IMG/VR virus record: IMGVR_UViG_2684622582_000009
DNA: 18,533 nt
Reading direction: 5' to 3' (one strand)
Origin: a virus
Lineage: Duplodnaviria; Heunggongvirae; Uroviricota; Caudoviricetes
Part shown: positions 1 through 18,533 of the stretch, piece by piece
Layout of the letters: each line of letters begins with the position of its first letter
Position numbering within the stretch: position 1 is the first letter of the stretch
The notes under the pieces: generated by a model
What the model saw: the letters and a program-made list of their open reading frames with translations, nothing else
Database searches by the model: none
What the model was told of the DNA's origin: nothing
Position numbers and translations under genes: made by a program

Positions 1-825
1 CTATTTCTTCTCTGTAATTTTTACACTGTTTTCCAACTGCTTGATGCTGACCTGCGGGGTCGGCAACTCCTCAGGCATGGTTCCGCCAAGTTCCTGAATG
101 GTTTGCCTCACCTTGCGACCCACGTCAAAGTGTGTGGTATTAGCTTGCTGTTTTGAATTCACGCCATCCCGCTTGAGTTTTTCTTCTGTTTGGGTAGCTC
201 GAAAGAGATTAGCCGCCAGTTCTGTTGAACCCATATGATCCAGGATCTTCTGACTCTTTTTCAGCCCCTTCCGCTGATGGATGGCTTTCTGATCTAATCC
301 ACCATACAGTCCCCGGTAACCATGATTCTGAAATATGGCGAAATCGATAGCTGTCGCTACCCCAGCTTGCTGCGCTGCCTCAACTAATTGTTTGTTATGT
401 TCTTTCAACTCATTTCTCAGAAAAAGACGCTTTTCGTCTTCACGAAGTTGCCTGAAAGCTTCATCGTCAGCCAGCTCCTGCCGTCGGGTCTGGATAGCAA
501 AATAAGTTTGCCCTGCCGCAATAACCGGTTTCGCAGGGTCGCCGTTTTGTACTACCAGGTAACAGGCATAGCGGGAGAGATGAACATCTTCAAGTTCTCG
601 TTGAGCCCCTGAACCTAATACAACCATTTTGGTGGTTTCAACGAAATGGTCAGATGCAGCTTGATTGCTGGCTTCGCACGCTTGAGTCGCGCGGGCCAGT
701 ACCTTTTGAAAATTGCGCCAGTCCCGATAATCCAGTAACGGTGCCAATTCTCTCGCTGACCAAAATTCTTGCCCTTCAGTGCCATAATGCCGTATTTCTT
801 CAAAAGGTTGATGATGTTCGTTCAT
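1..825 (-). CDS. dinD: DNA damage-inducible protein DinD (274 aa; complete, stop codon at 1..3)
   Basis: The 278-aa ORF 1..837 contains an internal Met (MNEHHQPFEEIRHYG...) at 825 preceded by a GGAG Shine-Dalgarno, giving 274 aa, the length I recall for E. coli DinD. The N-terminal sequence matches my memory of DinD. A LexA box lies 46 nt upstream. Identity is from recall, not a search. Confidence 0.85.
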   Translation of the reverse strand: MNEHHQPFEEIRHYGTEGQEFWSARELAPLLDYRDWRNFQKVLARATQACEASNQAASDHFVETTKMVVLGSGAQRELEDVHLSRYACYLVVQNGDPAKPVIAAGQTYFAIQTRRQELADDEAFRQLREDEKRLFLRNELKEHNKQLVEAAQQAGVATAIDFAIFQNHGYRGLYGGLDQKAIHQRKGLKKSQKILDHMGSTELAANLFRATQTEEKLKRDGVNSKQQANTTHFDVGRKVRQTIQELGGTMPEELPTPQVSIKQLENSVKITEKK

Positions 826-870
826 TGCCCACTCCATATGATATCGATTGCAAGGAAAGTAAGTTTACAA

Positions 871-886
871 CTGTGTTTATATACAG
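871..886 (-). promoter_or_regulatory. LexA (SOS) box CTGTGTTTATATACAG upstream of dinD
   Basis: Read directly: CTG-N10-CAG with an AT-rich core, flanked as AACTGT...ACAGTT (869..888). Its reverse complement AACTGTATATAAACACAGTT is nearly identical to the dinD SOS box as I recall it. Confidence 0.8.
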
Positions 887-1521
887 TTGTGAGTATCTCA
901 CGTTCTCACTGCGCTGGGCAAAAAAACATCGCAAAATCTGGAGCAGGCACGCAAAACAGAATTGAATGTTGCGGGGAGGAAAAATGCCGCTCTGTTTGAG
1001 TGGGCGGCATTTGTGAAGGCTGAAAAGGAAGAATTGGCGTTACGAGTTGGATCTGTTTGTAGAGTGTTGGCTTCAATGCCGCATTGTGGCTGGTTTCTTT
1101 CTAATGCGGTTTTTGATTATGTACACCCTTATGTACACGGTTTTTTCGGGTGCTTTGGCCAGAAGCCATTGTCTACATCCCTCACGATCGAGGTGTGTAA
1201 CCATGTTCAGGCTTGTTGTCCTGCGCGCGCGTATTGCTCGTGAAATTGCTGTAACCAATAGTGATGTCCGAAAAAACCTCCGTTCTCACATGAAACAGCC
1301 ATGTGCAACTGGTAACTGAATAGACTGGTAGACCGTTCGTTCAGTAAATACCTGATATTTTCGCCAACGAGAAATTGCGTTGGCTGGCAGAGTGCAAATT
1401 TGCACGATGACCTAACCCATTGATTTTTTCGAAAACCTACAATGCAGGAAGCCGGATAACACCATTTTTATAGCTCCGATCCCTTCAAAGTGAGGGGGAA
1501 TTTGCCAAAACAGAGAGAGCA

Positions 1522-1809
1522 TTACTGTCTCTGGCAATCTTTATCGCGATAACGCCTGAAGTACCCTCTCGCTTCCTCATCCATACCAAGAGCCGAATGA
1601 GTCCGCTTAACTGCCTGTCTTAAATCTCCGAATCTGTCTGTAGTTGCTGGTGGGCGTGCCGCCTTACGGATACATTCAGAGCGTCTGTTTGCTGCATGTT
1701 CACGTTCTTTATCGCCATCTGCCAGCATCATGACTTCTGCCCATCGTGCGGCAGCTCTCCGGTATAGCCCTTTTGACTCCAGCTCTTCAGCTTTCCTGTC
1801 CCTTATCAT
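1522..1809 (-). CDS. PerC-family transcriptional regulator-like protein (95 aa)
   Basis: ORF with a GAGAGG Shine-Dalgarno about 5 nt upstream of the ATG at 1809. The N-terminal segment AEELESKGLYRRAAARWAEVM resembles the conserved A-x-x-LE-x-x-G-[LY]-[WY]-RRAA-x-RW signature I recall for PerC/Pch proteins, which are common on E. coli P4-like islands. Confidence 0.55.
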   Translation of the reverse strand: MIRDRKAEELESKGLYRRAAARWAEVMMLADGDKEREHAANRRSECIRKAARPPATTDRFGDLRQAVKRTHSALGMDEEARGYFRRYRDKDCQRQ

Positions 1810-1838
1810 TTCTGCCTCTCAGATTATATAGATAAGCA

Positions 1839-1966
1839 AAAAGGTGTTGGTTCAGTTGGTTCAGTTGGTTCAATTTGTAAAGAGCGTTGTTTTTATTGTG
1901 TTTTTTCTAAAATATTGAACCAACATCAACTCATTTTGAACCAACAAAAAGTGTCCGTGAACTAAC
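1839..1966. repeat. Iteron array A: three tandem GTTGGTTCA (1846..1872), then inverted copies TGAACCAAC at 1916..1924 and 1937..1945, and a degenerate TGAACTAAC at 1958..1966
   Basis: Read directly. Positions 1839..1884 are the exact reverse complement of 9395..9440. Interpretation as an alpha-binding ori/crr-like site is by analogy with P4 type I iterons. Confidence 0.7.
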
Positions 1967-2296
1967 ACTCTGTCAAATAGTCACTACATATATGAACGGT
2001 GAAGACTAAATTCGCCAGCAAATAGCTTATATAGCACCGCTTTATGCCGCAGTTATGCTGGAACAGTAATCATTTCACAGAACCGCCTAACTACTATATG
2101 GCACCTGCTAAAAAGCACATCAGCCTAGTCAGTTGATCGGTGCATGGATATCCTAACAATTCAACTATATAACGTGATCTCCCATGTCGATCTACTGTCA
2201 TGCAATGATTAACAAACACATAGACACATCTGCTTGGCGCATTGATTAATCACTGATCATCCATCAGGATATGCGAACCACCGTCACCAGGTTAGG

Positions 2297-3382
2297 ATGA
2301 TTCTCAAAAGCCACCTGTATTCAATGCCTTTGATGGGTTTCATCCATAGTTATTTTCTCGTGACTGACATGGAGATTTTGATTTCAAGGTGTGCAAAAAC
2401 TATCGCAGAGTACAATGGAGCTCAAATGACTGTGGCACCAAAAGATCAAAGTTTGAAATCTGTAAGGGTGGGCTTTTACACAAGCTCTGAGAATATTCGC
2501 ACTAGTAACAAGGGGTTAACCGCAGAGGCCTTTAAAAATCTGTATGATCGGTGTTCTAAAGACTTCAAGATGACCCACTATGCAGACTTTGGTGAAAGAG
2601 AACTTAAAATTCATTTTCTAGACATCTCACCCGAGGATGGCTCCTACTTCGGATTCATGTCTCGAAGAAGAAAAAGCGCAACACTGGCATATATTACAGA
2701 TAAAGAGTGGGTGGAAGAGAAAATCCCTCTAGCCGGGGCAAAGACTCTTTCAGAACGTACATACTTTATTTATTATCCTCAGACAGACATTCTAGTATTG
2801 TCTTTAAATCATTTAGGTCCACGCCATAGTGACTTAGCCTTCCTTCTTTTCAACTCCAGTGATCGCGGAGTCCCTGTTTCTTTTGAAGCCATTTGGAAAG
2901 AAGAAAGCATCAAAGAACTACTCGAAACTGGATCCAATCTAAGAAGCTGCGAGATTTCTGTGGCCATCCCAAGAAACTTCAATGCCGCACAGTATCAACT
3001 CGATGGAATGTTCGCGAATCAGATGATTGAGATGATCAGAGGCACCAGTTCAAGCCACCTGACTATTTCGTTACGCGGACATTCTCCATTAAAAAGAAAA
3101 GCAAAGGGATGGCTTGAGGATGACGTTAAAAAAAGCCTTAAGGAGATGCTAGAAAAGTTCCCTGGTGGTGATGGTCGTTTAACTTTTGAGAAAGCAAATG
3201 TTGTTGCTCAGGGCGATAAAAAGAAGAAAAGTCTTGTAGACGAAGTTCTTACGGTAAAGAAGATGGTGCCTATCCAAGCAGATGGGTATCCGACCGATAC
3301 TGACGTTAAAAATGCTATGCTACAAGCAAAGAATGACAACCTTAGGTATCTAACCCAGTACTATTTGGTTAGTCAAACGTAA
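2297..3382 (+). CDS. Hypothetical protein (361 aa as drawn), first gene of an AT-rich two-gene operon; candidate defence/abortive-infection component
   Basis: Long uninterrupted ORF in visibly AT-rich DNA. Possible starts are ATG 2297 (AGGT about 5 nt upstream) or ATG 2426 (GGAG 5 nt upstream), so the true N-terminus is uncertain. The stop lies 12 nt before the next gene's start. I recognise no family motif by eye. Confidence 0.6.
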   Translation: MILKSHLYSMPLMGFIHSYFLVTDMEILISRCAKTIAEYNGAQMTVAPKDQSLKSVRVGFYTSSENIRTSNKGLTAEAFKNLYDRCSKDFKMTHYADFGERELKIHFLDISPEDGSYFGFMSRRRKSATLAYITDKEWVEEKIPLAGAKTLSERTYFIYYPQTDILVLSLNHLGPRHSDLAFLLFNSSDRGVPVSFEAIWKEESIKELLETGSNLRSCEISVAIPRNFNAAQYQLDGMFANQMIEMIRGTSSSHLTISLRGHSPLKRKAKGWLEDDVKKSLKEMLEKFPGGDGRLTFEKANVVAQGDKKKKSLVDEVLTVKKMVPIQADGYPTDTDVKNAMLQAKNDNLRYLTQYYLVSQT

Positions 3383-3394
3383 CAGGAATACATT

Positions 3395-3832
3395 ATGAGT
3401 TCTCGGAAATTGTTTGCTGCCAAGTCATTGTTTGCTCTAGCTATGGCTATTGCTGGTGCCCATTTTTTACACGACCTAGATCACAATGCTGTCATTTCGG
3501 CTGCTGGTGCTCTTTCAACTATTTCTGGAGTTCTCTTTGGTTTTGTTTTGGCATCAGTCACCATGCTAAGTAGCTTTGATAGTTCAAAGGGAATTGTAGG
3601 CGCTCTAAAAAGTAACGGAGTACTAAAAGGCATTATTGAGGGGCTTTTTGATACAGGAACTACGCTGATCACAGCCTGCCTATTAGCAATGATCTCGATG
3701 TTTGCCCCTGTTGTCAGCAATCTGCCTCTGGATTATTATGCCCTGCTACTCGCAGGGGCATATTTGATTATATCAATGATAACTTTTTTCTTTAACTGGA
3801 AATCTTTATCTAAAATAATAAGTTACATATGA
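3395..3832 (+). CDS. Small integral membrane protein (145 aa, about four predicted TM helices); candidate membrane effector
   Basis: AGGAA Shine-Dalgarno 7 nt upstream of the ATG. Four hydrophobic segments of about 20 to 25 residues (LFAAKSLFALAMAIAGAHFL; AVISAAGALSTISGVLFGFVLASVTMLSSF; TTLITACLLAMISMFAPVV; YYALLLAGAYLIISMITFFFNW). Starts 12 nt after the 361-aa ORF. Confidence 0.7.
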   Translation: MSSRKLFAAKSLFALAMAIAGAHFLHDLDHNAVISAAGALSTISGVLFGFVLASVTMLSSFDSSKGIVGALKSNGVLKGIIEGLFDTGTTLITACLLAMISMFAPVVSNLPLDYYALLLAGAYLIISMITFFFNWKSLSKIISYI

Positions 3833-4170
3833 TAAATATTTCAAAATGAGTCCCCCTGCTACGGATAGTCCTTGGCTTAAAAAATACCGTCACCGCTGAA
3901 TACCCACACAGTGCCCCCACCCATTTAGTTGGCATAATGTATTCAACTGATTGAGGAATGGCTCCTCTTTTACTACCAAACGGCCATCGCTGGCGCATTC
4001 ATCCGCTGGTAGTGGAACTTTTTAGCCATCAGCGCCTCCCTAAATCAATTCCTTACATCGCTCAAATTCAACAACCATTGTTGTAATCTTGCTGCTATCA
4101 AGTAACGCCTTTGTATTACGCCGACTTTATCTTGCCAGCAACATACGCCATCCGATAATTTCGATGTTAC

Positions 4171-4554
4171 GCGCGCGTACTTGTCGCAAAATATCAGACA
4201 AAAGCCAGATTCAGAACGTCGTGATAACCACCAGCACAACATGAGAGGTCATGTAACGCGATTTATCACACCAGATACATGTGATTGGTGTACCCGCATA
4301 AAACATCGTCATAGCGCGTCCTGTGCGCATATACGCCGATAATCAACACATCACCACCACTCTGACTTATGTAGAGAACAGTTTTATGGTACTCCCCTCC
4401 ATCGTGCGCGTACTGGTCGGACGTAGTTGCAAAATTTTTTGCAACTGATACCCCTCGCGCGCGTACTTGTCTCGAAATTGGTGTTTTGCTGTGGCAGTGA
4501 TATCAGAAAAATCTTCCTGTTTCACATAAAGCGGATATGCGCGTACTGTAACGG
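4171..4554. repeat. Four same-orientation copies of a GCGCGTACT(T/G)GT-like motif (about 4171..4185, 4404..4418, 4456..4472, 4537..4550) plus a perfect palindrome GTTGCAAAATTTTTTGCAAC (4426..4445)
   Basis: Read directly in the intergenic block between the membrane-protein gene and the signal-peptide gene. Function unknown; could be operator sites, arm-type sites or a packaging-related element. Confidence 0.5.
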
Positions 4555-4664
4555 CCCCATCAACTGGGAGCGGATTTGAAATCCCGACCCAAGCTATGTA
4601 CCAAATGCCATGTCTTGGATATATGATGATTGCCATTCTAAACAACGCTAAAGGGAGGGTTGGT

Positions 4665-5063
4665 GTGAATCAATTGAAGCGATTGGTTGTCTCCGGTTTA
4701 TTATTTGCTTCTTTTGGAGCGAACGCTGAATGCTGGATTATTGGTGATCTGAAAGGACAAGAAGCCTCAAGTTTAGATGGGTATAACTATAAGTTATCAT
4801 CTATACCAGATACATTTCATTTGGTAATAAGTAAAGAGAAGGCGGATCTTATCTTGGCAAAAGATGGTATAGGTGGAGGTATTGATTATTACCCGCTATC
4901 TCCGAATGCCATGATGGGAAGAAGCTATCGAGATGGTCAACTGACGCTTGTCACATGGGCAATCTCAAATGACGGAAAAGTGATCCATACACGAACAATT
5001 AGTCGATCTGATATAGGCTCATTTACAGGCTCATTTGTCGGCAATGTTAAAGGCAAGTGTTAA
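4665..5063 (+). CDS. Small secreted/periplasmic protein (132 aa from GTG 4665) with a Sec-type signal peptide
   Basis: A strong Shine-Dalgarno AAGGGAGGG (4652..4659) sits 5 nt before the in-frame GTG at 4665, whereas the upstream ATG at 4596 has none. The N-terminus NQLKR-LVVSGLLFASFG-ANA|E has the n/h/c regions and AXA site of a signal peptide. The mature part has a Cys near each end. Confidence 0.55.
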   Translation: MNQLKRLVVSGLLFASFGANAECWIIGDLKGQEASSLDGYNYKLSSIPDTFHLVISKEKADLILAKDGIGGGIDYYPLSPNAMMGRSYRDGQLTLVTWAISNDGKVIHTRTISRSDIGSFTGSFVGNVKGKC

Positions 5064-5124
5064 TGTTCATAACTATTTGAAAAAATACTAATTACTATTA
5101 TAACCAACCATCCATGGCCATCTG

Positions 5125-7230
5125 TTATTGAGCTTCCTTTTGCGATGCTTGTGCTGCTGTGGTCAGTGATTGTGTGACCGTACTGATCGCTCTGTCATAT
5201 GCTGTGCTACCTTTTGGCGTATTTGCCAGACGTAACAAGGCATTTCGTATAACAGGGCTTTCGTATGCCTTCGCTGCTCCGCCTACGGAACCAGCAGCAG
5301 GAACAACAAACGCAGCCGTTTTTAGCATCCCCGCTAATACTGCTGCGTTTATGATGCCACCACCAACTAACAATCCATAAAGCTGCTGACCATTTAAGTT
5401 TTGAACGTTCGCTTTTGCCGCGTGTCTTGTATCGTTGAGGTATTTAATAACGCCGTCCAGTTCCTTTCCATGTATGCCTTTAAAGAAAGTTGCTGATTGC
5501 TTCCTGTTCCGGTGTAACGCATTAATAAACTTCTCAACACTGATATTTCCAGACGGATCAGTCGCCTTATCTACAGCATTCTGAACTATGGCTGCTCGTG
5601 CGTTTTGCCTACCATTGTCATCCAGAAGCCTGTAAAGCTGAGAACGTTCTGATGGGCTTTGGCTAAAAACAAGTTTTGTTACATCCTCAGGCGTGGCCTT
5701 GCCGCTGGCTATTGCCTTTTGAACGCGCGTTCTTCCCATCATGTCATTGAATTTAGACCATGAGCGATCAACCCTTGCCATATTAATAGCTTCGTCTGCT
5801 CCAAGATTTTTGGCTACGGCTTTTTTCATATCCGCCGTATATGCCTTGTAGATAATATCGCTGGCTTTCTGGAGCGTATCTTTATCAACAGTGTCAGATG
5901 ACGCCATAAATCGCTTTCGAAGATCGGTTCTGTTTTCCCTCGCCAGACGCAGGTCATTTGGTCCGCTGGTGATATCGTCTTTAAATTGCTGCAAGACTTT
6001 TACCGCGGCTCTATCCTGAGATTTGCCCGGGCGGCTTAACACGGCAATCTGATTGTCGATAGCTTTTACCGTGTTTGAGAGATCGACAGGGGTATCCCCC
6101 ATAGCGTCAATTATGCGGTTATATCGCTTTCCTGCTGCCTCAATGAATTTTTGTTGCCCTTTAGTCGCAGATTCATAAAGCTGTTTATCAGAAATGCCAC
6201 CCAGACCATCGCTAAATGTTCTGACTAAATTTTCTCGTGCTTGTTGTTGATTCAGCCGATTCTTACCGGTTCCAAAAAAAGGAACTCTTTCGCCTAATGT
6301 CTGAGCCTGACTCTGCATAAAGGTTTTATCTTTCAGCATGTCACTGGTCATTAACGGCAGATTTCTTTCCGATGCAAAGTCGACAGCAGCCTTTGCTTCA
6401 GGCGATATATCACCACGAACAGCCCTCGAAACCGCACTCGCTGTATTTTCCAGCCCCTTACCAATACCACCAATGCCAGCAGAAATTACCGTTTGTAACG
6501 GATCAATATCTTCTCCACCAGCGAGGCTGGTGGCTCCCTGTAGTGCTAAATCTGTAGCTGCTGATTTCCCTATGGCCCCCAGCACCGTTCCGGCCCTGCC
6601 CGCTGGTGTAAACGCCAGCGCATTAGCCAGAAACGATGCCACGTCTTGCGGCGATAAACCCGGCTTGTTCAGAGCATAATCACCGGATGGCAGGGAAACG
6701 ATAGTGTTACCCTTCTCATCCTGCCTTAATTTCGCTCCCATGCTCTGAAGAATCTTTTCCTGAGATGCGTCAGAGCCGAAAAGTTGAGACCATCGAGCTT
6801 TTAGAGCATCCATGCTGAGTGAGGTTAACTCTGGGGCAAGGTCGACATTTTGCAGTCTCTCCATCTCTGGAGTCATTCGGCTTTCGCCTGTTATAGCATC
6901 GCGCATCGCAGCCCCAAGACTGGCTCCCTGTTCTGCTGAACGCTCAAGCCCCTCTCTTTGCTGAGTAGCTAACTTTGCATACCCTGACGCAAGAGAATTA
7001 TCAGATGATGTATGTTGAATATTTTGAGTTGCTGATTGGGATCGGTCTATTTCATTCGTTGATGGTAGTGGATAGGCAGCATAAAAAGCCTGCTTAGCCT
7101 GCTCTACACTTTCTCCGGCTTGCGGGGCAACGACTTCATTGAAGTATTGCTCCTGAGCCTGCGCTTTTTGTTCTGGTGCTAACGCCTGATACTGTGGAGA
7201 GGCGATAACATCTTTCCATGCTTTAGCCAT
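5125..7230 (-). CDS. Large hypothetical protein (701 aa), A/Q-rich with a C-terminal glycine-zipper hydrophobic hairpin
   Basis: ORF with a GGGGTGA Shine-Dalgarno. Its ATG overlaps the upstream gene's stop (TAATG at 7228..7232), indicating translational coupling. The C-terminal segment LYGLLVGGGIINAAVLAGMLKTAAFVVPAAGSVGGAAKAY is about 40 hydrophobic, Gly-rich residues. No Walker A or other catalytic motif is recognisable. Confidence 0.75.
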   Translation of the reverse strand: MAKAWKDVIASPQYQALAPEQKAQAQEQYFNEVVAPQAGESVEQAKQAFYAAYPLPSTNEIDRSQSATQNIQHTSSDNSLASGYAKLATQQREGLERSAEQGASLGAAMRDAITGESRMTPEMERLQNVDLAPELTSLSMDALKARWSQLFGSDASQEKILQSMGAKLRQDEKGNTIVSLPSGDYALNKPGLSPQDVASFLANALAFTPAGRAGTVLGAIGKSAATDLALQGATSLAGGEDIDPLQTVISAGIGGIGKGLENTASAVSRAVRGDISPEAKAAVDFASERNLPLMTSDMLKDKTFMQSQAQTLGERVPFFGTGKNRLNQQQARENLVRTFSDGLGGISDKQLYESATKGQQKFIEAAGKRYNRIIDAMGDTPVDLSNTVKAIDNQIAVLSRPGKSQDRAAVKVLQQFKDDITSGPNDLRLARENRTDLRKRFMASSDTVDKDTLQKASDIIYKAYTADMKKAVAKNLGADEAINMARVDRSWSKFNDMMGRTRVQKAIASGKATPEDVTKLVFSQSPSERSQLYRLLDDNGRQNARAAIVQNAVDKATDPSGNISVEKFINALHRNRKQSATFFKGIHGKELDGVIKYLNDTRHAAKANVQNLNGQQLYGLLVGGGIINAAVLAGMLKTAAFVVPAAGSVGGAAKAYESPVIRNALLRLANTPKGSTAYDRAISTVTQSLTTAAQASQKEAQ

Positions 7231-8696
7231 TAATCACCCCATAGTGAAGAAAAGTTACTGCTGGCTGCTGGCTGTGATACCTGCTCAGATTGCGGCAATG
7301 TCTGCGACGAAGAAGCAGTTCCTCTGTCAACTGCTGAAATAACCCGCAAAGCATCATAAGTTCGACCAGAAGCAGCTTTCAGCGAATTGAACTGGTTTTC
7401 CATCTTCCGGCGCTTGGTATCAATGGTTTTTGTGGAGTCGCCAGGCTGAGGGAAATACATTTGATAATATTTTGACATTTCAGCAGGTGCGATAGCTGCC
7501 CCTGTTTCCTGACGGAGTATTGCCATTATTGCGTCATTAGCATTAACAACGTATTGCTGCTCTGCTGGGCTGAGCGTTAAGTTAGCCAGCGTCCCATTAC
7601 CCAAAGCATTATTAATGATCGCCACTCGCTGTGGGCTAAGCTGGTCTTTCAGTGTATCTATTGAATCAAGAGCATCCCTAACCCTGTATGCAAATCCAGC
7701 AGCTTTTTTAGCCCCTTCTGGCGACTTTTCCATGATCTTTTGGGCTGTTGGCAAAGCTATTGGACGAAACCCATCTCCAGATATTGGCTGGTTTAGTTTT
7801 CCCTGCTCTTCACTTCCGTCTGTGTAGTATTTTGTGACAGTGCCATCATCGTTTTCTCTAACACTCATTAATTTTTTGGCGTTTGTATTAATTCCAGCCG
7901 CTGCCGCAAATGCCGCCGCCCCCTCTGGATCCGCCTTTAACATTTGCGCGTACTGATTGTAATTCTGCATTGCGGCTGTTGGTGCATATGCTGACGTTAA
8001 CGCATTTGCTCGGCTAATATCCTGCCCTCTCGCCTGAAGTGCTTCTCCGGCCTGATTGCTGCGGATTGTCTCTGCCAACTTGCCACGCTCAATATCCCGA
8101 CCTTCCATTTGATCTTTGATATCGAAATACTTCTCATGACCGAGAGAAAACAGCGCCAGATTACCTGCGAAATGCTGGAAGCCCTGCGGGTCATTAACCT
8201 GCATTTCAGCAATAGTTTCTGGAGGGATACCTAAACGACGCATCTCCTGCTCATTATCCATCATGAACCTGCCAAATGCGCCCTGACCAAGCGATGAGGC
8301 TACCTGTGCTTTGAGCGCCAGATTGCCATAATCATCCCTTTGAGCATCATCGACATAACTCATCCCTTTACGGACTTCCTCAAACTCTTCTGGGAATGCT
8401 GTAATAAGATTACGCATCTGCTCCCTGTCACCGGACGCATAAGCATCTGCATAACCTTTCTGGAATGCTGCTTTACGCTCCTGCTGTTGCTGCTGCTTAT
8501 AAATATCAGCAACTCCAGCCAGACCACGAAGACCTGTCAGAGCAACGTTATTTGCACCTGAGCGAGCCAGTTCATTGTTTTCGCGGATCAGACCAAGCGT
8601 TGCGTTAATGTCGCTTGCTTTTGGCGCATTCTCATTTTGCGTACCGATGCCAGCCAGAAAACCACCAGAATTAATACCCTGTTGCCACGTAGCCAT
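7230..8696 (-). CDS. Large hypothetical protein (488 aa from ATG 8696; 492 aa if GTG 8708 is used), A/Q-rich, low complexity
   Basis: Long ORF translationally coupled to the 701-aa gene. The track start at 8708 is a GTG overlapping the upstream small gene; the ATG at 8696 (MATWQQG...) lies 4 nt after that gene's stop. Contains a QQQQQ run and many Ala/Gln. Confidence 0.75.
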   Translation of the reverse strand: MATWQQGINSGGFLAGIGTQNENAPKASDINATLGLIRENNELARSGANNVALTGLRGLAGVADIYKQQQQQERKAAFQKGYADAYASGDREQMRNLITAFPEEFEEVRKGMSYVDDAQRDDYGNLALKAQVASSLGQGAFGRFMMDNEQEMRRLGIPPETIAEMQVNDPQGFQHFAGNLALFSLGHEKYFDIKDQMEGRDIERGKLAETIRSNQAGEALQARGQDISRANALTSAYAPTAAMQNYNQYAQMLKADPEGAAAFAAAAGINTNAKKLMSVRENDDGTVTKYYTDGSEEQGKLNQPISGDGFRPIALPTAQKIMEKSPEGAKKAAGFAYRVRDALDSIDTLKDQLSPQRVAIINNALGNGTLANLTLSPAEQQYVVNANDAIMAILRQETGAAIAPAEMSKYYQMYFPQPGDSTKTIDTKRRKMENQFNSLKAASGRTYDALRVISAVDRGTASSSQTLPQSEQVSQPAASSNFSSLWGD

Positions 8697-8700
8697 AAAT

Positions 8701-8874
8701 TTACCCACGTCCAGTTAAAGTGTAAGCCAGCGCCTTATCCATTAATCCCCGAGCAATTTCGTGGATCGTTGGCGCAACTCCTACCTCTGATTTTTTACGC
8801 TGCTCCTCCTGAATTTTCTTTATCGCTTCCATTTGCTTCTCACTTATCAATACTGGCTTTACTGAAATAGCCAT
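8701..8874 (-). CDS. Small protein (57 aa), possible ribbon-helix-helix DNA-binding protein; first gene of the LexA-box operon
   Basis: Not in the ORF track because it is under 60 aa. The ATG at 8874 follows a strong Shine-Dalgarno AAGGGGG. Translation: MAISVKPVLISEKQMEAIKKIQEEQRKKSEVGVAPTIHEIARGLMDKALAYTLTGRG. A beta-strand-like VKPVLIS followed by two helical segments is compatible with an RHH fold, judged by eye only. Confidence 0.5.
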   Translation of the reverse strand: MAISVKPVLISEKQMEAIKKIQEEQRKKSEVGVAPTIHEIARGLMDKALAYTLTGRG

Positions 8875-8889
8875 AACGCCCCCTTAGAA

Positions 8890-8913
8890 CTGTATAAAAC
8901 AACAGTTATTATA
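8890..8913 (-). promoter_or_regulatory. Candidate SOS promoter: LexA box CTGTATAAAACAACAG (8890..8905) directly downstream of a perfect TATAAT -10 (minus strand, 8908..8913)
   Basis: Read directly: CTG-N10-CAG with an AT-rich spacer, flanked as AACTGT...ACAGTT like the dinD box. It sits 16 to 31 nt upstream of the 57-aa gene's ATG, a position typical of LexA operators overlapping the -10/+1 region. The -35 element is weak. Confidence 0.6.
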
Positions 8914-9196
8914 GTTTCACAAATCGCAATATTCATCATCGTAATTGCAAAATATGAAACAAATAGCACAAAAAAATGCCACCGCTCAGTAGCTGGTGGC
9001 ATCGTTCTGTGTGTCAGGTTTTGACAGGTTTTTTATGGACTCTAAAAACTATATTTATGGTGTCGCATTACTCTTCACGGCAGGCGCTTTTCAGTTCTGC
9101 CCTTGCTTCTGGCTCCATTGGTAATTTGATTCGCGATCAGCTATGCGGATGGTTTGCTGAACAGGCATAACAACTTCTCAGAGGCTGTTTTTTGAA

Positions 9197-9272
9197 CTAC
9201 GAAAATTTCGTAGTGCTCACTTTCAAAAACGTCACGCCCTTGTACACAGGATTTTACGAAAGTCTCGTAAAA
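9197..9272. promoter_or_regulatory. Two related palindromes, CTACGAAAATTTCGTAG (9197..9213) and TTTTACGAAAGTCTCGTAAAA (9252..9272); operator-like sites
   Basis: Read directly; both share a TACGAAA half-site and lie about 55 bp apart between the iteron array and the LexA-box promoter. They are AU-rich and lack a following T-tract, so they are unlikely to be terminators. Confidence 0.3.
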
Positions 9273-9322
9273 CACTCTCTGATGCCAGCCAGGTGTTGTG
9301 CGCATCAATTCAGTCACATTGT

Positions 9323-9440
9323 GTTGGTTCAAAATACCGTGTTGTTGGTTCAGTGTTGGTTCAATAAAAAGAATAAAATCCTTATAAAACAATACTCTTT
9401 ACAAATTGAACCAACTGAACCAACTGAACCAACACCTTTT
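9323..9440. repeat. Iteron array B: GTTGGTTCA at 9323..9331, 9344..9352 and 9355..9363, then three tandem TGAACCAAC (9407..9433); mirror image of array A
   Basis: Read directly. Positions 9395..9440 are the exact reverse complement of 1839..1884. The array lies immediately downstream of the primase-helicase gene, consistent with an origin-type alpha-binding site (inference). Confidence 0.7.
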
Positions 9441-9458
9441 CTACGCACATGAAGAAGT

Positions 9459-12215
9459 TCATTCTTCAGATGAGTTATAATCTCCTGGCTGGTAATTGAG
9501 TACATAAACGTTTATTTGTCGTCCCTGAATACGTGGTGATTTTCTTTGGTATCCACGACCGCTGTTTGGTGGGGTTAGCATCCCGGCTTTTTTCAACACT
9601 TCAGCAAACTGTTTTGCGTTGAAACCACATGCGATCTCCTTTTCAAATGTGGCCGGGAATGTGTAGAAAATCATTGGGCTTTCGTCATGTTCTCCACGCT
9701 GACGGTATCCGGCTAAATCTTTGATGGGCAAATCTGCCGGGCTGTATGGAAATGGAGCAAAACGGCTAAGCCCATAGGCATTAAGAAATGCCTCCGTTTG
9801 TTCAATAATCTGCTGATGCTCTTTGTTACCTGTGCCGAACTCGCGCAACCATGCGTTATAGCTGTGCTGTATCGCATCACGGCATGTCTGAGCATCCCAG
9901 CCTGTTACAACCTCGCCTAACAGCAATGCGGCCTCCAGAATGGCAAATCGCGCGGCTACACGGTGAACCTGCTCACCATAATCGGATGGGATCAGACTTC
10001 TCCATCTGCTTTCGCAGTCACGAACAGTTTTAATTGCCTGTTGCTGGTGGTCTGCCAGCCATTTAATCCACTCACGCCCGGCTGCGCCGTGGTGATGCTG
10101 GTAAGCGTCTTTCAGTGCGTCTGCGTGCTGTTTTCCGTTCTGGTAATCGTGAAAGCGTACTGCTTTACTCAACGGAATATTCAGCAGTCGCACCAGTTGC
10201 CCGGCTTTGGTTTTTCGCCCGGAAGTAGCGATAAATGTTTCTAAATCCATTTCTCCGGTGCTGATTGCCACTGTACGCCAGCGTTTTAGATCCCGGTTTC
10301 CACCATCTTTAGCGCCTTGCAGTTTCCCTACACCGTTAAATAACGCATAGGCAGACTGTGAAACACTGACAGGATCAGCGCCCTGACCAACTTCATCAAG
10401 CGGCATTAGTCCGTCATTGTGGGCGGCAGCTTCATTTGCCAGCCCCAGCGCGGTTCCGTACCATGTCAGCCGCAGTAAATCAGGGTTGCCGTATAAGCAG
10501 CTCGCCACGTTTGCCGTGGTGGTCTTACCTGCGCTCGACTGCTCATAGAAATGAATGCCGAACCCGTCAGCGCCCACCAGCCCAATCAATGGCGCTGCCA
10601 GTGCTGCGCCGATCCCGGTCATCATTGAATAGTTACCAAAGGCCAGACGCGCCACGTTATCACGCCAGCTTTTCGCGCTCCCTGAGACGGTATATCCGGC
10701 TGCGGCTGAGCTTCTCCCGCTGAACAGCACAGGATTTTCAGGTGTTCCGATGATTTCCCCATCAGGCATGATGTACGCTCCGCATTGCCAGCCAGTGGCA
10801 TGAGCAACACGCCACAATTCACGAGAGCCACTGCGTTGTAGCCAGTCTGCCAGTATTGCTCTGAGGCTGCTTTTGGTCGTGACATTTACCCCACCAGCTT
10901 TAAGTGTGCGCCATCCTTCACGTTCACCAATATCAGCCAGTGGAATGGCAGCGGTTGTCGGCGTTTCAGAACCAAACGACAGCCAGCGAAGAATGAGATA
11001 CTGGTCTTTATCGTCTCTGCCAGTACCGATAACGCTTAACGGAGAACATAACCAGCTTTCGTTATTGATGATTTCTCCACTCTGGCTGTCAGCTCTCGGA
11101 GATACCCAATAAATACCATCCTCGCGGCTTTCTATTCTTGGTTTCAGTGGGTCGGTATCCATAACCTTAAAATCGCTTCCCTCAATGGTCTGTGGCTCCT
11201 GTTTCACGCCATTACCCTGTGGTTGGTACATTGACTTATTGAACGCTTCTGTGGCGCATTTAATGCCGTGTTTTTGGTGGTAATCATTCCAGTCTGCTTT
11301 GTGATCTGTCGGGGGTAATGCCACCCATCCAGAAACAGATAAAGCTGCCTTTTCTGCTGCTATTCTCCCCGTGTTTTGTCTTACTTCGCTGTGGTCGTTA
11401 TCCGCAGCAATGATGATTTGTGCTGAAGGAAATTTATCCCGCAGTACCTGGGCGACATATAACAGGTTCCCGGCATCAATCGCCGCCACTGTCAGCGCCT
11501 CTGGACGAATTAAATGGGCAGATAATGCCGTTGCCAGCCCTTCTGCGATTAAGATGCTCTGTGTTGTTTCTGGTGCGTTTATGGCGTGATATGCCCCTCG
11601 CTTTGCTGAACCTGTCAGGAGTCTTTTTTCACCATGTGAGGTAATAGTCTGTGCTGCTGTTACTGCGCCGGATTTATCCACCAGCGCCAGCAACAGAGAT
11701 CCATCGGGCAACACGGGGAATGTAAAATCACCTACCCCTTTCGCAACCAGATAATCAGATTTGCCGTTTACAGCCTTTCTGCGCATGTCATCAAACTGAC
11801 GGGAAAACGTATCCCGTCTTTGTTGTTCGTCCTTCTCTGCCCTTTTCAGGCGCTCCTGTTCGCGTCGCTGGCGCTCGGTTTCCAGTTGTTCCCGTTTCTG
11901 GCTGGTGGCTTCTGGTGTTTCCGTTGTCCGGTAATCAATACCCAGAACATCAGCGGCAAGAAGCGCCGCCTCTGTTGTGTCGCAGTTATTTACGCGTTTA
12001 ATTAAATCCAGCCCATCACCAGCGCCGCACTGATTACAGATGAAGCTACCGCGCCCGTTGTCGTCGAACCGGAATCGATCTTTGCCCCCACATGCAGGGC
12101 AGGGAGCATGACGGCGCGGAGAGTCAGGGACATTTATGTTCAGACAGCACAGCACATGAGGCCAGTTGTTTTCAGACGCACTGATAACCTGACGGATAAG
12201 ATCAATGTTTCGCAT
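9459..12215 (-). CDS. P4 alpha-like primase-helicase (918 aa)
   Basis: N-terminal Cys4 zinc ribbon (CPACGG...CNQCG), a TOPRIM-like acidic segment (IIIAADNDH) and a Walker-A-like SSAGKTT in the C-terminal half. GGGGG Shine-Dalgarno upstream of the ATG at 12215. This architecture matches P4 alpha / D5-type primase-helicases as I recall them. Confidence 0.85.
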   Translation of the reverse strand: MRNIDLIRQVISASENNWPHVLCCLNINVPDSPRRHAPCPACGGKDRFRFDDNGRGSFICNQCGAGDGLDLIKRVNNCDTTEAALLAADVLGIDYRTTETPEATSQKREQLETERQRREQERLKRAEKDEQQRRDTFSRQFDDMRRKAVNGKSDYLVAKGVGDFTFPVLPDGSLLLALVDKSGAVTAAQTITSHGEKRLLTGSAKRGAYHAINAPETTQSILIAEGLATALSAHLIRPEALTVAAIDAGNLLYVAQVLRDKFPSAQIIIAADNDHSEVRQNTGRIAAEKAALSVSGWVALPPTDHKADWNDYHQKHGIKCATEAFNKSMYQPQGNGVKQEPQTIEGSDFKVMDTDPLKPRIESREDGIYWVSPRADSQSGEIINNESWLCSPLSVIGTGRDDKDQYLILRWLSFGSETPTTAAIPLADIGEREGWRTLKAGGVNVTTKSSLRAILADWLQRSGSRELWRVAHATGWQCGAYIMPDGEIIGTPENPVLFSGRSSAAAGYTVSGSAKSWRDNVARLAFGNYSMMTGIGAALAAPLIGLVGADGFGIHFYEQSSAGKTTTANVASCLYGNPDLLRLTWYGTALGLANEAAAHNDGLMPLDEVGQGADPVSVSQSAYALFNGVGKLQGAKDGGNRDLKRWRTVAISTGEMDLETFIATSGRKTKAGQLVRLLNIPLSKAVRFHDYQNGKQHADALKDAYQHHHGAAGREWIKWLADHQQQAIKTVRDCESRWRSLIPSDYGEQVHRVAARFAILEAALLLGEVVTGWDAQTCRDAIQHSYNAWLREFGTGNKEHQQIIEQTEAFLNAYGLSRFAPFPYSPADLPIKDLAGYRQRGEHDESPMIFYTFPATFEKEIACGFNAKQFAEVLKKAGMLTPPNSGRGYQRKSPRIQGRQINVYVLNYQPGDYNSSEE

Positions 12216-12227
12216 TCTGGCCCCCGT

Positions 12228-12830
12228 TTAGTGCGTCACTGGTGCTTCTGGGATGCCGTTTTCGTTTAGTTCGGCAATAAAGCTGTTGTGAAGATCGGCA
12301 AGCACTTCTCGCCCAAACGAAGTGAGTGTTCCCTGTTCGACATCGAACATGTTGCTGTAAAAAATGATGGCATTCTTTGTTCCGACATCAACACCATATT
12401 TCTCGATCATTGCGCCCTCAATGTTGTTTGCCATAGCGAGGCGCTCTGCTACTGGATACAGCGGCATGGCGACGATGCCATTGGAATAAACAGAAACCAC
12501 GGAATGATTGCCACTGTCATCAATAATGCTGACGGTGCCGTTTTCCTTTCTCATTTCATTGATGAATGCTGTTGCTATCAGCCAGCGCCACATAATCACG
12601 TGATGCTGTGATGTGTAATCGAAATATCCCTGGTTGCCGCCACTGGCAATAGCGAGATGTATAAACATGCCTTCATCTGGTTTATCGTCATAATCCCCGG
12701 CATCCAGACGATTTACGGCATCAATATATGAGACGGTCTCAACGCGTTCTGTCATGCCATCGTTGCTGCGATACATGATGTTTACGCCGTCAGGCGTTGC
12801 TTCTGCATGGAAAGTTAAGAAATTATTCAT
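12228..12830 (-). CDS. Hypothetical protein (200 aa from ATG 12830)
   Basis: The track ORF extends to 12935, but the ATG at 12830 has a GAGG Shine-Dalgarno and overlaps the stop of the upstream 73-aa gene, so I take 12830 as the start. No family recognised. Confidence 0.6.
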   Translation of the reverse strand: MNNFLTFHAEATPDGVNIMYRSNDGMTERVETVSYIDAVNRLDAGDYDDKPDEGMFIHLAIASGGNQGYFDYTSQHHVIMWRWLIATAFINEMRKENGTVSIIDDSGNHSVVSVYSNGIVAMPLYPVAERLAMANNIEGAMIEKYGVDVGTKNAIIFYSNMFDVEQGTLTSFGREVLADLHNSFIAELNENGIPEAPVTH

Positions 12831-13044
12831 GTTTCGCCTCGCCTGAATGATTCTGTAACTCATATTTGCCCAACAATTCGTCCGCTTCCTGAATAGCTTC
12901 TGGTACGCCATTGAGTAGTGACATAACCGCGCCAATCATTAACTTGTCTCTGTTGCTTGGGCTGGCCCCTTCAAGCCAGAACCCTAAAACAGTCTGAACC
13001 TGTTCGATGCGACATTGCGCTTCAATGAGCTGGATGTTGGTCAT
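12823..13044 (-). CDS. Small hypothetical protein (73 aa), coupled operon member
   Basis: Its ATG at 13044 overlaps the upstream gene's TGA in an ATGA arrangement. Part of a run of tightly coupled small genes upstream of the primase. Confidence 0.5.
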   Translation of the reverse strand: MTNIQLIEAQCRIEQVQTVLGFWLEGASPSNRDKLMIGAVMSLLNGVPEAIQEADELLGKYELQNHSGEAKHE

Positions 13045-13304
13045 TTCGCACTCTCCACATCGATTAAACTGATATCTATCAGGGAGGTAACTTTTTGTAG
13101 CCAGCTATTGATTACTGTCGCCTGTTCCCCTCCCACCGAGGGAATAATCTCATTCATCACATGAACCAGACCTGTGCGCGCTCTGGTAAGCCGTTCAGTC
13201 GCGCAATCTGCGGGAGTGAATGTGTCTGGATATGGCTCTTCACGCCCCAGCAATGATTCAATTTCCAGCTCACACGGATGACGATAAATTAAGTTGATAT
13301 TCAT
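13041..13304 (-). CDS. Small hypothetical protein (87 aa), coupled operon member
   Basis: ATGA start/stop overlap with the upstream gene at 13301..13304. Confidence 0.5.
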   Translation of the reverse strand: MNINLIYRHPCELEIESLLGREEPYPDTFTPADCATERLTRARTGLVHVMNEIIPSVGGEQATVINSWLQKVTSLIDISLIDVESAK

Positions 13305-13495
13305 TTTTCACCCCCAAGAATTACCAGCTCGGCACGGGCATCGTTAACCAAAGATGAGCACGCTTTAATCGCATCCACGACATCAGCAGCGTCCATTTCT
13401 TCAGCCGAAAGACTGACAGCAACCAGGACAGCCGCTGCTTGCTCGATTAATTGAAGTGCGGACGTAAGGCGAGGGGTATTAATTGAGTTATTCAT
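13301..13495 (-). CDS. Small hypothetical protein (64 aa from ATG 13495; [10 protein letters not shown]...)
   Basis: The ATG at 13495 overlaps the upstream gene's stop region (CCAATGAATAA). The track's longer 83-aa version would overlap the upstream gene extensively. Confidence 0.5.
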   Translation of the reverse strand: MNNSINTPRLTSALQLIEQAAAVLVAVSLSAEEMDAADVVDAIKACSSLVNDARAELVILGGEK

Positions 13496-13706
13496 TGGTT
13501 GCCCCCGTTTTGCATGGCATTTGTCCACCTTCCAGCAGGAAATGAACGTCACGAACGGCGAGATCCAATATCGCGAGTAACGCCTTCAGTTTTTCATCTC
13601 GTGAGGGAGAGTTGCTTGCCAGAATGTCGTTAATCACTTCTGTCAGTGTGATGATCTGGCTTGTGCGTTCGAGGGGATCCATATGCACATCGTAGGTTTT
13701 AATCAT
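13488..13706 (-). CDS. Small hypothetical protein (72 aa from ATG 13706; [15 protein letters not shown]...), in frame with and nested in the 355-aa ORF
   Basis: A strong Shine-Dalgarno GGAGGTGG lies immediately upstream of the ATG at 13706. The C-terminal part looks protein-like, whereas the middle of the 355-aa ORF does not. Confidence 0.45.
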   Translation of the reverse strand: MIKTYDVHMDPLERTSQIITLTEVINDILASNSPSRDEKLKALLAILDLAVRDVHFLLEGGQMPCKTGATNE

Positions 13707-14555
13707 GTGCCACCTCCATGCGGATACGACCAGCAAAAAAGCAGACGTGATCGCGCACCAGAGAAAGGCGAGCATCGCGTTCAGACTCGGCAGCAATATG
13801 ATGAATTTTGGCGGTAATTGTCGGGCAATCGCGGCGAACTGCGGCGATAATCCAGATAAATTGCGGTTTTTGGGTAGGGGTAGTAGCCAGCATGTGGCAG
13901 CCTCCTTCAGATAGCAGGTTACGCTACCACCGGAAACGCCAATTTCGCTGGTGGTAGCCCAGACAGGGTTGGCGTAACCGGCTCTGAAGGATACCGGCGC
14001 TTCCGAAGAAGCCCCCGCCTGAGCCACCATTGATTGACAAGGGCGCTGGATTATACACCAACGCCCAAAAAATGGGTGAGTCAGACCTACGACATAAAAA
14101 AAGACGCTCGGCGCGTCATATGTCGCCTTCAGAATTTTCAGGACGCCAATCCCGGCACCCGTTTTATGAGGTGCCTTATAACCATAAACCGTGTTGCCGC
14201 ATAACGGCAAGCTCTTTTTTATGGACTCCGAAAACTCACTATTGGAAGCACCAGATGCACAATACATCGCGCTTATTTCGTTAACGTCACGCGCGTGGAC
14301 GAAGGTTTTTGTGGAGTCACTACACGAGCAGAACAGGTCATCTACGACCAGAAATTCTCTGGCGCAGCCGCTGACCTTCTCAACGCTAACATCATCGACC
14401 GTAATTTCTGACATAGTTAAGGCATCCGCTCCTACCACCAGCAAATGATAAACTTTGCTTGTATCTGCTGTATTAATGCCTGACTTTGCCGCCATATTGC
14501 TGTATTTTGGCGACATGCCAGCCAGTGAAAATATCTTCTTCTGGACGGGTATCAT
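13488..14555 (-). CDS. 355-aa ORF of uncertain reality (possibly a genuine N-terminal gene plus read-through, or a region with non-coding function)
   Basis: The start at 14555 has a GGAGG Shine-Dalgarno and ATGA coupling to the upstream 59-aa gene, so translation probably initiates here. The central 150 or so residues are rich in W, C and P and look like a non-coding frame, and several opposite-strand ORFs overlap. Confidence 0.3.
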
Positions 14556-14731
14556 TGGTTAACCTCCGTAAACTCCTTCATGAAACGCGCCAGCGGTTGT
14601 ACGCATGGCGATTGATACCCGTCGCGATAAAACGTCACTCGGTTGTGAGACACGCTTTCGACAGTAACGAGTGCTCCGTGGGCATCTTTGTAGCGTTTTT
14701 GAGGTTGTGGTGTTCCTGTTGGCTTAGACAT
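14552..14731 (-). CDS. Small hypothetical protein (59 aa; MSKPTGTPQPQKRYKDAHG...)
   Basis: The ATG at 14731 overlaps the antirepressor stop (ATGTCTAA). The track's 88-aa version would overlap the antirepressor gene by about 90 nt. Confidence 0.45.
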   Translation of the reverse strand: MSKPTGTPQPQKRYKDAHGALVTVESVSHNRVTFYRDGYQSPCVQPLARFMKEFTEVNQ

Positions 14732-15557
14732 TGACCGCCTCCAGACGCTTGGCGAGCCAGCGTTGCGACAGGCGGGTGAGTTCTCCTTTGCGCTGCTCAT
14801 ATTCCATGCCCATATCAATTAACGTGATATTGGTGCTTTCGAGATATGAGAGGTGCTCAAGTTGTTCTGCGTTCATATGGTCGCGAGGTTCGCCAGAATA
14901 GCCATTTATCCGCGCCCACTGCTTAGCAGTTAGCCCACCAAGAACGATACGAGAAATCATATTGCTCTCGTTTGTGTAGTGGTGTTGCTGCGTCGTTTTC
15001 CCCTGCTCGGCACGGGCCATATTCAGCGCATCGCACATTGGCTTAAAGTTGTTTGCGGCACTGAGACGGGCTTTTAGCTGGCGACGATAGCGGGCGGCGA
15101 TTTCAGGCACGCTACGCTGTAATTCTTCCTCGCACTGGATGAAATAACGACGGATAGCGCGACCCTGATCATTGCGTTCGATCATTGCCAGTTCTTTCGC
15201 CATTCCGACACTTAACAGATAGTCTTTACTGGGTCTGCCAGAGTGCTTAATCTTGCTGTAAGCCGCGCTATTCGGGCTTTTCCCCAAATTTGGGGAAATA
15301 GTTTTATGGACTGAGTAATCGTGCCCAATGGTGAAGTCATATTCAGAGATGCGATCAGTGATCCATGTAGAGAAGTCTTTTCCCACTCCCAACGCTTTGT
15401 GTAACGCTTTTGCGCTAACAATATTGGTTTCACGCCCACCTATATGACCAGAAATAACCGGGACAATTGCGGCAAATTCATTACCGTTAATTGTGCCCAG
15501 AGAGGCGTTCAGATGAGGGGCGGCCTCAGAAATTAATCTGCTTTTTTCGATGTTCAT
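14724..15557 (-). CDS. Phage antirepressor, AntA/Ant-type (277 aa)
   Basis: The N-terminal region (NIVSAKALHKALGVGKDFSTWITDRISEYDFTIGHDY) resembles the AntA-type antirepressor N-domain, and the central segment SVGMAKELAMIERNDQGRAIRRYFIQCEEEL resembles the antirepressor C-terminal region, both from recall. Confidence 0.7.
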   Translation of the reverse strand: MNIEKSRLISEAAPHLNASLGTINGNEFAAIVPVISGHIGGRETNIVSAKALHKALGVGKDFSTWITDRISEYDFTIGHDYSVHKTISPNLGKSPNSAAYSKIKHSGRPSKDYLLSVGMAKELAMIERNDQGRAIRRYFIQCEEELQRSVPEIAARYRRQLKARLSAANNFKPMCDALNMARAEQGKTTQQHHYTNESNMISRIVLGGLTAKQWARINGYSGEPRDHMNAEQLEHLSYLESTNITLIDMGMEYEQRKGELTRLSQRWLAKRLEAVNV

Positions 15558-15569
15558 TTTCAGTCTCCG

Positions 15570-16001
15570 TTAGGCGGCGTTAAACGCGTCCGGGTAGAGT
15601 TTCAGAATGTCGGCAATTTCCTGCTGAGAAAGTCCGTTGTGATCATTTATGTTCGCAAGATGGTTAACATGAGTGATCACTTTCAGAACATCACCACGGC
15701 AGGAGAAACGGTAGCGAAGGTGTGTTCCGATACCATCAGGATTCTTTTCGTCGATACGCTCCAGAGTGATTCCAAGCTGGCGTTCTAACTCTGTTGCATA
15801 GTTACGACCAGAAGACAGACGGCAGTAGCGAAGAATGTCATTTTCTGTCCATCCCTCTATACCAGTACGCAGCATATAGACTCGGGCACGATGCTTTTTC
15901 GGTGTGCGCTTTGGTGCTTGAAGGGATTTTGTAAGGGGCGTAATATCAGATACGCGAATATCTGAATTAGCCGCCTGTAATGGGCGGTTTTTCTTTTCCA
16001 T
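15570..16001 (-). CDS. Hypothetical protein (143 aa), coupled to alpA
   Basis: ATGA overlap with the alpA stop at 15999..16003. Basic N-terminus; no family recognised. Confidence 0.6.
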   Translation of the reverse strand: MEKKNRPLQAANSDIRVSDITPLTKSLQAPKRTPKKHRARVYMLRTGIEGWTENDILRYCRLSSGRNYATELERQLGITLERIDEKNPDGIGTHLRYRFSCRGDVLKVITHVNHLANINDHNGLSQQEIADILKLYPDAFNAA

Positions 16002-16204
16002 CAGGCCACCTTCCCGCGGCGTTCTGCCAGCCAGTTGTGAATCTCAACCGCATCAAACGCAGTTATTTTTTCTCCCAGCTTTACCGGACGTGGTAGTGAA
16101 CCGTTTCTTACTTTACGGTCGATGGTGGATACACTAACGCCCAGCAATTCAGCCAGGCGAAAGCGTCTGATATAGCCTTTTGTAGGGATAGTGTCGATGT
16201 TCAT
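16001..16204 (-). CDS. alpA: AlpA-family (phage Vis-like) transcriptional regulator (67 aa)
   Basis: The segment RLAELLGVSVSTIDRKVRNGSLPRPVKLGEKITAFDAVEIHNWL fits the AlpA helix-turn-helix pattern (L-x-E-x-x-G-x-S-x-STI-x-R ... P-x-P-V-K-L-G ... W) as I recall it. Its position just downstream of the integrase region is typical for P4-like and PICI elements. Confidence 0.8.
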   Translation of the reverse strand: MNIDTIPTKGYIRRFRLAELLGVSVSTIDRKVRNGSLPRPVKLGEKITAFDAVEIHNWLAERRGKVA

Positions 16205-16270
16205 GATTCCCGTAACCTCTTAGCGATAGTTGTTGCTTCGTTACGAGAAATCTAGCTGTATAGATATACA

Positions 16271-16299
16271 ATGAAAAGGTACTGTAATTTTGCAGTACC
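16271..16299 (-). terminator. Candidate intrinsic terminator after the 316-aa gene (palindrome GGTACTGTAATTTTGCAGTACC followed by a T-run on the minus strand)
   Basis: A near-perfect 7-bp-arm inverted repeat at 16278..16299 lies 12 nt downstream of the 316-aa stop. On the transcribed (minus) strand it is followed by TTTTCATT. It could alternatively be an operator. Confidence 0.35.
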
Positions 16300-16310
16300 T
16301 CTATAGTAAG

Positions 16311-17261
16311 TTAACTATCCACTTTGCCATTTGCCGCAGATCGTAGATGTTTAAGAATTACATCTTCATTAGTTATCATAAGTGGTGGAACTTCGTCTAA
16401 ATGACGAACAAGACAGTCACGCCACTTCTCAGGGCTTATTTCTTTCCTTTCTCCCCTGCATTCATTTGGATACTTACTAAGTATATAAATTGCAGATTTT
16501 AATAGTTTCTCCCTATTGACTGCGTACCGTTCGGCACGTTTATTAACTTTTAGCGTATTTATATCATTGGATAACTTGTTTGCGGATGGTTTGTGCATGG
16601 GTCTGTCATAAATATATTTTCCTCCATTTATAAGAAGATTGTATTCATAGTCAGTTATATACATTTTGTTTCGGCTTATTTCATACCAGCCGTCAATATA
16701 AAAAGCTCCGATTTCATAATTATTCGATTTGCTAAACTCGTCACATCTCGGAGGCATCAGTTCGCATACAGAGATCTCCCAATCATCCCATTCTGATAGC
16801 TCCCGCTCATCGTTATCTATGAACGCAGGCGGAATTGCTAATAGACCGCTCCATCTTTCGATATCTCTTTCATCCTTCCCAACATTGTATCGCTCTATAA
16901 CTGAGAAATGTTCTGATTTGTATGAAAACCTCATAAAATACATATAGTTATCGCTATTTTTATAATCAAGTGATGATAAGCCATATGATTCGAGATTATC
17001 TGCCTTATTGCTCAGATCAAGGAGATAATTCTCATGTGCTGCTTTTGTATCTATATGAAAAATACTATCTGTTTCAACTTTAAGTAATTCTGGCTCGGCA
17101 TCTTCATTTTTTGGGTAATGGTAAAACAATTCAATAGGTGGAATTTTTATACATATTTCTAAAACCCCAATTGCTGCATAGTGTATTAAATCGGATACTT
17201 CACATCCGGCCAGTTTGGCTGCTTTATCCAAAGAATAATATTTATGCGCAGGTAATTTCAT
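16311..17261 (-). CDS. Hypothetical protein (316 aa), AT-rich, with a possible N-terminal HTH; sits between int and alpA
   Basis: Its ATG at 17261 lies 18 nt after the integrase stop, with a GAGAGGAAAG Shine-Dalgarno that spans the int TGA. The N-terminus YSLDKAAKLAGCEVSDLIHYAAIG looks like a helix-turn-helix. The DNA is visibly more AT-rich than its neighbours (not computed). Confidence 0.65.
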   Translation of the reverse strand: MKLPAHKYYSLDKAAKLAGCEVSDLIHYAAIGVLEICIKIPPIELFYHYPKNEDAEPELLKVETDSIFHIDTKAAHENYLLDLSNKADNLESYGLSSLDYKNSDNYMYFMRFSYKSEHFSVIERYNVGKDERDIERWSGLLAIPPAFIDNDERELSEWDDWEISVCELMPPRCDEFSKSNNYEIGAFYIDGWYEISRNKMYITDYEYNLLINGGKYIYDRPMHKPSANKLSNDINTLKVNKRAERYAVNREKLLKSAIYILSKYPNECRGERKEISPEKWRDCLVRHLDEVPPLMITNEDVILKHLRSAANGKVDS

Positions 17262-17279
17262 TATGAATCTTTCCTCTCA

Positions 17280-18533
17280 TCATGCTCTGATTGGCGTTAC
17301 GTTGTAGTCTTTTCCGCTTTCCAGTGCCACCAGCAGATCTGCCCACTGTGCCAGTGCTGCTTTACGCTCATCAAAATACTGATGACGGTTATAAATCCCC
17401 TCTACGCCCTTAATGCGATGATTGAGGCATCGTTCCGCCACGACAGGATCAACACCCAATGCTGCTAAATGAGTACGTGCGGTGCGTCGGAAGTCGTGAA
17501 TCGTGAAATTAGGCACATCCGGCATTTCGGCGCGAACCTTAGCCAGTGCTACGGGTAAAGTGCTTTCCTGAATATGTGGGATCATTCTGTTTTGCATCTT
17601 CCTGGCCGGAAGCACCCATGCGCTATTACATGAAAAGGTGTGTAGCTCTCTCAACCATTCAGCGGCTGGGGAAGGTAGAGGTATATCAATAGGGTCTCCG
17701 TTTTTGCTGCGTTCTTCCGGCAAATGCCATACCGCACCATCTAAATCAAACTCTTCCCATCGTGCGGCGCATAACTCCATCTTACGAACGCATAGTGCCA
17801 GCAATAGTTTAAATGTCAGTTCGTTTTGGCGGCTGAATCCTTTTGCGGTGCGCATAGCCTCGAATAGCCTGATAAGCTCATCGCGAGTTAGCCAACGGTC
17901 GCGGGAAACCTCTTTACCACCAGCATCAGATACTTCAAACGCTGAACAAGGGTTTATCTCCAGAGCGTGGCGTTTTATCCCATAGTCAAAGATACGGCGT
18001 GTCCAGCGTAATACATCTGTTGCTATCGTTGGTGCTCCTCGGTCAACGATACCTTTCAACATGTCGTCAATGTGGCGTGGCTTAACGTCCTCTACCTTCA
18101 TATGCCCAATGCAGGGGTTAATATCCTTATCAATTCTCCGGCGAAGGATATCGGGATGTTTCCATCTCGGAAGTATCTGGCGCTCGAAGTATTCGGAGGC
18201 CAGATCTGAAACACGCATGGCGTTTTTCTCAGCCTCCATTTTTGCCAGTGCTTCAGCTTTTCGTTCCTGTTTCTCTGCTGCTACGTCATAGCCAAGAGCA
18301 ACTCTGGCTGACAGCTCTTTTGCTGTTTCTCTGGCTTTTGATAGTGACAGTTCGGAGTAAGAGCCTATAACCATAGCCCGCTGCTTTCCTGCGAGCTTAT
18401 AGCGGAATCGCCAGAACGGGACTGTGTAGTTTTTGGGGTAGCAAATATAAAGGCCGTTGCCGTCTGCCTTGCCATCAAATCTGTCTCCCGCCTTTATCCA
18501 TGCGCGGATCTGCATATCTGTGAGTTTTGGCAT
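17280..18533 (-). CDS. int: P4-type tyrosine integrase (417 aa; complete, start codon is the last three bases of the window)
   Basis: The C-terminal catalytic region has HDFRRT (His-x-x-Arg) and IYNRHQY (candidate Tyr nucleophile), characteristic of tyrosine recombinases. The N-terminus (GLYICYPKNYTVPFWRFRYKLAGKQRAMVIGSY) resembles the P4-type integrase arm-binding domain, from recall. Confidence 0.9.
   Translation of the reverse strand: MPKLTDMQIRAWIKAGDRFDGKADGNGLYICYPKNYTVPFWRFRYKLAGKQRAMVIGSYSELSLSKARETAKELSARVALGYDVAAEKQERKAEALAKMEAEKNAMRVSDLASEYFERQILPRWKHPDILRRRIDKDINPCIGHMKVEDVKPRHIDDMLKGIVDRGAPTIATDVLRWTRRIFDYGIKRHALEINPCSAFEVSDAGGKEVSRDRWLTRDELIRLFEAMRTAKGFSRQNELTFKLLLALCVRKMELCAARWEEFDLDGAVWHLPEERSKNGDPIDIPLPSPAAEWLRELHTFSCNSAWVLPARKMQNRMIPHIQESTLPVALAKVRAEMPDVPNFTIHDFRRTARTHLAALGVDPVVAERCLNHRIKGVEGIYNRHQYFDERKAALAQWADLLVALESGKDYNVTPIRA

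Follow-up and report, generated by a model that had tools for sequence, protein, structure and literature searches.

Our analyses identify in Escherichia coli a discrete island of about 17.6 kb, inserted within the last 21 bp of yicC beside dinD, in which a P4-like backbone is combined with P22-type ejection proteins of its own and a sequence from the terS gene, so that it would seem to represent a hitherto undescribed type of phage parasite; we found no paper describing such a satellite. From in silico evidence, we incline slightly to the view that the element is a satellite whose helpers are P22-like podoviruses (E. coli Lederbergvirus of the HK620/N7 type) and not P2, and that it would depend on pac mimicry and on its own DNA-delivery conduit.

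Island borders and the P4-like backbone

The UTI89 empty site matches positions 1-1048 of the window (the whole stretch of 18,533 nucleotides analysed) at 100% and continues directly into the yicC stop codon, and in occupied genomes yicC and attL follow 189 bp after the start of int, just past the window end (context in L001). The empty-site match and the position of yicC just past int thus identify a discrete island and not a piece of a larger prophage, and they bear out the original prediction that it was inserted between yicC and dinD, with yicC missing from 840-1520 and the int-side junction outside the window. A search for a direct repeat recovered the att core, 21 bp long (TTATTCrATrTTCTGrATCTG) and spanning the last six codons of yicC and its stop. 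The full repeat is found at both ends of the sister island L003 (TTATTCAATGTTCTGrATCTG is its complete attR-side core); in the window the dinD-side copy is reduced from 21 to 9 bp, a truncation seen in about half of the ~144 occupied yicC sites. It is evident from the sequence that the island provides a replacement yicC gene end and terminator. A further repeat occurs at both island ends and probably represents integrase arm-type sites.

1..837, minus strand: dinD, chromosomal flank outside the island (Bro-N domain; dinD annotation in RefSeq relatives)
838..1046: native intergenic DNA between dinD and yicC, with the terminator that originally served yicC (UTI89 empty-site comparison)
1047..1055: attR core remnant TTGGATCTG, dinD side (junctions of the window, L001, L003, L005 and the empty site L002 compared)
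1117..1140, plus strand: repeat ATTATGTACACCCTTATGTACACG, with a second occurrence beside int at the other island end (repeat search, family D11)

The int, AlpA, antirepressor and primase genes on which the original prediction was based are all present, and the set is P4-like.

17280..18533, minus strand: tyrosine integrase (Pfam: Arm-DNA-bind_3, Phage_int_M, Phage_integrase)
16001..16204, minus strand: AlpA/Vis-type regulator-excisionase (PF05930, 2.2e-8; 35% identity to P4 Vis/ORF88)
15570..16001, minus strand: 143-aa family-marker protein (611 homologue clusters across Enterobacterales)
14552..15557, minus strand: DUF4222 small ORF and AntA/AntB-family antirepressor (the latter at 14724-15557; PF08346, 6.2e-22; phrog_5817; RefSeq)
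14097..14174, minus strand: isrK-type RNA (Rfam RF01394, 67.8 bits; gathering score 50)
13947..14034, minus strand: C4 / P4 CI-type antisense immunity RNA (Rfam RF01695, 79.9 bits; gathering score 45)
13699..13893, minus strand: Icd-like small ORF, immediately 3' of the C4 RNA (RefSeq Icd-like label on the strain 755 homologue)
12228..13552, minus strand: four small backbone ORFs, of 200 aa (phrog_1515), then 73, 87 and ~64 aa
9459..12215, minus strand: primase-helicase, 918 aa, with Zn-ribbon, TOPRIM (Toprim_3) and DUF927 (Pfam; phrog_1139, 9.2e-178)
9323..9433: iteron block 1, ori/crr-like, directly 3' of the primase
1846..1945: iteron block 2, P4 crr-like, with GTTGGTTCA three times direct and twice inverted
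1522..1809, minus strand: PerC-family regulator at the island end (PF06069, 2.6e-33)

The integrase matches P4 Int at 25% (tblastn of P4 proteins against the window), and the primase shares 32% identity with the N-terminal primase domain of P4 alpha. The family marker, modelled with an H-H-H-beta-beta topology (AF2 pLDDT 65.6) whose fold matches are weak and MarR-like, is probably a winged-helix DNA binder, and the four small ORFs at 12228..13552 are kept in sister islands. The iteron GTTGGTTCA has 11 exact copies in the window, in two blocks, against 0.18 expected; the blocks form an inverted 88-bp repeat of ~85% identity, and block 1 stands to the primase as P4 crr does to alpha. The C4 RNA is 71% identical at the nucleotide level to the P4 cI region and, as read from the sequences, UUCUGAAGG of isrK and CCUUCAGAG in the C4 loop are complementary, isrK being the C4 target. 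Both RNAs, the two iteron blocks and the terS-gene motif presented below had been missed in the original prediction.

With P4, whose helper is P2, the island shares an arm-binding integrase, an AlpA/Vis-type regulator, a CI/C4-type antisense RNA, an alpha-like primase domain, bipartite iterons with one block right after the primase (P4 crr) and a cargo hotspot for defence genes. In contrast to P4, it lacks sid, delta, psu, epsilon and a P2-type cos, its helicase part is DUF927 whereas that of P4 alpha is D5-type, and it has both ejection proteins of the P22 type and a motif belonging to the terS gene of headful-packaging phages, which together imply another helper family and another hijack logic. 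Searches of the window with P4 Sid, Delta, Psu and Epsilon (tblastn) returned noise alone (E at least 0.02), and neither a lambda or P2 cos nor a terS-like ORF was found there; the absence of psu/delta/sid and terS held in these and in ORF family searches, and PICI packaging homologues were likewise not found among the listed genes.

It is highly improbable that the element is an ordinary Gram-negative PICI of the EcCICFT073 type, mobilised by lambdoid cos phages and with packaging functions too diverged to recognise. Its layout (int, alpA, primase/replicase and ori, then accessory genes) is that of such PICIs, as are a size of ~15-18 kb and the lack of a Stl-type repressor, and SatelliteFinder would class such an element as 'Type C PICI' (PMC10085698). 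However, a cos-like site was not found, the conserved ORFs include no candidate for capsid morphogenesis, terS or an Rpp-like function, immunity is based on a P4/P1-type RNA, and all phage-derived DNA comes from headful-packaging P22-like phages. No report of ejection-protein genes in PICIs was found in the searchable literature.

The ejection-protein operon and the terS-gene motif

Whereas the original prediction saw no candidates for helper exploitation, homologues of P22 gp20 and gp16 at 5125-8696 are recognisable by plain homology and are among the largest genes. Both are full-length and lie behind a leader ORF in a single operon (5125-8874).

14214..14237, minus strand: terS-motif site 1, GAGTTTTCGGAGTCCATAAAAAAG (25/25 identical to phage N7 terS, E 1.3e-5)
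9028..9051, minus strand: terS-motif site 2, TAGTTTTTAGAGTCCATAAAAAAC, intergenic, a putative pac mimic
8978..8993, minus strand: intrinsic terminator that separates motif site 2 from the ejection operon (terminator scan)
8701..8874, minus strand: 57-aa leader ORF of the ejection operon, which heads every module type in the family
7230..8696, minus strand: P22 gp20-type ejection protein, 488 aa from the ATG at 8696 (PF16928 Inj_translocase, 1.6e-83; phrog_917, 1.4e-142)
5125..7230, minus strand: P22 gp16-type DNA-ejection (DNA transfer) protein, 701 aa (phrog_770, 7.7e-162)
4596..5063, plus strand: secreted 155-aa protein, convergent with gp16 (signal-peptide-like N-terminus)

The island gp16 is 67% identical to that of phage N7 and 31-33% to those of Sf6, ST64T and L, and the first ~55 codons of gp20 are almost identical to N7 gene 20, its 5' end being recombinant with N7-like phage DNA. 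When the island was compared with 50,697 phage genomes, the sole nucleotide matches were gene 20/gene 16 segments of P22-like phages (87-95%). The ejection genes are intact and under purifying selection (dN/dS 0.05-0.3; ~0.17 for gp16 between island alleles), with whole-allele replacement among islands, whose gp16 alleles fall to 25% identity. As in P22, Sf6 and HK620, the genes keep the phage order, a start/stop overlap and mosaic allele diversity; unlike in those phages, they stand outside any phage, behind a satellite-specific leader, and this copy lacks the gp14 and gp7 present in L003. The leader ORF, with a beta-alpha-alpha pattern, is possibly of the ribbon-helix-helix fold, and had no homologues in the same phage genomes or in the PDB. 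The secreted 155-aa protein is kept beside the ejection cassette in sister islands and is 29-34% identical to ORFs of phages Sf6 (gp38), 434 and Emek, in the last of which the ORF directly follows gene 16.

The sequence GAGTCCATAAAAAA, which lies inside terS in P22-like phages of the N7/HK620 type, has two same-strand copies in the island (two matches in the window versus 0.01 expected) and was not present in P4. Site 1 is found in all sister islands, and every ejection-cassette island has two copies of the motif; site 2 stands ~169 nt upstream of the leader ORF in 12 of 15 ejection-cassette satellites versus none of 64 with other modules (Fisher p 9e-12). Among 42 TerS representatives (<80% identity), the motif codons TTT, GAG, TCC, ATA and AAA are 93-100% fixed, whereas other conserved TerS residues show mixed codon usage, and the differences between N7 and HK620 TerS, as compared here, are confined to the TerS DNA-binding domain. 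Because of this fixation at synonymous sites, GAGTCCATAAAAAA is a putative pac site in terS. As the element also includes the classical slippery heptamer A AAA AAG, the constraint might reflect frameshifting instead of a pac site. Site 1 is present as well in about half of the backbone-family islands without an ejection cassette and may therefore serve a backbone function, e.g. within the promoter region of isrK/C4; a Salmonella island that lacks the cassette has the motif with one mismatch.

Distribution among relatives and a proposed route of transfer

Sister islands at the same site carry a full gp14-gp7-gp20-gp16 cassette, which is also present in a divergent satellite whose primase is of the P4 alpha type. 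Among 5426 complete E. coli genomes, the two-gene junction was present in 217 and the four-gene form in 253 (together ~470). The cassette is retained with other integrases and sites (thrW) and with another replicase, and is missing from many Klebsiella and Salmonella relatives, being a sub-family trait. In related satellites this slot is occupied either by genes for a tape measure, a baseplate hub and a spike or by large internal virion proteins. A leader ORF with a swappable virion-gene slot constitutes a family-wide design; sister satellites without the motif-linked cassette have a TerS-like gene instead. In E. coli 755, an island with the cassette resides together with an intact P22-like prophage bearing an N7-type terS with the motif, the ejection proteins of the two being just 24-55% identical, and a metagenomic P22-like contig (L079) combines an N7-type terS with a gp16 93% identical to that of the island. 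Island and helper prophage co-occurred in two cases versus 0.4 expected, an anecdotal figure based on our own estimate.

These data bear on whether the window holds a decaying, vertically inherited copy, in which gp20 and gp16 would be a captured fragment of a P22-like prophage, without a present role, and the motif would be either regulatory sequence of the backbone or left over by chance. We consider this quite unlikely: the truncated attR core, the loss of gp14 and gp7 relative to L003 and the spread of motif site 1 through the backbone whatever the module agree with it, but every ORF is intact, dN/dS is far below 1, the two-gene form extends to a second attachment site, where the integrase differs, both motif copies are exact and the site 2 copy follows the cassette, and the leader with its swappable slot recurs family-wide. 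The suggestion that the island is degenerate and non-mobilisable could hold for this copy, which may be immobile because it lacks gp14 and gp7 and retains 9 of the 21 bp of the attR core; across the whole family it is unlikely.

Under the favoured interpretation of a satellite of P22-like phages, induction or infection by the helper would derepress the island, and AntA possibly would contribute to derepression of the helper, the role that P4 epsilon has towards P2. The island would then excise and replicate from its iterons, its pac-like motif would be recognised by the helper TerS, and its concatemers would be packaged by the headful into helper capsids of normal size (~2.3 island units per head), a mode in which a capsid-size gene would be unnecessary. 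Island gp20 and gp16, variable conduit proteins that would face the periplasm and inner membrane, would be incorporated into procapsids (with gp14 and gp7 in fuller relatives) and form the DNA-delivery channel of transducing particles. In P22, foreign ejection proteins are able to substitute, gp7 is a conserved, tail-facing component, and escape from the SieA injection block maps to the C-terminal regions of gp16 and gp20 (PMC10883804). As escape maps to exactly these two proteins, the most attractive purpose would be entry into cells, helper lysogens included, that exclude the helper's own ejection proteins. In a helper-infected cell the island proteins would enter helper virions too, so the benefit would not be private to the satellite.

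Among other satellites, PICMIs carry their own terS and have their multimers packaged in full-size helper capsids, and cfPICIs provide capsids and packaging machinery themselves. The island resembles both in departing from capsid-size redirection, and PICMIs in the multimers in full-size helper capsids that we infer for it; unlike them, it has no capsid or packaging machinery or terS of its own and supplies internal virion (ejection) proteins.

Cargo genes and possible action against phages

The original prediction placed a possible helper-exploitation module among the uncharacterised cargo. The genes at 2297-3832 look instead like a RexA/RexB-type exclusion pair, which suggests defence rather than hijacking.

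2426..3382, plus strand: DUF6731 protein with a RexA/RdgC-like fold (ORF listed from 2297; PF20505 in homologues)
3395..3832, plus strand: 145-aa protein with four hydrophobic segments, a RexB-like partner (hydropathy scan; phrog_8552)
16311..17261, minus strand: 316-aa low-GC gene (GC 0.36) that fills the second variable slot, located between int and alpA

For the modelled DUF6731 protein (AF2 pLDDT 80.1), the best PDB match in Foldseek was lambda RexA (8twq, E 5.5e-7), followed by RdgC; a PADLOC search gave no match. As in lambda, the RexA-fold protein is followed by a four-segment membrane protein of similar length to RexB, which has 144 aa and four TM segments. The pair shows no detectable sequence similarity to RexA/RexB, and with its putative function it belongs to the cargo and not to the core.

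The ejection cassette adjoins this variable hotspot of defence-type genes (the Rex-like pair here, Abi and ImmA/IrrE in relatives), which would fit ejection homologues acting against phages and not for transfer, whether the island is mobilised or not. They might be dominant-negative subunits that poison P22-like virions (helper interference or abortive assembly), or a superinfection-exclusion device together with the neighbouring secreted 155-aa protein. There is precedent in the PICI-encoded Tai systems (tail-assembly interference), documented to block P22 and HK620 tail assembly (PMC11364771), and the island functions would likewise be aimed at the tail and DNA-exit apparatus of these phages; the distance between island and prophage ejection proteins in strain 755 is what might be expected of a poison subunit, and the two-gene variant, missing gp7 and gp14, would be unable to build a conduit alone. 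Tai proteins are not homologous to virion proteins; those of the island are bona fide structural homologues. We nevertheless regard a role against phages as unlikely. The island ejection proteins are full-length and retain the segments most conserved in functional phage ejection proteins (91-95% nucleotide identity); their allele turnover parallels that of phages, fuller relatives hold all four genes in phage order, and corresponding slots in relatives contain complete tape measure-hub-spike sets. Moreover, interference and self-transfer can coexist in known satellites.

Family and PDB searches with the 316-aa gene gave no match, and in L003, L216 and L219 the int-alpA slot is filled by other genes.

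A discrete island with P4-like replication and regulation

The window opens with the dinD stop codon (gene at 1-837, minus strand), closes with the start codon of the integrase gene (tyrosine integrase, 17280-18533, minus strand) and contains no tRNA gene. E. coli genomes with a near-identical element have yicC 189 bp past the integrase start, and the unoccupied site of UTI89 matches window positions 1-1048 at 100% and then passes directly into the yicC stop codon. Comparison of four islands with the empty site revealed a 21-bp direct repeat (TTATTCrATrTTCTGrATCTG) at both junctions, which spans the last six codons of yicC plus its stop; the end of yicC is replaced by the island, which supplies a new terminator. 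On the basis of this repeat and of the junction comparison with the empty site, the element is a discrete island of ~17.6 kb. Its originally predicted placement between yicC and dinD was borne out by the UTI89 site and both junctions. The direct repeat sought there was found at the yicC end, but the dinD-side copy is damaged in the window, where it is shortened to TTGGATCTG (1047-1055). Among ~144 genomes with this type of occupied yicC junction, about half carry the shortened core and about half the full one. The attR core is 12 bp shorter in the window, in islands L001 and L005 and in strain 755, and of full length in the sister island L003 (9184-9204). Repeats of 24 nt containing TGTACAC had been considered as the att core and were ruled out, as the empty-site comparison places the core at the 21 bp of the yicC stop.

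From the integrase gene, the minus strand encodes in order a 316-aa protein, AlpA, a 143-aa protein, an AntA/AntB antirepressor, a DUF4222 ORF, an 'Ash' ORF, small ORFs, a phrog_1515 protein and the primase. The features needed below are the following.

Replication and regulation features of the island
13488-14555, minus strand: 'Ash family' ORF (355 aa; Pfam Ash, 5e-34)
13947-14034, minus strand: C4/P4-CI-type antisense RNA (Rfam, 79.9 bits)
14097-14174, minus strand: isrK RNA (Rfam, 67.8 bits)
Between the small ORFs and the primase gene, minus strand: phrog_1515 protein (200 aa)
After the phrog_1515 gene, minus strand: primase-helicase (918 aa; Zn-ribbon/TOPRIM/DUF927)
9323-9433, directly after the primase gene: iteron block of the nonamer GTTGGTTCA
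1846-1945: iteron block of the same nonamer

Searches with P4 proteins confirmed the P4-like set of replication and regulation genes first recognised in the sequence, with part of the primase matching P4 alpha. The integrase, also identified by Pfam matches, is 25% identical to P4 Int over 411 aa, the AlpA-type regulator (PF05930) is 35% identical to P4 ORF88/Vis, and the N-terminal domain of the primase is 32% identical to P4 alpha, its C-terminal part being DUF927 and not D5_N/Pox_D5 as in P4 alpha. The nonamer occurs 11 times in the window (0.18 copies expected), and its two blocks form an inverted 88-bp repeat bracketing the accessory region, an arrangement that mirrors the ori/crr pair of P4. 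Homologues of the 143-aa protein fall into 611 clusters across Enterobacterales, none of them named; the AF2 model of the protein is mediocre, with a weak winged-helix resemblance, and a Pfam 'Head_binding' match (E 0.094) was dismissed as noise.

The immunity region is likewise of P4 type. The P4 cI region is 71% identical in nucleotide sequence to the C4 region of the island, and the obsolete 'cI protein' ORF of P4 aligns there. A segment of isrK is complementary to the C4 loop, in parallel with seqA/seqB of P4. The 'Ash' ORF contains both the C4 and the isrK RNA gene, and its Pfam Ash match (aa 124-232) covers exactly these two genes; what is annotated as 'Ash' in islands of this kind may be translated RNA-gene sequence. 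In strain 755 the 'Ash' copy is a pseudogene in RefSeq and an Icd-like ORF is called just downstream, an order resembling that of P1 immI. A search with P4 Epsilon identified no homologue in the window, which has the AntA antirepressor instead.

The absence of psu, delta, sid and packaging genes, also originally predicted, was upheld by the P4-protein, cos and profile searches. Searches of the window with P4 Sid, Delta and Psu (tblastn) returned only noise (E >= 0.5), and neither sid, delta, psu nor epsilon was found among 80 backbone relatives from IMG/VR. The window displays the int, alpA, primase/rep and then ori layout of Gram-negative PICIs, but a conventional cos-PICI is a highly improbable reading: no match to P2-type cos was obtained in the window with up to three mismatches allowed, the search for lambda cos was negative or at chance level, and no PICI packaging or capsid-morphogenesis gene (terS, rpp, ppi-like) was identified, a putative pac-like motif being present. 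The SatelliteFinder definition of P4-like elements comprises int, Psu, Delta, Sid, AlpA, Ash/epsilon and alpha; by these published criteria the island lacks three of the seven P4 core components and would be grouped with the 'Type C PICI' elements, an unclassified set put aside by the authors as possible undescribed families (PMC10085698).

Homologues of P22 DNA-ejection proteins

The original prediction found no candidates for helper exploitation and placed a novel module, if there was one, perhaps among the uncharacterised cargo. The first part did not hold, as the two largest accessory genes of the window are homologues of P22 DNA-ejection proteins.

Ejection genes of the island
7230-8696, minus strand: gp20 homologue (Pfam Inj_translocase PF16928, 1.6e-83; phrog_917)
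5125-7230, minus strand: gp16 homologue (phrog_770, DNA transfer protein, 7.7e-162)

The phrog_917 and phrog_770 matches run over the whole length of the proteins, the gp20 stop overlaps the gp16 start, and the gene order is phage-like; upstream lie a 57-aa ORF (8701-8874, minus strand; the leader ORF), a terminator and an intergenic region. Island gp16 is 67% identical to that of coliphage N7 and 31-33% identical to those of Sf6, ST64T and L. The first ~55 gp20 codons are almost identical to those of N7 and thus demonstrate recombination with a P22-like phage. Genes for gp14 and gp7 are missing from the window; a sister island that occupies this chromosomal site encodes gp14 (DUF2824), gp7 (PF25688), gp20 and gp16 in phage order, and the four-gene set is also present in a satellite that is far more diverged and has a genuine primase of the P4-alpha type. 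The ejection genes of the window have no virion, lysis or lambdoid early genes around them, as would surround them in a P22-like prophage or its remnant; their neighbours are the satellite backbone and cargo, in contrast to those in the intact P22-like prophage of strain 755. PDB sequence searches with gp16 and gp20 returned nothing significant.

Among 5426 complete E. coli genomes, the two-gene junction occurs in 217 and the four-gene form in 253, and the cassette is also kept in islands with another integrase at tRNA-Thr and in islands with another replicase. (A gp16 scan of GTDB gave one close relative, in a collection that holds one genome per species and is so blind to spread.) The ejection genes are intact in all copies examined, with dN/dS between island alleles of ~0.17 for gp16 (dS ~0.18) and 0.09-0.3 for gp20. 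In one island the gp16 allele is just 25% identical, and the same kind of ejection-gene allele replacement has been described in P22-like phages (PMC10883804). Across 50,697 deposited phage genomes, the nucleotide matches of the island are confined to the gene 20/gene 16 segments of P22-like phages (HK620, CUS-3, Sf6-like phages, N7 and P22 relatives), at 87-95%. Prevalence, spread, intactness, dN/dS, allele replacement and phage-only matches together argue for a maintained function and a continuing exchange with P22-like phages, and a decaying island, one of the two outcomes originally envisaged, appears improbable. As a phage satellite, the island would carry a hijack module of a new class.

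A secreted 155-aa protein (4596-5063, plus strand) is encoded beside gp16 and conserved in sister islands. It shares 29-34% identity with an ORF that directly follows gene 16 in phage Emek, with gp38 of Sf6 and with an ORF beside cI in 434. Its relatives in P22-like and lambdoid prophages occupy moron positions, and it may be an exclusion or lysogenic-conversion factor.

The cargo that the original prediction had in mind for hijacking probably consists of defence genes instead, as suggested by a RexA-like fold, a four-segment partner and a hotspot position. The ORF at 2426-3382 (plus strand) encodes a DUF6731 protein, the AF2 model of which (pLDDT 80.1) has lambda RexA as best Foldseek match (8twq; E 5.5e-7, probability 1.0, at a TM-score of just 0.36), followed by RdgC. 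This ORF is followed by the gene of a 145-aa protein that has four hydrophobic segments and that we take to be comparable to RexB, making the pair (2426-3832, plus strand) a Rex-like exclusion candidate not represented in PADLOC 2.0. The region is hotspot-like, since its content differs between otherwise near-identical islands, some of which carry ImmA/IrrE or Abi genes instead. PADLOC (2.0) and NCBIfam scans of cargo and unassigned genes gave nothing useful, nor did a PDB sequence search with the 361-aa cargo protein give anything significant. A 29-nt sequence, CGCGCGCGTATTGCTCGTGAAATTGCTGT, is located near attR (window ~1225-1253) and recurs twice, at 69-79% identity, in the cargo region of the sister island L001 (L001 positions of the sequence: 7225-7253, 9893-9921 and 10179-10207); it may be a boundary marker of cargo exchange.

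A conserved terS element as a candidate pac site

A sensitive comparison with the P22-like coliphages N7 and HK620 identified a 25/25 match between window positions 14214-14238 and N7 terS (E 1.3e-5; site 1, upstream of isrK). A second, related copy (9028-9051; site 2) is non-coding and lies between the ori iterons and the ejection operon. The core GAGTCCATAAAAAA has two copies in the window, both on the minus strand, against 0.01 expected, and both motif copies are present in every one of the ejection-cassette islands examined. Scanning IMG/VR yielded more than 120 loci with the motif, ~95 inside N7-type terS and ~25 in satellite backbones; the motif was not found in P4. The 24-nt motif was also inspected as a target of C4 or isrK and rejected, with no complementarity seen by eye and the C4 loop pairing with isrK instead.

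Some motif-bearing TerS proteins are just 37-42% identical to that of N7. To guard against circularity, terS was rescanned with a degenerate protein-level pattern allowing all synonymous codons, and codon usage was analysed in 42 TerS representatives (<80% identity). The motif codons TTT, GAG, TCC, ATA (a rare Ile codon) and AAA were 93-100% invariant, whereas every other conserved TerS residue is encoded by mixed codons (top-codon fraction 0.25-0.76). Because the motif codons are fixed while other conserved residues mix theirs, the element is, as judged by codon usage, constrained as DNA or RNA and not as protein. In a broad TerS family, TTTnnnGAGTCCATAAAAAA shows no synonymous variation, whereas other parts of the gene have drifted (loci L022-L214; e.g. 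L004, 124-147, and L381, 17984), and no description of this element was found in the literature.

N7 and HK620 are 99% identical in TerL, portal and coat and differ only in the N-terminal DNA-binding domain of TerS; the motif is within the terS segment encoding that domain. The pac site of P22 is a 22-bp sequence likewise inside its terS gene (PMC9611059), for which reason a candidate pac site is the natural reading of the motif. As a minor alternative, the constraint might reflect a programmed -1 frameshift, since the motif contains the slippery heptamer A AAA AAG; however, the -1 frame closes after 1-43 codons (median ~5), so that no conserved trans-frame product exists. Under the pac reading, the fixed element of this widespread terS family would be a concrete candidate pac for phages with no known one.

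The two island sites differ in the weight they carry. Site 1 is exact in ~38 of 80 islands of the backbone family, with or without the ejection cassette, and has one mismatch in a Salmonella relative without it; being present regardless of the cassette, it is weak evidence by itself. Site 2 precedes the leader ORF by ~169 nt in 12 of the 15 loci that have an ejection cassette, among them two lineages with gp20 just 26-29% identical to that of the window; it occurs in none of 64 loci in which another module follows the leader ORF (Fisher's exact p = 9e-12, the E. coli copies not being independent).

A variable slot and the proposed use of helper phages

The 80 IMG/VR loci anchored on the 143-aa protein share a common backbone. 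In loci anchored on the leader ORF, annotation with PHROG and Pfam revealed that the slot downstream of the primase holds alternative modules.

Modules of the slot
P22 ejection cassette
Tape measure with a transglycosylase domain (phrog_2276, 2.8e-219), then a baseplate hub (phrog_196) and a central spike with a GpV apex motif
Three large proteins of internal virion, endolysin-domain and virion structural families (phrog_1044, 992, 342, 684)
A few modules of other kinds, without recognisable function

By family assignment, all recognisable modules are virion parts that penetrate the envelope and form a DNA conduit. An anti-phage or interference role of the cassette seems unlikely. The leader ORF had no homologue in deposited phage genomes, and its profile gave nothing significant in PDB; the slot is therefore a satellite feature, filled with genes captured from phages. 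Many non-P22 modules are followed by a protein of ~180-204 aa with a TerS-like or MerR-like HTH (phrog_57, 1.5e-9; e.g. loci L317, 10019-10633, and L348), which is found in none of the ejection-cassette islands examined, the window included; this suggests two alternative packaging strategies within one satellite family. Other genes follow the primase in relatives from Klebsiella and in those from Salmonella, which share the yicC site. In a Salmonella enterica island at the yicC 3' end (GCA_036713215.1; L219) these are a ProQ-like gene, PerC and an unannotated ORF of ~989 aa, with no ejection cassette.

Between int and alpA, the 316-aa gene of the window (16311-17261, minus strand; 36% GC) matches no family, and a PDB sequence search with its product gave nothing significant. 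The same position encodes 216 aa in L003, 323 aa in Klebsiella and 283 aa in Salmonella. Judged by gene content, this int-alpA slot is a second variable hotspot.

Taken as a whole, we slightly favour the reading of the island as a satellite of P22-like phages. A P22-like helper would activate it, possibly through AlpA and AntA, and excision would be followed by iteron-driven replication. The helper TerS would recognise the motif and direct headful packaging of island multimers into normal capsids, and island gp20 and gp16 would be built into the procapsids. The altered conduit is proposed to let the satellite enter otherwise excluded cells, because SieA blocks DNA injection of P22-like phages at the inner membrane, escape from SieA maps to the C-terminal parts of gp16 and gp20, and foreign ejection proteins can substitute in P22 virions (PMC10883804).

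More tentatively, the island may represent a large undescribed satellite family of Enterobacterales, with a backbone of int, AlpA, the 143-aa protein, AntA, C4/isrK RNA, primase and iterons, in which the leader-headed slot captures the delivery apparatus of the helper. Its content would follow the helper: P22-type ejection proteins for a podovirus, tape measure, hub and spike for tailed phages, and large internal virion proteins for others. The conduit and not the capsid would be re-equipped, likely to get past SieA-type exclusion in helper-carrying cells, in combination with pac mimicry or an own TerS-like gene. Among known satellites, P4, SaPIs and PLE remodel capsids, PICIs redirect packaging and cfPICIs assemble capsids of their own; to our knowledge, no satellite supplies DNA-ejection machinery itself, and the family reading, if true, would constitute a new hijacking principle. 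Full-text searches, which covered few of the subscription journals, found no account of satellites that encode ejection proteins, tape measure, hub or spike. P22-like podoviruses are classic generalized transducers, and if the cassette works as proposed, these islands would be their first dedicated satellites. That would account in part for how extremely mosaic genes 16 and 20 are, and a long-standing question would become testable, namely what determines the passage of injected DNA through the envelope of a cell that is immune or excluded. Occurring in ~9% of complete E. coli genomes and carrying putative defence cargo, the element is also relevant to gene flow and phage therapy.

Candidate helpers are at hand in the same species. 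A full-length N7-type terS is present in 395 of the 5426 complete E. coli genomes. Strain 755 (NZ_CP183129.1; L381, L382) carries a four-gene-cassette island at yicC, with the attR shortened as in the window, and also an apparently intact P22-like prophage at argW, the terS of which contains the exact motif; ejection proteins of prophage and island are 24-55% identical. The island-bearing genome 702/18 is also in the terS sample, making with strain 755 two overlaps, which are anecdotal. An N7-type terS together with ejection genes ~93% identical to those of the island was found in the metagenomic P22-like contig L079 and in GN06667, among prophages or contigs.

Follow-up and report, generated by a model that had tools for sequence, protein, structure and literature searches.

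Two iteron arrays flanking 7.5 kb of cargo in the window (the whole 18,533-nucleotide stretch of DNA analysed here) are probably the mirror-image halves of one replication origin of a phage-inducible chromosomal island (PICI), with swappable cargo between them, and we propose that both are read by the element's own primase-helicase, Pri-Rep. Judged by its sequence, each half is a complete module of the PICI type, consisting of an outer tandem triple of 9-bp iterons, a 43-bp AT-rich stretch and two to three opposite inner iterons. This cargo-split mirror arrangement recurs in many related bacteria.

Identity of the element

The window is a Gram-negative PICI of E. coli, integrated at tRNA-Thr. 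It carries the PICI gene set (int, AlpA, AntA, Ash with C4/isrK RNAs, Pri-Rep and PerC) in a layout that agrees with the PICI zones of PMC10111431, and the element adjoins tRNA-Thr beside proA in ABU 83972, rl0044, APEC E18005 and EC476. Membership was judged by the criteria of Fillol-Salom 2018 (PMC6092414). Transcription is largely unidirectional and leads away from int, all genes from AlpA through the primase gene being on the minus strand, and the pri(-rep) gene is followed by a predicted origin in which two iteron sets (3+3) surround a 43-nt spacer of 84% A+T. The genes concerned are as follows.

17280-18533, minus strand: tyrosine integrase, at one end of the element
16001-16204, minus strand: AlpA-family HTH regulator
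9459-12215, minus strand: Pri-Rep primase-helicase/initiator, 918 aa (Pfam: Zn ribbon, Toprim, DUF927 helicase; C-terminal domain)
1522-1809, minus strand: perC, start codon 37 bp outside the distal tandem triple

Two mirrored arrays in the window

The sequence-only reading had reported an exact 46-bp inverted repeat, and this was borne out both by reading the sequence and by a repeat finder. The arms 1839-1884 and 9395-9440 are perfect reverse complements over 46 nt, a pair for which the chance expectation in 18.5 kb is about 3e-20. In the repeat finder, the longest-arm pair stretches to 55 nt at 96% (1839-1893 / 9386-9440), and a second, weaker pair was found at 1911-1953 / 9315-9357 (79%).

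1839-1893, no strand: long inverted repeat, left (distal) arm; exact part 1839-1884, longest exact run 46
9386-9440, no strand: long inverted repeat, right (primase-proximal) arm; exact part 9395-9440
9323-9440, minus strand: putative proximal origin half; triple 9407-9433, 43-bp spacer 9364-9406 (84% A+T), inverted spaced iterons at 9355, 9344 and 9323
1839-1966, plus strand: putative distal origin half, mirror of the proximal one; triple 1846-1872, 43-bp spacer 1873-1915 (79% A+T), inverted iterons at 1916, 1937 and 1958
9285-9292, no strand: conserved central motif CTGGCTGG (CCAGCCAG on the plus strand), between the halves in compact origins

Exact copies of GTTGGTTCA start at 1846, 1855 and 1864 in the left array, followed by exact copies of TGAACCAAC at 1916 and 1937 and by TGAACTAAC, with one mismatch, at 1958. 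In the right array, GTTGGTTCA is found at 9323, 9344 and 9355 and TGAACCAAC at 9407, 9416 and 9425. All 11 exact copies of the two 9-mers in the window fall within the arrays, compared with 0.14 expected on both strands. The earlier count of three plus three units per array thus holds for the right array, but the left one has two exact inverted units and one degenerate unit. The tandem triples point outwards and the spaced units towards the cargo, and the AT-rich spacers are 43 nt long in both arrays.

As had also been noted from the sequence, one array adjoins the 3' end of the primase-helicase gene: 18 bp separate the right array from the stop codon of this gene. Read in the direction of the primase gene, the order of triple, spacer and inverted iterons in the proximal half, together with its site 3' of that gene, matches the origins described in PMC6092414. 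The triple of the distal half faces outwards to perC, and the sequence that flanks this half on the outside has its homologue in relatives, at the distal end of their compact origins. The CTGGCTGG motif stays with the proximal half in the window, at the cargo edge.

Related loci and variable cargo

It had been suggested that variable cargo lies between conserved arrays, and comparison of related loci supported this, the intervening DNA being 0.16-9 kb long and different in content. The comparison covered 59 loci of other species with a homologous primase-helicase. About 30 of the 59 are compact, with both arrays within about 260 bp directly 3' of the gene in the pattern '+++ AT ----- + ---'. 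The split form was seen in 14 of the 59 loci and in the window, and its sizes are graded (161 bp, 403 bp with one ORF, 0.95 kb, 2.1 kb and upwards). Split loci keep their triples, spacer length and inner iterons intact despite the unrelated DNA between them. The mirrored pair is present in at least 10 genera, and three different iteron sequences are represented among its split forms. Either perC or ssb lies within the bracket in some split loci and outside it in others. The split form may have evolved by insertion of DNA into the centre, or a half may have been relocated or duplicated. The two-ended layout of EcCICFT073 is alike, though its primase is unrelated.

The region between the arrays of the window comprises the following features.

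1967-9322, no strand: cargo between the two putative origin halves
about 1947-4124, no strand: variable cassette beside the distal half, with ORFs 2297-3382 (plus) and 3395-3832 (plus)
4596-5063, plus strand: cargo ORF
5125-7230 and 7230-8708, minus strand: P22-type DNA-ejection genes
8726-9315, no strand: conserved stretch of cargo

Homology between E. coli elements breaks at 1946, which is the inner edge of the distal half. The cargo of other loci encodes tape-measure and baseplate proteins, Abi, Fic and the P4 beta protein.

The arms do interact, and conversion between them is occasional: a short conversion patch was observed in one E. coli lineage (3 genomes), where it lengthened the exact match to 78 nt. 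The iteron triple and the adjacent motif AATTTGTAAAGA, which are conserved in both halves across genera, make up most of the 46-bp identity, so that the identity is explained by selection. Of the two causes offered earlier for the perfect match, strong selection is therefore favoured, and gene conversion is seen in those three genomes. Inversion of the cargo through the arms, which had likewise been envisaged, was found in none of 579 E. coli genomes.

Iterons vary together with the primase-helicase

At least eight iteron cores occur across the loci, and the two halves always carry the identical core, including in split loci such as L065 (CTTATCCC, 7.8 kb) and L044 (GGTCGGTT, 0.4 kb). The idea that the arrays go with the adjacent primase-helicase gained support from these 59 related loci, in which the iteron changes jointly in both arrays and with C-terminal residues of the protein. 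All six alignment columns that separate GTTGGTTC proteins (n=28) from GTTGTCTC proteins (n=6) fall at residues 839-910, within the last 80 residues.

9486-9701, minus strand: predicted iteron-specificity determinant, Pri-Rep residues 839-910, delimited by the class-separating columns

At residues 891-896, GTTGGTTC elements have RKS..I/V where GTTGTCTC elements have GRV..E, and the segment YQRKSPRI differs by iteron class. Pairs of proteins with the same iteron showed higher C-terminal identity at equal helicase identity, in pairwise comparisons whose significance is overstated because the loci come from related species and are not independent. Given the iteron type shared across loci and the C-terminal location of the class-separating columns, both arrays are very probably binding sites for the element's own initiator, and we propose that the C-terminal domain of Pri-Rep would recognise the iterons in both halves.

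In a phmmer search of PDB sequences, Pri-Rep residues 402-813 had as their closest solved relative 8TCH (3.7e-11), titled 'Pathogenicity island protein', which we take to be SaPI Rep; the SCCmec helicase 5DGK was also matched (0.024), and the origin-binding domain of P4 alpha was not. In SaPI-type self-loading Rep initiators, the iterons are recognised by a winged-helix domain at the C-terminus. A profile of the C-terminal domain of Pri-Rep found zero sequence relatives in the PDB, and an AF2 single-sequence model of this domain had a pLDDT of 39.

A model for the proposed split origin

In compact relatives, the halves abut as a single origin, whereas here accessory and captured phage genes would occupy its centre. 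After excision of the element, initiator hexamers may assemble on each half, the 43-bp AT-rich stretch being the presumed melting site. Each half could then fire as an origin of its own; alternatively, contacts between initiators could pair the halves with the cargo looped out, as with P4 alpha at ori/crr or R6K pi. The conserved halves would also act as homology anchors for the exchange of cassettes among elements of the same specificity. Because the distal triple occupies the -35 site in the leader of perC, it probably also couples downstream transcription to initiator occupancy.

A bolder, general version of this model seems possible but doubtful to us. Here, the PICI origin would be a two-module mirror with a dedicated central cargo slot, whose modules pair and loop out the contents. 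Both modules would be needed, or both would fire; on induction, amplification would come first and be strongest for the bracketed genes, which are anti-phage cassettes together with DNA-ejection, tape-measure or baseplate genes captured from phages, and cassettes would be swappable within one initiator specificity.

Anti-phage and virulence genes are carried to a large extent by PICIs and related satellites, and the location of their cargo is under active study. Were the cargo slot within the origin, it could be found from sequence alone through mirrored pairs of initiator iterons, which would open a simple mining route for accessory and defence genes. Cargo would then be physically linked with the replicon and with two conserved homology anchors, so that rapid exchange of cassettes would be explained, and the loci would provide a natural 0 to 9 kb spacing series for studying how self-loading helicase-initiators communicate over distance. 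Long-distance communication of initiators has been a question since P4 ori/crr and R6K. The co-varying pairs of iterons and C-terminal residues would give direct predictions for engineering initiator specificity.

Comparison with known systems

In P4, ori and crr are both needed for replication and are brought together by alpha through looping, and the function of crr depends neither on a fixed distance nor on its orientation. The iteron sets of R6K (gamma/alpha/beta) and P1 (incC/incA) are also separated, with one initiator and looping or handcuffing. In contrast to the window, the R6K and P1 systems have unrelated initiators (pi and RepA), no mirror symmetry of complete modules and no cargo slot.

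A diverged P4 ori/crr pair had been the initial interpretation of the arrays. The analogy in function may stand, since in P4 one primase-helicase recognises two iteron-bearing cis elements kilobases apart, but membership does not, as helicase, iteron and layout differ. Homology to P4 ori/crr was ruled out: Pri-Rep has DUF927 where alpha has D5_N/DUF5906/Pox_D5, and the P4 type 1 iteron TGTTCACC has 0 copies on both strands of the window. The two proteins are homologous in the N-terminal primase domain only (Pri-Rep residues 7-361, 33% identity, 3e-41), their helicase and DNA-binding parts being non-homologous, and both elements have C4/isrK immunity RNAs. Like the proximal array, crr lies directly 3' of the gene, and its unit is formed by tandem iterons, a spacer and inverted iterons. 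However, crr consists of two 120-bp direct repeats and ori is built differently (P4 record annotation), whereas the arrays of the window are inverted copies of one module. Furthermore, ori and crr, about 4.7 kb apart, enclose the alpha operon in P4, while it is cargo that is enclosed in the window; the P4 cargo hotspot sits between psu and int (PMC9122126).

The closest likeness in layout is to SaPI and Gram-negative PICI origins, which also lie directly 3' of pri/rep, with opposed sets of element-specific iterons around an AT-rich region, and the helicase part of Pri-Rep is related in sequence to 8TCH, the presumed SaPI Rep. The published PICI origin is one unit, with oppositely oriented iteron sets flanking an AT-rich region, and a pri-ori fragment of EcCICFT073 replicates a plasmid (PMC6092414). 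EcCICFT073 shares the spacer motif GCCGCGCCATTACTGG with compact origins of the window's relatives. In contrast to this single unit, the window has two mirror-image units 7.5 kb apart with accessory genes between them, and we found no description in the literature of PICI origin halves separated around cargo. The PICI accessory region or 'late zone' is a variable region downstream of the primase gene with anti-phage and captured helper late genes (PMC11364771; PMC10111431). The window likewise has a variable region 3' of the primase gene, with P22-type ejection proteins. These two papers define the accessory region by gene content and do not report bracketing by origin halves; the word 'ori' is absent from PMC11364771.

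Other explanations for the distal array

An unlikely alternative to the split origin is that the proximal array is the sole origin and that the distal one is mainly a transcriptional operator, with initiator on the outward triple controlling the promoter of perC (in relatives, of ssb-perC) and perhaps also one that diverges into the cargo; it could also serve in copy-number control or handcuffing, as incA does in plasmid P1. The 37 bp between the end of the distal triple and the perC start codon contain a TATAAT on the minus strand (1823-1828), CTTTTGCTTATATATA directly follows the triple in all iteron classes, transcription of the genes beside the distal half runs inwards and so leaves this half behind, and decayed elements keep this array with perC. 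A full consensus sigma-70 promoter, however, was found at neither array. The spacers bear on both sides. The distal spacer is of the AT type in 14 compact loci and GC-rich in 16, the latter having a single inverted iteron in their distal part; thus, half of the compact origins have a distal spacer that is not a melting region, and a melting role of the distal triple is not required in all elements. Yet a fully mirrored distal half with an AT-rich spacer of 43-45 nt and two to three inverted iterons is kept in each of the 13 split loci assessed, the window among them (Fisher p=6e-4 against the compact loci, a significance overstated by the non-independence of loci from related species). Such a half is complete by the SaPI/PICI origin definition, and an operator would not require so complete a module. 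In addition, the AT spacers are interchangeable in nature. Operator and origin roles for the distal array do not exclude each other.

It is very improbable that the pair has no function and was left over from a rearrangement, for example from recombination between PICIs or from inverted duplication at cargo capture, and was kept identical by occasional conversion. The patch in three genomes and the varying position of perC/ssb relative to the halves, which shows rearrangement, are in line with this. However, the mirrored pair recurs across those genera and, when split, with three iteron sequences, its modules intact around unrelated DNA, and a decaying duplicate would not go on co-varying with the initiator.

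Terminal inverted repeats of a nested mobile element, the counter-case raised in the sequence-only reading, have the geometry of inverted repeats around 7.5 kb as their sole support and are hardly credible, since the cargo holds no transposase, recombinase or invertase, the outer flanks (AGATAAGCAA and CTACGCACAT) form no target-site duplication, the repeats are built from the island's own iterons and follow the primase, not the cargo, in sequence, and compact relatives hold both repeats side by side without cargo.

The distal array and perC were also retained in degraded elements without a primase gene, an arrangement that a promoter role and simple decay fit equally well.

Mirrored iteron arrays as the probable halves of an island origin

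The two iteron arrays of the window are likely to be the mirror halves of an island origin, both predicted to be read by the island's own initiator and bracketing a variable cargo slot. The features concerned are the following.

1522-1809 (-), perC
1839-1966, distal (left) array
1967-9322, cargo between the arrays
9323-9440, proximal (right) array
9459-12215 (-), primase-helicase, the putative initiator (918 aa)
13947-14034 (-), C4 antisense RNA inside the Ash-family gene (Rfam, 79.9 bits)
14097-14174 (-), isrK RNA inside the same gene (Rfam, 67.8 bits)

A sequence-only reading had reported a perfect 46-bp inverted repeat within P4-like arrays; its observation was borne out, and its interpretation in part. 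On reading the sequence, 9395-9440 proved to be the perfect reverse complement of 1839-1884. A repeat finder lengthened this match to 55 nt (96%) and placed a second arm pair (79%) on its inner side. All 11 exact copies of the iteron GTTGGTTCA/TGAACCAAC in 18.5 kb fall within clusters 1846-1966 and 9323-9433. By chance, the whole window would be expected to hold about 0.14 copies, and the expected number of exact 46-nt inverted pairs is about 3e-20. Each cluster consists of three tandem units with a 9-bp period on the outer side, a spacer of 43 nt with 79-84% A+T, and, facing the cargo, spaced units in the orientation opposite to the triple. The count of three plus three units per array held for the right array and not for the left one, where the inner units are two exact and one mismatched. 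The right array indeed abuts the 3' end of the primase-helicase gene, stopping 18 bp from its stop codon; the encoded 918-aa protein has Zn-ribbon, Toprim and DUF927 domains. Judged by its sequence, each window array by itself fits the published definition of a phage-inducible chromosomal island (PICI) origin. A conserved non-iteron motif, CTGGCTGG, lies centrally between the halves in compact origins, in which the halves abut (L003, L006, L007, L011, L042 and L047); in the window it is at 9285-9292, on the side of the proximal half at the cargo edge.

The surrounding element resembles a Gram-negative PICI

In Gram-negative PICIs the gene order runs through integration, Bro, replication and late zones (PMC6092414, PMC10111431). 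The window carries on its minus strand genes for a tyrosine integrase, an AlpA-type regulator, AntA, Ash, the primase-helicase and perC, and its gene order is that of these islands. Many E. coli chromosomes carry a near-identical copy of the element next to tRNA-Thr and proA. When the primase region was compared with a phage collection by megablast, no match appeared; the element is chromosomal. A pri-ori fragment of one such island, EcCICFT073, supports plasmid replication (PMC6092414).

Together, C4 and isrK form a P4-like RNA immunity module within a PICI backbone. Beyond perC, a Bro-N domain protein (1-837, minus strand) matched the PADLOC candidate defence family PDC-S13 (6e-125). Between int and alpA, a stretch at 16200-17261 has a GC content of 34-37%, compared with about 48% elsewhere in the window, and contains a 316-aa ORF with no Pfam or PHROG match; this stretch is a possible second accessory slot on the integrase side.

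Origins occur in compact and split forms

We then retrieved 77 loci that encode homologues, taken from species representatives. Iterons were mapped in 59 of them, mostly from Enterobacterales. About 30 of the 59 showed a compact pattern, '+++ AT ----- + ---', spanning about 260 bp. In 14 the origin was split, with a proximal module, '+++ AT ---', and a mirrored second module 0.16-9 kb downstream; these came from Lonsdalea, Rosenbergiella, Chimaeribacter, Pantoea, Serratia, Leclercia, Cedecea, Citrobacter, Limnobaculum and others. The proximal module stood alone in about 15, the DNA examined there reaching at most 10 kb downstream and less in some. The compact form is illustrated by E. coli SW07096 (L003), which has no cargo and carries the iteron GTTGTCTCA in both parts. 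This gene for its primase is followed directly by a tandem triple, an AT spacer and spaced inverted units; a second tandem triple follows about 200 bp farther in the opposite orientation, and then ssb and perC.

At least eight iteron cores were found (GTTGGTTC, GTTGTCTC, GTCGGTTC, ACGGGTTA, GTCGGGTA, GTGGGTTA, CTTATCCC and GGTCGGTT), and in every locus the core was identical between both halves. This included split loci with other iterons, such as L065 (CTTATCCC, halves 7.8 kb apart) and L044 (GGTCGGTT, one small ORF between the halves). The primase of EcCICFT073 is unrelated to the window protein, yet the two-ended layout of its origin matches, with iterons CTGTCTACC and a GC-rich spacer motif, GCCGCGCCATTACTGG, that is common to several compact origins related to the window. 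By sequence comparison, the origin architecture is conserved across non-homologous initiators. A split origin may have arisen either by entry of cargo into an ancestral compact origin or by relocation or duplication of a half-origin.

The EcCICFT073 primase is of the D5_N/DUF5906/Pox_D5 type. The distal part of 16 compact origins holds a 34-nt GC-rich spacer (..CCAG..TGGCGCGGCCTG..). The positions of perC, ssb and a gene for a 145-aa protein relative to the halves vary among loci. L036 (Yersinia pekkanenii) has an over-long primase match, and of the three compact-type iteron clusters that it holds within 6 kb, two lie upstream of the end of that match; L064 carries a run of seven tandem iterons in place of the triple; duplication or assembly problems may account for both.

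The initiator C terminus co-varies with the iteron

Among solved structures, the helicase part is closest to PDB 8TCH, which bears the deposition title "Pathogenicity island protein" and is provisionally taken here to be a SaPI Rep. Proteins of the SaPI Rep type are initiator-helicases that load themselves and recognise iterons via a C-terminal winged-helix domain (PMC9371898). We aligned 40-odd full-length homologues and compared proteins associated with GTTGGTTC (n=28) and GTTGTCTC (n=6). All six columns with disjoint residues between the two groups fell within residues 839-910, four of them at 891-896, and the segment YQRKSPRI varied with iteron class. Moreover, at matched helicase identity, pairs sharing an iteron were more similar in the C-terminal domain than pairs with different iterons; iteron sharing had no such effect on identity in the N-terminal domain. 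Both halves share a core that co-varies with the initiator C terminus across loci, a pattern to be expected of a C-terminal domain that recognises the iterons in the manner of SaPI Rep. A profile of this domain gave no match among PDB sequences, and an AlphaFold model of it, built without an alignment, was of unusable quality.

The initiator is a mosaic of a primase domain homologous to that of P4 alpha and a DUF927 helicase closest to PDB 8TCH. Beside window 9459-12215 (-), the initiator comparison lists 10242-11996 in L086 and 4636-6969 in L087.

The distal half as origin module or operator

In each of the 13 split loci assessed (12 besides the window), the distal half has retained an AT-rich 43-45-nt spacer and two or three inner iterons in inverted orientation, and the motif AATTTGTAAAGA still adjoins the triple. 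Compact origins include both an AT-rich distal type (14) and a type with the GC-rich 34-nt spacer (16), and the association of the AT type with the split state gave p=6e-4 in a Fisher test that treats related loci as independent. Remaining complete in every case where the partner is far away, the distal module looks self-sufficient, which speaks for a second origin module rather than a mere operator. The operator reading still has support, since the 37 bp between the distal triple and the perC start contain a TATAAT, and the motif CTTTTGCTTATATATA follows this triple in all iteron classes. However, a consensus promoter scan returned no sites at either array, so that an operator is suggested by position and a lone TATAAT. 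Both roles, origin module and operator, may coexist.

In L002 (PK8276) and L004 (O111:NM), the distal array and perC are kept, and the primase and proximal array are gone. Many E. coli genomes are in this state, and about 150 records match the array alone.

Possible likeness to P4 in function, not in family

An analogy to the P4 ori/crr pair had been drawn from the sequence, and we examined it using the annotated P4 record. In P4, crr lies directly 3' of alpha as a pair of 120-bp direct repeats, each of which contains type-1 repeats in both tandem and inverted arrangement; ori is 4.7 kb away, with the alpha operon in between. The window protein is homologous to P4 alpha in the primase domain alone (33% identity), and no copy of the P4 iteron TGTTCACC was found in the window. 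Since the helicase and DNA-binding parts and the iteron all differ, membership of the P4 family was given up; what stands is a possible likeness of function, in that a single initiator would serve two iteron sites lying far apart. By analogy, the system may work like P4 ori/crr. Its sequence marks it as a probable PICI origin in a split state, outside the P4 ori/crr family.

The segment between the halves is variable cargo

The suggestion that variable cargo lies between conserved arrays was upheld by the comparison of homologous loci, in which both length and content differ. Segment lengths form a graded series of 161 bp, 403 bp, 0.95 kb, 2.1 kb and longer, with a maximum of 9 kb. In the window, the cargo consists of P22-type ejection-protein genes, the only ones named by PHROGs, and three ORFs without assigned function; none of the cargo ORFs hit a PADLOC defence model. 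Elsewhere, it includes phage genes (for tape-measure proteins, Dit/baseplate-hub/spike components and SLT-domain proteins) and accessory genes (for Fic, Tlde1, a P4 beta-protein homologue and an Abi protein). E. coli elements whose primase and perC are nearly identical lose homology precisely at 1946, where the distal half has its inner edge, and the next 2.2 kb are swapped for other genes. Terminal repeats of an unrelated nested element, including a nested transposon, were considered as an explanation for the arrays and rejected, as were tandem islands.

PICI origin layout has already been published. Our literature searches found no description of split halves around cargo, and PMC11364771 and PMC10111431 do not mention origin halves bracketing an accessory region. 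Searches with the iteron string returned unrelated papers only, and those with the 18-nt tandem string returned none.

Phage DNA-delivery genes recur as cargo alone, other virion genes being absent, in the window (5125-8708, minus strand) and in L015, L022, L023, L029, L037, L040, L057 and L062; P22-type ejection proteins occur as cargo in the window and in other E. coli. The idea of capture in a 'late zone' (PMC10111431) accounts only loosely for such lone delivery genes. The 145-aa protein (L022, 19446-19883, minus strand) has homologues in 14 other loci, always on the strand opposite to the primase, and its N terminus looks ribbon-helix-helix-like by eye. In split loci its gene lies just within the distal half, beside a doubled GTAAGACA motif.

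Arm identity, inversion and conversion

Inversion of the cargo, proposed as a consequence of the 46-bp identity, was not detected: none of the 579 genomes searched matched a synthetic inverted junction at a single place. The native junction, used as a control, reached at least 80% coverage in only 9 genomes and 71% in more, making the test valid with moderate power. The 145-aa gene beside the distal half also kept its strand in 15/15 loci carrying it. Inversion was thus not observed, rare events being possible.

The identity itself had been attributed to recent gene conversion or strong selection. Selection explains most of it, since the 46 bp are mostly the iteron triple (27 nt) and flanking motifs conserved in both halves across genera. 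The longest exact runs between halves are 9-38 nt in other split loci and 12-31 nt in compact loci. Conversion was supported in three of about 365 genomes with a full proximal array, namely, EC476 (L084, 14000-14160), 19AR1321 and 19AR0253. In these, the proximal array has a distal-type AT spacer and retains its own inner iterons, and the exact match reaches 78 nt. Such a match reads as the signature of a short conversion tract and indicates that the arms do exchange sequence. The EC476 element carries an Abi-family gene in place of the 1947-4124 cassette of the window.

Follow-up and report, generated by a model that had tools for sequence, protein, structure and literature searches.

A RexAB-like gene pair as probable phage-exclusion cargo of an EcCIMP1-family satellite island

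Two adjacent genes, A and B, in the 18,533 nt stretch of viral DNA analyzed here (the window) are best explained, with a probability of about 0.6, as a phage-exclusion module of the RexAB type, an abortive-infection system, that travels as cargo of a PICI of the EcCIMP1 family. RexAB itself is the oldest known abortive-infection system, and goes back to Benzer's rII work. The original prediction was of a candidate abortive-infection module that pairs a soluble sensor with a membrane effector, and it gains computational support from two sides: the slot that the genes occupy in the island, and the remote homology of their products to RexA and RexB in profile and structure comparisons. Homology and location are also what point to a role in defense. 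The pair has the architecture of RexAB, but A falls outside the RexA sequence family in the strict sense, and the Rex models of Pfam and PADLOC miss both proteins yet match lambda strongly.

Both A and B are clearly genes, each with dozens of homologues that retain conserved, invariant residues, and their coordinates are given in Table 1. The two ORFs are co-oriented, the stop codon of gene A (3380-3382) being followed by the ATG of gene B at 3395, which bears out the two-gene operon with a 12 nt gap that was originally proposed. An AGGA motif in the spacer lies 7 nt 5' of this ATG, and the arrangement suggests that the operon is translationally coupled. A promoter scan gave no match to a sigma-70 promoter upstream of gene A, and terminator-like sites were at chance level in a terminator scan. 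The first protein had been read as 361 aa long, but that ORF (2297-3382) is only a mechanical one. The homologues of gene A are all 309-323 aa in length, with alignments that begin at the Met encoded at 2426, and the 43-codon N-terminal extension is absent from every one of them. A GGAG ribosome binding site is present at 2417-2420, 5 nt 5' of the ATG at 2426; an orthologue with 91% identity (L014) has an in-frame TAA four codons 5' of the conserved ATG; and the RefSeq product is 318 aa long. Gene A therefore begins at 2426, and the sequence between 2297 and 2425 is probably a 5' UTR or promoter region.

Table 1. Positions of genes A and B and of associated features in the window.
Feature	Position	Strand	Description
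PerC-family regulator gene	1522..1809	-	left-flank marker of the cargo slot, outside the module; Pfam PerC E 2.6e-33
Variable PICI cargo cassette	1950..4124		approximate ends (left 1946-1968, right 3991-4125); roughly 2 kb
Extra N-terminal codons of the 361-aa ORF	2297..2425	+	spurious, 43 codons
Gene A	2426..3382	+	318-aa soluble RexA-like protein; divergent DUF6731 branch; PHROG 7651; WP_001528727.1
A-B spacer	3383..3394	+	12 nt, read from the sequence; AGGA at 3384-3387
Gene B	3395..3832	+	145-aa RexB-like predicted inner-membrane protein, four TM helices; PHROG 8552; WP_000098670.1

By homology to EcCIMP1, an experimentally mobilized island, the window is assigned to the EcCIMP1 family of PICI satellites. 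A total of 7,981 of its 18,533 nt align to EcCIMP1 (strain MP1) at 90-98%, and this shared layout justifies the label 'satellite backbone' that had been given to the surrounding DNA. A near-identical locus occurs in E. coli UPEC132, where it is found between tRNA-Thr/proA and a Vat/MarR islet, and carries genes for an integrase, HTH regulators, AntA/B, ash, a TOPRIM-DUF927 primase, P22-type ejection proteins and perC. The annotation of the UPEC132 locus includes no capsid, tail or lysis genes, and the features by which a PICI is recognized are all present: an integrase, an AlpA-type HTH regulator and a primase, the lack of virion and lysis genes, and a tRNA-Thr site beside proA. Within the ash region, Rfam models also detect isrK and an antisense RNA of the C4 type. 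EcCIMP1 was shown experimentally to be mobilized by the P22-like phage Kapi1, and its authors, using PADLOC and DefenseFinder, found no known defense system in that island family (PMC11773190).

In the window, A and B lie between perC and the ejection-protein genes, and a PerC-family gene is annotated in the sister islands as well. Pairwise blastn comparisons with three sister islands (L132, L133 and L134) and with EcCIMP1 (L143) were used to place the ends of the variable cassette. Related islands keep the flanks but carry different genes between these ends (Table 1), in agreement with the separate acquisition that had been suspected for the pair. Among 5,426 complete E. coli genomes the flanks are present in 553-613, and A-B in only 41. 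Sister islands fill this slot in other ways: with AbiD (PADLOC E 2.7e-57) and a 147-aa gene, with a CapP-like peptidase of the ImmA/IrrE kind (8e-25) accompanied by two small genes, or with an HTH gene of 52 aa; the last is alpA_1 in EcCIMP1, which has no A-B. The pair is exchanged for AbiD or other cargo, and the island backbone is unaffected. The slot between perC and the ejection-protein genes is a predicted defense hotspot of EcCIMP1-type PICIs, and in sister islands it contains known defense genes (AbiD, the CapP-like peptidase). A 12 nt inverted repeat around the module (1929-1940 and 3840-3851) was set aside, as a repeat of this kind is expected by chance and the left arm falls inside the conserved flank.

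The pair was also said to sit in DNA that is more AT-rich than the backbone, and the GC comparison proposed at the time gave 40.8% for 2297-3832 and 47.1% for the remainder of the window, the former at the 5th percentile of all windows of equal length. The larger interval 1810-4000 likewise has 40.8% GC. The dip is real yet modest, and it is not unique to the pair, since three other segments are as AT-rich or more so: 16311-17261 (35.8%), 8709-9458 (40.4%) and 4596-5063 (40.0%).

Scans of the Pfam, NCBIfam and PADLOC libraries, the last of which had been recommended at the outset, gave no direct match for A or B. Sub-threshold Pfam matches for A/B to TubZ-like_C (E 0.026) and DUF2649 (E 0.08) were taken as chance, as was IF3 (E 0.34), the sole result of a PDB sequence-profile search. 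Each protein falls in a PHROGs family (Table 1), both families being function-unassigned. The Pfam model DUF6731 (PF20505) does not match the window protein A at E <= 1, but the domain is carried by A homologues at 41-49% identity, and was found in 15 of the 41 close and 91 of the 100 distant relatives tested. A profile of close homologues (A1) retrieves DUF6731 relatives with E-values down to 1e-27. The placement of A in the DUF6731 superfamily is thus a transitive one, in that its relatives match the model and the window protein does not, and A would represent a divergent enterobacterial branch with proteins of ~310-320 aa, compared with ~280-300 aa in the core family. DUF6731 genes, like A, have an adjacent gene for a small TM partner. 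A literature search found no paper mentioning DUF6731 or the accessions of A and B. The suggestion that A may belong to an undescribed family stands insofar as no DUF6731 paper was found and the PADLOC Rex models miss both proteins, but A and B do have places in existing family collections (DUF6731 and PHROGs).

An AF2 model of A (pLDDT 80) was compared with the PDB using Foldseek, as had been advised, and the best match was lambda RexA (8TWQ; E 7.7e-7, probability 1.0); RdgC came next. As in RexA, the model has a split globular domain with an inserted dimerization domain, an RdgC-like organization, and A is predicted to be cytoplasmic and to adopt the RexA/RdgC fold. This type of fold is also common to kinetochore proteins (CHL4 type), which, like RdgC, have other roles.

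An A/DUF6731 profile of 193 sequences was aligned by hhalign to the RexA family (33 sequences) with probabilities of 73-94% and E-values of 3e-5 to 1.5e-8. The alignment is colinear, pairing residues 13-313 of A with 1-270 of RexA; in local mode the probabilities were 73-92% (E 3e-5 to 6e-7) and in global mode 94.5%, and a reversed control gave 0.3%. Single sequences, or the narrow A1 profile, gave no significance against RexA, and significance was reached only once the families were widened by distant relatives. With an HMM of the A family, 10 of 20 proteins of the RexA family outscored the best of 2,000 shuffles. Searching in the opposite direction, with a RexA HMM against the A family, was less clean because one shuffled control scored highest (15.0 bits). 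Neither Pfam PF15969 nor the PADLOC RexA model matches A at E <= 1, and the same models match lambda RexA at 1e-97 and 9e-110.

Protein B was originally described as having four TM segments in 145 aa, and this agrees with the four hydrophobic segments of a Kyte-Doolittle scan and the four long helices of an AF2 model of moderate confidence (pLDDT 69), which was built on a narrower alignment (A5). The helices span about aa 3-24, 30-63, 76-103 and 112-144, and the loop between TM2 and TM3 is highly conserved. The distribution of charges, with R4, K5 and K10 near the N-terminus, K136 and K140 near the C-terminus and acidic residues in the first loop, fits an N-in/C-in topology that would place the TM2-TM3 loop in the cytoplasm. 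Neither Pfam PF15968 nor the PADLOC RexB model matches B. A custom RexB-family HMM, for which the partner proteins of IMG/VR RexA homologues were used, scored B at 12.5 bits and the partners of core DUF6731 proteins at 13-22 bits (up to 22.4), against a maximum of 10.3 bits among 1,407 shuffled or reversed control sequences; six of seven B-type proteins, including that of the window, scored above all of these controls. By hhalign, the B and RexB families gave colinear alignments with probabilities of 49-90% and E-values of 2e-4 to 2e-6, the best being for the widened B family (89.8%, E 1.8e-6). In these alignments TM2 and the TM2-TM3 loop are matched, as is a conserved His that precedes TM2, and the features common to B-type proteins and RexB are this His, a TM2 rich in G-x-x-x-G/A, and the loop. 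Matches of the B model in BFVD were weak (E >= 0.026), with lambda RexB outside the top 50 and a 165-aa protein of actinobacteriophage Sbash second (E 0.05). From the profile matches, B is best described as a 4-TM membrane protein that is probably a distant relative of RexB.

Lambda rexA and rexB encode proteins of 279 and 144 aa, the latter with four TM helices, and are separated by 15 nt. The lambda system (PF15969/PF15968) and the window pair share the same gene order, a soluble protein of ~280-320 aa followed by a 4-TM protein of ~145 aa with a gap of 12-15 nt, as well as remote profile similarity of both partners and carriage by temperate mobile elements. They differ in that A is only ~15% identical to RexA and ~40 aa longer, and in that the lambda genes form a cI-rexA-rexB operon, whereas in the window the genes are cargo of a PICI and have an upstream region of their own. 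The RexABpp pair of Pseudomonas putida prophage P1 (PP_5643/PP_5644) is another RexAB-type system with a 4-TM partner, whose relation to RexA shows only in remote or structural comparisons, and, as in lambda, it lies downstream of a cI/XRE-like repressor gene. Unlike B, RexBpp is 188 aa long, and the pair has no Pfam domain. Both genes are required for defense, and DNA binding was shown; overexpression of RexApp leads to RexB-dependent membrane damage, and RexB is a growth-suppressing effector (Sci Rep 2026, PMC12894663). The PP_5643/5644 sequences were recovered from IMG/VR via primer sequences, and membership of RexApp in DUF6731 was considered and rejected, as no similarity to A, B or DUF6731 was detectable; the P. 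putida pair is therefore a separate sequence family. Actinobacteriophages Sbash (gp30/gp31) and CarolAnn (gp44/gp43), which have other hosts and other genomic contexts, also carry a soluble RexA-like protein with a 4-TM partner. They provide prophage-expressed heterotypic defense, and the central cytoplasmic loop of the 4-TM protein is essential; B too has a highly conserved TM2-TM3 loop.

Kiwa is a two-gene defense system that consists of a small multi-pass membrane protein, KwaA, and a soluble DNA-associated protein, KwaB (DUF4868), with the gene for the membrane protein first. Identity with Kiwa was dropped since neither A nor B has a match in Pfam or PADLOC, the latter of which includes Kiwa models, and no Kiwa chain was among the PDB fold matches. 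On these comparisons, the pair represents a putative RexAB-type system with a distinct sequence family of its own, as such not described before.

By analogy with lambda, Sbash and P. putida, A would probably act as a dimer that binds DNA non-specifically and senses a cue associated with infection, which may be a phage protein or an intermediate of replication or recombination. It would then activate B via the conserved cytoplasmic TM2-TM3 loop, and B may oligomerize to form a channel or pore, leading to collapse of membrane potential and ATP. The infected cell would stop growing before phage progeny form, so protecting the rest of the clone as well as the satellite that the cells harbor. Dimerization, non-specific DNA binding, A-B interaction, and depolarization with aborted infection are properties demonstrated only in the lambda and P. 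putida systems.

The two genes are closely tied to one another. Of 85 related loci, about 80 have a multi-TM ORF of 143-157 aa that begins 2-28 nt after A, and the order, A then B, is the same in core DUF6731 loci. One apparent 'orphan' (L136) does have a B partner, which had been overlooked by the gene caller. The pairwise distances of A and B are strongly correlated (Mantel r 0.93, a value reached by none of 2,000 permutations), and the two co-diverge. Lambdoid prophages account for about 66 of the loci, and there the pair is on the opposite strand, flanked by the gene for antiterminator Q and the lysis genes, an example being orf54/orf53 of phage cdtI. Other contexts are EcCIMP1-type PICIs, a position beside a related primase, and a 14.6-kb Vibrio prophage of the (non-tailed) Vinavirales, where the pair adjoins the integrase. 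Four core DUF6731 pairs (L137-L140) are found directly downstream of cI/XRE-like repressor genes, an arrangement like that of lambda; no cI-type repressor gene is beside the pair in the window.

The last of these contexts would suit a different role, in which A is mainly a RexA-like modulator of the lysis-lysogeny or induction switch of the satellite, its helper or a host prophage, B tunes this activity, and exclusion is a by-product. In lambda, RexA can bias the CI-Cro switch without RexB, and even there it is debated whether exclusion is what Rex is 'truly' for, the authors of that study questioning it (PMC11077077); the repressor-adjacent position is shared by P. putida P1 too. We nevertheless consider this explanation unlikely, because the window pair and the roughly 66 lambdoid pairs are away from the immunity region, in cargo or moron positions, because the island tolerates the exchange of A-B for AbiD or other genes, and because B is so strictly retained and co-diverges with A.

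More doubtful is that the pair acts as a membrane superinfection-exclusion or addiction (toxin-antitoxin-like) module without any sensing, B either blocking DNA entry or being a toxin that A restrains. The small size and four TM helices of B would suit such a role, as would the P22-type ejection-protein genes of the island family and the growth suppression exerted by RexB of P. putida. EcCIMP1 also contributes to superinfection immunity (PMC11773190), but since its slot holds the 52-aa HTH gene in place of A-B, the published immunity cannot be credited to the pair. The predicted fold of A is of a DNA-binding type and not that of an antitoxin, and in the known Rex systems the A component serves to activate B, not to neutralize it. 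Just as doubtful is that the likeness to RexAB arose by convergence, or amounts to no more than a shared ancient fold of the RdgC/CHL4 type put to another use, such as control of DNA or recombination with a membrane anchor; the low identity to RexA, the failure of the standard RexA/RexB HMMs and the other roles of proteins with this fold speak for it.

Starting from a RexAB-type exclusion module, a broader reading can be offered tentatively, at somewhat less than even odds. DUF6731 proteins and their unnamed 4-TM partners would form a third, previously unrecognized lineage of Rex-type Abi systems, moving as a self-contained cassette among very different elements: PICIs, lambdoid phages, cI-adjacent prophage slots and Vinavirales. 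The residues shared by B and RexB would then mark the gating core of the Rex channel, and the module of the PICI may act against helper-type or competing phages. A third, independently diverged two-part family would provide comparative leverage on sensing by RexA and action by RexB, and residues conserved across the Rex-type families would be prime targets for mutagenesis. It would also give a testable function to Pfam DUF6731 and to two PHROG families. The analysis exposes a blind spot in PADLOC-style defense annotation, and documents a probable hotspot for defense genes in EcCIMP1-type PICIs. The A family is of limited extent: an exhaustive profile search returned only 253 clusters at 50% identity, and a scan of genome contigs found the gene in only three species-representative genomes.

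The island appears to be mosaic beyond the cassette that holds the gene pair A-B (encoding a RexA-like protein and its four-TM RexB-like partner). At the left end of the window, positions 1–1521 differ from the corresponding stretch in E. coli strains UPEC132 and MP1, where a gene of the pRiA4b ORF-3 family is present, and a further mosaic boundary is thereby marked. The DinD arrangement is also found in the sister island of strain PEC011. At the other end, no segment of the window is richer in AT than the DUF6387 gene beside the integrase, and this gene gave no match in a PADLOC search. Since the gene is missing at the corresponding position of EcCIMP1, the PICI of strain MP1, this position looks like a second cargo slot. 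The window's alleles of the two ejection-protein genes could not be aligned with those of EcCIMP1 at the DNA level, which suggests that the alleles are exchanged to suit different helper phages.

Features of the window, and A-B homologues in other genomes
Feature	Position	Strand	Remarks
DinD-like gene	1-837
Segment after DinD-like gene	838-1521
9-nt tandem GTTGGTTCA, three copies	1846-1878		sequence repeat
TTGAACCAAC, two inverted copies	1912-1953		sequence repeat, after GTTGGTTCA tandem
CGCGCGCGTACTTGTC, three copies	4170, 4403, 4456		within 3833-4595
Two large P22-type ejection/DNA-transfer protein genes	5125-8708	-	PHROG 770 and 917
C4 antisense RNA	13947-14034	-	Rfam, 79.9 bits
isrK Hfq-binding RNA	14097-14174	-	Rfam, 67.8 bits
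DUF6387 gene	16311-17261	-	adjoins integrase; GC 35.8%, GC3 29%
A-B pair, L144 (Vibrio phage 10N.286.54.F4_PE001)	1389-2896		HMM 229 bits (A), 125 bits (B)
B-type partner of DUF6731-like gene, L136 (metagenomic contig)	5963-6406		missed by source's gene caller

The GTTGGTTCA/TTGAACCAAC repeat block lies directly at the left edge of the A-B cargo slot, and some 110 nt of related sequence (9319–9440) recur in inverted orientation 5' of the primase gene. These elements could be iterons, an origin or regulator-binding sites. To the right of A-B, about 760 nt (3833–4595) are without an annotated gene and contain the CGCGCGCGTACTTGTC copies; within this stretch, 4125–4590 is 96% conserved with EcCIMP1, and for that reason is assigned to the island backbone rather than to the cargo.

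An Rfam scan placed the C4 antisense RNA and isrK within the long 'ash family' ORF region, and these matches suggest that the PICI carries a P1/P4-type RNA immunity element.

Outside this island, an A-B pair occurs immediately after the integrase of L144, a 14.6-kb Vinavirales prophage (non-tailed, PM2-like), and the A homologue of L136 seemed to be an orphan because its partner had been left uncalled. In Escherichia phages vB_EcoS-733R5 and vB_EcoS-716R3 (ON470608.1 and ON470622.1), the A homologue is labelled 'portal (connector) protein', almost certainly an annotation error.

What the first reader, a model, noticed from the sequence alone, without database searches (positions are those of the whole stretch)
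4596..5063. Small secreted protein encoded convergently with the 701-aa gene
The best-supported start (GTG 4665 with a strong ribosome-binding site) yields a protein with a textbook Sec signal peptide and a mature domain of about 110 residues with terminal cysteines. Periplasmic proteins on satellites are candidates for superinfection exclusion or immunity factors. Its convergent placement next to the membrane-hairpin protein is suggestive.
Basis: inference. Interest (0 to 1): 0.45.

Follow-up and report, generated by a model that had tools for sequence, protein, structure and literature searches.

The report
Secreted Hex-like phage-exclusion protein on a satellite
This is a real gene for a small secreted beta-barrel protein related to phage 434 Hex, a factor that excludes phage P22; it sits on a phage satellite in the slot where P22 keeps its exclusion gene sieA, so it is most likely a periplasmic block to superinfecting phages.

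Summary
The ORF is real and starts at GTG 4665, six bases after a GGAGG. It encodes 132 aa: a 21-residue Sec-type signal peptide (ANA|E), then a 111-residue all-beta domain whose second and last residues are invariant cysteines.

Pfam, NCBIfam, PADLOC and PDB sequence searches find nothing. It belongs to PHROG 2651 and is about 30% identical over its full length to phage 434 Hex ("heterologous exclusion" of P22) and Sf6 gp38.

The host element is an EcCIMP1-like phage-inducible chromosomal island carrying P22-type ejection-protein genes (gp20-like, gp16-like). The gene lies convergent to the gp16-like gene, as sieA does in P22. P22-like prophages carry homologues in that slot, after mnt.

In E. 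coli islands with 98-99% identical gp16 and the same upstream DNA, ribosome-binding site and start codon, the ORF is replaced by a SieA homologue or a four-helix membrane protein.

Best reading: a periplasmic superinfection-exclusion protein that probably blocks DNA delivery by P22-like phages. This mechanism is inferred, not shown. The published cytoplasmic role of Hex (blocking RecA-stimulated repressor cleavage) fits poorly with the family-wide signal peptide. It is a new member of a known kind, of moderate interest.

The parts
4665..5063 (+). CDS of the Hex-like secreted protein (132 aa plus stop), GTG start
   Evidence: PGAP uses the same start in NZ_CP098187. PHROG 2651 matches at E=3e-22. 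Identity to 434 Hex, Sf6 gp38 and Emek orf129 is 30-33% over 98% of the length.
4654..4658 (+). Shine-Dalgarno GGAGG, 6 nt before the GTG
   Evidence: Read directly from the sequence. It is shared by all three slot alleles.
4665..4727 (+). Predicted Sec/SPase I signal peptide (residues 1-21, cleavage ANA|E)
   Evidence: n/h/c regions and the -3/-1 rule are met. In the model it is a helix at residues 3-18 with lower pLDDT.
4728..5060 (+). Mature 111-aa all-beta (barrel-like) domain with invariant Cys at +2 and at the C-terminus
4670..5107 (+). Swappable cassette: the part replaced by unrelated ORFs in sister islands
   Evidence: Upstream junction right after GTGA; downstream junction at CCATCCATGGC. 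Blastn blocks are window 4125-4670 and 5108-8200.
4125..4664 (+). Conserved upstream segment with no annotated gene and GCGCGTACT repeats; presumed promoter or regulatory region of the slot gene
   Evidence: 96-98% identical in L015, L016 and L014. Repeats at 4173, 4406 and 4459 against 0.1 expected by chance, plus a near copy at about 4540. No function is shown.
5125..7230 (-). 701-aa gp16-type ejection ('DNA transfer') protein, convergent neighbour
   Evidence: phrog_770 at E=8e-162. About 30% identity to the gp16-type proteins of Emek and of a P22-like prophage. PGAP names it 'injection protein'.
7230..8708 (-). 492-aa gp20-type ejection protein
   Evidence: PF16928 Inj_translocase at E=1.6e-83; phrog_917.

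Best explanation
The gene encodes a small protein that is exported by the Sec pathway, cleaved after Ala21, and folds in the periplasm into a compact beta-barrel. An N-to-C disulfide (Cys23-Cys132) probably closes the barrel. It is a member of the phage 434 Hex family.

It is carried by an EcCIMP1-like phage-inducible chromosomal island, whose characterised relative uses a P22-like helper phage. It occupies the slot next to the ejection-protein genes that P22 uses for sieA. I propose it is made in the uninduced island and blocks superinfecting P22-like podophages at DNA delivery. The likely route is binding a periplasm-exposed part of the ejection-protein conduit (gp7/gp20/gp16 type) or another virion part that enters the periplasm.

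Shown here: the gene, its start, the signal-peptide features, the fold class, the homology to Hex, the sieA-slot position and the allelic swap with SieA. Inferred: export, the disulfide, expression in the resting island, the exclusion phenotype, and the target.
For: 1. Homology. Full-length similarity to 434 Hex, Sf6 gp38 and relatives. Hex is named for heterologous exclusion: Salmonella carrying lambda imm434 excludes P22, and hex- lysogens do not (PMC3564112).

2. Position. P22 has gene 16 followed by a convergent sieA 23 nt away. The window has the gp16-like gene followed by this convergent gene 61 nt away. Phage Emek and four P22-like prophages carry homologues in the same slot. In those four prophages the order is mnt -> Rap1a -> Hex-like, which looks like an operon.

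3. Allelic replacement. Sister islands have a 98-99% identical gp16-like gene and the same upstream DNA, SD and start codon. In them the ORF is either a 204-aa SieA homologue or a four-helix membrane protein. The SieA homologue carries the RYPGEA motif, matches P22 SieA by BLASTP at E=3e-8 and PHROG 7745 at E=1e-4. In 5,426 complete E. coli genomes the Hex-like allele is in 126, the SieA-like in 103 and the four-helix allele in 229.

4. Compartment. The signal peptide and the cysteine pair are conserved across the family. SieA is thought to act on the periplasmic gp20 and membrane gp16 conduit (PMC10883804).

5. Element. The related island EcCIMP1 adds to superinfection immunity against its P22-like helper, and no known defence system was found on it (PMC11773190).
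Against: - No experiment exists on this protein, and expression was not tested. No convincing promoter was found immediately upstream: the nearest +-strand consensus match is at 4132-4159, at the start of the conserved upstream segment, and consensus matches are not evidence of function.
- The only biochemical study of the family reports a cytoplasmic activity, inhibition of RecA-stimulated repressor cleavage (PMC3564112).
- The stage at which Hex excludes P22 is not stated in the papers I could read, so a block at DNA entry is an assumption.
- EcCIMP1 itself, the island with the measured immunity phenotype, has no Hex-like gene.
- The three slot alleles sit next to nearly identical gp16 genes, so there is no sign of co-variation between the exclusion gene and the ejection proteins.
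- Fold searches give only generic barrel matches.
Confidence: 0.55

Rival explanations
1. It acts like published Hex. In this view it is a cytoplasmic 'repressor protection protein' that binds an S24-type phage repressor (434 cI, P22 c2) and hinders RecA-stimulated autocleavage. That would stabilise lysogeny of the helper prophage.
For: Shkilnyj et al. 2013 (PMC3564112) report three results. A hex mutant raises spontaneous induction 30-fold in a recA-dependent way. A Hex fragment partly complements this defect. The fragment also inhibits cleavage of 434 and P22 repressors in vitro. The 135-aa subfamily always overlaps an imm434-type cI by 4 nt. The window's island probably depends on a P22-like helper whose repressor is of the affected type.
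Against: - All family members have an N-terminal signal peptide with a conserved cleavage motif and a conserved cysteine pair. These are features of exported proteins.
- The active fragment 'sHex' starts at Glu of ECW, exactly the predicted signal-peptidase site. The authors could not explain this N-terminus. Overexpressing full-length Hex was lethal, which would fit overload of the secretion machinery (my inference).
- sHex is about half of the barrel and was purified through guanidine.
- The window copy and the Emek-type copies are not next to any repressor, and no S24 repressor was found on the island.
Confidence: 0.1
2. It is a periplasmic inhibitor of a cell-wall-degrading enzyme. The enzyme could be carried by the incoming virion or delivered by a competitor's type VI secretion system. 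This would be analogous to PliC/MliC lysozyme inhibitors, T4 Sp or Rap1a immunity proteins.
For: - In P22-like prophages the homologue follows a Rap1a-family (PF18602) gene.
- EcCIMP1's gp16-type protein is annotated as carrying a lytic transglycosylase domain. The window's 701-aa protein matches a PHROG annotated 'transglycosylase'.
Against: There is no sequence similarity to any inhibitor family. The structural matches are generic, and inhibitor folds are not the top hits. Pfam finds no transglycosylase domain in the 701-aa protein.
Confidence: 0.15
3. It is a secreted accessory protein unrelated to phage defence, for example a ligand-binding, host-interaction or envelope-stress factor carried as cargo.
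For: The barrel resembles lipocalin, avidin and FABP-type binders as much as anything else. Aeromonas homologues sit at the edge of integrative islands without phage ejection genes. The island also carries a PerC-type virulence regulator.
Against: The contexts examined in enterobacteria are two classic lysogen-expressed exclusion slots: cI-N and the sieA slot. There is direct allelic exchange with SieA, and genetic evidence exists for Hex.
Confidence: 0.12
4. It inserts into the outer membrane as a small beta-barrel and masks or alters a surface receptor.
Against: - The mature domain is only 111 aa, and four of its nine strands are 5-6 residues long, too short to span a membrane.
- The C-terminus is Cys or polar residues, not the aromatic end usual for outer-membrane barrels.
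- An N-to-C disulfide is typical of soluble periplasmic proteins. This last point rests on general knowledge.
Confidence: 0.06

Closest known systems
Phage 434 Hex (heterologous exclusion; annotated 'repressor protection protein') and Sf6 gp38; PHROG 2651
   Same: A homologue over the whole length, at about 30% identity. It shares the signal-peptide-like N-terminus, the [D/E]CW start of the mature part, the C-terminal FVGxVxGxC and the size.
   Different: Hex overlaps the imm434 cI gene and is transcribed from PRM. The window gene lies on a satellite in the sieA slot with no repressor nearby. The published Hex activity is cytoplasmic, and the authors used a longer N-terminus (Glu43 against Glu19 here).
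P22 SieA (inner-membrane superinfection exclusion protein; PHROG 7745)
   Same: It has the same genomic slot, convergent just after gene 16. It is interchangeable with a SieA homologue in sister islands. The target compartment is plausibly the same, namely the ejection-protein conduit (PMC10883804).
   Different: There is no sequence or fold relationship. SieA is a multi-pass membrane protein with a cytoplasmic RYPxEA motif, whereas this is a soluble secreted barrel.
EcCIMP1, an E. coli phage-inducible chromosomal island mobilised by P22-like phage Kapi1 (Pick, Stadel and Raivio 2025)
   Same: The host element has the same backbone: integrase, AlpA, AntA, Ash, TOPRIM-DUF927 primase, ejection-protein genes and PerC. 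Nucleotide identity is 94-98% over about 7.3 kb.
   Different: EcCIMP1 sits at tRNA-Thr, has a different and larger set of ejection genes, and has no Hex-like gene.
Periplasmic or envelope exclusion proteins of other phages: P1 Sim, T4 Sp and Imm, Cor and Llp lipoproteins, Ltp, and the HXS periplasmic effector
   Same: These are prophage- or host-encoded exported proteins that stop infection at or before DNA entry. Sim is cited as an exclusion factor in PMC3564112. HXS is described as periplasmic gatekeeping of DNA entry in PMC13128918. The other examples rest on my own knowledge.
   Different: No sequence similarity was detected, and the mechanism of the present protein is untested.

Membership tests
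Phage 434 Hex family (PHROG 2651) | Full-length sequence homology to Hex or Sf6 gp38 | tested here: met
   phrog_2651 at E=3.2e-22 covers residues 17-132. tblastn gives E=1e-12 to 1e-14 with 98% coverage. The alignment is A1.
Phage 434 Hex family (PHROG 2651) | Conserved architecture: N-terminal hydrophobic leader, [D/E/N]C[W/Y/F] start of the mature part, C-terminal Cys | tested here: met
   C23 and C132 are invariant in 44 sequences. Of 133 full-length sequences checked from the representative search, 121 have the C[WYF] motif and 128 have a C-terminal Cys.
Phage 434 Hex family (PHROG 2651) | Gene overlaps and follows an imm434-type cI repressor (PRM operon) | tested here: not met
   The window gene follows a 546-bp segment with no annotated gene and faces the gp16-like gene. 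No S24 repressor was found on the island. This feature defines the cI-linked subfamily only.
Phage 434 Hex family (PHROG 2651) | Excludes P22 or P22-like phages when expressed | not testable with these tools
   This is known only for 434 Hex, from genetics (PMC3564112).
Phage 434 Hex family (PHROG 2651) | Inhibits RecA-stimulated cleavage of 434 and P22 repressors | not testable with these tools
   It is reported for a Hex fragment in vitro. That is hard to reconcile with the predicted export.
P22 SieA family | Sequence homology and the FxRYPxEAxxFNK motif | tested here: not met
   There is no PHROG 7745 hit for the window protein. The motif is present in the alternative allele L016 instead.
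P22 SieA family | Multi-pass inner-membrane protein | tested here: not met
   The only hydrophobic segment is the cleavable leader, and the rest is modelled as an all-beta domain.
P22 SieA family | Position between the gene 16 and gene 9 homologues, convergent with gene 16 | tested here: met
   The P22 layout is and the window layout. There is no tailspike on the island, but the gene 16 side is the same.
Sec/SPase I exported proteins | Positive n-region, hydrophobic h-region, small residues at -3 and -1, no lipobox | tested here: met
   K5 and R6 are in the n-region, the core scores 2.07, the cleavage motif is A-N-A|E, and Glu precedes the Cys. SignalP was not available.
Sec/SPase I exported proteins | Demonstrated export and cleavage | not testable with these tools
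   One indirect hint exists: the 434 'sHex' fragment begins at the homologous Glu.
EcCIMP1-like phage-inducible chromosomal island (host element) | Integrase, AlpA, primase and PerC backbone without capsid or lysis genes | tested here: met
   Nucleotide identity to EcCIMP1 is 98.5% over 8726-12215 and 93.9% over 12230-16011.
EcCIMP1-like phage-inducible chromosomal island (host element) | Excision and transfer dependent on a helper phage | not testable with these tools
   This is shown only for EcCIMP1 with Kapi1.
PliC/MliC-type periplasmic lysozyme inhibitors | Specific fold and sequence match to the inhibitor family | tested here: inconclusive

The most novel reading that the evidence does not exclude
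The whole Hex family may consist of secreted periplasmic proteins that block the ejection-protein conduit of P22-like podophages. If so, the puzzling observations in the Hex paper (lethality of the full-length protein, and a fragment starting at Glu43) would reflect an overlooked signal peptide. The RecA and repressor effect would then be indirect or an in vitro artefact. EcCIMP1-like satellites would carry, next to their own ejection-protein genes, a one-gene exclusion slot with a fixed promoter, ribosome-binding site and start codon. Into that slot unrelated exclusion genes (Hex-like, SieA-like, a four-helix protein) are exchanged as cassettes.
Probability: 0.35. Interest if true: 0.65.

Novelty: new member of a known kind. 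Interest (0 to 1): 0.5.

Why it matters
Exclusion at the DNA-entry step is one of the least understood layers of phage resistance. For short-tailed phages only SieA has a proposed target. A soluble periplasmic protein in the same slot would be a tractable probe of the ejection-protein conduit.

The result would also give a candidate for the unexplained superinfection immunity of this class of satellites. It shows a precise cassette-exchange point for exclusion genes that genome miners could use. It suggests that the one biochemical study of Hex should be revisited with the signal peptide in mind.

The Hex-like allele is present in about 2% of complete E. coli genomes. Roughly 8% carry one of the three alleles.

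Tried and rejected
Searches that found nothing useful:
- Pfam, NCBIfam and PADLOC gave no hit for the protein.
- A profile search of PDB sequences gave no hit at E<=1.
- The afdb50 fold library was not available.
- A single-sequence word-index search found only near-identical proteins. The alignment-based search was needed to reach further.

Ideas checked and dropped:
- A lipoprotein reading was rejected because the residue before the Cys is Glu or Asp in most members.
- The upstream ATG 4596 was rejected as the start.
- I expected EcCIMP1 itself to carry the gene, but it does not.
- tblastn of the 204-aa alternative allele against phage genomes found nothing. Its SieA relationship rests on pairwise BLASTP, the motif and a weak PHROG hit.
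- The consensus scan gave one +-strand promoter-like match, at 4132-4159 within the conserved upstream segment, but none close to the start codon. It gave no terminator between the convergent genes.
- The minus-strand ORF 4367-4645 has no family hit and PGAP does not annotate it.

Full report
**The gene**

The window has an ORF at 4596-5063 on the + strand.
- GGAGG lies at 4654-4658, six bases upstream.
- NCBI's PGAP annotates exactly this 399-nt gene in other E. coli genomes as 'hypothetical protein', WP_001426179.1.
- In sister islands two unrelated ORFs share the same upstream DNA up to GTGA and then diverge. One of them has a 2-nt deletion that puts the upstream ATG out of frame.

The product is 132 aa and begins MNQLKRLVVSGLLFASFGANA|ECW.

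**Export signals**

The leader has basic residues at positions 5 and 6, a 12-residue hydrophobic core and Ala at -3 and -1. Glu precedes the cysteine, so it is not a lipoprotein. The mature part is 111 aa, 12 kDa, with pI about 7. Cys is its second and its last residue.

A profile search starting from four phage and window sequences returned 101 proteins. An exhaustive profile search of 1.84 billion representatives returned 204, those listed mostly stand-alone proteins of about 120-150 aa. Both cysteines are invariant in a 44-sequence alignment.

Across 191 members, position -1 is A, S or G in 176, position -3 is A, S, V or T in 167, and 186 have a basic n-region. SignalP was not available, so export is a rule-based prediction. 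It is conserved family-wide.

**Fold**

Several strands are only 5-6 residues long and the C-terminus is not aromatic. I therefore read it as a soluble barrel, not an outer-membrane one; this is inference. The first and last strands carry the two cysteines, which suits a closing disulfide. I could not measure this on the model.

**Relatives**

Pfam, NCBIfam and PADLOC are silent. PHROG 2651, of unknown function, matches at E=3e-22.

tblastn against phage genomes finds 16 records at 30-33% identity over 98% of the length. These include phage 434 and lambda imm434, Sf6 gene 38, HK446, HK633, Sf101, Emek and ST-35.

In 434 the gene is annotated 'repressor protection protein', which is Hex. It overlaps the end of cI and precedes N. 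Sf6 has the same layout. Homologues from Enterobacter, Klebsiella and Yersinia prophages all overlap an imm434-type cI by 4 nt.

**What is known about Hex**

Shkilnyj, Colon and Koudelka (PMC3564112) state that Hex stands for heterologous exclusion. Salmonella lysogenic for lambda imm434 excludes P22, and hex- lysogens do not; they cite Susskind and Botstein 1980.

The paper itself argues that Hex lowers spontaneous induction by hindering RecA-stimulated cleavage of 434 and P22 repressors. It never mentions a signal peptide.

Two of its puzzles fit export. Overexpression of full-length Hex stopped growth. The only stable fragment, 'sHex', began at Glu43 of ECWIV with no protease site to explain it. 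That Glu aligns with Glu22 here, the predicted signal-peptidase site.

**The neighbourhood**

The 701-aa convergent neighbour matches PHROG 770 'DNA transfer protein' (E=8e-162). It is about 30% identical to gp16-type proteins of P22-like phages. The next gene is a gp20-type protein, PF16928 at E=1.6e-83.

In P22, gene 16 is followed 23 nt later by the convergent sieA. In phage Emek the Hex homologue takes that place. In four P22-like prophages the order is gp7, gp20, gp16, then the convergent mnt -> Rap1a-family -> Hex-like.

So the family occupies the two classic lysogen-expressed exclusion positions of lambdoid and P22-like phages. One is the cI-N position, where lambda has rex. The other is the sieA slot.

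**The element**

The window runs from dinD to an integrase that lies next to yicC in related genomes. It carries AlpA, AntA, Ash, a TOPRIM-DUF927 primase and PerC. It is 94-98% identical over about 7.3 kb to EcCIMP1.

EcCIMP1 is a phage-inducible chromosomal island shown to be mobilised by the P22-like phage Kapi1. It adds to superinfection immunity against Kapi1, and no known defence system was found on it (PMC11773190). EcCIMP1 itself lacks a Hex-like gene.

**A cassette slot**

In 5,426 complete E. coli genomes, about 595 share part of window 4300-5200, mostly the upstream flank.
- Only 126 have this ORF, all at >=99% identity.
- In 103 genomes the ORF is a 204-aa membrane protein with the SieA motif RYPGEA. 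It matches P22 SieA by BLASTP at E=3e-8 and PHROG 7745 'SieA-like' at E=1e-4.
- In 229 genomes it is a 115-129-aa protein with four hydrophobic helices.

The gp16-like gene is 98-99% identical in all three. The junctions are right after the start codon and at CCATCCATGGC, just before the end of the gp16-like gene. A known exclusion gene and this gene are therefore alternative fillings of one expression slot.

**How it most likely works**

SieA blocks DNA injection by P22-like phages. Escape mutations map to gp16 and gp20, which points to the trans-periplasmic conduit as the target (PMC10883804).

I propose that the Hex-like protein is exported, folds into a disulfide-closed barrel and interferes with the same delivery step from the periplasmic side. 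The compartment and the slot are supported by evidence. The phenotype, the stage and the target are inferred.

I give about 0.55 to the general claim that it is a periplasmic exclusion factor, and less to the specific target.

**Rivals**

- A cytoplasmic repressor-protection role. This has published support for 434 Hex, but it conflicts with the export signals and with the lack of a nearby repressor here.
- An inhibitor of a wall-degrading enzyme. The Rap1a neighbour and the barrel fold are hints only.
- Cargo unrelated to phage defence.
- An outer-membrane barrel.

**Novelty**

The gene is a new, satellite-borne member of the Hex family, in a position already known for exclusion genes. To my knowledge three things have not been described in the papers I could search:
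- the family-wide signal peptide;
- its occupation of the sieA slot;
- the three-way cassette exchange in EcCIMP1-like islands.

Noticed in passing
window 4125-4664: This 540-bp segment has no annotated gene, yet it is 96-98% identical in sister islands and in EcCIMP1. It carries GCGCGTACT(K)GT at 4173, 4406 and 4459 and a near copy at about 4540, all on the + strand, against 0.1 expected by chance. It may be an operator, promoter or packaging site.
   Followed up: partly
window 5125-8708 (-): The island carries its own gp16-type and gp20-type ejection-protein genes but no gp7-type gene. EcCIMP1 carries DUF2824, a gp7-sized gene, gp20-like and a 906-aa gp16-like protein annotated with a lytic transglycosylase domain. 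Why a satellite supplies ejection proteins is open.
   Followed up: partly
window 13947-14034 (-) and 14097-14174 (-): Rfam finds a C4 antisense RNA (79.9 bits) and isrK (67.8 bits). Both lie inside the long ORF 13488-14555, which is annotated as an Ash family protein. That ORF may therefore be over-called, and the island may have an RNA-based immunity switch.
   Followed up: no
window 1810-4124; L013 3745-5152; L016 1084-2491: The stretch between PerC and the conserved upstream segment is variable cargo. The window has a 361-aa protein (phrog_7651) and a 145-aa membrane protein (phrog_8552), neither with a PADLOC hit. Other strains carry an Abi family protein there. It looks like a defence hotspot.
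   Followed up: partly
L005-L008 5399-6390: In P22-like prophages the Hex homologue is the third gene after mnt and a Rap1a-family gene (PF18602, type VI amidase immunity; E=1e-14). The genes overlap or lie 15 nt apart, which suggests a lysogen-expressed operon of periplasmic protective proteins.
   Followed up: partly
L015 3328-3717 (229 E. coli genomes): The commonest filling of the slot is a 115-129-aa protein with four hydrophobic helices and no hit in Pfam or PHROGs. It is a candidate for a third, undescribed exclusion protein.
   Followed up: partly
L014 11749-12447 (-): In EcCIMP1 the gene after the gp16-like gene is a 232-aa protein on the same strand with no family hit. It takes the place of the slot gene in the one island with a measured immunity phenotype.
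   Followed up: no
L009-L012 6001-6426: Aeromonas homologues (141 aa) lie at the edge of integrative islands next to integrase fragments, resolvases and a type I restriction gene, with no ejection-protein or cI genes nearby.
   Followed up: no

Follow-up and report, generated by a model that had tools for sequence, protein, structure and literature searches.

What does an operon of large proteins behind a LexA box do inside a phage satellite? The island that carries it lies in an 18.5-kb window (the whole stretch of DNA analysed, 18,533 nt) and is a PICI-type phage satellite in E. coli, with an integrase, AlpA, AntA, DUF4222, Ash, a TOPRIM/DUF927 primase and origin iterons. No capsid, terminase or lysis gene was found in the window island, and no packaging gene of the TerS/Rpp-like kind was seen in it. 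The operon occupies the minus strand of the window in the order 57-aa, 488-aa and 701-aa ORFs, and its features and those of the neighbouring replication region are as follows.

5125..7230, minus strand: 701-aa protein homologous to P22 gp16, which builds the DNA-ejection conduit at the inner membrane (profile and sequence matches)
7230..8696, minus strand: 488-aa protein homologous to P22 gp20, which forms the tube of that conduit in the periplasm (profile and sequence matches)
8701..8874, minus strand: 57-aa ribbon-helix-helix (RHH)-like protein, encoded by the conserved first gene of the operon (predicted RHH fold)
8885..8879, minus strand: Shine-Dalgarno sequence AAGGGGG (read from the sequence)
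8888..8907, no strand assigned: predicted LexA (SOS) box of 20 nt, AACTGTTGTTTTATACAGTT on the minus strand and AACTGTATAAAACAACAGTT on the plus strand, covering the expected transcription start
8913..8908, minus strand: -10 hexamer TATAAT, adjoining the LexA box (read from the sequence)
8915..8929, minus strand: putative proximal palindromic operator TTGCGATTTGTGAAA, adjoining the -10 and filling the spacer/-35 zone
8936..8931, minus strand: ATGAAT, the sole and weak -35 candidate, at a 17-nt spacing to the -10
8945..8959, minus strand: putative distal palindromic operator TTTCATATTTTGCAA, beginning 46 nt upstream of the -10
8978..8993, minus strand: intrinsic terminator, a GC-rich stem-loop followed by ATTTTTTTGT, which parts the primase/origin region from the operon promoter
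9321..9435, no strand assigned: putative satellite replication origin with GTTGGTTCA iterons, three direct and three inverted, just 3' of the primase gene
9459..12215, minus strand: 918-aa primase-helicase with zinc ribbon, Toprim and DUF927 domains, the satellite replication gene (domain search)

The initial annotation had proposed three tightly coupled genes forming an operon within the satellite, and the layout supports a self-contained unit of this kind: the stop of the 57-aa ORF lies 4 nt short of the ATG of the 488-aa ORF (8696), and the stop of the latter overlaps the ATG of the 701-aa ORF (7230). Because the intrinsic terminator (8993..8978) sits just upstream, the operon has its own promoter; the same terminator is kept in the published satellite EcCIMP1 (L011) and in locus L001. 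The perfect TATAAT described initially does directly precede the LexA box, which lies upstream of the 57-aa gene as stated, but at 13 nt from its ATG (8874) and not at about 16 nt. All related loci have the -10 in this position, as TAAAAT in a few of them, and the promoter was not called by a consensus promoter scanner because its -35 is poor. Of the two palindromes, the distal one (TTKCRT-N3-AYGMAA) is consistently placed at offset -46 in most of the lineages sampled, and the proximal one likewise at -16 in most, with exactly 30 bp from site to site.

The box itself agrees with the near-consensus SOS operator originally reported at the front of the operon, in a position where LexA would occlude both the -10 and the transcription start. 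Its CTGT-N8-ACAG core is intact, and this strict core occurs twice in the window against 0.18 occurrences expected from shuffles, the other copy serving as operator (888..869) to dinD, a classical SOS gene. The operon box matches the textbook LexA consensus TACTGTATATATATACAGTA at 14 of 20 positions and is like the dinD operator at 17 of 20, differing at three. Thus, as predicted from its sequence, LexA very probably shuts off the operon promoter, and an inert box is unlikely. The spacer of the box differs between related loci, in five sequence versions (Escherichia, Citrobacter, Serratia, Erwinia/Pantoea and L083), but CTG and CAG never change. Lineages of Escherichia, Citrobacter, Serratia and Erwinia/Pantoea have a canonical box; in Klebsiella-type lineages it is one base too short. 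This shortened form, CTG-N9-CAG, which should not suit LexA, accounts for 27 of 65 IMG/VR loci, and a further 21 lack a box. Of 15 IMG/VR loci with P22-type cargo, 14 carry the canonical form. Because the canonical box is not universal in the family, SOS control would be lineage-specific, and the RHH protein and the two palindromes may be the primary control of the promoter; the RHH protein may regulate its own synthesis through them.

The two large proteins had been called uncharacterised and devoid of recognisable enzymatic motifs. They indeed lack a catalytic motif, but both match phage ejection proteins and are named accordingly by NCBI PGAP ('phage DNA ejection protein' for the 488-aa and 'P22-gp16 family' for the 701-aa protein). 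The 488-aa protein matches Pfam PF16928 (Inj_translocase) over residues 12-228 (1.6e-83) and phrog_917 over its full length (1.3e-142). Its N-terminal ~235 residues are 55-58% identical to gp20 of P22-like phages (tblastn) and its C-terminal half is similar only to APSE P33; to gp20 of the P22-like phage Kapi1 it is 53% identical, over residues 1-212 only. The 701-aa protein reached no Pfam model in a Pfam search, but its residues 19-700 align with positions 3-667 of the 668 in phrog_770, 'DNA transfer protein' (7.7e-162). In tblastn it is 67.5% identical to the protein at the gp16 position of Escherichia phages N7 and HZ41, and it is 31-39% identical to gp16 of Sf6, ST64T, ST104 and a Proteus phage. 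The homologues and the RHH gene are functional rather than decaying, being under purifying selection (dN/dS = 0.085 for the gp16 homologue against the O26 island copy, 0.31 for the gp20 homologue and 0.19 for the RHH gene). Two grounds had been named jointly against a new system, clear resemblance to common structural proteins of phages and an inert box; the resemblance was found, but inertness looks unlikely. The proteins are recognisable; what is unusual is their presence in a satellite.

In P22, gp20 and gp16 form a trans-envelope DNA conduit with gp7. Homology covers the gp20 N-terminal domain and full-length gp16, and both systems have gene 20 before gene 16 with overlapping stop and start. 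However, in its C-terminal half the gp20 homologue is unrelated to P22 gp20, the operon lacks gp7 and gp14, and the satellite has no capsid, portal or tail genes. In phages the ejection genes belong to the late operon, behind the tail genes, and have neither a promoter of their own nor a LexA box, whereas in the window they follow an SOS-type promoter and an RHH gene.

In about 90 related loci in Enterobacterales, sampled through the RHH gene, what follows this gene and its promoter is always a set of genes for the part of the virion that delivers DNA, one set per locus: P22-type gp14/gp7/gp20/gp16, tape measure proteins, TMP-SLT with Dit and baseplate hub, or SLT/internal virion proteins. The module is syntenic in several genera, and some copies have decayed to pseudogenes or are interrupted by IS elements (H2, H4). 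In E. coli, islands have either gp20 and gp16 only or the full gp14/gp7/gp20/gp16 set, and K. aerogenes has a gp7/gp20/gp16 form. Of 5426 complete E. coli genomes, 501 carry the promoter together with the RHH gene, which was absent from 50,697 phage records.

The window island is a sibling of EcCIMP1, a PICI of E. coli MP1 mobilised by Kapi1 (Pick, Stadel & Raivio, ISME J 2025, PMC11773190). That study showed experimentally that EcCIMP1 excises only with Kapi1 and is transduced by it, although very inefficiently, and noted 'DNA transfer'-like genes of unknown role as possible packaging factors. Both islands share the backbone listed above from integrase to primase, as well as PerC cargo. The stretch from the terminator through promoter and LexA box to the 5' end of the RHH gene is near-identical, with two substitutions upstream of the distal palindrome; the promoter is identical over about 70 nt and the box throughout, and ejection-protein homologues follow directly downstream. 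The islands differ in site, tRNA-Thr for EcCIMP1 and between dinD and yicC for the window island, and in content: EcCIMP1 has four such genes (gp14-like DUF2824, gp7-like, gp20-like and a 906-aa SLT-gp16), of which the window island has only gp20 and gp16, and these are only 26-30% identical between the two. The suggestion of an undescribed system therefore holds in part, as the sibling and its candidate genes have been published but neither LexA nor the RHH gene is mentioned in that paper.

Altogether, we favour, with a probability of about one half, a model in which this is an SOS-timed, late, virion-modifying operon of an EcCIMP1-family PICI-type satellite with P22-like podophage helpers, giving helper virions satellite-specific DNA-conduit proteins. 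In an undamaged cell, LexA would hold the operon off, and the RHH protein may add control through the two conserved upstream palindromes. DNA damage would lead to LexA cleavage, and the same signal would induce a resident P22-like helper prophage. Satellite gp20 and gp16 would then be produced in the cytoplasm and enter helper-built procapsids, alongside or in place of the helper ejection proteins. In the next infection, they would make up the portion of the entry conduit for satellite DNA that lies in the periplasm and the inner membrane. That very different ejection proteins can replace those of P22 in virion assembly and DNA injection is documented (PMC10461980). In EcCIMP1, the master regulator alpA is triggered by the helper rather than directly by DNA damage (PMC11773190); therefore an SOS-only trigger would be partly uncoupled from the satellite cycle.

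Other satellites offer parallels. According to PMC3152322 (citing Ubeda et al. 2007), operon I of the S. aureus SaPIs is a virion-related, LexA-regulated operon downstream of the replication module. Both operons share this position, proteins that alter the helper virion (proposed here), repression by host LexA (demonstrated for SaPI, only predicted here) and firing with SOS. SaPI operon I encodes TerS and capsid-size redirection proteins, not DNA-ejection proteins, and has no sequence homology to the window operon. Capsid-forming PICIs (cf-PICIs) likewise encode part of the virion instead of taking all of it from the helper, making their own capsids and stealing only tails (10.1101/2025.02.11.637232); the window satellite family encodes the opposite part, the components that penetrate the envelope and deliver DNA (ejection proteins, tape measure, hub), with no capsid or packaging genes.

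Could the proteins instead be spare parts that work in virions and cover for a defective or under-producing helper prophage, leaving entry specificity unchanged? A back-up precedent exists in EcCIMP1, whose alpA_1 can replace Kapi1 xis (PMC11773190), and the variable gene sets of the islands are compatible with this idea. A spare part should, however, resemble that of the helper, and EcCIMP1 gp20 and gp16 are only 26% and 24% identical to those of the proven helper Kapi1, compared with 83% for gp14 and 57% for gp7; the window island retains exactly the two most divergent proteins. We consider this explanation possible but improbable.

Two functions suggested initially, a helper-interference factor and an anti-phage effector, survive as minority rivals. 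In the first, satellite gp20 and gp16 would be dominant-negative subunits that poison the helper ejection apparatus and lower helper infectivity. Satellites often sabotage helpers via structural-protein homologues, such as SaPI Ccm and PICI Tai systems (PMC8569155, PMC11364771), and ejection proteins load in trans into every procapsid in the cell. Yet Kapi1 titres from induced lysogens are unaltered by EcCIMP1 (PMC11773190), satellite DNA rides in the same particles and would suffer equally, and the proteins are full length with purifying selection as in working ejection proteins, making interference somewhat less probable again. In the second, the proteins would be decoys in the resident cell, preventing superinfecting P22-like phages from injecting DNA or assembling their conduit. 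EcCIMP1 adds superinfection immunity against Kapi1 in Kapi1 lysogens and has no known defence system (PMC11773190), and a PADLOC scan here was also negative. Nevertheless, both proteins lack a signal peptide and any other visible path to the periplasm, a LexA-repressed promoter would silence the operon in healthy cells, and the cargo region of these islands has other candidate defence genes (e.g. Abi and unknown cassettes); we therefore regard a cell-based defence as decidedly unlikely.

An inert remnant of a P22-like prophage, recombined into the island next to a chance LexA-like palindrome, is already disfavoured and seems very improbable: ejection-protein genes are otherwise phage late genes and decayed copies exist, but the operon has its own terminator-insulated promoter, a satellite-specific leader gene, synteny and purifying selection, and only 25-67% identity to any sequenced phage protein. 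Finally, operons of large proteins behind a LexA box are typical of colicins and pyocins, but an SOS-induced killing system, bacteriocin-like as suggested initially or tailocin-like, is scarcely credible given full-length matches of both proteins to phage ejection proteins, no toxin domain, no immunity, lysis, export, receptor-binding or tail genes, no signal peptide and no PADLOC match.

Returning to the virion-modifying operon, its most speculative step is that satellite-carrying particles would differ from helper particles in DNA-entry specificity. The protein classes of the satellite family are those that determine escape from injection-blocking superinfection exclusion by P22 SieA, HK97 gp15 and lactococcal Sie, namely gp16 and gp20 in podophages, where SieA-escape mutations map to the C-terminal regions, and the tape measure protein in siphophages (PMC10461980). 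In exactly gp20 and gp16 the EcCIMP1 versions stand furthest from those of Kapi1. We see the SieA, HK97 gp15 and Sie exclusion proteins as hypothetical antagonists rather than homologues; no sie gene was recognised in the window and no sieA is annotated in Kapi1. Two very different SieA types exclude hybrid phages with very different ejection proteins, with partial escape only for HK620 proteins (PMC10461980), so divergence alone is no guarantee of bypass. Within these bounds, we speculate that changed entry specificity could mean escape of satellite particles from SieA-type injection-blocking exclusion in lysogens, or access to other hosts.

The two large proteins of the operon belong to the gp20 and gp16 families of P22-type DNA ejection proteins. 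The initial annotation had read a TATAAT hexamer, an SOS box and coupled genes for 57-, 488- and 701-aa proteins from this DNA, all of which are present on the minus strand, and it had described the larger products as large uncharacterised proteins, a description that matches to PF16928, phrog_917 and phrog_770 do not bear out. The 488-aa protein matches PF16928 ('DNA/protein translocase of phage P22 injectosome', P22 gp20) at 1.6e-83 with 280 bits (gathering cutoff 29.7), the match spanning residues 12-228 and profile positions 1-217/218, and it matches phrog_917 along its full length. Its N-terminal ~235 residues agree at 55-58% with those of P22-like phages, and its C-terminal half resembles APSE P33 only. 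For the 701-aa protein, the match is to phrog_770 ('DNA transfer protein', P22 gp16), at 7.7e-162 over profile positions 3-667/668; the protein is 67.5% identical to the gene-16-position protein of Escherichia phages N7 and HZ41 and 31-39% identical to gp16 of Sf6, ST64T, ST104 and others. Neither Pfam-A nor NCBIfam assigned it a family at E<=0.01, and its SLT-bearing relatives in other islands have PF26808 among their precomputed matches. RefSeq PGAP names for the two proteins are 'phage DNA ejection protein' and 'P22-gp16 family phage DNA ejection protein', and the gp20 homologue lies directly upstream of the gp16 homologue, the order seen in P22-like phages. Inspection of both sequences revealed no signal peptide.

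The 57-aa protein has the predicted beta-strand, helix, helix topology of the ribbon-helix-helix (RHH; CopG/Arc/MetJ) class over ~45 residues. It matched no Pfam, NCBIfam or PHROG model, its profile picked up only noise among PDB sequences, and tblastn found no copy of the protein in 50,697 phage records. NCBIfam returned nothing for six proteins, the three of the operon and three of the neighbouring cargo.

The operon and its control region, as read from the window sequence, are laid out as follows.

Control region and genes of the operon
8993..8978, minus strand: intrinsic terminator, just upstream of the operon promoter
8945..8959 and 8915..8929: two 15-bp palindromes, TTKCRT-N3-AYGMAA, upstream of the -10 hexamer and exactly 30 bp apart
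8913..8908, minus strand: -10 hexamer TATAAT
8907..8888, minus strand: LexA box AACTGTTGTTTTATACAGTT, directly after TATAAT; on the plus strand AACTGTATAAAACAACAGTT, a CTGT-N8-ACAG palindrome
8885..8879, minus strand: Shine-Dalgarno sequence AAGGGGG
ATG at 8874, minus strand: 57-aa ORF, its stop 4 nt ahead of the ATG (8696) of the 488-aa ORF
7230..5125, minus strand: 701-aa ORF, its ATG (7230) overlapped by the stop of the 488-aa ORF

With a terminator just upstream, the operon forms an autonomous transcription unit; its promoter was missed by a consensus promoter scanner because of a weak -35. The SOS box has an intact CTGT-N8-ACAG core in CTGTATAAAACAACAG, with A or T at nine of the ten bases between CTG and CAG, and the window contains two strict LexA cores, where chance would give 0.18. 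The operon box starts at the base following TATAAT, so that the expected start site (~7 nt past the -10) falls inside it, a position at which LexA binding would block initiation. The other strict core is the operator of dinD, a classical SOS gene, and matches the operon box at 17 of 20 positions (three differ). We observed dinD itself at window 1-888, at the island's left edge, with its LexA operator AACTGTATATAAACACAGTT at 888..869; insertion of the island between dinD and yicC thus leaves two LexA-boxed promoters 8 kb apart. The two palindromes start 16 and 46 nt upstream of the -10 hexamer, and across genera nearly every related locus keeps these offsets. The combination of a -10 hexamer with two palindromes at constant offsets indicates a dedicated dimeric regulator, and it is a reasonable guess that the RHH protein is the candidate binder and autoregulates its operon through these sites.

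The operon lies in an island with the following features.

Features of the host island
between dinD and yicC: island insertion site
17280..18533: integrase
16001..16204: AlpA
9459..12215: primase with zinc-ribbon, Toprim and DUF927 regions
9321..9435: iterons GTTGGTTCA(A/G), three direct and three inverted, directly 3' of the primase gene
elsewhere in the island: AntA, DUF4222 and Ash-family genes, a PerC homologue, and cargo with no assigned role

Iteron sets 3' of the primase are the typical form of a satellite origin, and the iteron region is probably this satellite's replication origin. With an integrase, an AlpA-type regulator, a primase with its adjacent origin, a single orientation and a length within ~10-20 kb, and with no capsid, terminase, tail or lysis gene found in the window, the island has, by its gene content, the architecture of a Gram-negative PICI. 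No TerS-, Rpp- or Ppi-like packaging-redirection gene was found in the window either. Two features of the island lie away from the operon. Within or overlapping the Ash-family gene at 13488..14555 are Rfam gathering-score matches, both on the minus strand, to the C4 antisense RNA (13947-14034, 79.9 bits) and to the Hfq-binding sRNA isrK (14097-14174, 67.8 bits), a pair suggestive of an antisense immunity element of the P1/P7/P4 type in the early region of the satellite. Three plus-strand cargo genes, at 2297-3382, 3395-3832 and 4596-5063, lie between the operon and PerC and match phrog_7651, phrog_8552 and phrog_2651 and no PADLOC or Pfam model; related islands hold Abi, RexAB or toxin-antitoxin genes in this position, which makes the three genes a candidate defence cassette.

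The 57-aa RHH protein belongs to a family of 315 clusters, and members with an organism name come almost exclusively from Enterobacterales. We compared ~90 loci carrying the RHH gene, ~25 from genome and metagenome look-ups and 65 from IMG/VR. With few exceptions, the loci belong to islands that carry an integrase and AlpA and in which a DUF927 primase precedes the RHH gene, and nearly always this gene heads an operon of phage virion proteins of the DNA-delivery end, which fall into four types.

Cargo of operons headed by the RHH gene
Escherichia, Citrobacter, Serratia, K. aerogenes: P22-type gp14, gp7, gp20 and gp16, often with an SLT domain
Erwinia, Pantoea: 108-aa protein and 857-1166-aa tape measure protein
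Klebsiella, Raoultella: SLT tape measure protein with Dit-like, virion-structural and baseplate-hub proteins, often accompanied by a TerS-like gene
K. pneumoniae, some E. coli: SLT 898-aa, 575-aa and 855-aa virion structural proteins (relatives of Ab31-like podophages)

This pattern makes the window operon one instance of a modular cassette, in which a conserved promoter and RHH gene appear to be followed by DNA-conduit proteins suiting the morphotype of the helper. The TerS-like gene that shares the operon in Klebsiella-type relatives belongs to phrog_57. Longer runs of tail-tip genes after the RHH gene were seen at the IMG/VR loci L058, L062-65, L070, L073-74 and L081-93, comprising a tape measure protein with SLT, phrog_817, phrog_349, a baseplate hub (phrog_196) and others, in many cases beside a TerS-like gene, and what these satellites encode may amount to a complete distal-tail module. 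Separately, operons with the SLT-898, 575-aa and 855-aa genes end with a gene for a 127-aa protein in E. coli LR-33 (L022, 1307-1690) and at the IMG/VR loci L048, L053 and L094; it is annotated in LR-33 as 'Rap1a/Tai family immunity protein' and may guard against the peptidoglycan-degrading domain.

The SOS box follows the lineages. A canonical CTG-N10-CAG is found in the Escherichia, Citrobacter, Serratia and Erwinia/Pantoea lineages, including 14 of the 15 IMG/VR loci with P22-type cargo, and its CTG and CAG are invariant with a varying spacer, the footprint expected under selection for LexA binding. In Klebsiella, Raoultella, Cedecea and Kluyvera, TATAAT is accompanied by ACTGTATAAATATCAGG (CTG-N9-CAG, one base short) or by a degenerate element, neither of which should bind LexA. 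The CTG-N9-CAG form is faithfully kept at L005, L009, L010, L012-15, L025-29 and many of L044-L075; we rejected it as a LexA box in the Klebsiella-type loci, its right half being out of register. SOS control is thus a strong prediction for the window operon and its close relatives, and as judged from these promoters it is not universal for the RHH cassette.

Within E. coli, the promoter and small gene are present in 501 of 5426 complete genomes (9%), and the RHH-headed cassette is very common in Klebsiella. About half of the E. coli copies have the two-gene form of the window and about half a four-gene form, as in the E. coli O26 RM10386 island (L023), whose cargo consists of gp14-like and gp7-like genes, gp20 and the same 701-aa gp16. 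Between the two forms, 209 nt (window 8517-8725) replace 1296 nt of L023 that run from the 3' end of the RHH gene through gp14 and gp7 into gp20, taking in its first ~45 codons, and this mosaic replacement rules out a simple deletion as the origin of the two-gene form. A few copies are pseudogenes or are broken by an IS element, and dN/dS against the O26 RM10386 island is 0.085 (gp16), 0.31 (gp20) and 0.19 (small gene), values that speak for an ejection module maintained overall under purifying selection. A scan of genome contigs with gp20 gave one locus, L002 (Escherichia sp. MOD1-EC7003), in which gp20 is 82% identical to that of the window and is preceded by a glycine-rich gp7-like ORF, not by the RHH cassette; this may be a P22-like prophage with the closest phage-borne relative of the satellite gp20.

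The closest published system is EcCIMP1, an island of E. coli MP1 with the same backbone as the window and with a nearly identical terminator, promoter, LexA box and small-gene start. Excision of EcCIMP1 requires the P22-like phage Kapi1, and this helper transduces the island; transfer is inefficient, and the island's master regulator answers to the helper, not to DNA damage (PMC11773190). The paper describes the genes that follow the primase as 'DNA transfer'-like and suggests that they act in packaging, with no mention of LexA, the small gene or ejection (PMC11773190). Between EcCIMP1 and Kapi1, the only satellite and helper whose pairing is proven, identity is 83% for gp14, 57% for gp7, 26% for gp20 and 24% for gp16; of this ejection set the window island retains just gp20 and gp16. 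A second parallel is operon I of the staphylococcal SaPIs, which a passage in PMC3152322, citing Ubeda et al. 2007, describes as virion-related, downstream of the SaPI replication module and regulated by LexA. The window operon resembles operon I in position and in predicted LexA control, but it encodes ejection proteins and neither TerS nor Cpm, whereas operon I encodes TerS and capsid-size proteins; it is therefore of operon I-like design and not a member. PICI Tai tail-assembly-interference systems were set aside, as they are small proteins directed against the tail needle or fibre and bear no relation to the operon. The HE-PICI paper mentions DUF927 primases and contains nothing on ejection genes or LexA, and we found no literature on satellites encoding ejection, tape measure or internal virion proteins besides that on EcCIMP1.

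We propose, with a probability of about 0.3, that these islands represent an undescribed and widespread class of Enterobacterales satellites, which would combine a DUF927-primase PICI backbone with delivery-end proteins, whether ejection proteins of podophages, tape measure, Dit and hub of siphophages or internal SLT proteins, in place of capsid or packaging proteins, re-arm helper particles, and bypass injection-blocking superinfection exclusion (SieA, gp15, Sie) or reach other hosts, with timing by LexA in several lineages. For the window island, the sequence data show the protein identities, the satellite context, an autonomous promoter with a LexA box over the expected start site, and conservation with purifying selection. 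On the most likely reading, LexA would hold the operon silent until DNA damage simultaneously induced a P22-like helper prophage and derepressed the operon; the cytoplasmic satellite gp20 and gp16 would then be loaded into helper procapsids and, in the next infection, would form the periplasmic and inner-membrane part of the conduit. Such loading in trans is plausible because very different ejection proteins can replace those of P22 in assembly and injection (PMC10461980). SieA-escape determinants lie in the C-terminal parts of gp16 and gp20, and siphophage escape from an analogous exclusion maps to the tape measure protein (PMC10461980); these determinants of escape are the same protein classes as this satellite family carries. 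We speculate that a stolen particle, once re-armed with a different conduit, could gain entry to helper-excluding lysogens or to other hosts. Divergence is no guarantee of escape, since phages with diverse ejection proteins are excluded by SieA of two very different types, and Kapi1 has no annotated sieA.

Among rival explanations, the satellite proteins might serve as spare parts that complement defective helpers. They might alternatively act inside the cell as a decoy or in defence, in line with the superinfection immunity that EcCIMP1 does add, but the gp20 and gp16 homologues are without a route to the envelope and would be LexA-repressed. A bacteriocin-like toxin, raised in the initial annotation, fits poorly with the absence of toxin, immunity and lysis genes, and neither the operon's three products nor the three cargo proteins next to it matched a PADLOC-DB defence model. 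Kapi1 titres, which are unchanged by EcCIMP1, speak against a dominant-negative effect on the helper. An inert prophage remnant is likewise disfavoured, given the dedicated promoter, the cross-genus synteny and the dN/dS values.

With proteins of phage families already known and an island of a type already published, the operon is not the undescribed system for which it was first a candidate. Three aspects appear to be new, being absent from the literature that we found: the recognition of the large proteins as ejection proteins, the predicted control of ejection genes by an SOS box with an RHH/palindrome cassette, and the family-wide occurrence of satellite delivery modules matched to helper type. 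The small RHH protein and its operators are thereby flagged as a conserved regulatory cassette, and the ejection assignment offers an explanation of the 'DNA transfer' genes of EcCIMP1. Known satellite tricks include capsid theft, packaging redirection, head resizing and tail hijack; a DNA-ejection machinery of the satellite's own would be a further, so far uncharacterised way to customise the stolen virion. LexA-controlled virion operons of satellites would also extend from staphylococcal SaPIs to Gram-negative PICIs, and SOS-inducing antibiotics are predicted to turn on the module together with the helper. Finally, helper lysogens typically exclude the helper's DNA at the injection step, and the re-arming of helper particles offers a testable account of how a satellite might reach the cells that it most needs, namely helper lysogens.

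Follow-up and report, generated by a model that had tools for sequence, protein, structure and literature searches.

A P22 gp16-family ejection protein gene in an EcCIMP1-family phage satellite of Escherichia coli

Introduction

Phage P22 ejects its protein gp16 into the cell, where gp16 assists passage of the viral DNA across the inner membrane. Phage P22 gp16 associates with membranes and is thought to reside in the inner membrane (PMC10461980). Exclusion of the SieA type acts through gp16 and gp20, and it is precisely in this pair that mutations escaping SieA appear; the two gp16 sites at which mutation allows escape from this inner-membrane exclusion protein are G532 and P546 (PMC10461980). 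Gp16-like proteins have been reported to carry a C-terminal putative membrane segment (PMC8954989). A functional analogue is gp16 of phage T7, the largest ejected protein of that phage, which has C-terminal putative membrane helices and forms the inner-membrane end of the ejectosome (PMC8954989).

Proteins of this kind are also encoded by a phage satellite. EcCIMP1 is a PICI of E. coli MP1 whose helper is the P22-like phage Kapi1 (Pick, Stadel and Raivio, ISME J 2025, PMC11773190). It excises only with Kapi1 and is transduced by Kapi1 at a low rate, leaves the helper titres unchanged, and adds superinfection immunity against the helper in lysogens, with no known system found in it by PADLOC and DefenseFinder; a Kapi1-like prophage was present in only 2 of 21 EcCIMP1 strains (PMC11773190). 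For its ejection-protein genes the authors went no further than suggesting a packaging role (PMC11773190). A precedent for SOS control among satellites is operon I of the SaPIs, which is LexA-controlled (Ubeda 2007, as cited in PMC6739421).

Here we analyzed a 701-aa protein encoded in a stretch of DNA of 18,533 nucleotides (the window). An earlier note, made from the letters of the window, had offered two hypotheses for this protein: a toxin acting on membranes, paired with a cognate protective protein encoded next door, or an injected or virion-internal protein.

Results

The open reading frame had been placed by the earlier note at 5125-7230 with no strand given; it lies on the minus strand and runs from ATG to stop without interruption.

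5125..7230, minus strand: P22 gp16-family DNA ejection (E-) protein, 701 aa (PHROG 770, BLASTP)

The protein matches the PHROG 770 profile ('DNA transfer protein') with an E value of 7.7e-162, residues 19-700 being aligned to profile positions 3-667 of 668. BLASTP gave 30% identity to P22-type gp16 (E 2.7e-52), 68% to ORF13 of phage N7, and 93% to gp16 of L023, a complete P22-like prophage in which the gp16 gene stands after gp7 and gp20. P22 gp16, Sf6 gp13, HK620 gp16, and N7 ORF13 are homologous to the protein over almost the full length. All close homologues carry the precomputed label PF26808 (Phage_P22_gp16); local Pfam and NCBIfam searches gave no match for the 701-aa protein, the local Pfam copy being one that predates PF26808. 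The exact sequence is deposited as WP_053294599.1 in a cluster of 2417 sequences, the family fills 1400 clusters of the 50% library, and the NCBI records of close relatives already bear the name 'injection protein'. Judged by homology, the 701-aa protein is an ordinary member of the known P22 gp16 family of ejection proteins. Together with a gp20 homologue encoded upstream, this bears out the second hypothesis of the earlier note.

The N-terminus is of a different type from the body.

7069..7230, minus strand: N-terminal module of HK620 type, residues 1-54 (74% identity to HK620 gp16 residues 1-54)

The HK620 likeness stops at residue 54 with nothing HK620-like further on, and the body is of the N7/L023 type. 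The HK620-type N-terminus of gp16 is a mosaic block in common with the C-terminal tail of gp20, and the gp20 encoded here ends FSSLWGD, the same as HK620 gp20. A mosaic, exchangeable N-terminal module is likewise found in P22-type gp16. The protein had been described as having a disordered A/Q-rich body, of which the richness holds (Ala 14.1%, Gln 7.1%; 18 Ala and 14 Gln in residues 1-100) and the disorder does not: the AlphaFold2 model (43-sequence alignment) is almost all-helical, with pLDDT >= 70 at 374 of 701 residues, values mostly of 75-90 over residues 280-600, and low confidence at residues 57-107, 192-271, and 608-652 only. Comparison of the fold with phage ejection proteins and with colicin pore domains, both suggested in the earlier note, was positive for the former, since 58 viral predicted structures in BFVD match the model at E <= 0.001, 'Injection protein' among them, and negative for the latter, with no Foldseek match in the PDB at E <= 0.001. 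Sequence search of the PDB gave no meaningful match either.

Upstream of the gp16 gene are two further genes of the same operon, in the order 57-aa ORF, gp20, gp16, placed downstream of the probable satellite origin described below.

7230..8696, minus strand: P22 gp20-family ejection protein, 488 aa from ATG (PF16928 Inj_translocase, PHROG 917)
8701..8874, minus strand: 57-aa ORF heading the operon, part of the satellite backbone (hypothetical protein in sibling islands)

PF16928 is found at gp20 residues 16-232 (E 1.6e-83), and the N-terminal 234 aa share 52-58% identity with phage gp20s. Among longer matches the APSE phages rank first, at 51.5% over residues 50-455, and in 50,697 phage records this gp20 allele has no close counterpart. 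The gp20 stop overlaps the gp16 start at 7230 (TAATG), an arrangement by which gp16 is, as read from the sequence, translationally coupled to the gp20 homologue; P22-type gp16 also follows gene 20 directly with coupled translation. The 57-aa ORF is 87% identical to a 53-aa ORF of EcCIMP1 and has no match in Pfam, PHROG, or NCBIfam; the breakpoint of the cassette swap falls in its 3' end. We also considered whether the missing gp7 gene might be hidden in a gap of 750 bp upstream of the operon and rejected this, as the gap is taken up by the iterons of the origin, a terminator, the promoter, and the 57-aa ORF.

The operon is located in an island of ~18 kb that has inserted at the yicC 3' end, with dinD adjacent.

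1044..1064, no strand assigned: left island end, degenerate copy of the 21-bp att core CAGATTCAGAATATCGAATAA
1522..1809, minus strand: PerC-family regulator (PF06069, E 2.6e-33)
9459..12215, minus strand: primase/replicase with zinc ribbon, Toprim, and DUF927 (98.5% nt identity to the EcCIMP1 primase region)
16001..16204, minus strand: AlpA-family regulator (PF05930, E 2.2e-8)
17280..18533, minus strand: tyrosine integrase, adjacent to yicC in the chromosome

The island genes comprise an integrase, AlpA, an AntA-type antirepressor, Ash, a primase with an iteron origin, and PerC, the last being a typical distal gene of Gram-negative PICIs (PMC11773190); no capsid, tail, or lysis genes were found in the window. 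The features by which a PICI is recognized (integrase, AlpA, primase/replicase with adjacent origin, a length in the range of about 10-20 kb, and a lack of structural and lysis genes) are all seen here. In blastn against EcCIMP1, window positions 8726-12215 are 98.5% and 12230-16011 are 93.9% identical. The two elements share a backbone of 94-98% identity from the AlpA gene through the primase, origin, LexA-box promoter, and small ORF, a PerC gene at the far end, and ejection-protein genes in the slot after the primase. They differ in integrase and att site (the yicC 3' end here vs. tRNA-Thr, proA/yagU in EcCIMP1), in accessory genes, and in the cassette that fills the slot: EcCIMP1 has a complete set of gp14, gp7, gp20, and a 906-aa gp16 with an SLT domain, whereas the island has gp20, the 701-aa gp16, and a Hex-family gene without gp14 and gp7, and the two gp20 proteins are only 26% identical. 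By its backbone and gene content the island is an EcCIMP1-family PICI, and the 701-aa gene is that of a phage satellite rather than of a phage. Homologues with 70-93% identity sit in complete P22-like virion gene blocks. Unlike those of P22 type, the gp16 gene described here is satellite-encoded, and beyond gp20 and gp16 the window has no P22-like virion block (no portal, coat, gp4/10/26, gp14, gp7, or tail genes). We derived the 21-bp att core from two sources, the circular record L027 and TB354, and a sibling island has been deposited as a closed circle of 12,152 bp joined at this core. The left copy in the window is short of about 11 bp and the right end is outside the window; with its left core damaged, this copy of the island may be immobile now.

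SOS control of the 701-aa protein had been claimed in the earlier note, and at the level of sequence we observed a LexA box upstream of the operon.

8890..8905, minus strand: LexA (SOS) box CTGTTGTTTTATACAG (CTGT-N8-ACAG match)
8908..8913, minus strand: -10 hexamer TATAAT of the putative operon promoter (read by eye from the sequence)
8970..8993, minus strand: intrinsic terminator-like hairpin and T-run, between origin and operon promoter
9321..9435, no strand assigned: candidate satellite replication origin (three GTTGGTTCA iterons and three inverted copies TGAACCAAC)

Two nt separate the box from the perfect -10 upstream of it, and 15 nt separate it from the 57-aa ORF downstream. CTGT-N8-ACAG has two matches in 18.5 kb (0.18 expected), the other being the dinD box at 871-886, and the box is invariant in 8 of 8 further loci despite substitutions in the promoter around it. 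The putative promoter has a weak -35 (3/6), and a sigma-70 consensus scan called no full promoter at the LexA box. We predict that the operon is under LexA (SOS) control. The operon resembles SaPI operon I in standing after the replication module, in carrying helper-virion-related genes, and in its SOS box, with LexA control here predicted; the products of SaPI operon I, in contrast, are TerS and proteins that redirect capsid size rather than ejection proteins, and there is no sequence relationship between the two. The iterons lie on either side of an AT-rich spacer, immediately after the primase gene, and the region is nearly fully conserved across four island variants; it is probably the satellite replication origin.

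A single strongly hydrophobic, Gly/Ala-rich stretch near the C-terminus, which the earlier note had likened to hairpins of pore-forming toxins or phage ejection proteins, was recovered by hydropathy analysis.

5269..5385, minus strand: Gly/Ala-rich hydrophobic segment, gp16 residues 616-654 (Kyte-Doolittle maximum 1.79)

The segment (QLYGLLVGGGIINAAVLAGMLKTAAFVVPAAGSVGGAAK) is 41% Gly+Ala and stops 47 residues short of the C-terminus. With a cut-off of a Kyte-Doolittle mean >= 1.5 over a 19-residue window, it is the sole stretch of gp16 to pass (windows starting at 617-631), the runner-up at 200-218 scoring 0.95. It has two hydrophobic halves with K637-T638 between them and is bracketed by G614-Q615 and Y656-E657-S658, of which G614 is nearly invariant and the other residues are invariant; P22-type gp16 has the same motifs, GQ ... 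YES..RN.LL.LANT, around its Gly/Ala-rich segment. The aligned segment is the hydropathy maximum of the whole protein in 43 of 43 homologues (median 1.38, range 1.15-1.86), and for this reason we regard it as more than chance. It has AlphaFold pLDDT <50 and is only moderately hydrophobic, though clearly more so than the weakly hydrophobic putative hairpin of P22 (1.79 vs. 0.73). By hydropathy alone, the island gp16 has the C-terminal putative membrane segment of its family. In the alignment, the P22 SieA-escape residues G532 and P546 correspond to G614 and K637, i.e., to the start and the middle (turn) of the segment. According to Perez et al. (as cited in PMC10461980), residues 476-609 of P22 gp16 are dispensable for membrane association in vitro; on that report, the putative hairpin would not be the sole membrane determinant. 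T7 gp16 differs from the island protein in its length of 1318 aa and its N-terminal transglycosylase domain, and no detectable sequence similarity between the two was found.

Next to the gp16 gene in convergent orientation is a gene with a signal peptide, as the earlier note had stated.

4665..5063, plus strand: secreted protein, 132 aa, phage 434 Hex / Sf6 gp38 family (PHROG 2651, E 5e-22)

The gene has a GTG start with an RBS, and its signal peptide ends ...FGANA, followed by ECW. The protein is 31% identical to 434 Hex (E 8e-20) and 33% to Emek orf129. A Hex-family gene follows gp16 in 10 of 10 sibling islands examined; the Hex / Sf6 gp38 moron family also adjoins cI repressor genes, far from any gene 16. 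We considered whether gp16 could be an SOS-induced, membrane-inserting, bacteriocin-like toxin with this secreted protein as its protective partner. The LexA box, the hydrophobic segment close to the C-terminus, and the constant linkage of the secreted neighbour to the cassette would fit such a pair, and pore-forming colicins likewise have an upstream SOS box and a hydrophobic helical hairpin near the C-terminus (the hairpin here being putative). The full-length homology to phage ejection proteins largely refutes this reading. Pfam, PDB sequence, and Foldseek searches against the PDB found no colicin or pore-forming domain in the 701-aa protein, PADLOC matched no model with any cassette or cargo gene, and the window has no lysis or release gene and no adjacent integral-membrane immunity gene. 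Pore immunity proteins of colicins are integral inner-membrane proteins, whereas the neighbour is predicted to be periplasmic and belongs to a family that also occurs beside cI without gene 16. A toxin of this kind is therefore highly improbable.

The cassette occurs in 301 of 5426 complete E. coli genomes (~5%). The exact gp20 sequence was found in eight distinct contexts, all of them PICIs with an intact 701-aa gp16, and these represent three integrase/att types and two primase types. A scan of genome contigs gave only 14 loci and one island, too few for statistics on gene context. The copy in TB354 is flagged as a pseudogene (PGAP); we rejected the flag, since in that copy the ORF has its full 701 aa without interruption. 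Between island copies dN/dS is 0.18 for gp16 and 0.09 for gp20, and for gp16 the value of about 0.18 is the same in island-island and island-prophage comparisons. These data bear on whether the cassette could be a captured fragment of a P22-like prophage, recent, functionless for the satellite, and hitch-hiking with the island. Such a remnant might be suspected from the missing gp7, gp14, and all structural genes, from the sibling L027, in which gp20 is truncated and gp16 deleted, and from the high mosaicism of P22-like genomes. Against it, all 8 of 8 further loci keep the 701-aa gene intact, as do 14 of the 15 listed members of its cluster, and the dN/dS values are low at a gp16 dS of 0.18 between island copies, which allows time enough for decay. 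One cassette is also linked to differing integrases and primases, a second and complete cassette fills the same slot in EcCIMP1, and the gp20 allele has its best long match at only 51.5% among the phage records. We concluded from these comparisons that the cassette is intact and under purifying selection and is not debris; a functionless remnant is decidedly unlikely.

Discussion

We propose, with a probability of roughly 0.6, that the 701-aa gp16 is the ejection protein of an EcCIMP1-family PICI and is loaded together with gp20 into helper particles for DNA entry. In this model, DNA damage would lead to LexA cleavage and to induction of a resident P22-like helper prophage, upon which the operon would be expressed. 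Satellite gp20 and gp16 would then enter procapsids built by the helper, replacing or joining the helper's own copies. The helper would contribute gp14 and gp7, because the cassette, having neither, would be unable to build the conduit alone. At the next adsorption, the satellite gp20 and gp16 would be ejected; gp20 may lengthen the periplasmic tube and gp16 may finish the conduit at the inner membrane, allowing DNA entry. The putative C-terminal Gly/Ala-rich hairpin would be the part of gp16 that contacts the inner membrane and SieA. Several observations count against the model: the unchanged helper titres and low transduction rate of EcCIMP1, the scarcity of Kapi1-like prophages among EcCIMP1 strains, the absence of gp7 and gp14 from the cassette, the weak -35 of the putative promoter, the damaged left att core, and, for the hairpin, its weak hydrophobicity in P22 and the report that it is dispensable for membrane association in vitro.

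It is also conceivable that gp20 and gp16 act in the carrier cell as a superinfection-exclusion or defence module, by a dominant-negative or decoy effect or by abortive infection. Low-level or SOS-induced expression would let them interfere with conduit assembly of incoming P22-like phages at the inner membrane. EcCIMP1 confers its superinfection immunity without a known system by PADLOC or DefenseFinder (PMC11773190), our PADLOC search of the island was equally without a match, and SieA-type exclusion works via these same two proteins (PMC10461980). Yet gp20 and gp16 have no signal peptide while incoming E-proteins come from the periplasmic side, and a LexA-repressed promoter would keep levels low in exactly the uninduced cells that need protection. 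The body of gp16 shares 93% identity with a functional prophage gp16 and is under the same constraint, and exclusion is more plausibly assigned to the envelope proteins whose genes come directly after gene 16. We consider a defence role unlikely.

A role in particles could go further. Exchangeable ejection cassettes might serve as an entry device, in that a satellite's own gp20 and gp16 would make the particles insensitive to SieA or fit them to other hosts; we put this forward tentatively, as a doubtful but possible extension. On such a reading the satellite gains by entering helper lysogens, whose SieA-type exclusion blocks injection via gp16 and gp20, and the putative hydrophobic hairpin of gp16 would be the specificity element.

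The protein itself is little news, since it belongs to a curated family and already has the name 'injection protein' at NCBI. What is noteworthy is the context: a common E. coli satellite keeps an intact two-gene ejection cassette behind a predicted SOS promoter, and the corresponding slot of a sister satellite holds a different cassette, of four genes. Satellites are known to steal capsids, tails, or packaging specificity; if loading of gp16 and gp20 into helper particles is true, the supply of DNA-delivery proteins would be a further interaction between satellite and helper. It would also provide a genetic handle on the question in P22 of how these two proteins come into contact with the inner membrane and SieA, for which the placement of the SieA-escape residues on the hydrophobic hairpin by alignment makes a directly testable prediction.

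A P22 gp16-family protein

The 701-aa ORF at 5125..7230 (minus strand) runs from ATG to stop in the ORF listing and translation, and its product is a member of the known, curated P22 gp16 family. It matches phrog_770 'DNA transfer protein' over nearly its full length in PHROGs (E 7.7e-162), and PF26808 (Phage_P22_gp16) is found on all close database homologues. In a tblastn search of 50,697 phage records, 163 were matched, nearly all of them P22-like podoviruses (Lederbergvirus) and relatives, including P22, ST64T, Sf6, APSE phages and N7 (67.5%). Pairwise BLASTP gave 30% identity to P22-type gp16 (E 2.7e-52), 68% to N7 ORF13 and 93% to gp16 from an assembled P22-like prophage. On the contigs examined, homologues with 70-93% identity lie within complete virion modules (portal, scaffold, coat, gp4, gp10, gp26, gp14, gp7, gp20, gp16). 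The exact sequence is WP_053294599.1, whose 90% cluster (n=2417) contains many proteins named 'injection protein'; exhaustive phmmer search found 1400 family clusters. No relative was found in PDB by sequence or by fold, while a viral predicted-structure library gave 58 matches at E <= 0.001, including 'Injection protein' and transglycosylase-headed internal proteins. Thus, of the two proposals in the earlier note, the injected protein is the right one. The toxin reading is wrong: the comparison with PDB by sequence and fold found no resemblance to colicin pore domains, and the homology is to phage ejection proteins.

The protein contains 14.1% Ala and 7.1% Gln. Its body had been described as disordered, which is contradicted by the AlphaFold2 model (43-sequence alignment; mean pLDDT 66), since the model is almost entirely helical. 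The pLDDT is mostly 75-90 over residues 280-600, and low confidence is limited to residues 57-107, 192-271 (a second, weaker Gly/Ala-rich region) and 608-652. In the TB354 island, RefSeq labels the gp16 copy (L001 14916-16731) a pseudogene, 'P22-gp16 family phage DNA ejection protein, missing C-terminus'. We rejected pseudogene status because the ORF translates intact to 701 aa; the call appears to be an annotation artefact.

The hydrophobic segment near the C-terminus

The earlier description of a single hydrophobic stretch was accurate. A 19-residue Kyte-Doolittle scan rises above 1.5 only in windows that start at 617-631 (maximum 1.79), and the runner-up region, 200-218, reaches 0.95. The segment (residues 616-654, QLYGLLVGGGIINAAVLAGMLKTAAFVVPAAGSVGGAAK) is 41% Gly+Ala, is divided by K637-T638 into two hydrophobic halves and ends 47 residues short of the C-terminus. 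In the 43-sequence alignment it is preceded by conserved G614-Q615 (Q615 invariant, G614 nearly so) and followed by invariant Y656-E657-S658. It is the hydrophobic maximum of the chain in 43/43 proteins (median 1.38, range 1.15-1.86), with a Gly+Ala share of 33-47% and a mid-segment turn that is polar or Pro-containing. The same segment type is found in bona fide prophage proteins; in P22 gp16 it is weaker, at 0.73 versus 1.79 here. P22 G532 and P546, which are mutated in escape from the exclusion protein SieA (PMC10461980), align to G614 and K637, respectively. By this alignment, which is our own and not taken from a publication, the escape positions probably fall on the segment's first residue and on its turn. 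Against a simple anchor role, Perez et al. (cited in PMC10461980) reported that P22 gp16 does not need residues 476-609 to associate with membranes in vitro.

The island and its ejection operon

No capsid, tail or lysis genes are present in the window, whose features are as follows.

Features of the window, in minus-strand order
17280-18533, minus strand, tyrosine integrase
16001-16204, minus strand, AlpA
Between AlpA and primase, AntA-type antirepressor, DUF4222 and Ash-family protein
9459-12215, minus strand, zinc-ribbon/Toprim/DUF927 primase
9321-9435, probable origin, immediately past the stop codon of the primase gene: GTTGGTTCA iterons, three direct and three inverted
8970-8993, terminator-like hairpin
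8908-8913, perfect -10 TATAAT
8890-8905, predicted LexA box CTGTTGTTTTATACAG (CTGT-N8-ACAG)
8701-8874, minus strand, 57-aa ORF of the conserved backbone, first gene of the operon, leading into gp20
7230..8696, gp20 homologue upstream of gp16 (488 aa, PF16928, E 1.6e-83)
After the operon and before PerC, three cargo genes, including the two listed next
3395-3832, plus strand, cargo gene for a hydrophobic, probably membrane-spanning 145-aa protein (phrog_8552)
2297-3382, plus strand, cargo gene for a 361-aa protein (phrog_7651)
1522-1809, PerC
1044-1064, left att core copy lacking about 11 bp (GAGTTGGATCTG versus GAGTTATTCGATGTTGAATCTG in TB354)
871-886, minus strand, second LexA box CTGTATATAAACACAG, belonging to dinD itself, outside the island
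1-837, core gene dinD

The stop codon of gp20 and the start of gp16 overlap. Mosaicism is evident in the gp20 allele: over its first 234 aa, identity to phage gp20s is 52-58%, its centre is nearest to APSE phages (51.5%), and its tail, FSSLWGD, is HK620-type, as are the first 54 residues of gp16. The 57-aa ORF has no family match; our guess from its sequence is that it is perhaps a small DNA-binding (ribbon-helix-helix) fold. Two CTGT-N8-ACAG sites occur in the window versus 0.18 expected. The -10 and LexA box are constant at eight further loci, where the promoter region otherwise differs by several substitutions. The iteron array, with a 40-bp AT-rich spacer between direct and inverted copies, is kept nearly fully in four island variants and is probably a typical satellite origin.

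The island is flanked by yicC and dinD in annotated genomes. A 12,152-bp circular 'plasmid' record (NZ_CP148430.1, pZ1323CEC0013_1-4) is a whole sibling island, with truncated gp20 and no gp16. The circle joins at a 21-bp core, CAGATTCAGAATATCGAATAA, that overlaps the stop codon of yicC; TB354 also has this core (L001 28257-28277). Such a junction would be the expected product of site-specific excision, and the record appears to be a satellite that had excised and was caught in the assembly. With its shortened left core copy, the island in the window, whose right end lies beyond the window, may have lost the ability to excise. The cargo pair 2297-3382/3395-3832 has no match in Pfam, NCBIfam or PADLOC; its slot is variable, holding an Abi-family gene in TB354 and an ImmA/IrrE pair in T309.Ta3. 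The pair could be an undescribed anti-phage system.

Sister satellites and cassette exchange

This satellite family was already described in 2025 through EcCIMP1, a phage-inducible chromosomal island (PICI) of E. coli MP1 that circularises only in the presence of the P22-like phage Kapi1 and is transduced by it (Pick, Stadel and Raivio 2025, PMC11773190). The window is 98.5% identical to EcCIMP1 over 8726-12215 and 93.9% over 12230-16011. EcCIMP1 differs in its ejection-protein cassette, which is complete with four genes after the small ORF (L029 5981-11327): gp14 (PF11039, also labelled DUF2824), gp7 (PF25688), gp20 (PF16928) and a 906-aa gp16 with an SLT domain and phrog_770, versus two genes in the window. 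The yicC/dinD island of strain 4750 (L028 3803-8971) likewise has this four-gene cassette in the corresponding slot. Cassette types switch inside the small ORF, in its 3' end, so that the EcCIMP1 counterpart is 53 aa long. Among complete E. coli genomes, the window-type cassette plus origin was found in 301/5426 and the EcCIMP1-type cassette in 72.

The exact gp20 protein was found on 25 contigs in 8 distinct contexts, all PICIs, which differ in integrase/att (three types) and in primase (two types, DUF927 and DUF5906). All eight have the order 57-aa ORF, gp20, 701-aa gp16 and 145-aa secreted protein, with gp16 intact. One of them (L040 5735-8086) joins a 783-aa DUF5906 primase, not DUF927, to the same module from promoter to secreted protein. 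Ejection and replication modules are thus exchanged independently, and the ejection cassette is maintained in satellites. That it is a captured fragment without function is improbable: selection data argue against it, with dN/dS between window and T309.Ta3 island of 0.18 for gp16 (80 synonymous, 50 non-synonymous differences) and 0.09 for gp20, and 0.18 for gp16 between window and prophage.

The convergent neighbour

The convergent gene (4665..5063, plus strand) most likely starts at GTG 4665 with a good RBS, and encodes a protein whose signal peptide ends in ...FGANA, with ECW next. Phage 434 Hex shares 31% identity with the product, and Emek orf129/Sf6 gp38 33%. The homologue adjoins the cI repressor gene in 434, HK446, Sf6 and Sf101, whereas in Emek it is convergent after gene 16, as in the window. 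Hex has been reported to inhibit RecA-stimulated cleavage of 434 and P22 repressors (PMC3564112), an odd fit with the predicted signal peptide common to the homologues. In each of the P22-like elements compared, gene 16 is followed by a gene for a small envelope protein: SieA (P22), HkcB (HK620), Kapi1_059 (secreted) and, in EcCIMP1, a 232-aa protein resembling a lipoprotein. The neighbour occupies the P22 sieA position and accompanies gp16 in all window-type cassettes observed. Because of the Hex/Sf6 gp38 homology, the homologues beside cI and the slot comparison, we read it as a moron-type accessory gene, perhaps exclusion-related judging by position. It had been proposed as the protective partner of a toxin; it is a Hex-family accessory, not a demonstrated gp16 partner, and a toxin-immunity pair is very improbable.

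Proposed role

We favor, at a probability of roughly 0.6, a model in which the satellite would make its own gp20 and gp16 on SOS and helper induction; both would ride in helper capsids and act as ejection proteins at the next infection, with the gp16 hairpin positioned at the inner-membrane face. A parallel is SaPI operon I, LexA-controlled and virion-related (Ubeda 2007, as cited in PMC6739421); the window likewise has a virion-related operon, with predicted LexA control, after the replication module. A cell-resident exclusion role for gp20 and gp16 is unlikely, although EcCIMP1, an island where no known defence system was detected, adds superinfection immunity in lysogens (PMC11773190).

Follow-up and report, generated by a model that had tools for sequence, protein, structure and literature searches.

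The gene between integrase and alpA in an EcCIMP1-like phage satellite: a member of a large family of exchangeable alleles with a possible role in satellite induction or excision

Introduction

The PICMI satellites of Vibrionaceae carry integrase-overlapping or integrase-contiguous genes (iolg and icg), the former overlapping the int stop codon by 1, 4 or 13 nt while the latter are contiguous with int (Barcia-Cruz et al. 2024, PMC10803314). In PICMI115, iolg was expressed constitutively together with int, and once it had been deleted the helper no longer induced excision; the deletion mutant was complemented only by int and iolg together, and a polar effect on int is possible (PMC10803314). 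[quoted passage not shown] For well-studied PICIs such as EcCICFT073, a need for a gene in the slot between int and alpA has not been reported (PMC6092414). How helper phages are detected and turn on alpA in PICI and PICMI satellites, and whether a repressor exists in the Gram-negative PICIs, is an acknowledged open question (PMC6092414, PMC10803314).

Until now the gene between int and alpA has been described only as unrelated families without assigned function in Vibrio PICMIs, with 13 IOLG/ICG family representatives (PMC10803314). Here we place the gene occupying this slot in an E. coli satellite, a 316-aa CDS that we call gene X, in one very large family.

Results

The window, i.e. the whole stretch of 18,533 nt that was analysed, holds an EcCIMP1-like PICI satellite of ~17 kb integrated beside yicC; the element is found at this site in E. 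coli SA186 (NZ_CP022730). It shares with EcCIMP1 int, alpA, an AntA-type antirepressor, a TOPRIM/DUF927 primase, P22-type DNA-transfer (injectosome) proteins and a PerC-family regulator. EcCIMP1, however, resides at tRNA-Thr, and its int-alpA slot contains the small ORF_002, about a tenth of the size of UvrB and mis-annotated as such, instead of an X-family gene of ~300 aa. The PICMIs, on the other hand, are 6-kb fis elements of Vibrio.

Gene X (16311..17261, minus strand), which belongs to an uncharacterised family located immediately downstream of int, lies between its upstream partner, a 417-aa tyrosine integrase specific for the site beside yicC (17280..18533; Pfam Arm-DNA-bind_3, Phage_int_M and Phage_integrase), and its downstream neighbour alpA (67 aa, 16001..16204; Pfam Phage_AlpA), all three genes being on the minus strand. 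An earlier note on this DNA had placed the start of the ORF 18 nt past the int stop, and the sequence agrees: exactly 18 nt (17279-17262) lie between the TGA at 17282-17280 and the ATG at 17261, which is the first start codon downstream of an in-frame stop. The ribosome-binding site was thought to span the int stop codon, but within this junction (17262..17282, minus strand) the Shine–Dalgarno sequence, GAGAGG/GAGG at about 17278-17273, actually begins 2 nt past it. With a gap in place of an overlap, the window copy is 'icg'-like. A consensus promoter and terminator scan called no minus-strand sigma-70-like promoter in the int-X junction and neither a promoter nor a terminator on that strand in the region as a whole. 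The marked AT-richness of X relative to int and alpA was also seen correctly, with a GC content of 0.358 (GC3 0.29) compared to 0.494 (0.47) for int, 0.50 (0.50) for alpA and a window mean of 0.463; it is a family-wide property, GC being 0.37-0.40 in six further alleles from other genera. Values of dN/dS between 0.18 and 0.46 against close alleles indicate that X is a protein-coding gene under purifying selection.

The end of X is separated from alpA by 106 nt. Directly after the stop codon, a stem-loop (AGGTACTG-8 nt-CAGTACCT at 16300-16277) followed by a TTTTC tract forms a terminator-like structure (16273..16302, minus strand) which separates int-X from alpA. The 116-nt intergenic RNA has a fold energy of −30.8 kcal/mol (z = −4.2), and the hairpin is kept in relatives with compensatory changes (GGTACTG/CAGTACC to GGCACAG/CTGTGCC), a good U-tract following it in the E. 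coli alleles only. Of the terminator claimed earlier, the hairpin is well founded, while the consensus terminator scan is silent, having missed it because the extended stem takes up part of the U-tract. The spacer further contains a perfect palindrome, TGTATA-TC-TATACA (16257..16270, minus strand), read from the sequence as a candidate operator; the dyads found at the corresponding position of other X alleles are not the same. The palindrome TGTATAnnTATACA occurs once in 41 kb, with 1.75 occurrences expected at up to 2 mismatches, and a single copy at a count not above chance provides no evidence for the operator hypothesis. Next to alpA lies a leader inverted repeat, (C)TCGTAAC...AGAGG-GTTACGGG(A) (16208..16248, minus strand), which would sequester the alpA Shine–Dalgarno sequence.

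The N-terminal helix-turn-helix that had been proposed for X appears in the AlphaFold model as a winged helix-turn-helix of the Xis/MerR/BldC type (aa 8-39; 17145..17240, minus strand). The predicted domain thus has the winged-helix fold of the MerR/Xis superfamily, shared by excisionases, AlpA-type proteins and MerR regulators; we compared it to lambda-type excisionases, Pukovnik Xis (4j2n), RdfS (8dgl), BldC (6amk) and MerR N-domains. In contrast to these proteins, X has about 260 extra residues, comprising a hypervariable beta-rich central domain (about aa 105-215; 16617..16949, minus strand) and a conserved helical C-terminal domain (aa 235-312; 16326..16559, minus strand), it matches no sequence family and it does not co-vary with the integrase. 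The C-terminal domain, with the motif AERHAxNREKLxKSAIYLLSKYPDECRGxxKEISPEKW...PPLxITNEDVILKHLRxA, is 60-82% identical between alleles that are otherwise unalignable, and contains most of the invariant columns of the family.

Database searches assigned no function to X. There was no Pfam match at E ≤ 1, no NCBIfam match and no match in PADLOC-DB 2.0 at E ≤ 10, and only two weak matches in PHROGs, both to families without assigned function. The same applies to phrog_7144, matched by 18 of 70 distant relatives, none of which has a Pfam match. For the beta-rich middle domain of the AlphaFold model no structural match was found. No nuclease, NTPase, TIR, Sir2, transmembrane or toxin-like domain was detected in X and no invariant catalytic residues in the family alignments. 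A peroxiredoxin match in the variable region, the sole return of a profile search with PDB sequences, was spurious. Searching the literature for the RefSeq accessions of X proteins returned nothing. Among 50,697 phage genomes, tblastn with X and with a distant relative found no match, which argues that X is not a phage gene.

The X family comprises at least 649 clusters at the 50% identity level and spans Enterobacterales, Aeromonadales and Vibrionales. In all 25 distinct elements that were looked up through X or its family, the order is int, X, alpA on one strand, with Bro-N in place of alpA in two of them. At family level the same gene is thus conserved at this position throughout the related elements, which belong to 15 genera (Escherichia, Salmonella, Enterobacter, Rosenbergiella, Kosakonia, Intestinirhabdus, Pectobacterium, Tatumella, Pantoea, Klebsiella, Dickeya, Serratia, Aeromonas, Zobellella and Grimontia). 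By integration site they fall into four types (yicC, the ssrA/smpB region, fis or a location inside a prophage late region), their integrases can be as little as 27-28% identical, and their replication modules differ (DUF927, D5_N/DUF5906 or VapE).

The gap between int and X, 18 nt in the window, measures 19 nt in the Zobellella element and 3 nt in that of Grimontia. In fis-integrated IMG/VR satellites the int end is visible for 22 X-family ORFs, of which 13 overlap int by ATGA or GTGA and one by 1 nt, the Shine–Dalgarno sequence of the overlapping genes being inside int. Together, the short gap in the window and the many ATGA overlaps support the earlier suggestion that X is co-transcribed with int and, more generally, that it is expressed as a unit with int. 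X is accordingly a member of the iolg/icg positional class: like iolg and icg, it has its place between int and alpA in the same orientation as both, is tightly coupled to int, presumably with constitutive expression, and exists in many mutually unalignable variants with no known function. Those family members that overlap int by ATGA in the fis-integrated satellites are bona fide iolg genes, and the Zobellella element carrying an X-family gene is flanked by the exact 17-bp repeat of PICMIs. The class is nevertheless a positional one with at least one unrelated family (DUF6387), and to the one tested protein, the PICMI115 IOLG (type d; VCHA34P115_150119 of GCA_943739175.1), X is likened by position, homology being a possibility. 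Searches of viral and metagenome contigs seeded with the PICMI115 AlpA yielded no PICMI115-like contig, only AlpA relatives of ~46% identity, with no int-X context.

That the int-to-alpA interval is a variable slot, as the earlier note had it, is clear both from the E. coli alleles and from non-homologous occupants in fis satellites. The E. coli X alleles of 316, 321 and 281 aa are only 23-36% identical to each other while the integrases flanking them are 93-99% and the AlpAs 97-99% identical to those of the window, a single AlpA (WP_001090781.1) accompanying all three. Even integrases of about 99% identity carry X alleles that cannot be aligned in their DNA-proximal two-thirds. Between X and int, synonymous divergence (dS) disagrees in either direction, demonstrating cassette exchange, with one X allele adjoining integrases separated by a dS of 1.29. 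The exchanged cassette reaches up to the alpA leader, whose inverted repeat is its conserved right-hand boundary, and it therefore includes the presumed alpA promoter region. In fis satellites with integrases 92-97% identical, the slot is filled by X, by DUF6387 or by a 216-aa family, and the slots seen without a gene all adjoin integrases that are more distant (at 41-61% identity to the others). The DUF6387 (PF19924) slot genes were rejected as homologues of X (hhalign probability 0.8% against the X-family profile), as was YfjH, encoded between intA and alpA of CP4-57 in E. coli K-12 (BLASTP E = 0.73, hhalign 0.3%), whose gene is on the opposite strand, unlike X. None of the 25 elements has a recognisable defence system in the slot. 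Gene X is hence a swappable module which is neither an Int-specific excisionase nor a recognisable defence system.

Discussion

Our best guess is that X, co-expressed with int, binds DNA and confers specificity on, or licenses, induction or excision of the satellite. It would be a life-cycle gene of the integration/induction module and not ordinary cargo, licensing alpA induction and/or excision for certain helper phages only; we favour this reading tentatively. X would be made together with the integrase, by co-transcription in the window element and by translational coupling in many relatives, and would consequently be present in the quiescent, integrated state. The conserved winged helix-turn-helix might bind element DNA, either in the X-alpA control region or at an att arm, whereas the conserved helical C-terminal domain may contact a conserved partner or mediate self-association. 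The hypervariable beta-rich middle would be the specificity part and would recognise an external factor, a helper-phage product being the most plausible candidate: that this part diverges while Int and AlpA remain nearly identical argues for a target outside the element. An allele swap would then alter which phage the satellite answers to, whether X acts as an activator or as a repressor. The fixed position, the coupling to int, the predicted N-domain fold and the lack of a catalytic or toxin-like signature or a PADLOC match are in line with a life-cycle role, while AT-richness, a terminator of its own and horizontal cassette exchange would also be expected of a moron or defence gene. Since the slot can be held by non-homologous families or be empty, and EcCICFT073 is not reported to need such a gene, an indispensable role is hard to argue.

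The serious rival is a defence or exclusion function, which we consider possible if on balance unlikely. X would be an anti-phage moron in a recombination hotspot just downstream of int, expressed from the constitutive int transcript, with the middle domain sensing an invading phage and the C-terminal domain as the effector or signalling part. Such a role would fit a GC content that, in every allele examined, is far below that of the flanks (0.36 compared to about 0.49), the predicted terminator, the hypervariability and the cassette-like exchange between diverged backbones, as well as the finding that fis satellites whose integrases are nearly identical can have, in place of X, genes of comparable size from unrelated families. 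Defence genes are known to be carried by satellites, and EcCIMP1 contributes to superinfection immunity through a gene that was not identified (PMC11773190). The 321-aa allele also has a match to the PADLOC candidate PDC-S31, albeit a very weak one (E = 0.002, 15.6 bits). However, PADLOC, Pfam, NCBIfam and PHROGs propose no function for X, and neither a domain typical of effectors (nuclease, NTPase, TIR, Sir2, transmembrane or toxin-like) nor invariant catalytic residues were found. Unlike typical hotspots, the slot of the yicC elements never holds a known system and is occupied in every element checked, and cargo genes are not usually coupled to int translationally by ATGA. The defence gene of PICMI115 (UP2) is located elsewhere, and it is excision that the slot gene affects (PMC10803314). 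Of the two possibilities raised in the earlier note, a defence or exclusion factor is thus weakened by the silence of PADLOC and the absence of a known system from the slot, and a regulator, of integration as proposed there or of induction, fits somewhat better.

A regulator could also be a master repressor. SaPI Stl combines a helix-turn-helix with a variable middle and a conserved C-terminus, a three-part architecture that X parallels. X would bind an operator at the alpA promoter through its helix-turn-helix and dimerise through its C-terminus, silencing the island until a helper-phage protein bound to the variable domain relieves the repression; we regard this as rather improbable. Like SaPI Stl and the Rpr proteins of Gram-positive PICIs, X has a predicted helix-turn-helix and a putative sensing part that differs strongly from allele to allele; its gene lies beside int and is presumably expressed in the quiescent island, and its allelic diversity could set helper specificity. 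It ends close upstream of alpA, allele-specific spacer dyads travel with the cassette (TGTATAtcTATACA here, others in the 321- and 281-aa alleles), and Gram-negative PICIs are so far without any known repressor (PMC6092414). On the other hand, X has no sequence similarity to Stl or cI-type repressors and no detected structural homology to Stl or Rpr. The gene for Stl and the operon under its repression are transcribed divergently, but int, X and alpA all point the same way, with a hairpin before alpA. The palindrome is present in a single copy, not above chance, and is not kept in Kosakonia, where the X allele belongs to one group with that of the window; X is also missing from many AlpA-type satellites. 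Nor does the PICMI115 iolg deletion suggest a repressor role, since, if iolg is analogous, it blocks excision instead of inducing it (PMC10803314).

That X is the recombination directionality factor of the integrase, an enlarged Xis binding the att arms and bending the DNA for Int-mediated excision, would agree with its adjacency to or overlap and co-expression with int and with the need for iolg in excision of PICMI115 (PMC10803314), but is very improbable, given that such a factor should co-evolve with Int and att while the occupant of the slot varies at 92-97% integrase identity, alleles are unalignable next to E. coli integrases of about 99% identity and X-int dS values are discordant (a single allele beside integrases at dS 1.29), that AlpA, itself of the Xis type, is present and suffices to trigger excision in related systems (PMC6092414, PMC10803314), and that X, about four times the classical size at 316 aa, matches no Pfam excisionase family (HTH_17, Phage_AlpA, Excis-type), its resemblance to directionality factors being one of fold in the first ~50 residues with no homology found at sequence or family level.

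The analysis shows that the slot gene of E. coli satellites belongs to a single family of this size, with a predicted Xis/MerR-type helix-turn-helix and a conserved C-terminal domain, whose alleles have been exchanged among satellites that are otherwise almost identical. It would be useful to learn either that X is a helper-specificity or licensing factor or that it is a single-gene defence of a new kind; if X is neither, it is an ordinary conserved hypothetical. More broadly, and with little confidence, we suggest that the X family, perhaps even the whole iolg/icg slot, represents the missing helper-phage sensors of gammaproteobacterial AlpA-type satellites: through its swappable middle domain each would recognise a particular helper protein, and the helix-turn-helix at the alpA control region or an att site would then license induction and excision. 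If so, the slot allele would determine which phage mobilises the island, and X would match SaPI Stl in function while being assembled from unrelated parts.

Results

The gene considered here, X, is a 316-aa ORF at 16311-17261 on the minus strand. On the same strand it is preceded by a tyrosine integrase gene (int, 417 aa, 17280-18533; Pfam Arm-DNA-bind_3, Phage_int_M and Phage_integrase) and followed by alpA (16001-16204; Pfam Phage_AlpA). The int stop codon, a TGA at 17282-17280, and the ATG of X at 17261 are separated by 18 nt (TGAGAGGAAAGATTCATA), and a promoter scan found no sigma-70-like promoter on the minus strand of this junction. X has a GC content of 0.358 (GC3 0.29), whereas int has 0.494 and alpA 0.50; values of 0.37-0.40 were obtained for every other X allele examined. 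The coordinates, gap and base composition that an earlier note had read from the sequence are all borne out, except that the ribosome-binding site, GAGAGG, does not span the int stop codon as proposed: its first base lies 2 nt past it.

E. coli SA186 and a number of further strains contain a locus with 100% identity to the sequence. It is part there of an island of ~17 kb, placed between yicC and yicG, that carries int, X, alpA, a 143-aa ORF, an AntA antirepressor, DUF4222, an Ash-family protein, a TOPRIM-DUF927 primase, a P22-type injectosome translocase (PF16928) next to a 701-aa ORF, Bro-N and a PerC-family regulator. EcCIMP1, a PICI mobilised by the P22-like phage Kapi1, has the same gene set (PMC11773190), and the island fits the 'integration / Bro / replication / late' zoning known from Gram-negative PICIs, a group that counts PICIs integrated at yicC among its reference members (PMC10111431 and its preprint). 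The translocase homologue (492 aa, E = 1.6e-83), labelled 'phage DNA ejection protein' in RefSeq, is an unusual load for a satellite and suggests that the helper is P22-like, as with EcCIMP1/Kapi1; it lies within 5125-8708 (minus strand) together with the abutting 701-aa ORF, for which Pfam gave no match. The far end of the island has another block of low GC (0.38-0.42; window positions 1800-5100), with ORFs of 361 aa (2297-3382), 145 aa (3395-3832) and 155 aa (4596-5063) on the plus strand, opposite to the rest of the element, none with a match in Pfam or PADLOC. The first two are separated by 12 nt and look like a two-gene cassette, and the block is a more conventional site for accessory or defence cargo than the int-to-alpA slot.

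The spacer between X and alpA comprises 106 nt and folds at −30.8 kcal/mol (z = −4.2), far better than shuffled controls. The X stop codon is followed directly by a stem-loop (arms AGGTACTG and CAGTACCT around 8 nt of loop, then TTTTC), so that the hairpin previously noted at this place is present, although a simple terminator scan did not call it because the extended stem takes up part of the U-tract. A palindrome, TGTATAtcTATACA (16257-16270), lies inside the presumed alpA promoter region, where other alleles have different dyads; it is single-copy with a frequency not above chance and is therefore not counted as evidence. Immediately upstream of alpA we observed an inverted repeat, (C)CCGTAAC followed after 16-27 nt by GTTACGGG (16208-16248, minus strand), whose 3′ arm adjoins the alpA Shine–Dalgarno sequence (AGAGG/GGAG), with the start codon 3-7 nt further. 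This repeat is kept in yicC-type elements of Escherichia, Salmonella, Rosenbergiella, Kosakonia, Intestinirhabdus, Klebsiella, Dickeya and Serratia with a loop variable in both length and sequence; the sole changes in the arms are transitions preserving G•U pairs on the sense strand, and double compensatory changes are absent among the elements compared. It looks like a leader hairpin that could gate alpA translation.

X has no match in Pfam, NCBIfam or PADLOC even at permissive thresholds, and only two weak ones in PHROGs, both to families without a known function. A word-indexed search returned 61 relatives, all from Enterobacterales and all 'hypothetical', while an HMM search of 1.84 billion cluster representatives gave 649 clusters at E <= 1e-3, of which 164 reach E <= 1e-10; almost all are 270-340 aa in length. 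Among 70 distant members none has a Pfam domain and 18 match phrog_7144, likewise without known function; 50,697 phage genomes yielded no match. BLAST and alignments revealed a three-part pattern of conservation: an N-terminal motif, LPxxxYxxLxRAAxLLxCxxxDLxHW, conserved across the family; a middle region that is ~30% identical or unalignable between alleles; and a C-terminal portion of ~75-120 residues (AERHAxNREKLxKSAIYLLSKYPDECRG..KEISPEKW...PPLxITNEDVILKHLR) that is 60-82% identical even where the rest of the proteins cannot be aligned. An AlphaFold2 model (50-sequence input, mean pLDDT 78, pTM 0.62) predicts a winged HTH at residues 8-39 (pLDDT 93-95), a long helix at 72-93, a beta-rich domain at ~105-215 (pLDDT 85-94) and a helical C-terminal domain at 235-310. 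The N-terminal HTH suspected from the sequence is thereby confirmed at the level of the predicted fold, which is of the Xis/MerR (excisionase) type; beyond it no known relative was found. In the family alignments the middle domain has no invariant column of a catalytic type, whether acidic, histidine or other. By the tests run, X is not a member of the excisionase, MerR, defence, DUF6387 or YfjH families. Residues 183-266 of the E. coli 321-aa allele (L002:4113-5078) weakly match the PADLOC candidate PDC-S31 (E = 0.002, 15.6 bits) while the 316-aa allele of the window does not; this sole defence-related signal is probably noise.

In every element examined, that is, those found through X or its family, int, X and alpA follow each other in this order on a single strand, except that two have Bro-N where alpA would be. 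Eleven distinct yicC elements of E. coli carry three alleles, of 316 aa (SA186, FP4, M9682-C1), 321 aa and 281 aa. X also occurs in Salmonella, Rosenbergiella, Kosakonia, Intestinirhabdus, Pectobacterium, Tatumella, Klebsiella, Dickeya and Serratia, where yicC stands beside int in the gene lists or the integrase is 85-90% identical to that of the window. Further settings include a Pantoea element (integrase 27% identical), an Aeromonas element in the smpB (ssrA) region, a Zobellella element downstream of fis flanked by the exact 17-bp PICMI repeat AATACGGCATGAACTGA (int-X gap 19 nt), and a Grimontia element with a VapE-type replication protein (gap 3 nt). In Enterobacter (L008/L009, GCA_046518385.1) the integrase ahead of the family gene has only 28% identity to that of the window and is located directly behind terminase, portal and Mu-F-like genes, an arrangement suggestive of a helper-embedded PICI like those in PMC10111431. 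The family gene is followed here by Bro-N and not by an annotated alpA. A 274-aa Serratia member (L020/L021, yicC site) combines the family N-terminus and middle with another C-terminal domain (...ALIYQLIQLAF...ISPYNIRNWI); a 47-aa ORF and Bro-N replace alpA behind it, and the leader CCCGTAAC...GTTACGGG is retained. The type of C-terminal domain may co-vary with the downstream regulator.

The alpA leader is present in 155 of 5,426 complete E. coli genomes. The 316-aa allele accompanies it in 41; 75 match only the 3′ 310 nt, at 76% identity (321-aa allele in both genomes inspected), and 39 match only the last ~40 nt before alpA (281-aa allele in all six inspected). Between the window and strain FP4, dS is 0.04 for int, 0.06 for alpA and 0.33 for X (0.47 in the middle domain), with an X dN/dS of 0.18; against M9682-C1 the values are 1.29, 0.87 and 0.03, with a dN/dS of 0.46. 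X alleles are therefore exchanged as cassettes from one backbone to another and are subject to purifying selection. On the left, the breakpoint is at the 3′ end of int; on the right, it falls either within the sequence coding for the conserved C-terminus or just ahead of the conserved alpA leader, whose inverted repeat forms the right-hand boundary of the exchanged cassette. Other fis-integrated satellites have DUF6387 (PF19924), a 216-aa protein or nothing in the ATGA-coupled slot, and integrases 92-97% identical are paired with X, DUF6387 or the 216-aa family. The interval is variable, as the earlier note had it, both through allele swapping and through these other families. DUF6387 proteins of ~260-290 aa overlap int by ATGA in many fis-integrated IMG/VR satellites (e.g. 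L066, L062, L092, L108, L123, L124, L130 and L138), which gives DUF6387 a well-defined role in the genome, that of an iolg-class gene (see below); as a relative of X it was rejected (hhalign probability 0.8%).

Discussion

In the satellite PICMI115 of Vibrio chagasii, int and alpA enclose an 'integrase-overlapping gene' (iolg), which overlaps int by ATGA and is expressed constitutively together with it; when iolg is deleted, helper-induced excision, packaging and transfer are lost, the complementation in that study having been made only with int and iolg together (PMC10803314). Among PICMI subfamilies iolg is found in 21 of 35, an int-contiguous gene (icg) in four and neither in three, and these genes form 13 'families', none with a known function (PMC10803314). 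When 135 IMG/VR stretches with the fis-end att repeat were scanned using X-family HMMs, 24 ORFs matched, the int end being visible for 22. Thirteen overlap the int stop codon by 4 nt (12 ATGA, one GTGA) with their Shine–Dalgarno sequence within int, one overlaps by 1 nt, and eight lie ~90 nt downstream. The X family therefore includes bona fide iolg/icg genes, and the X of the window, which has the same position as these genes, is an 'icg'-type member. It belongs to a known positional kind, and by analogy it may work most like the PICMI genes.

X is co-expressed with Int, its C-terminal domain is conserved, its middle domain is hypervariable and non-enzymatic, its position before the alpA control region is invariant and cassette exchange covers that region. 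We tentatively favor X as a life-cycle factor. Its conserved parts would bind element DNA and/or Int or AlpA, its variable domain would recognize a partner that is external and itself variable, a helper-phage product being the most plausible candidate, and in this way X would license either alpA induction or excision. Such licensing is consistent with the helper-dependent, SOS-independent expression of alpA and with the finding of neither a repressor nor a sensor in Gram-negative PICIs (PMC6092414), and also with the requirement of the PICMI slot gene for excision (PMC10803314).

Cassette exchange is compatible with a swappable specificity module and with accessory cargo alike, and it is possible, if somewhat unlikely, that X is a single-gene defence or exclusion protein. 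The AT-richness, terminator and horizontal exchange of X and the heterogeneous occupants of the slot would fit such a protein, while X lacks any defence signature, the slot is coupled to int by ATGA and it is filled in every yicC element examined. What stands of the earlier interpretation is the variable slot and co-expression with int, and not free cargo or a defence signature. We consider it improbable that X is an Stl-like repressor. That it is a classical recombination directionality factor (RDF) is most improbable of all, an integrase-specific RDF being strongly opposed by the exchange of cassettes between backbones.

What is new is that the E. coli X is united with a very large Gammaproteobacteria-wide family containing true iolg genes, that the family has an architecture of a predicted Xis/MerR-type N-domain and a conserved C-domain, and that there is quantitative evidence for allele shuffling. 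X offers a good, testable approach to the question of how satellites of this kind select a helper, with at least two explanations live.
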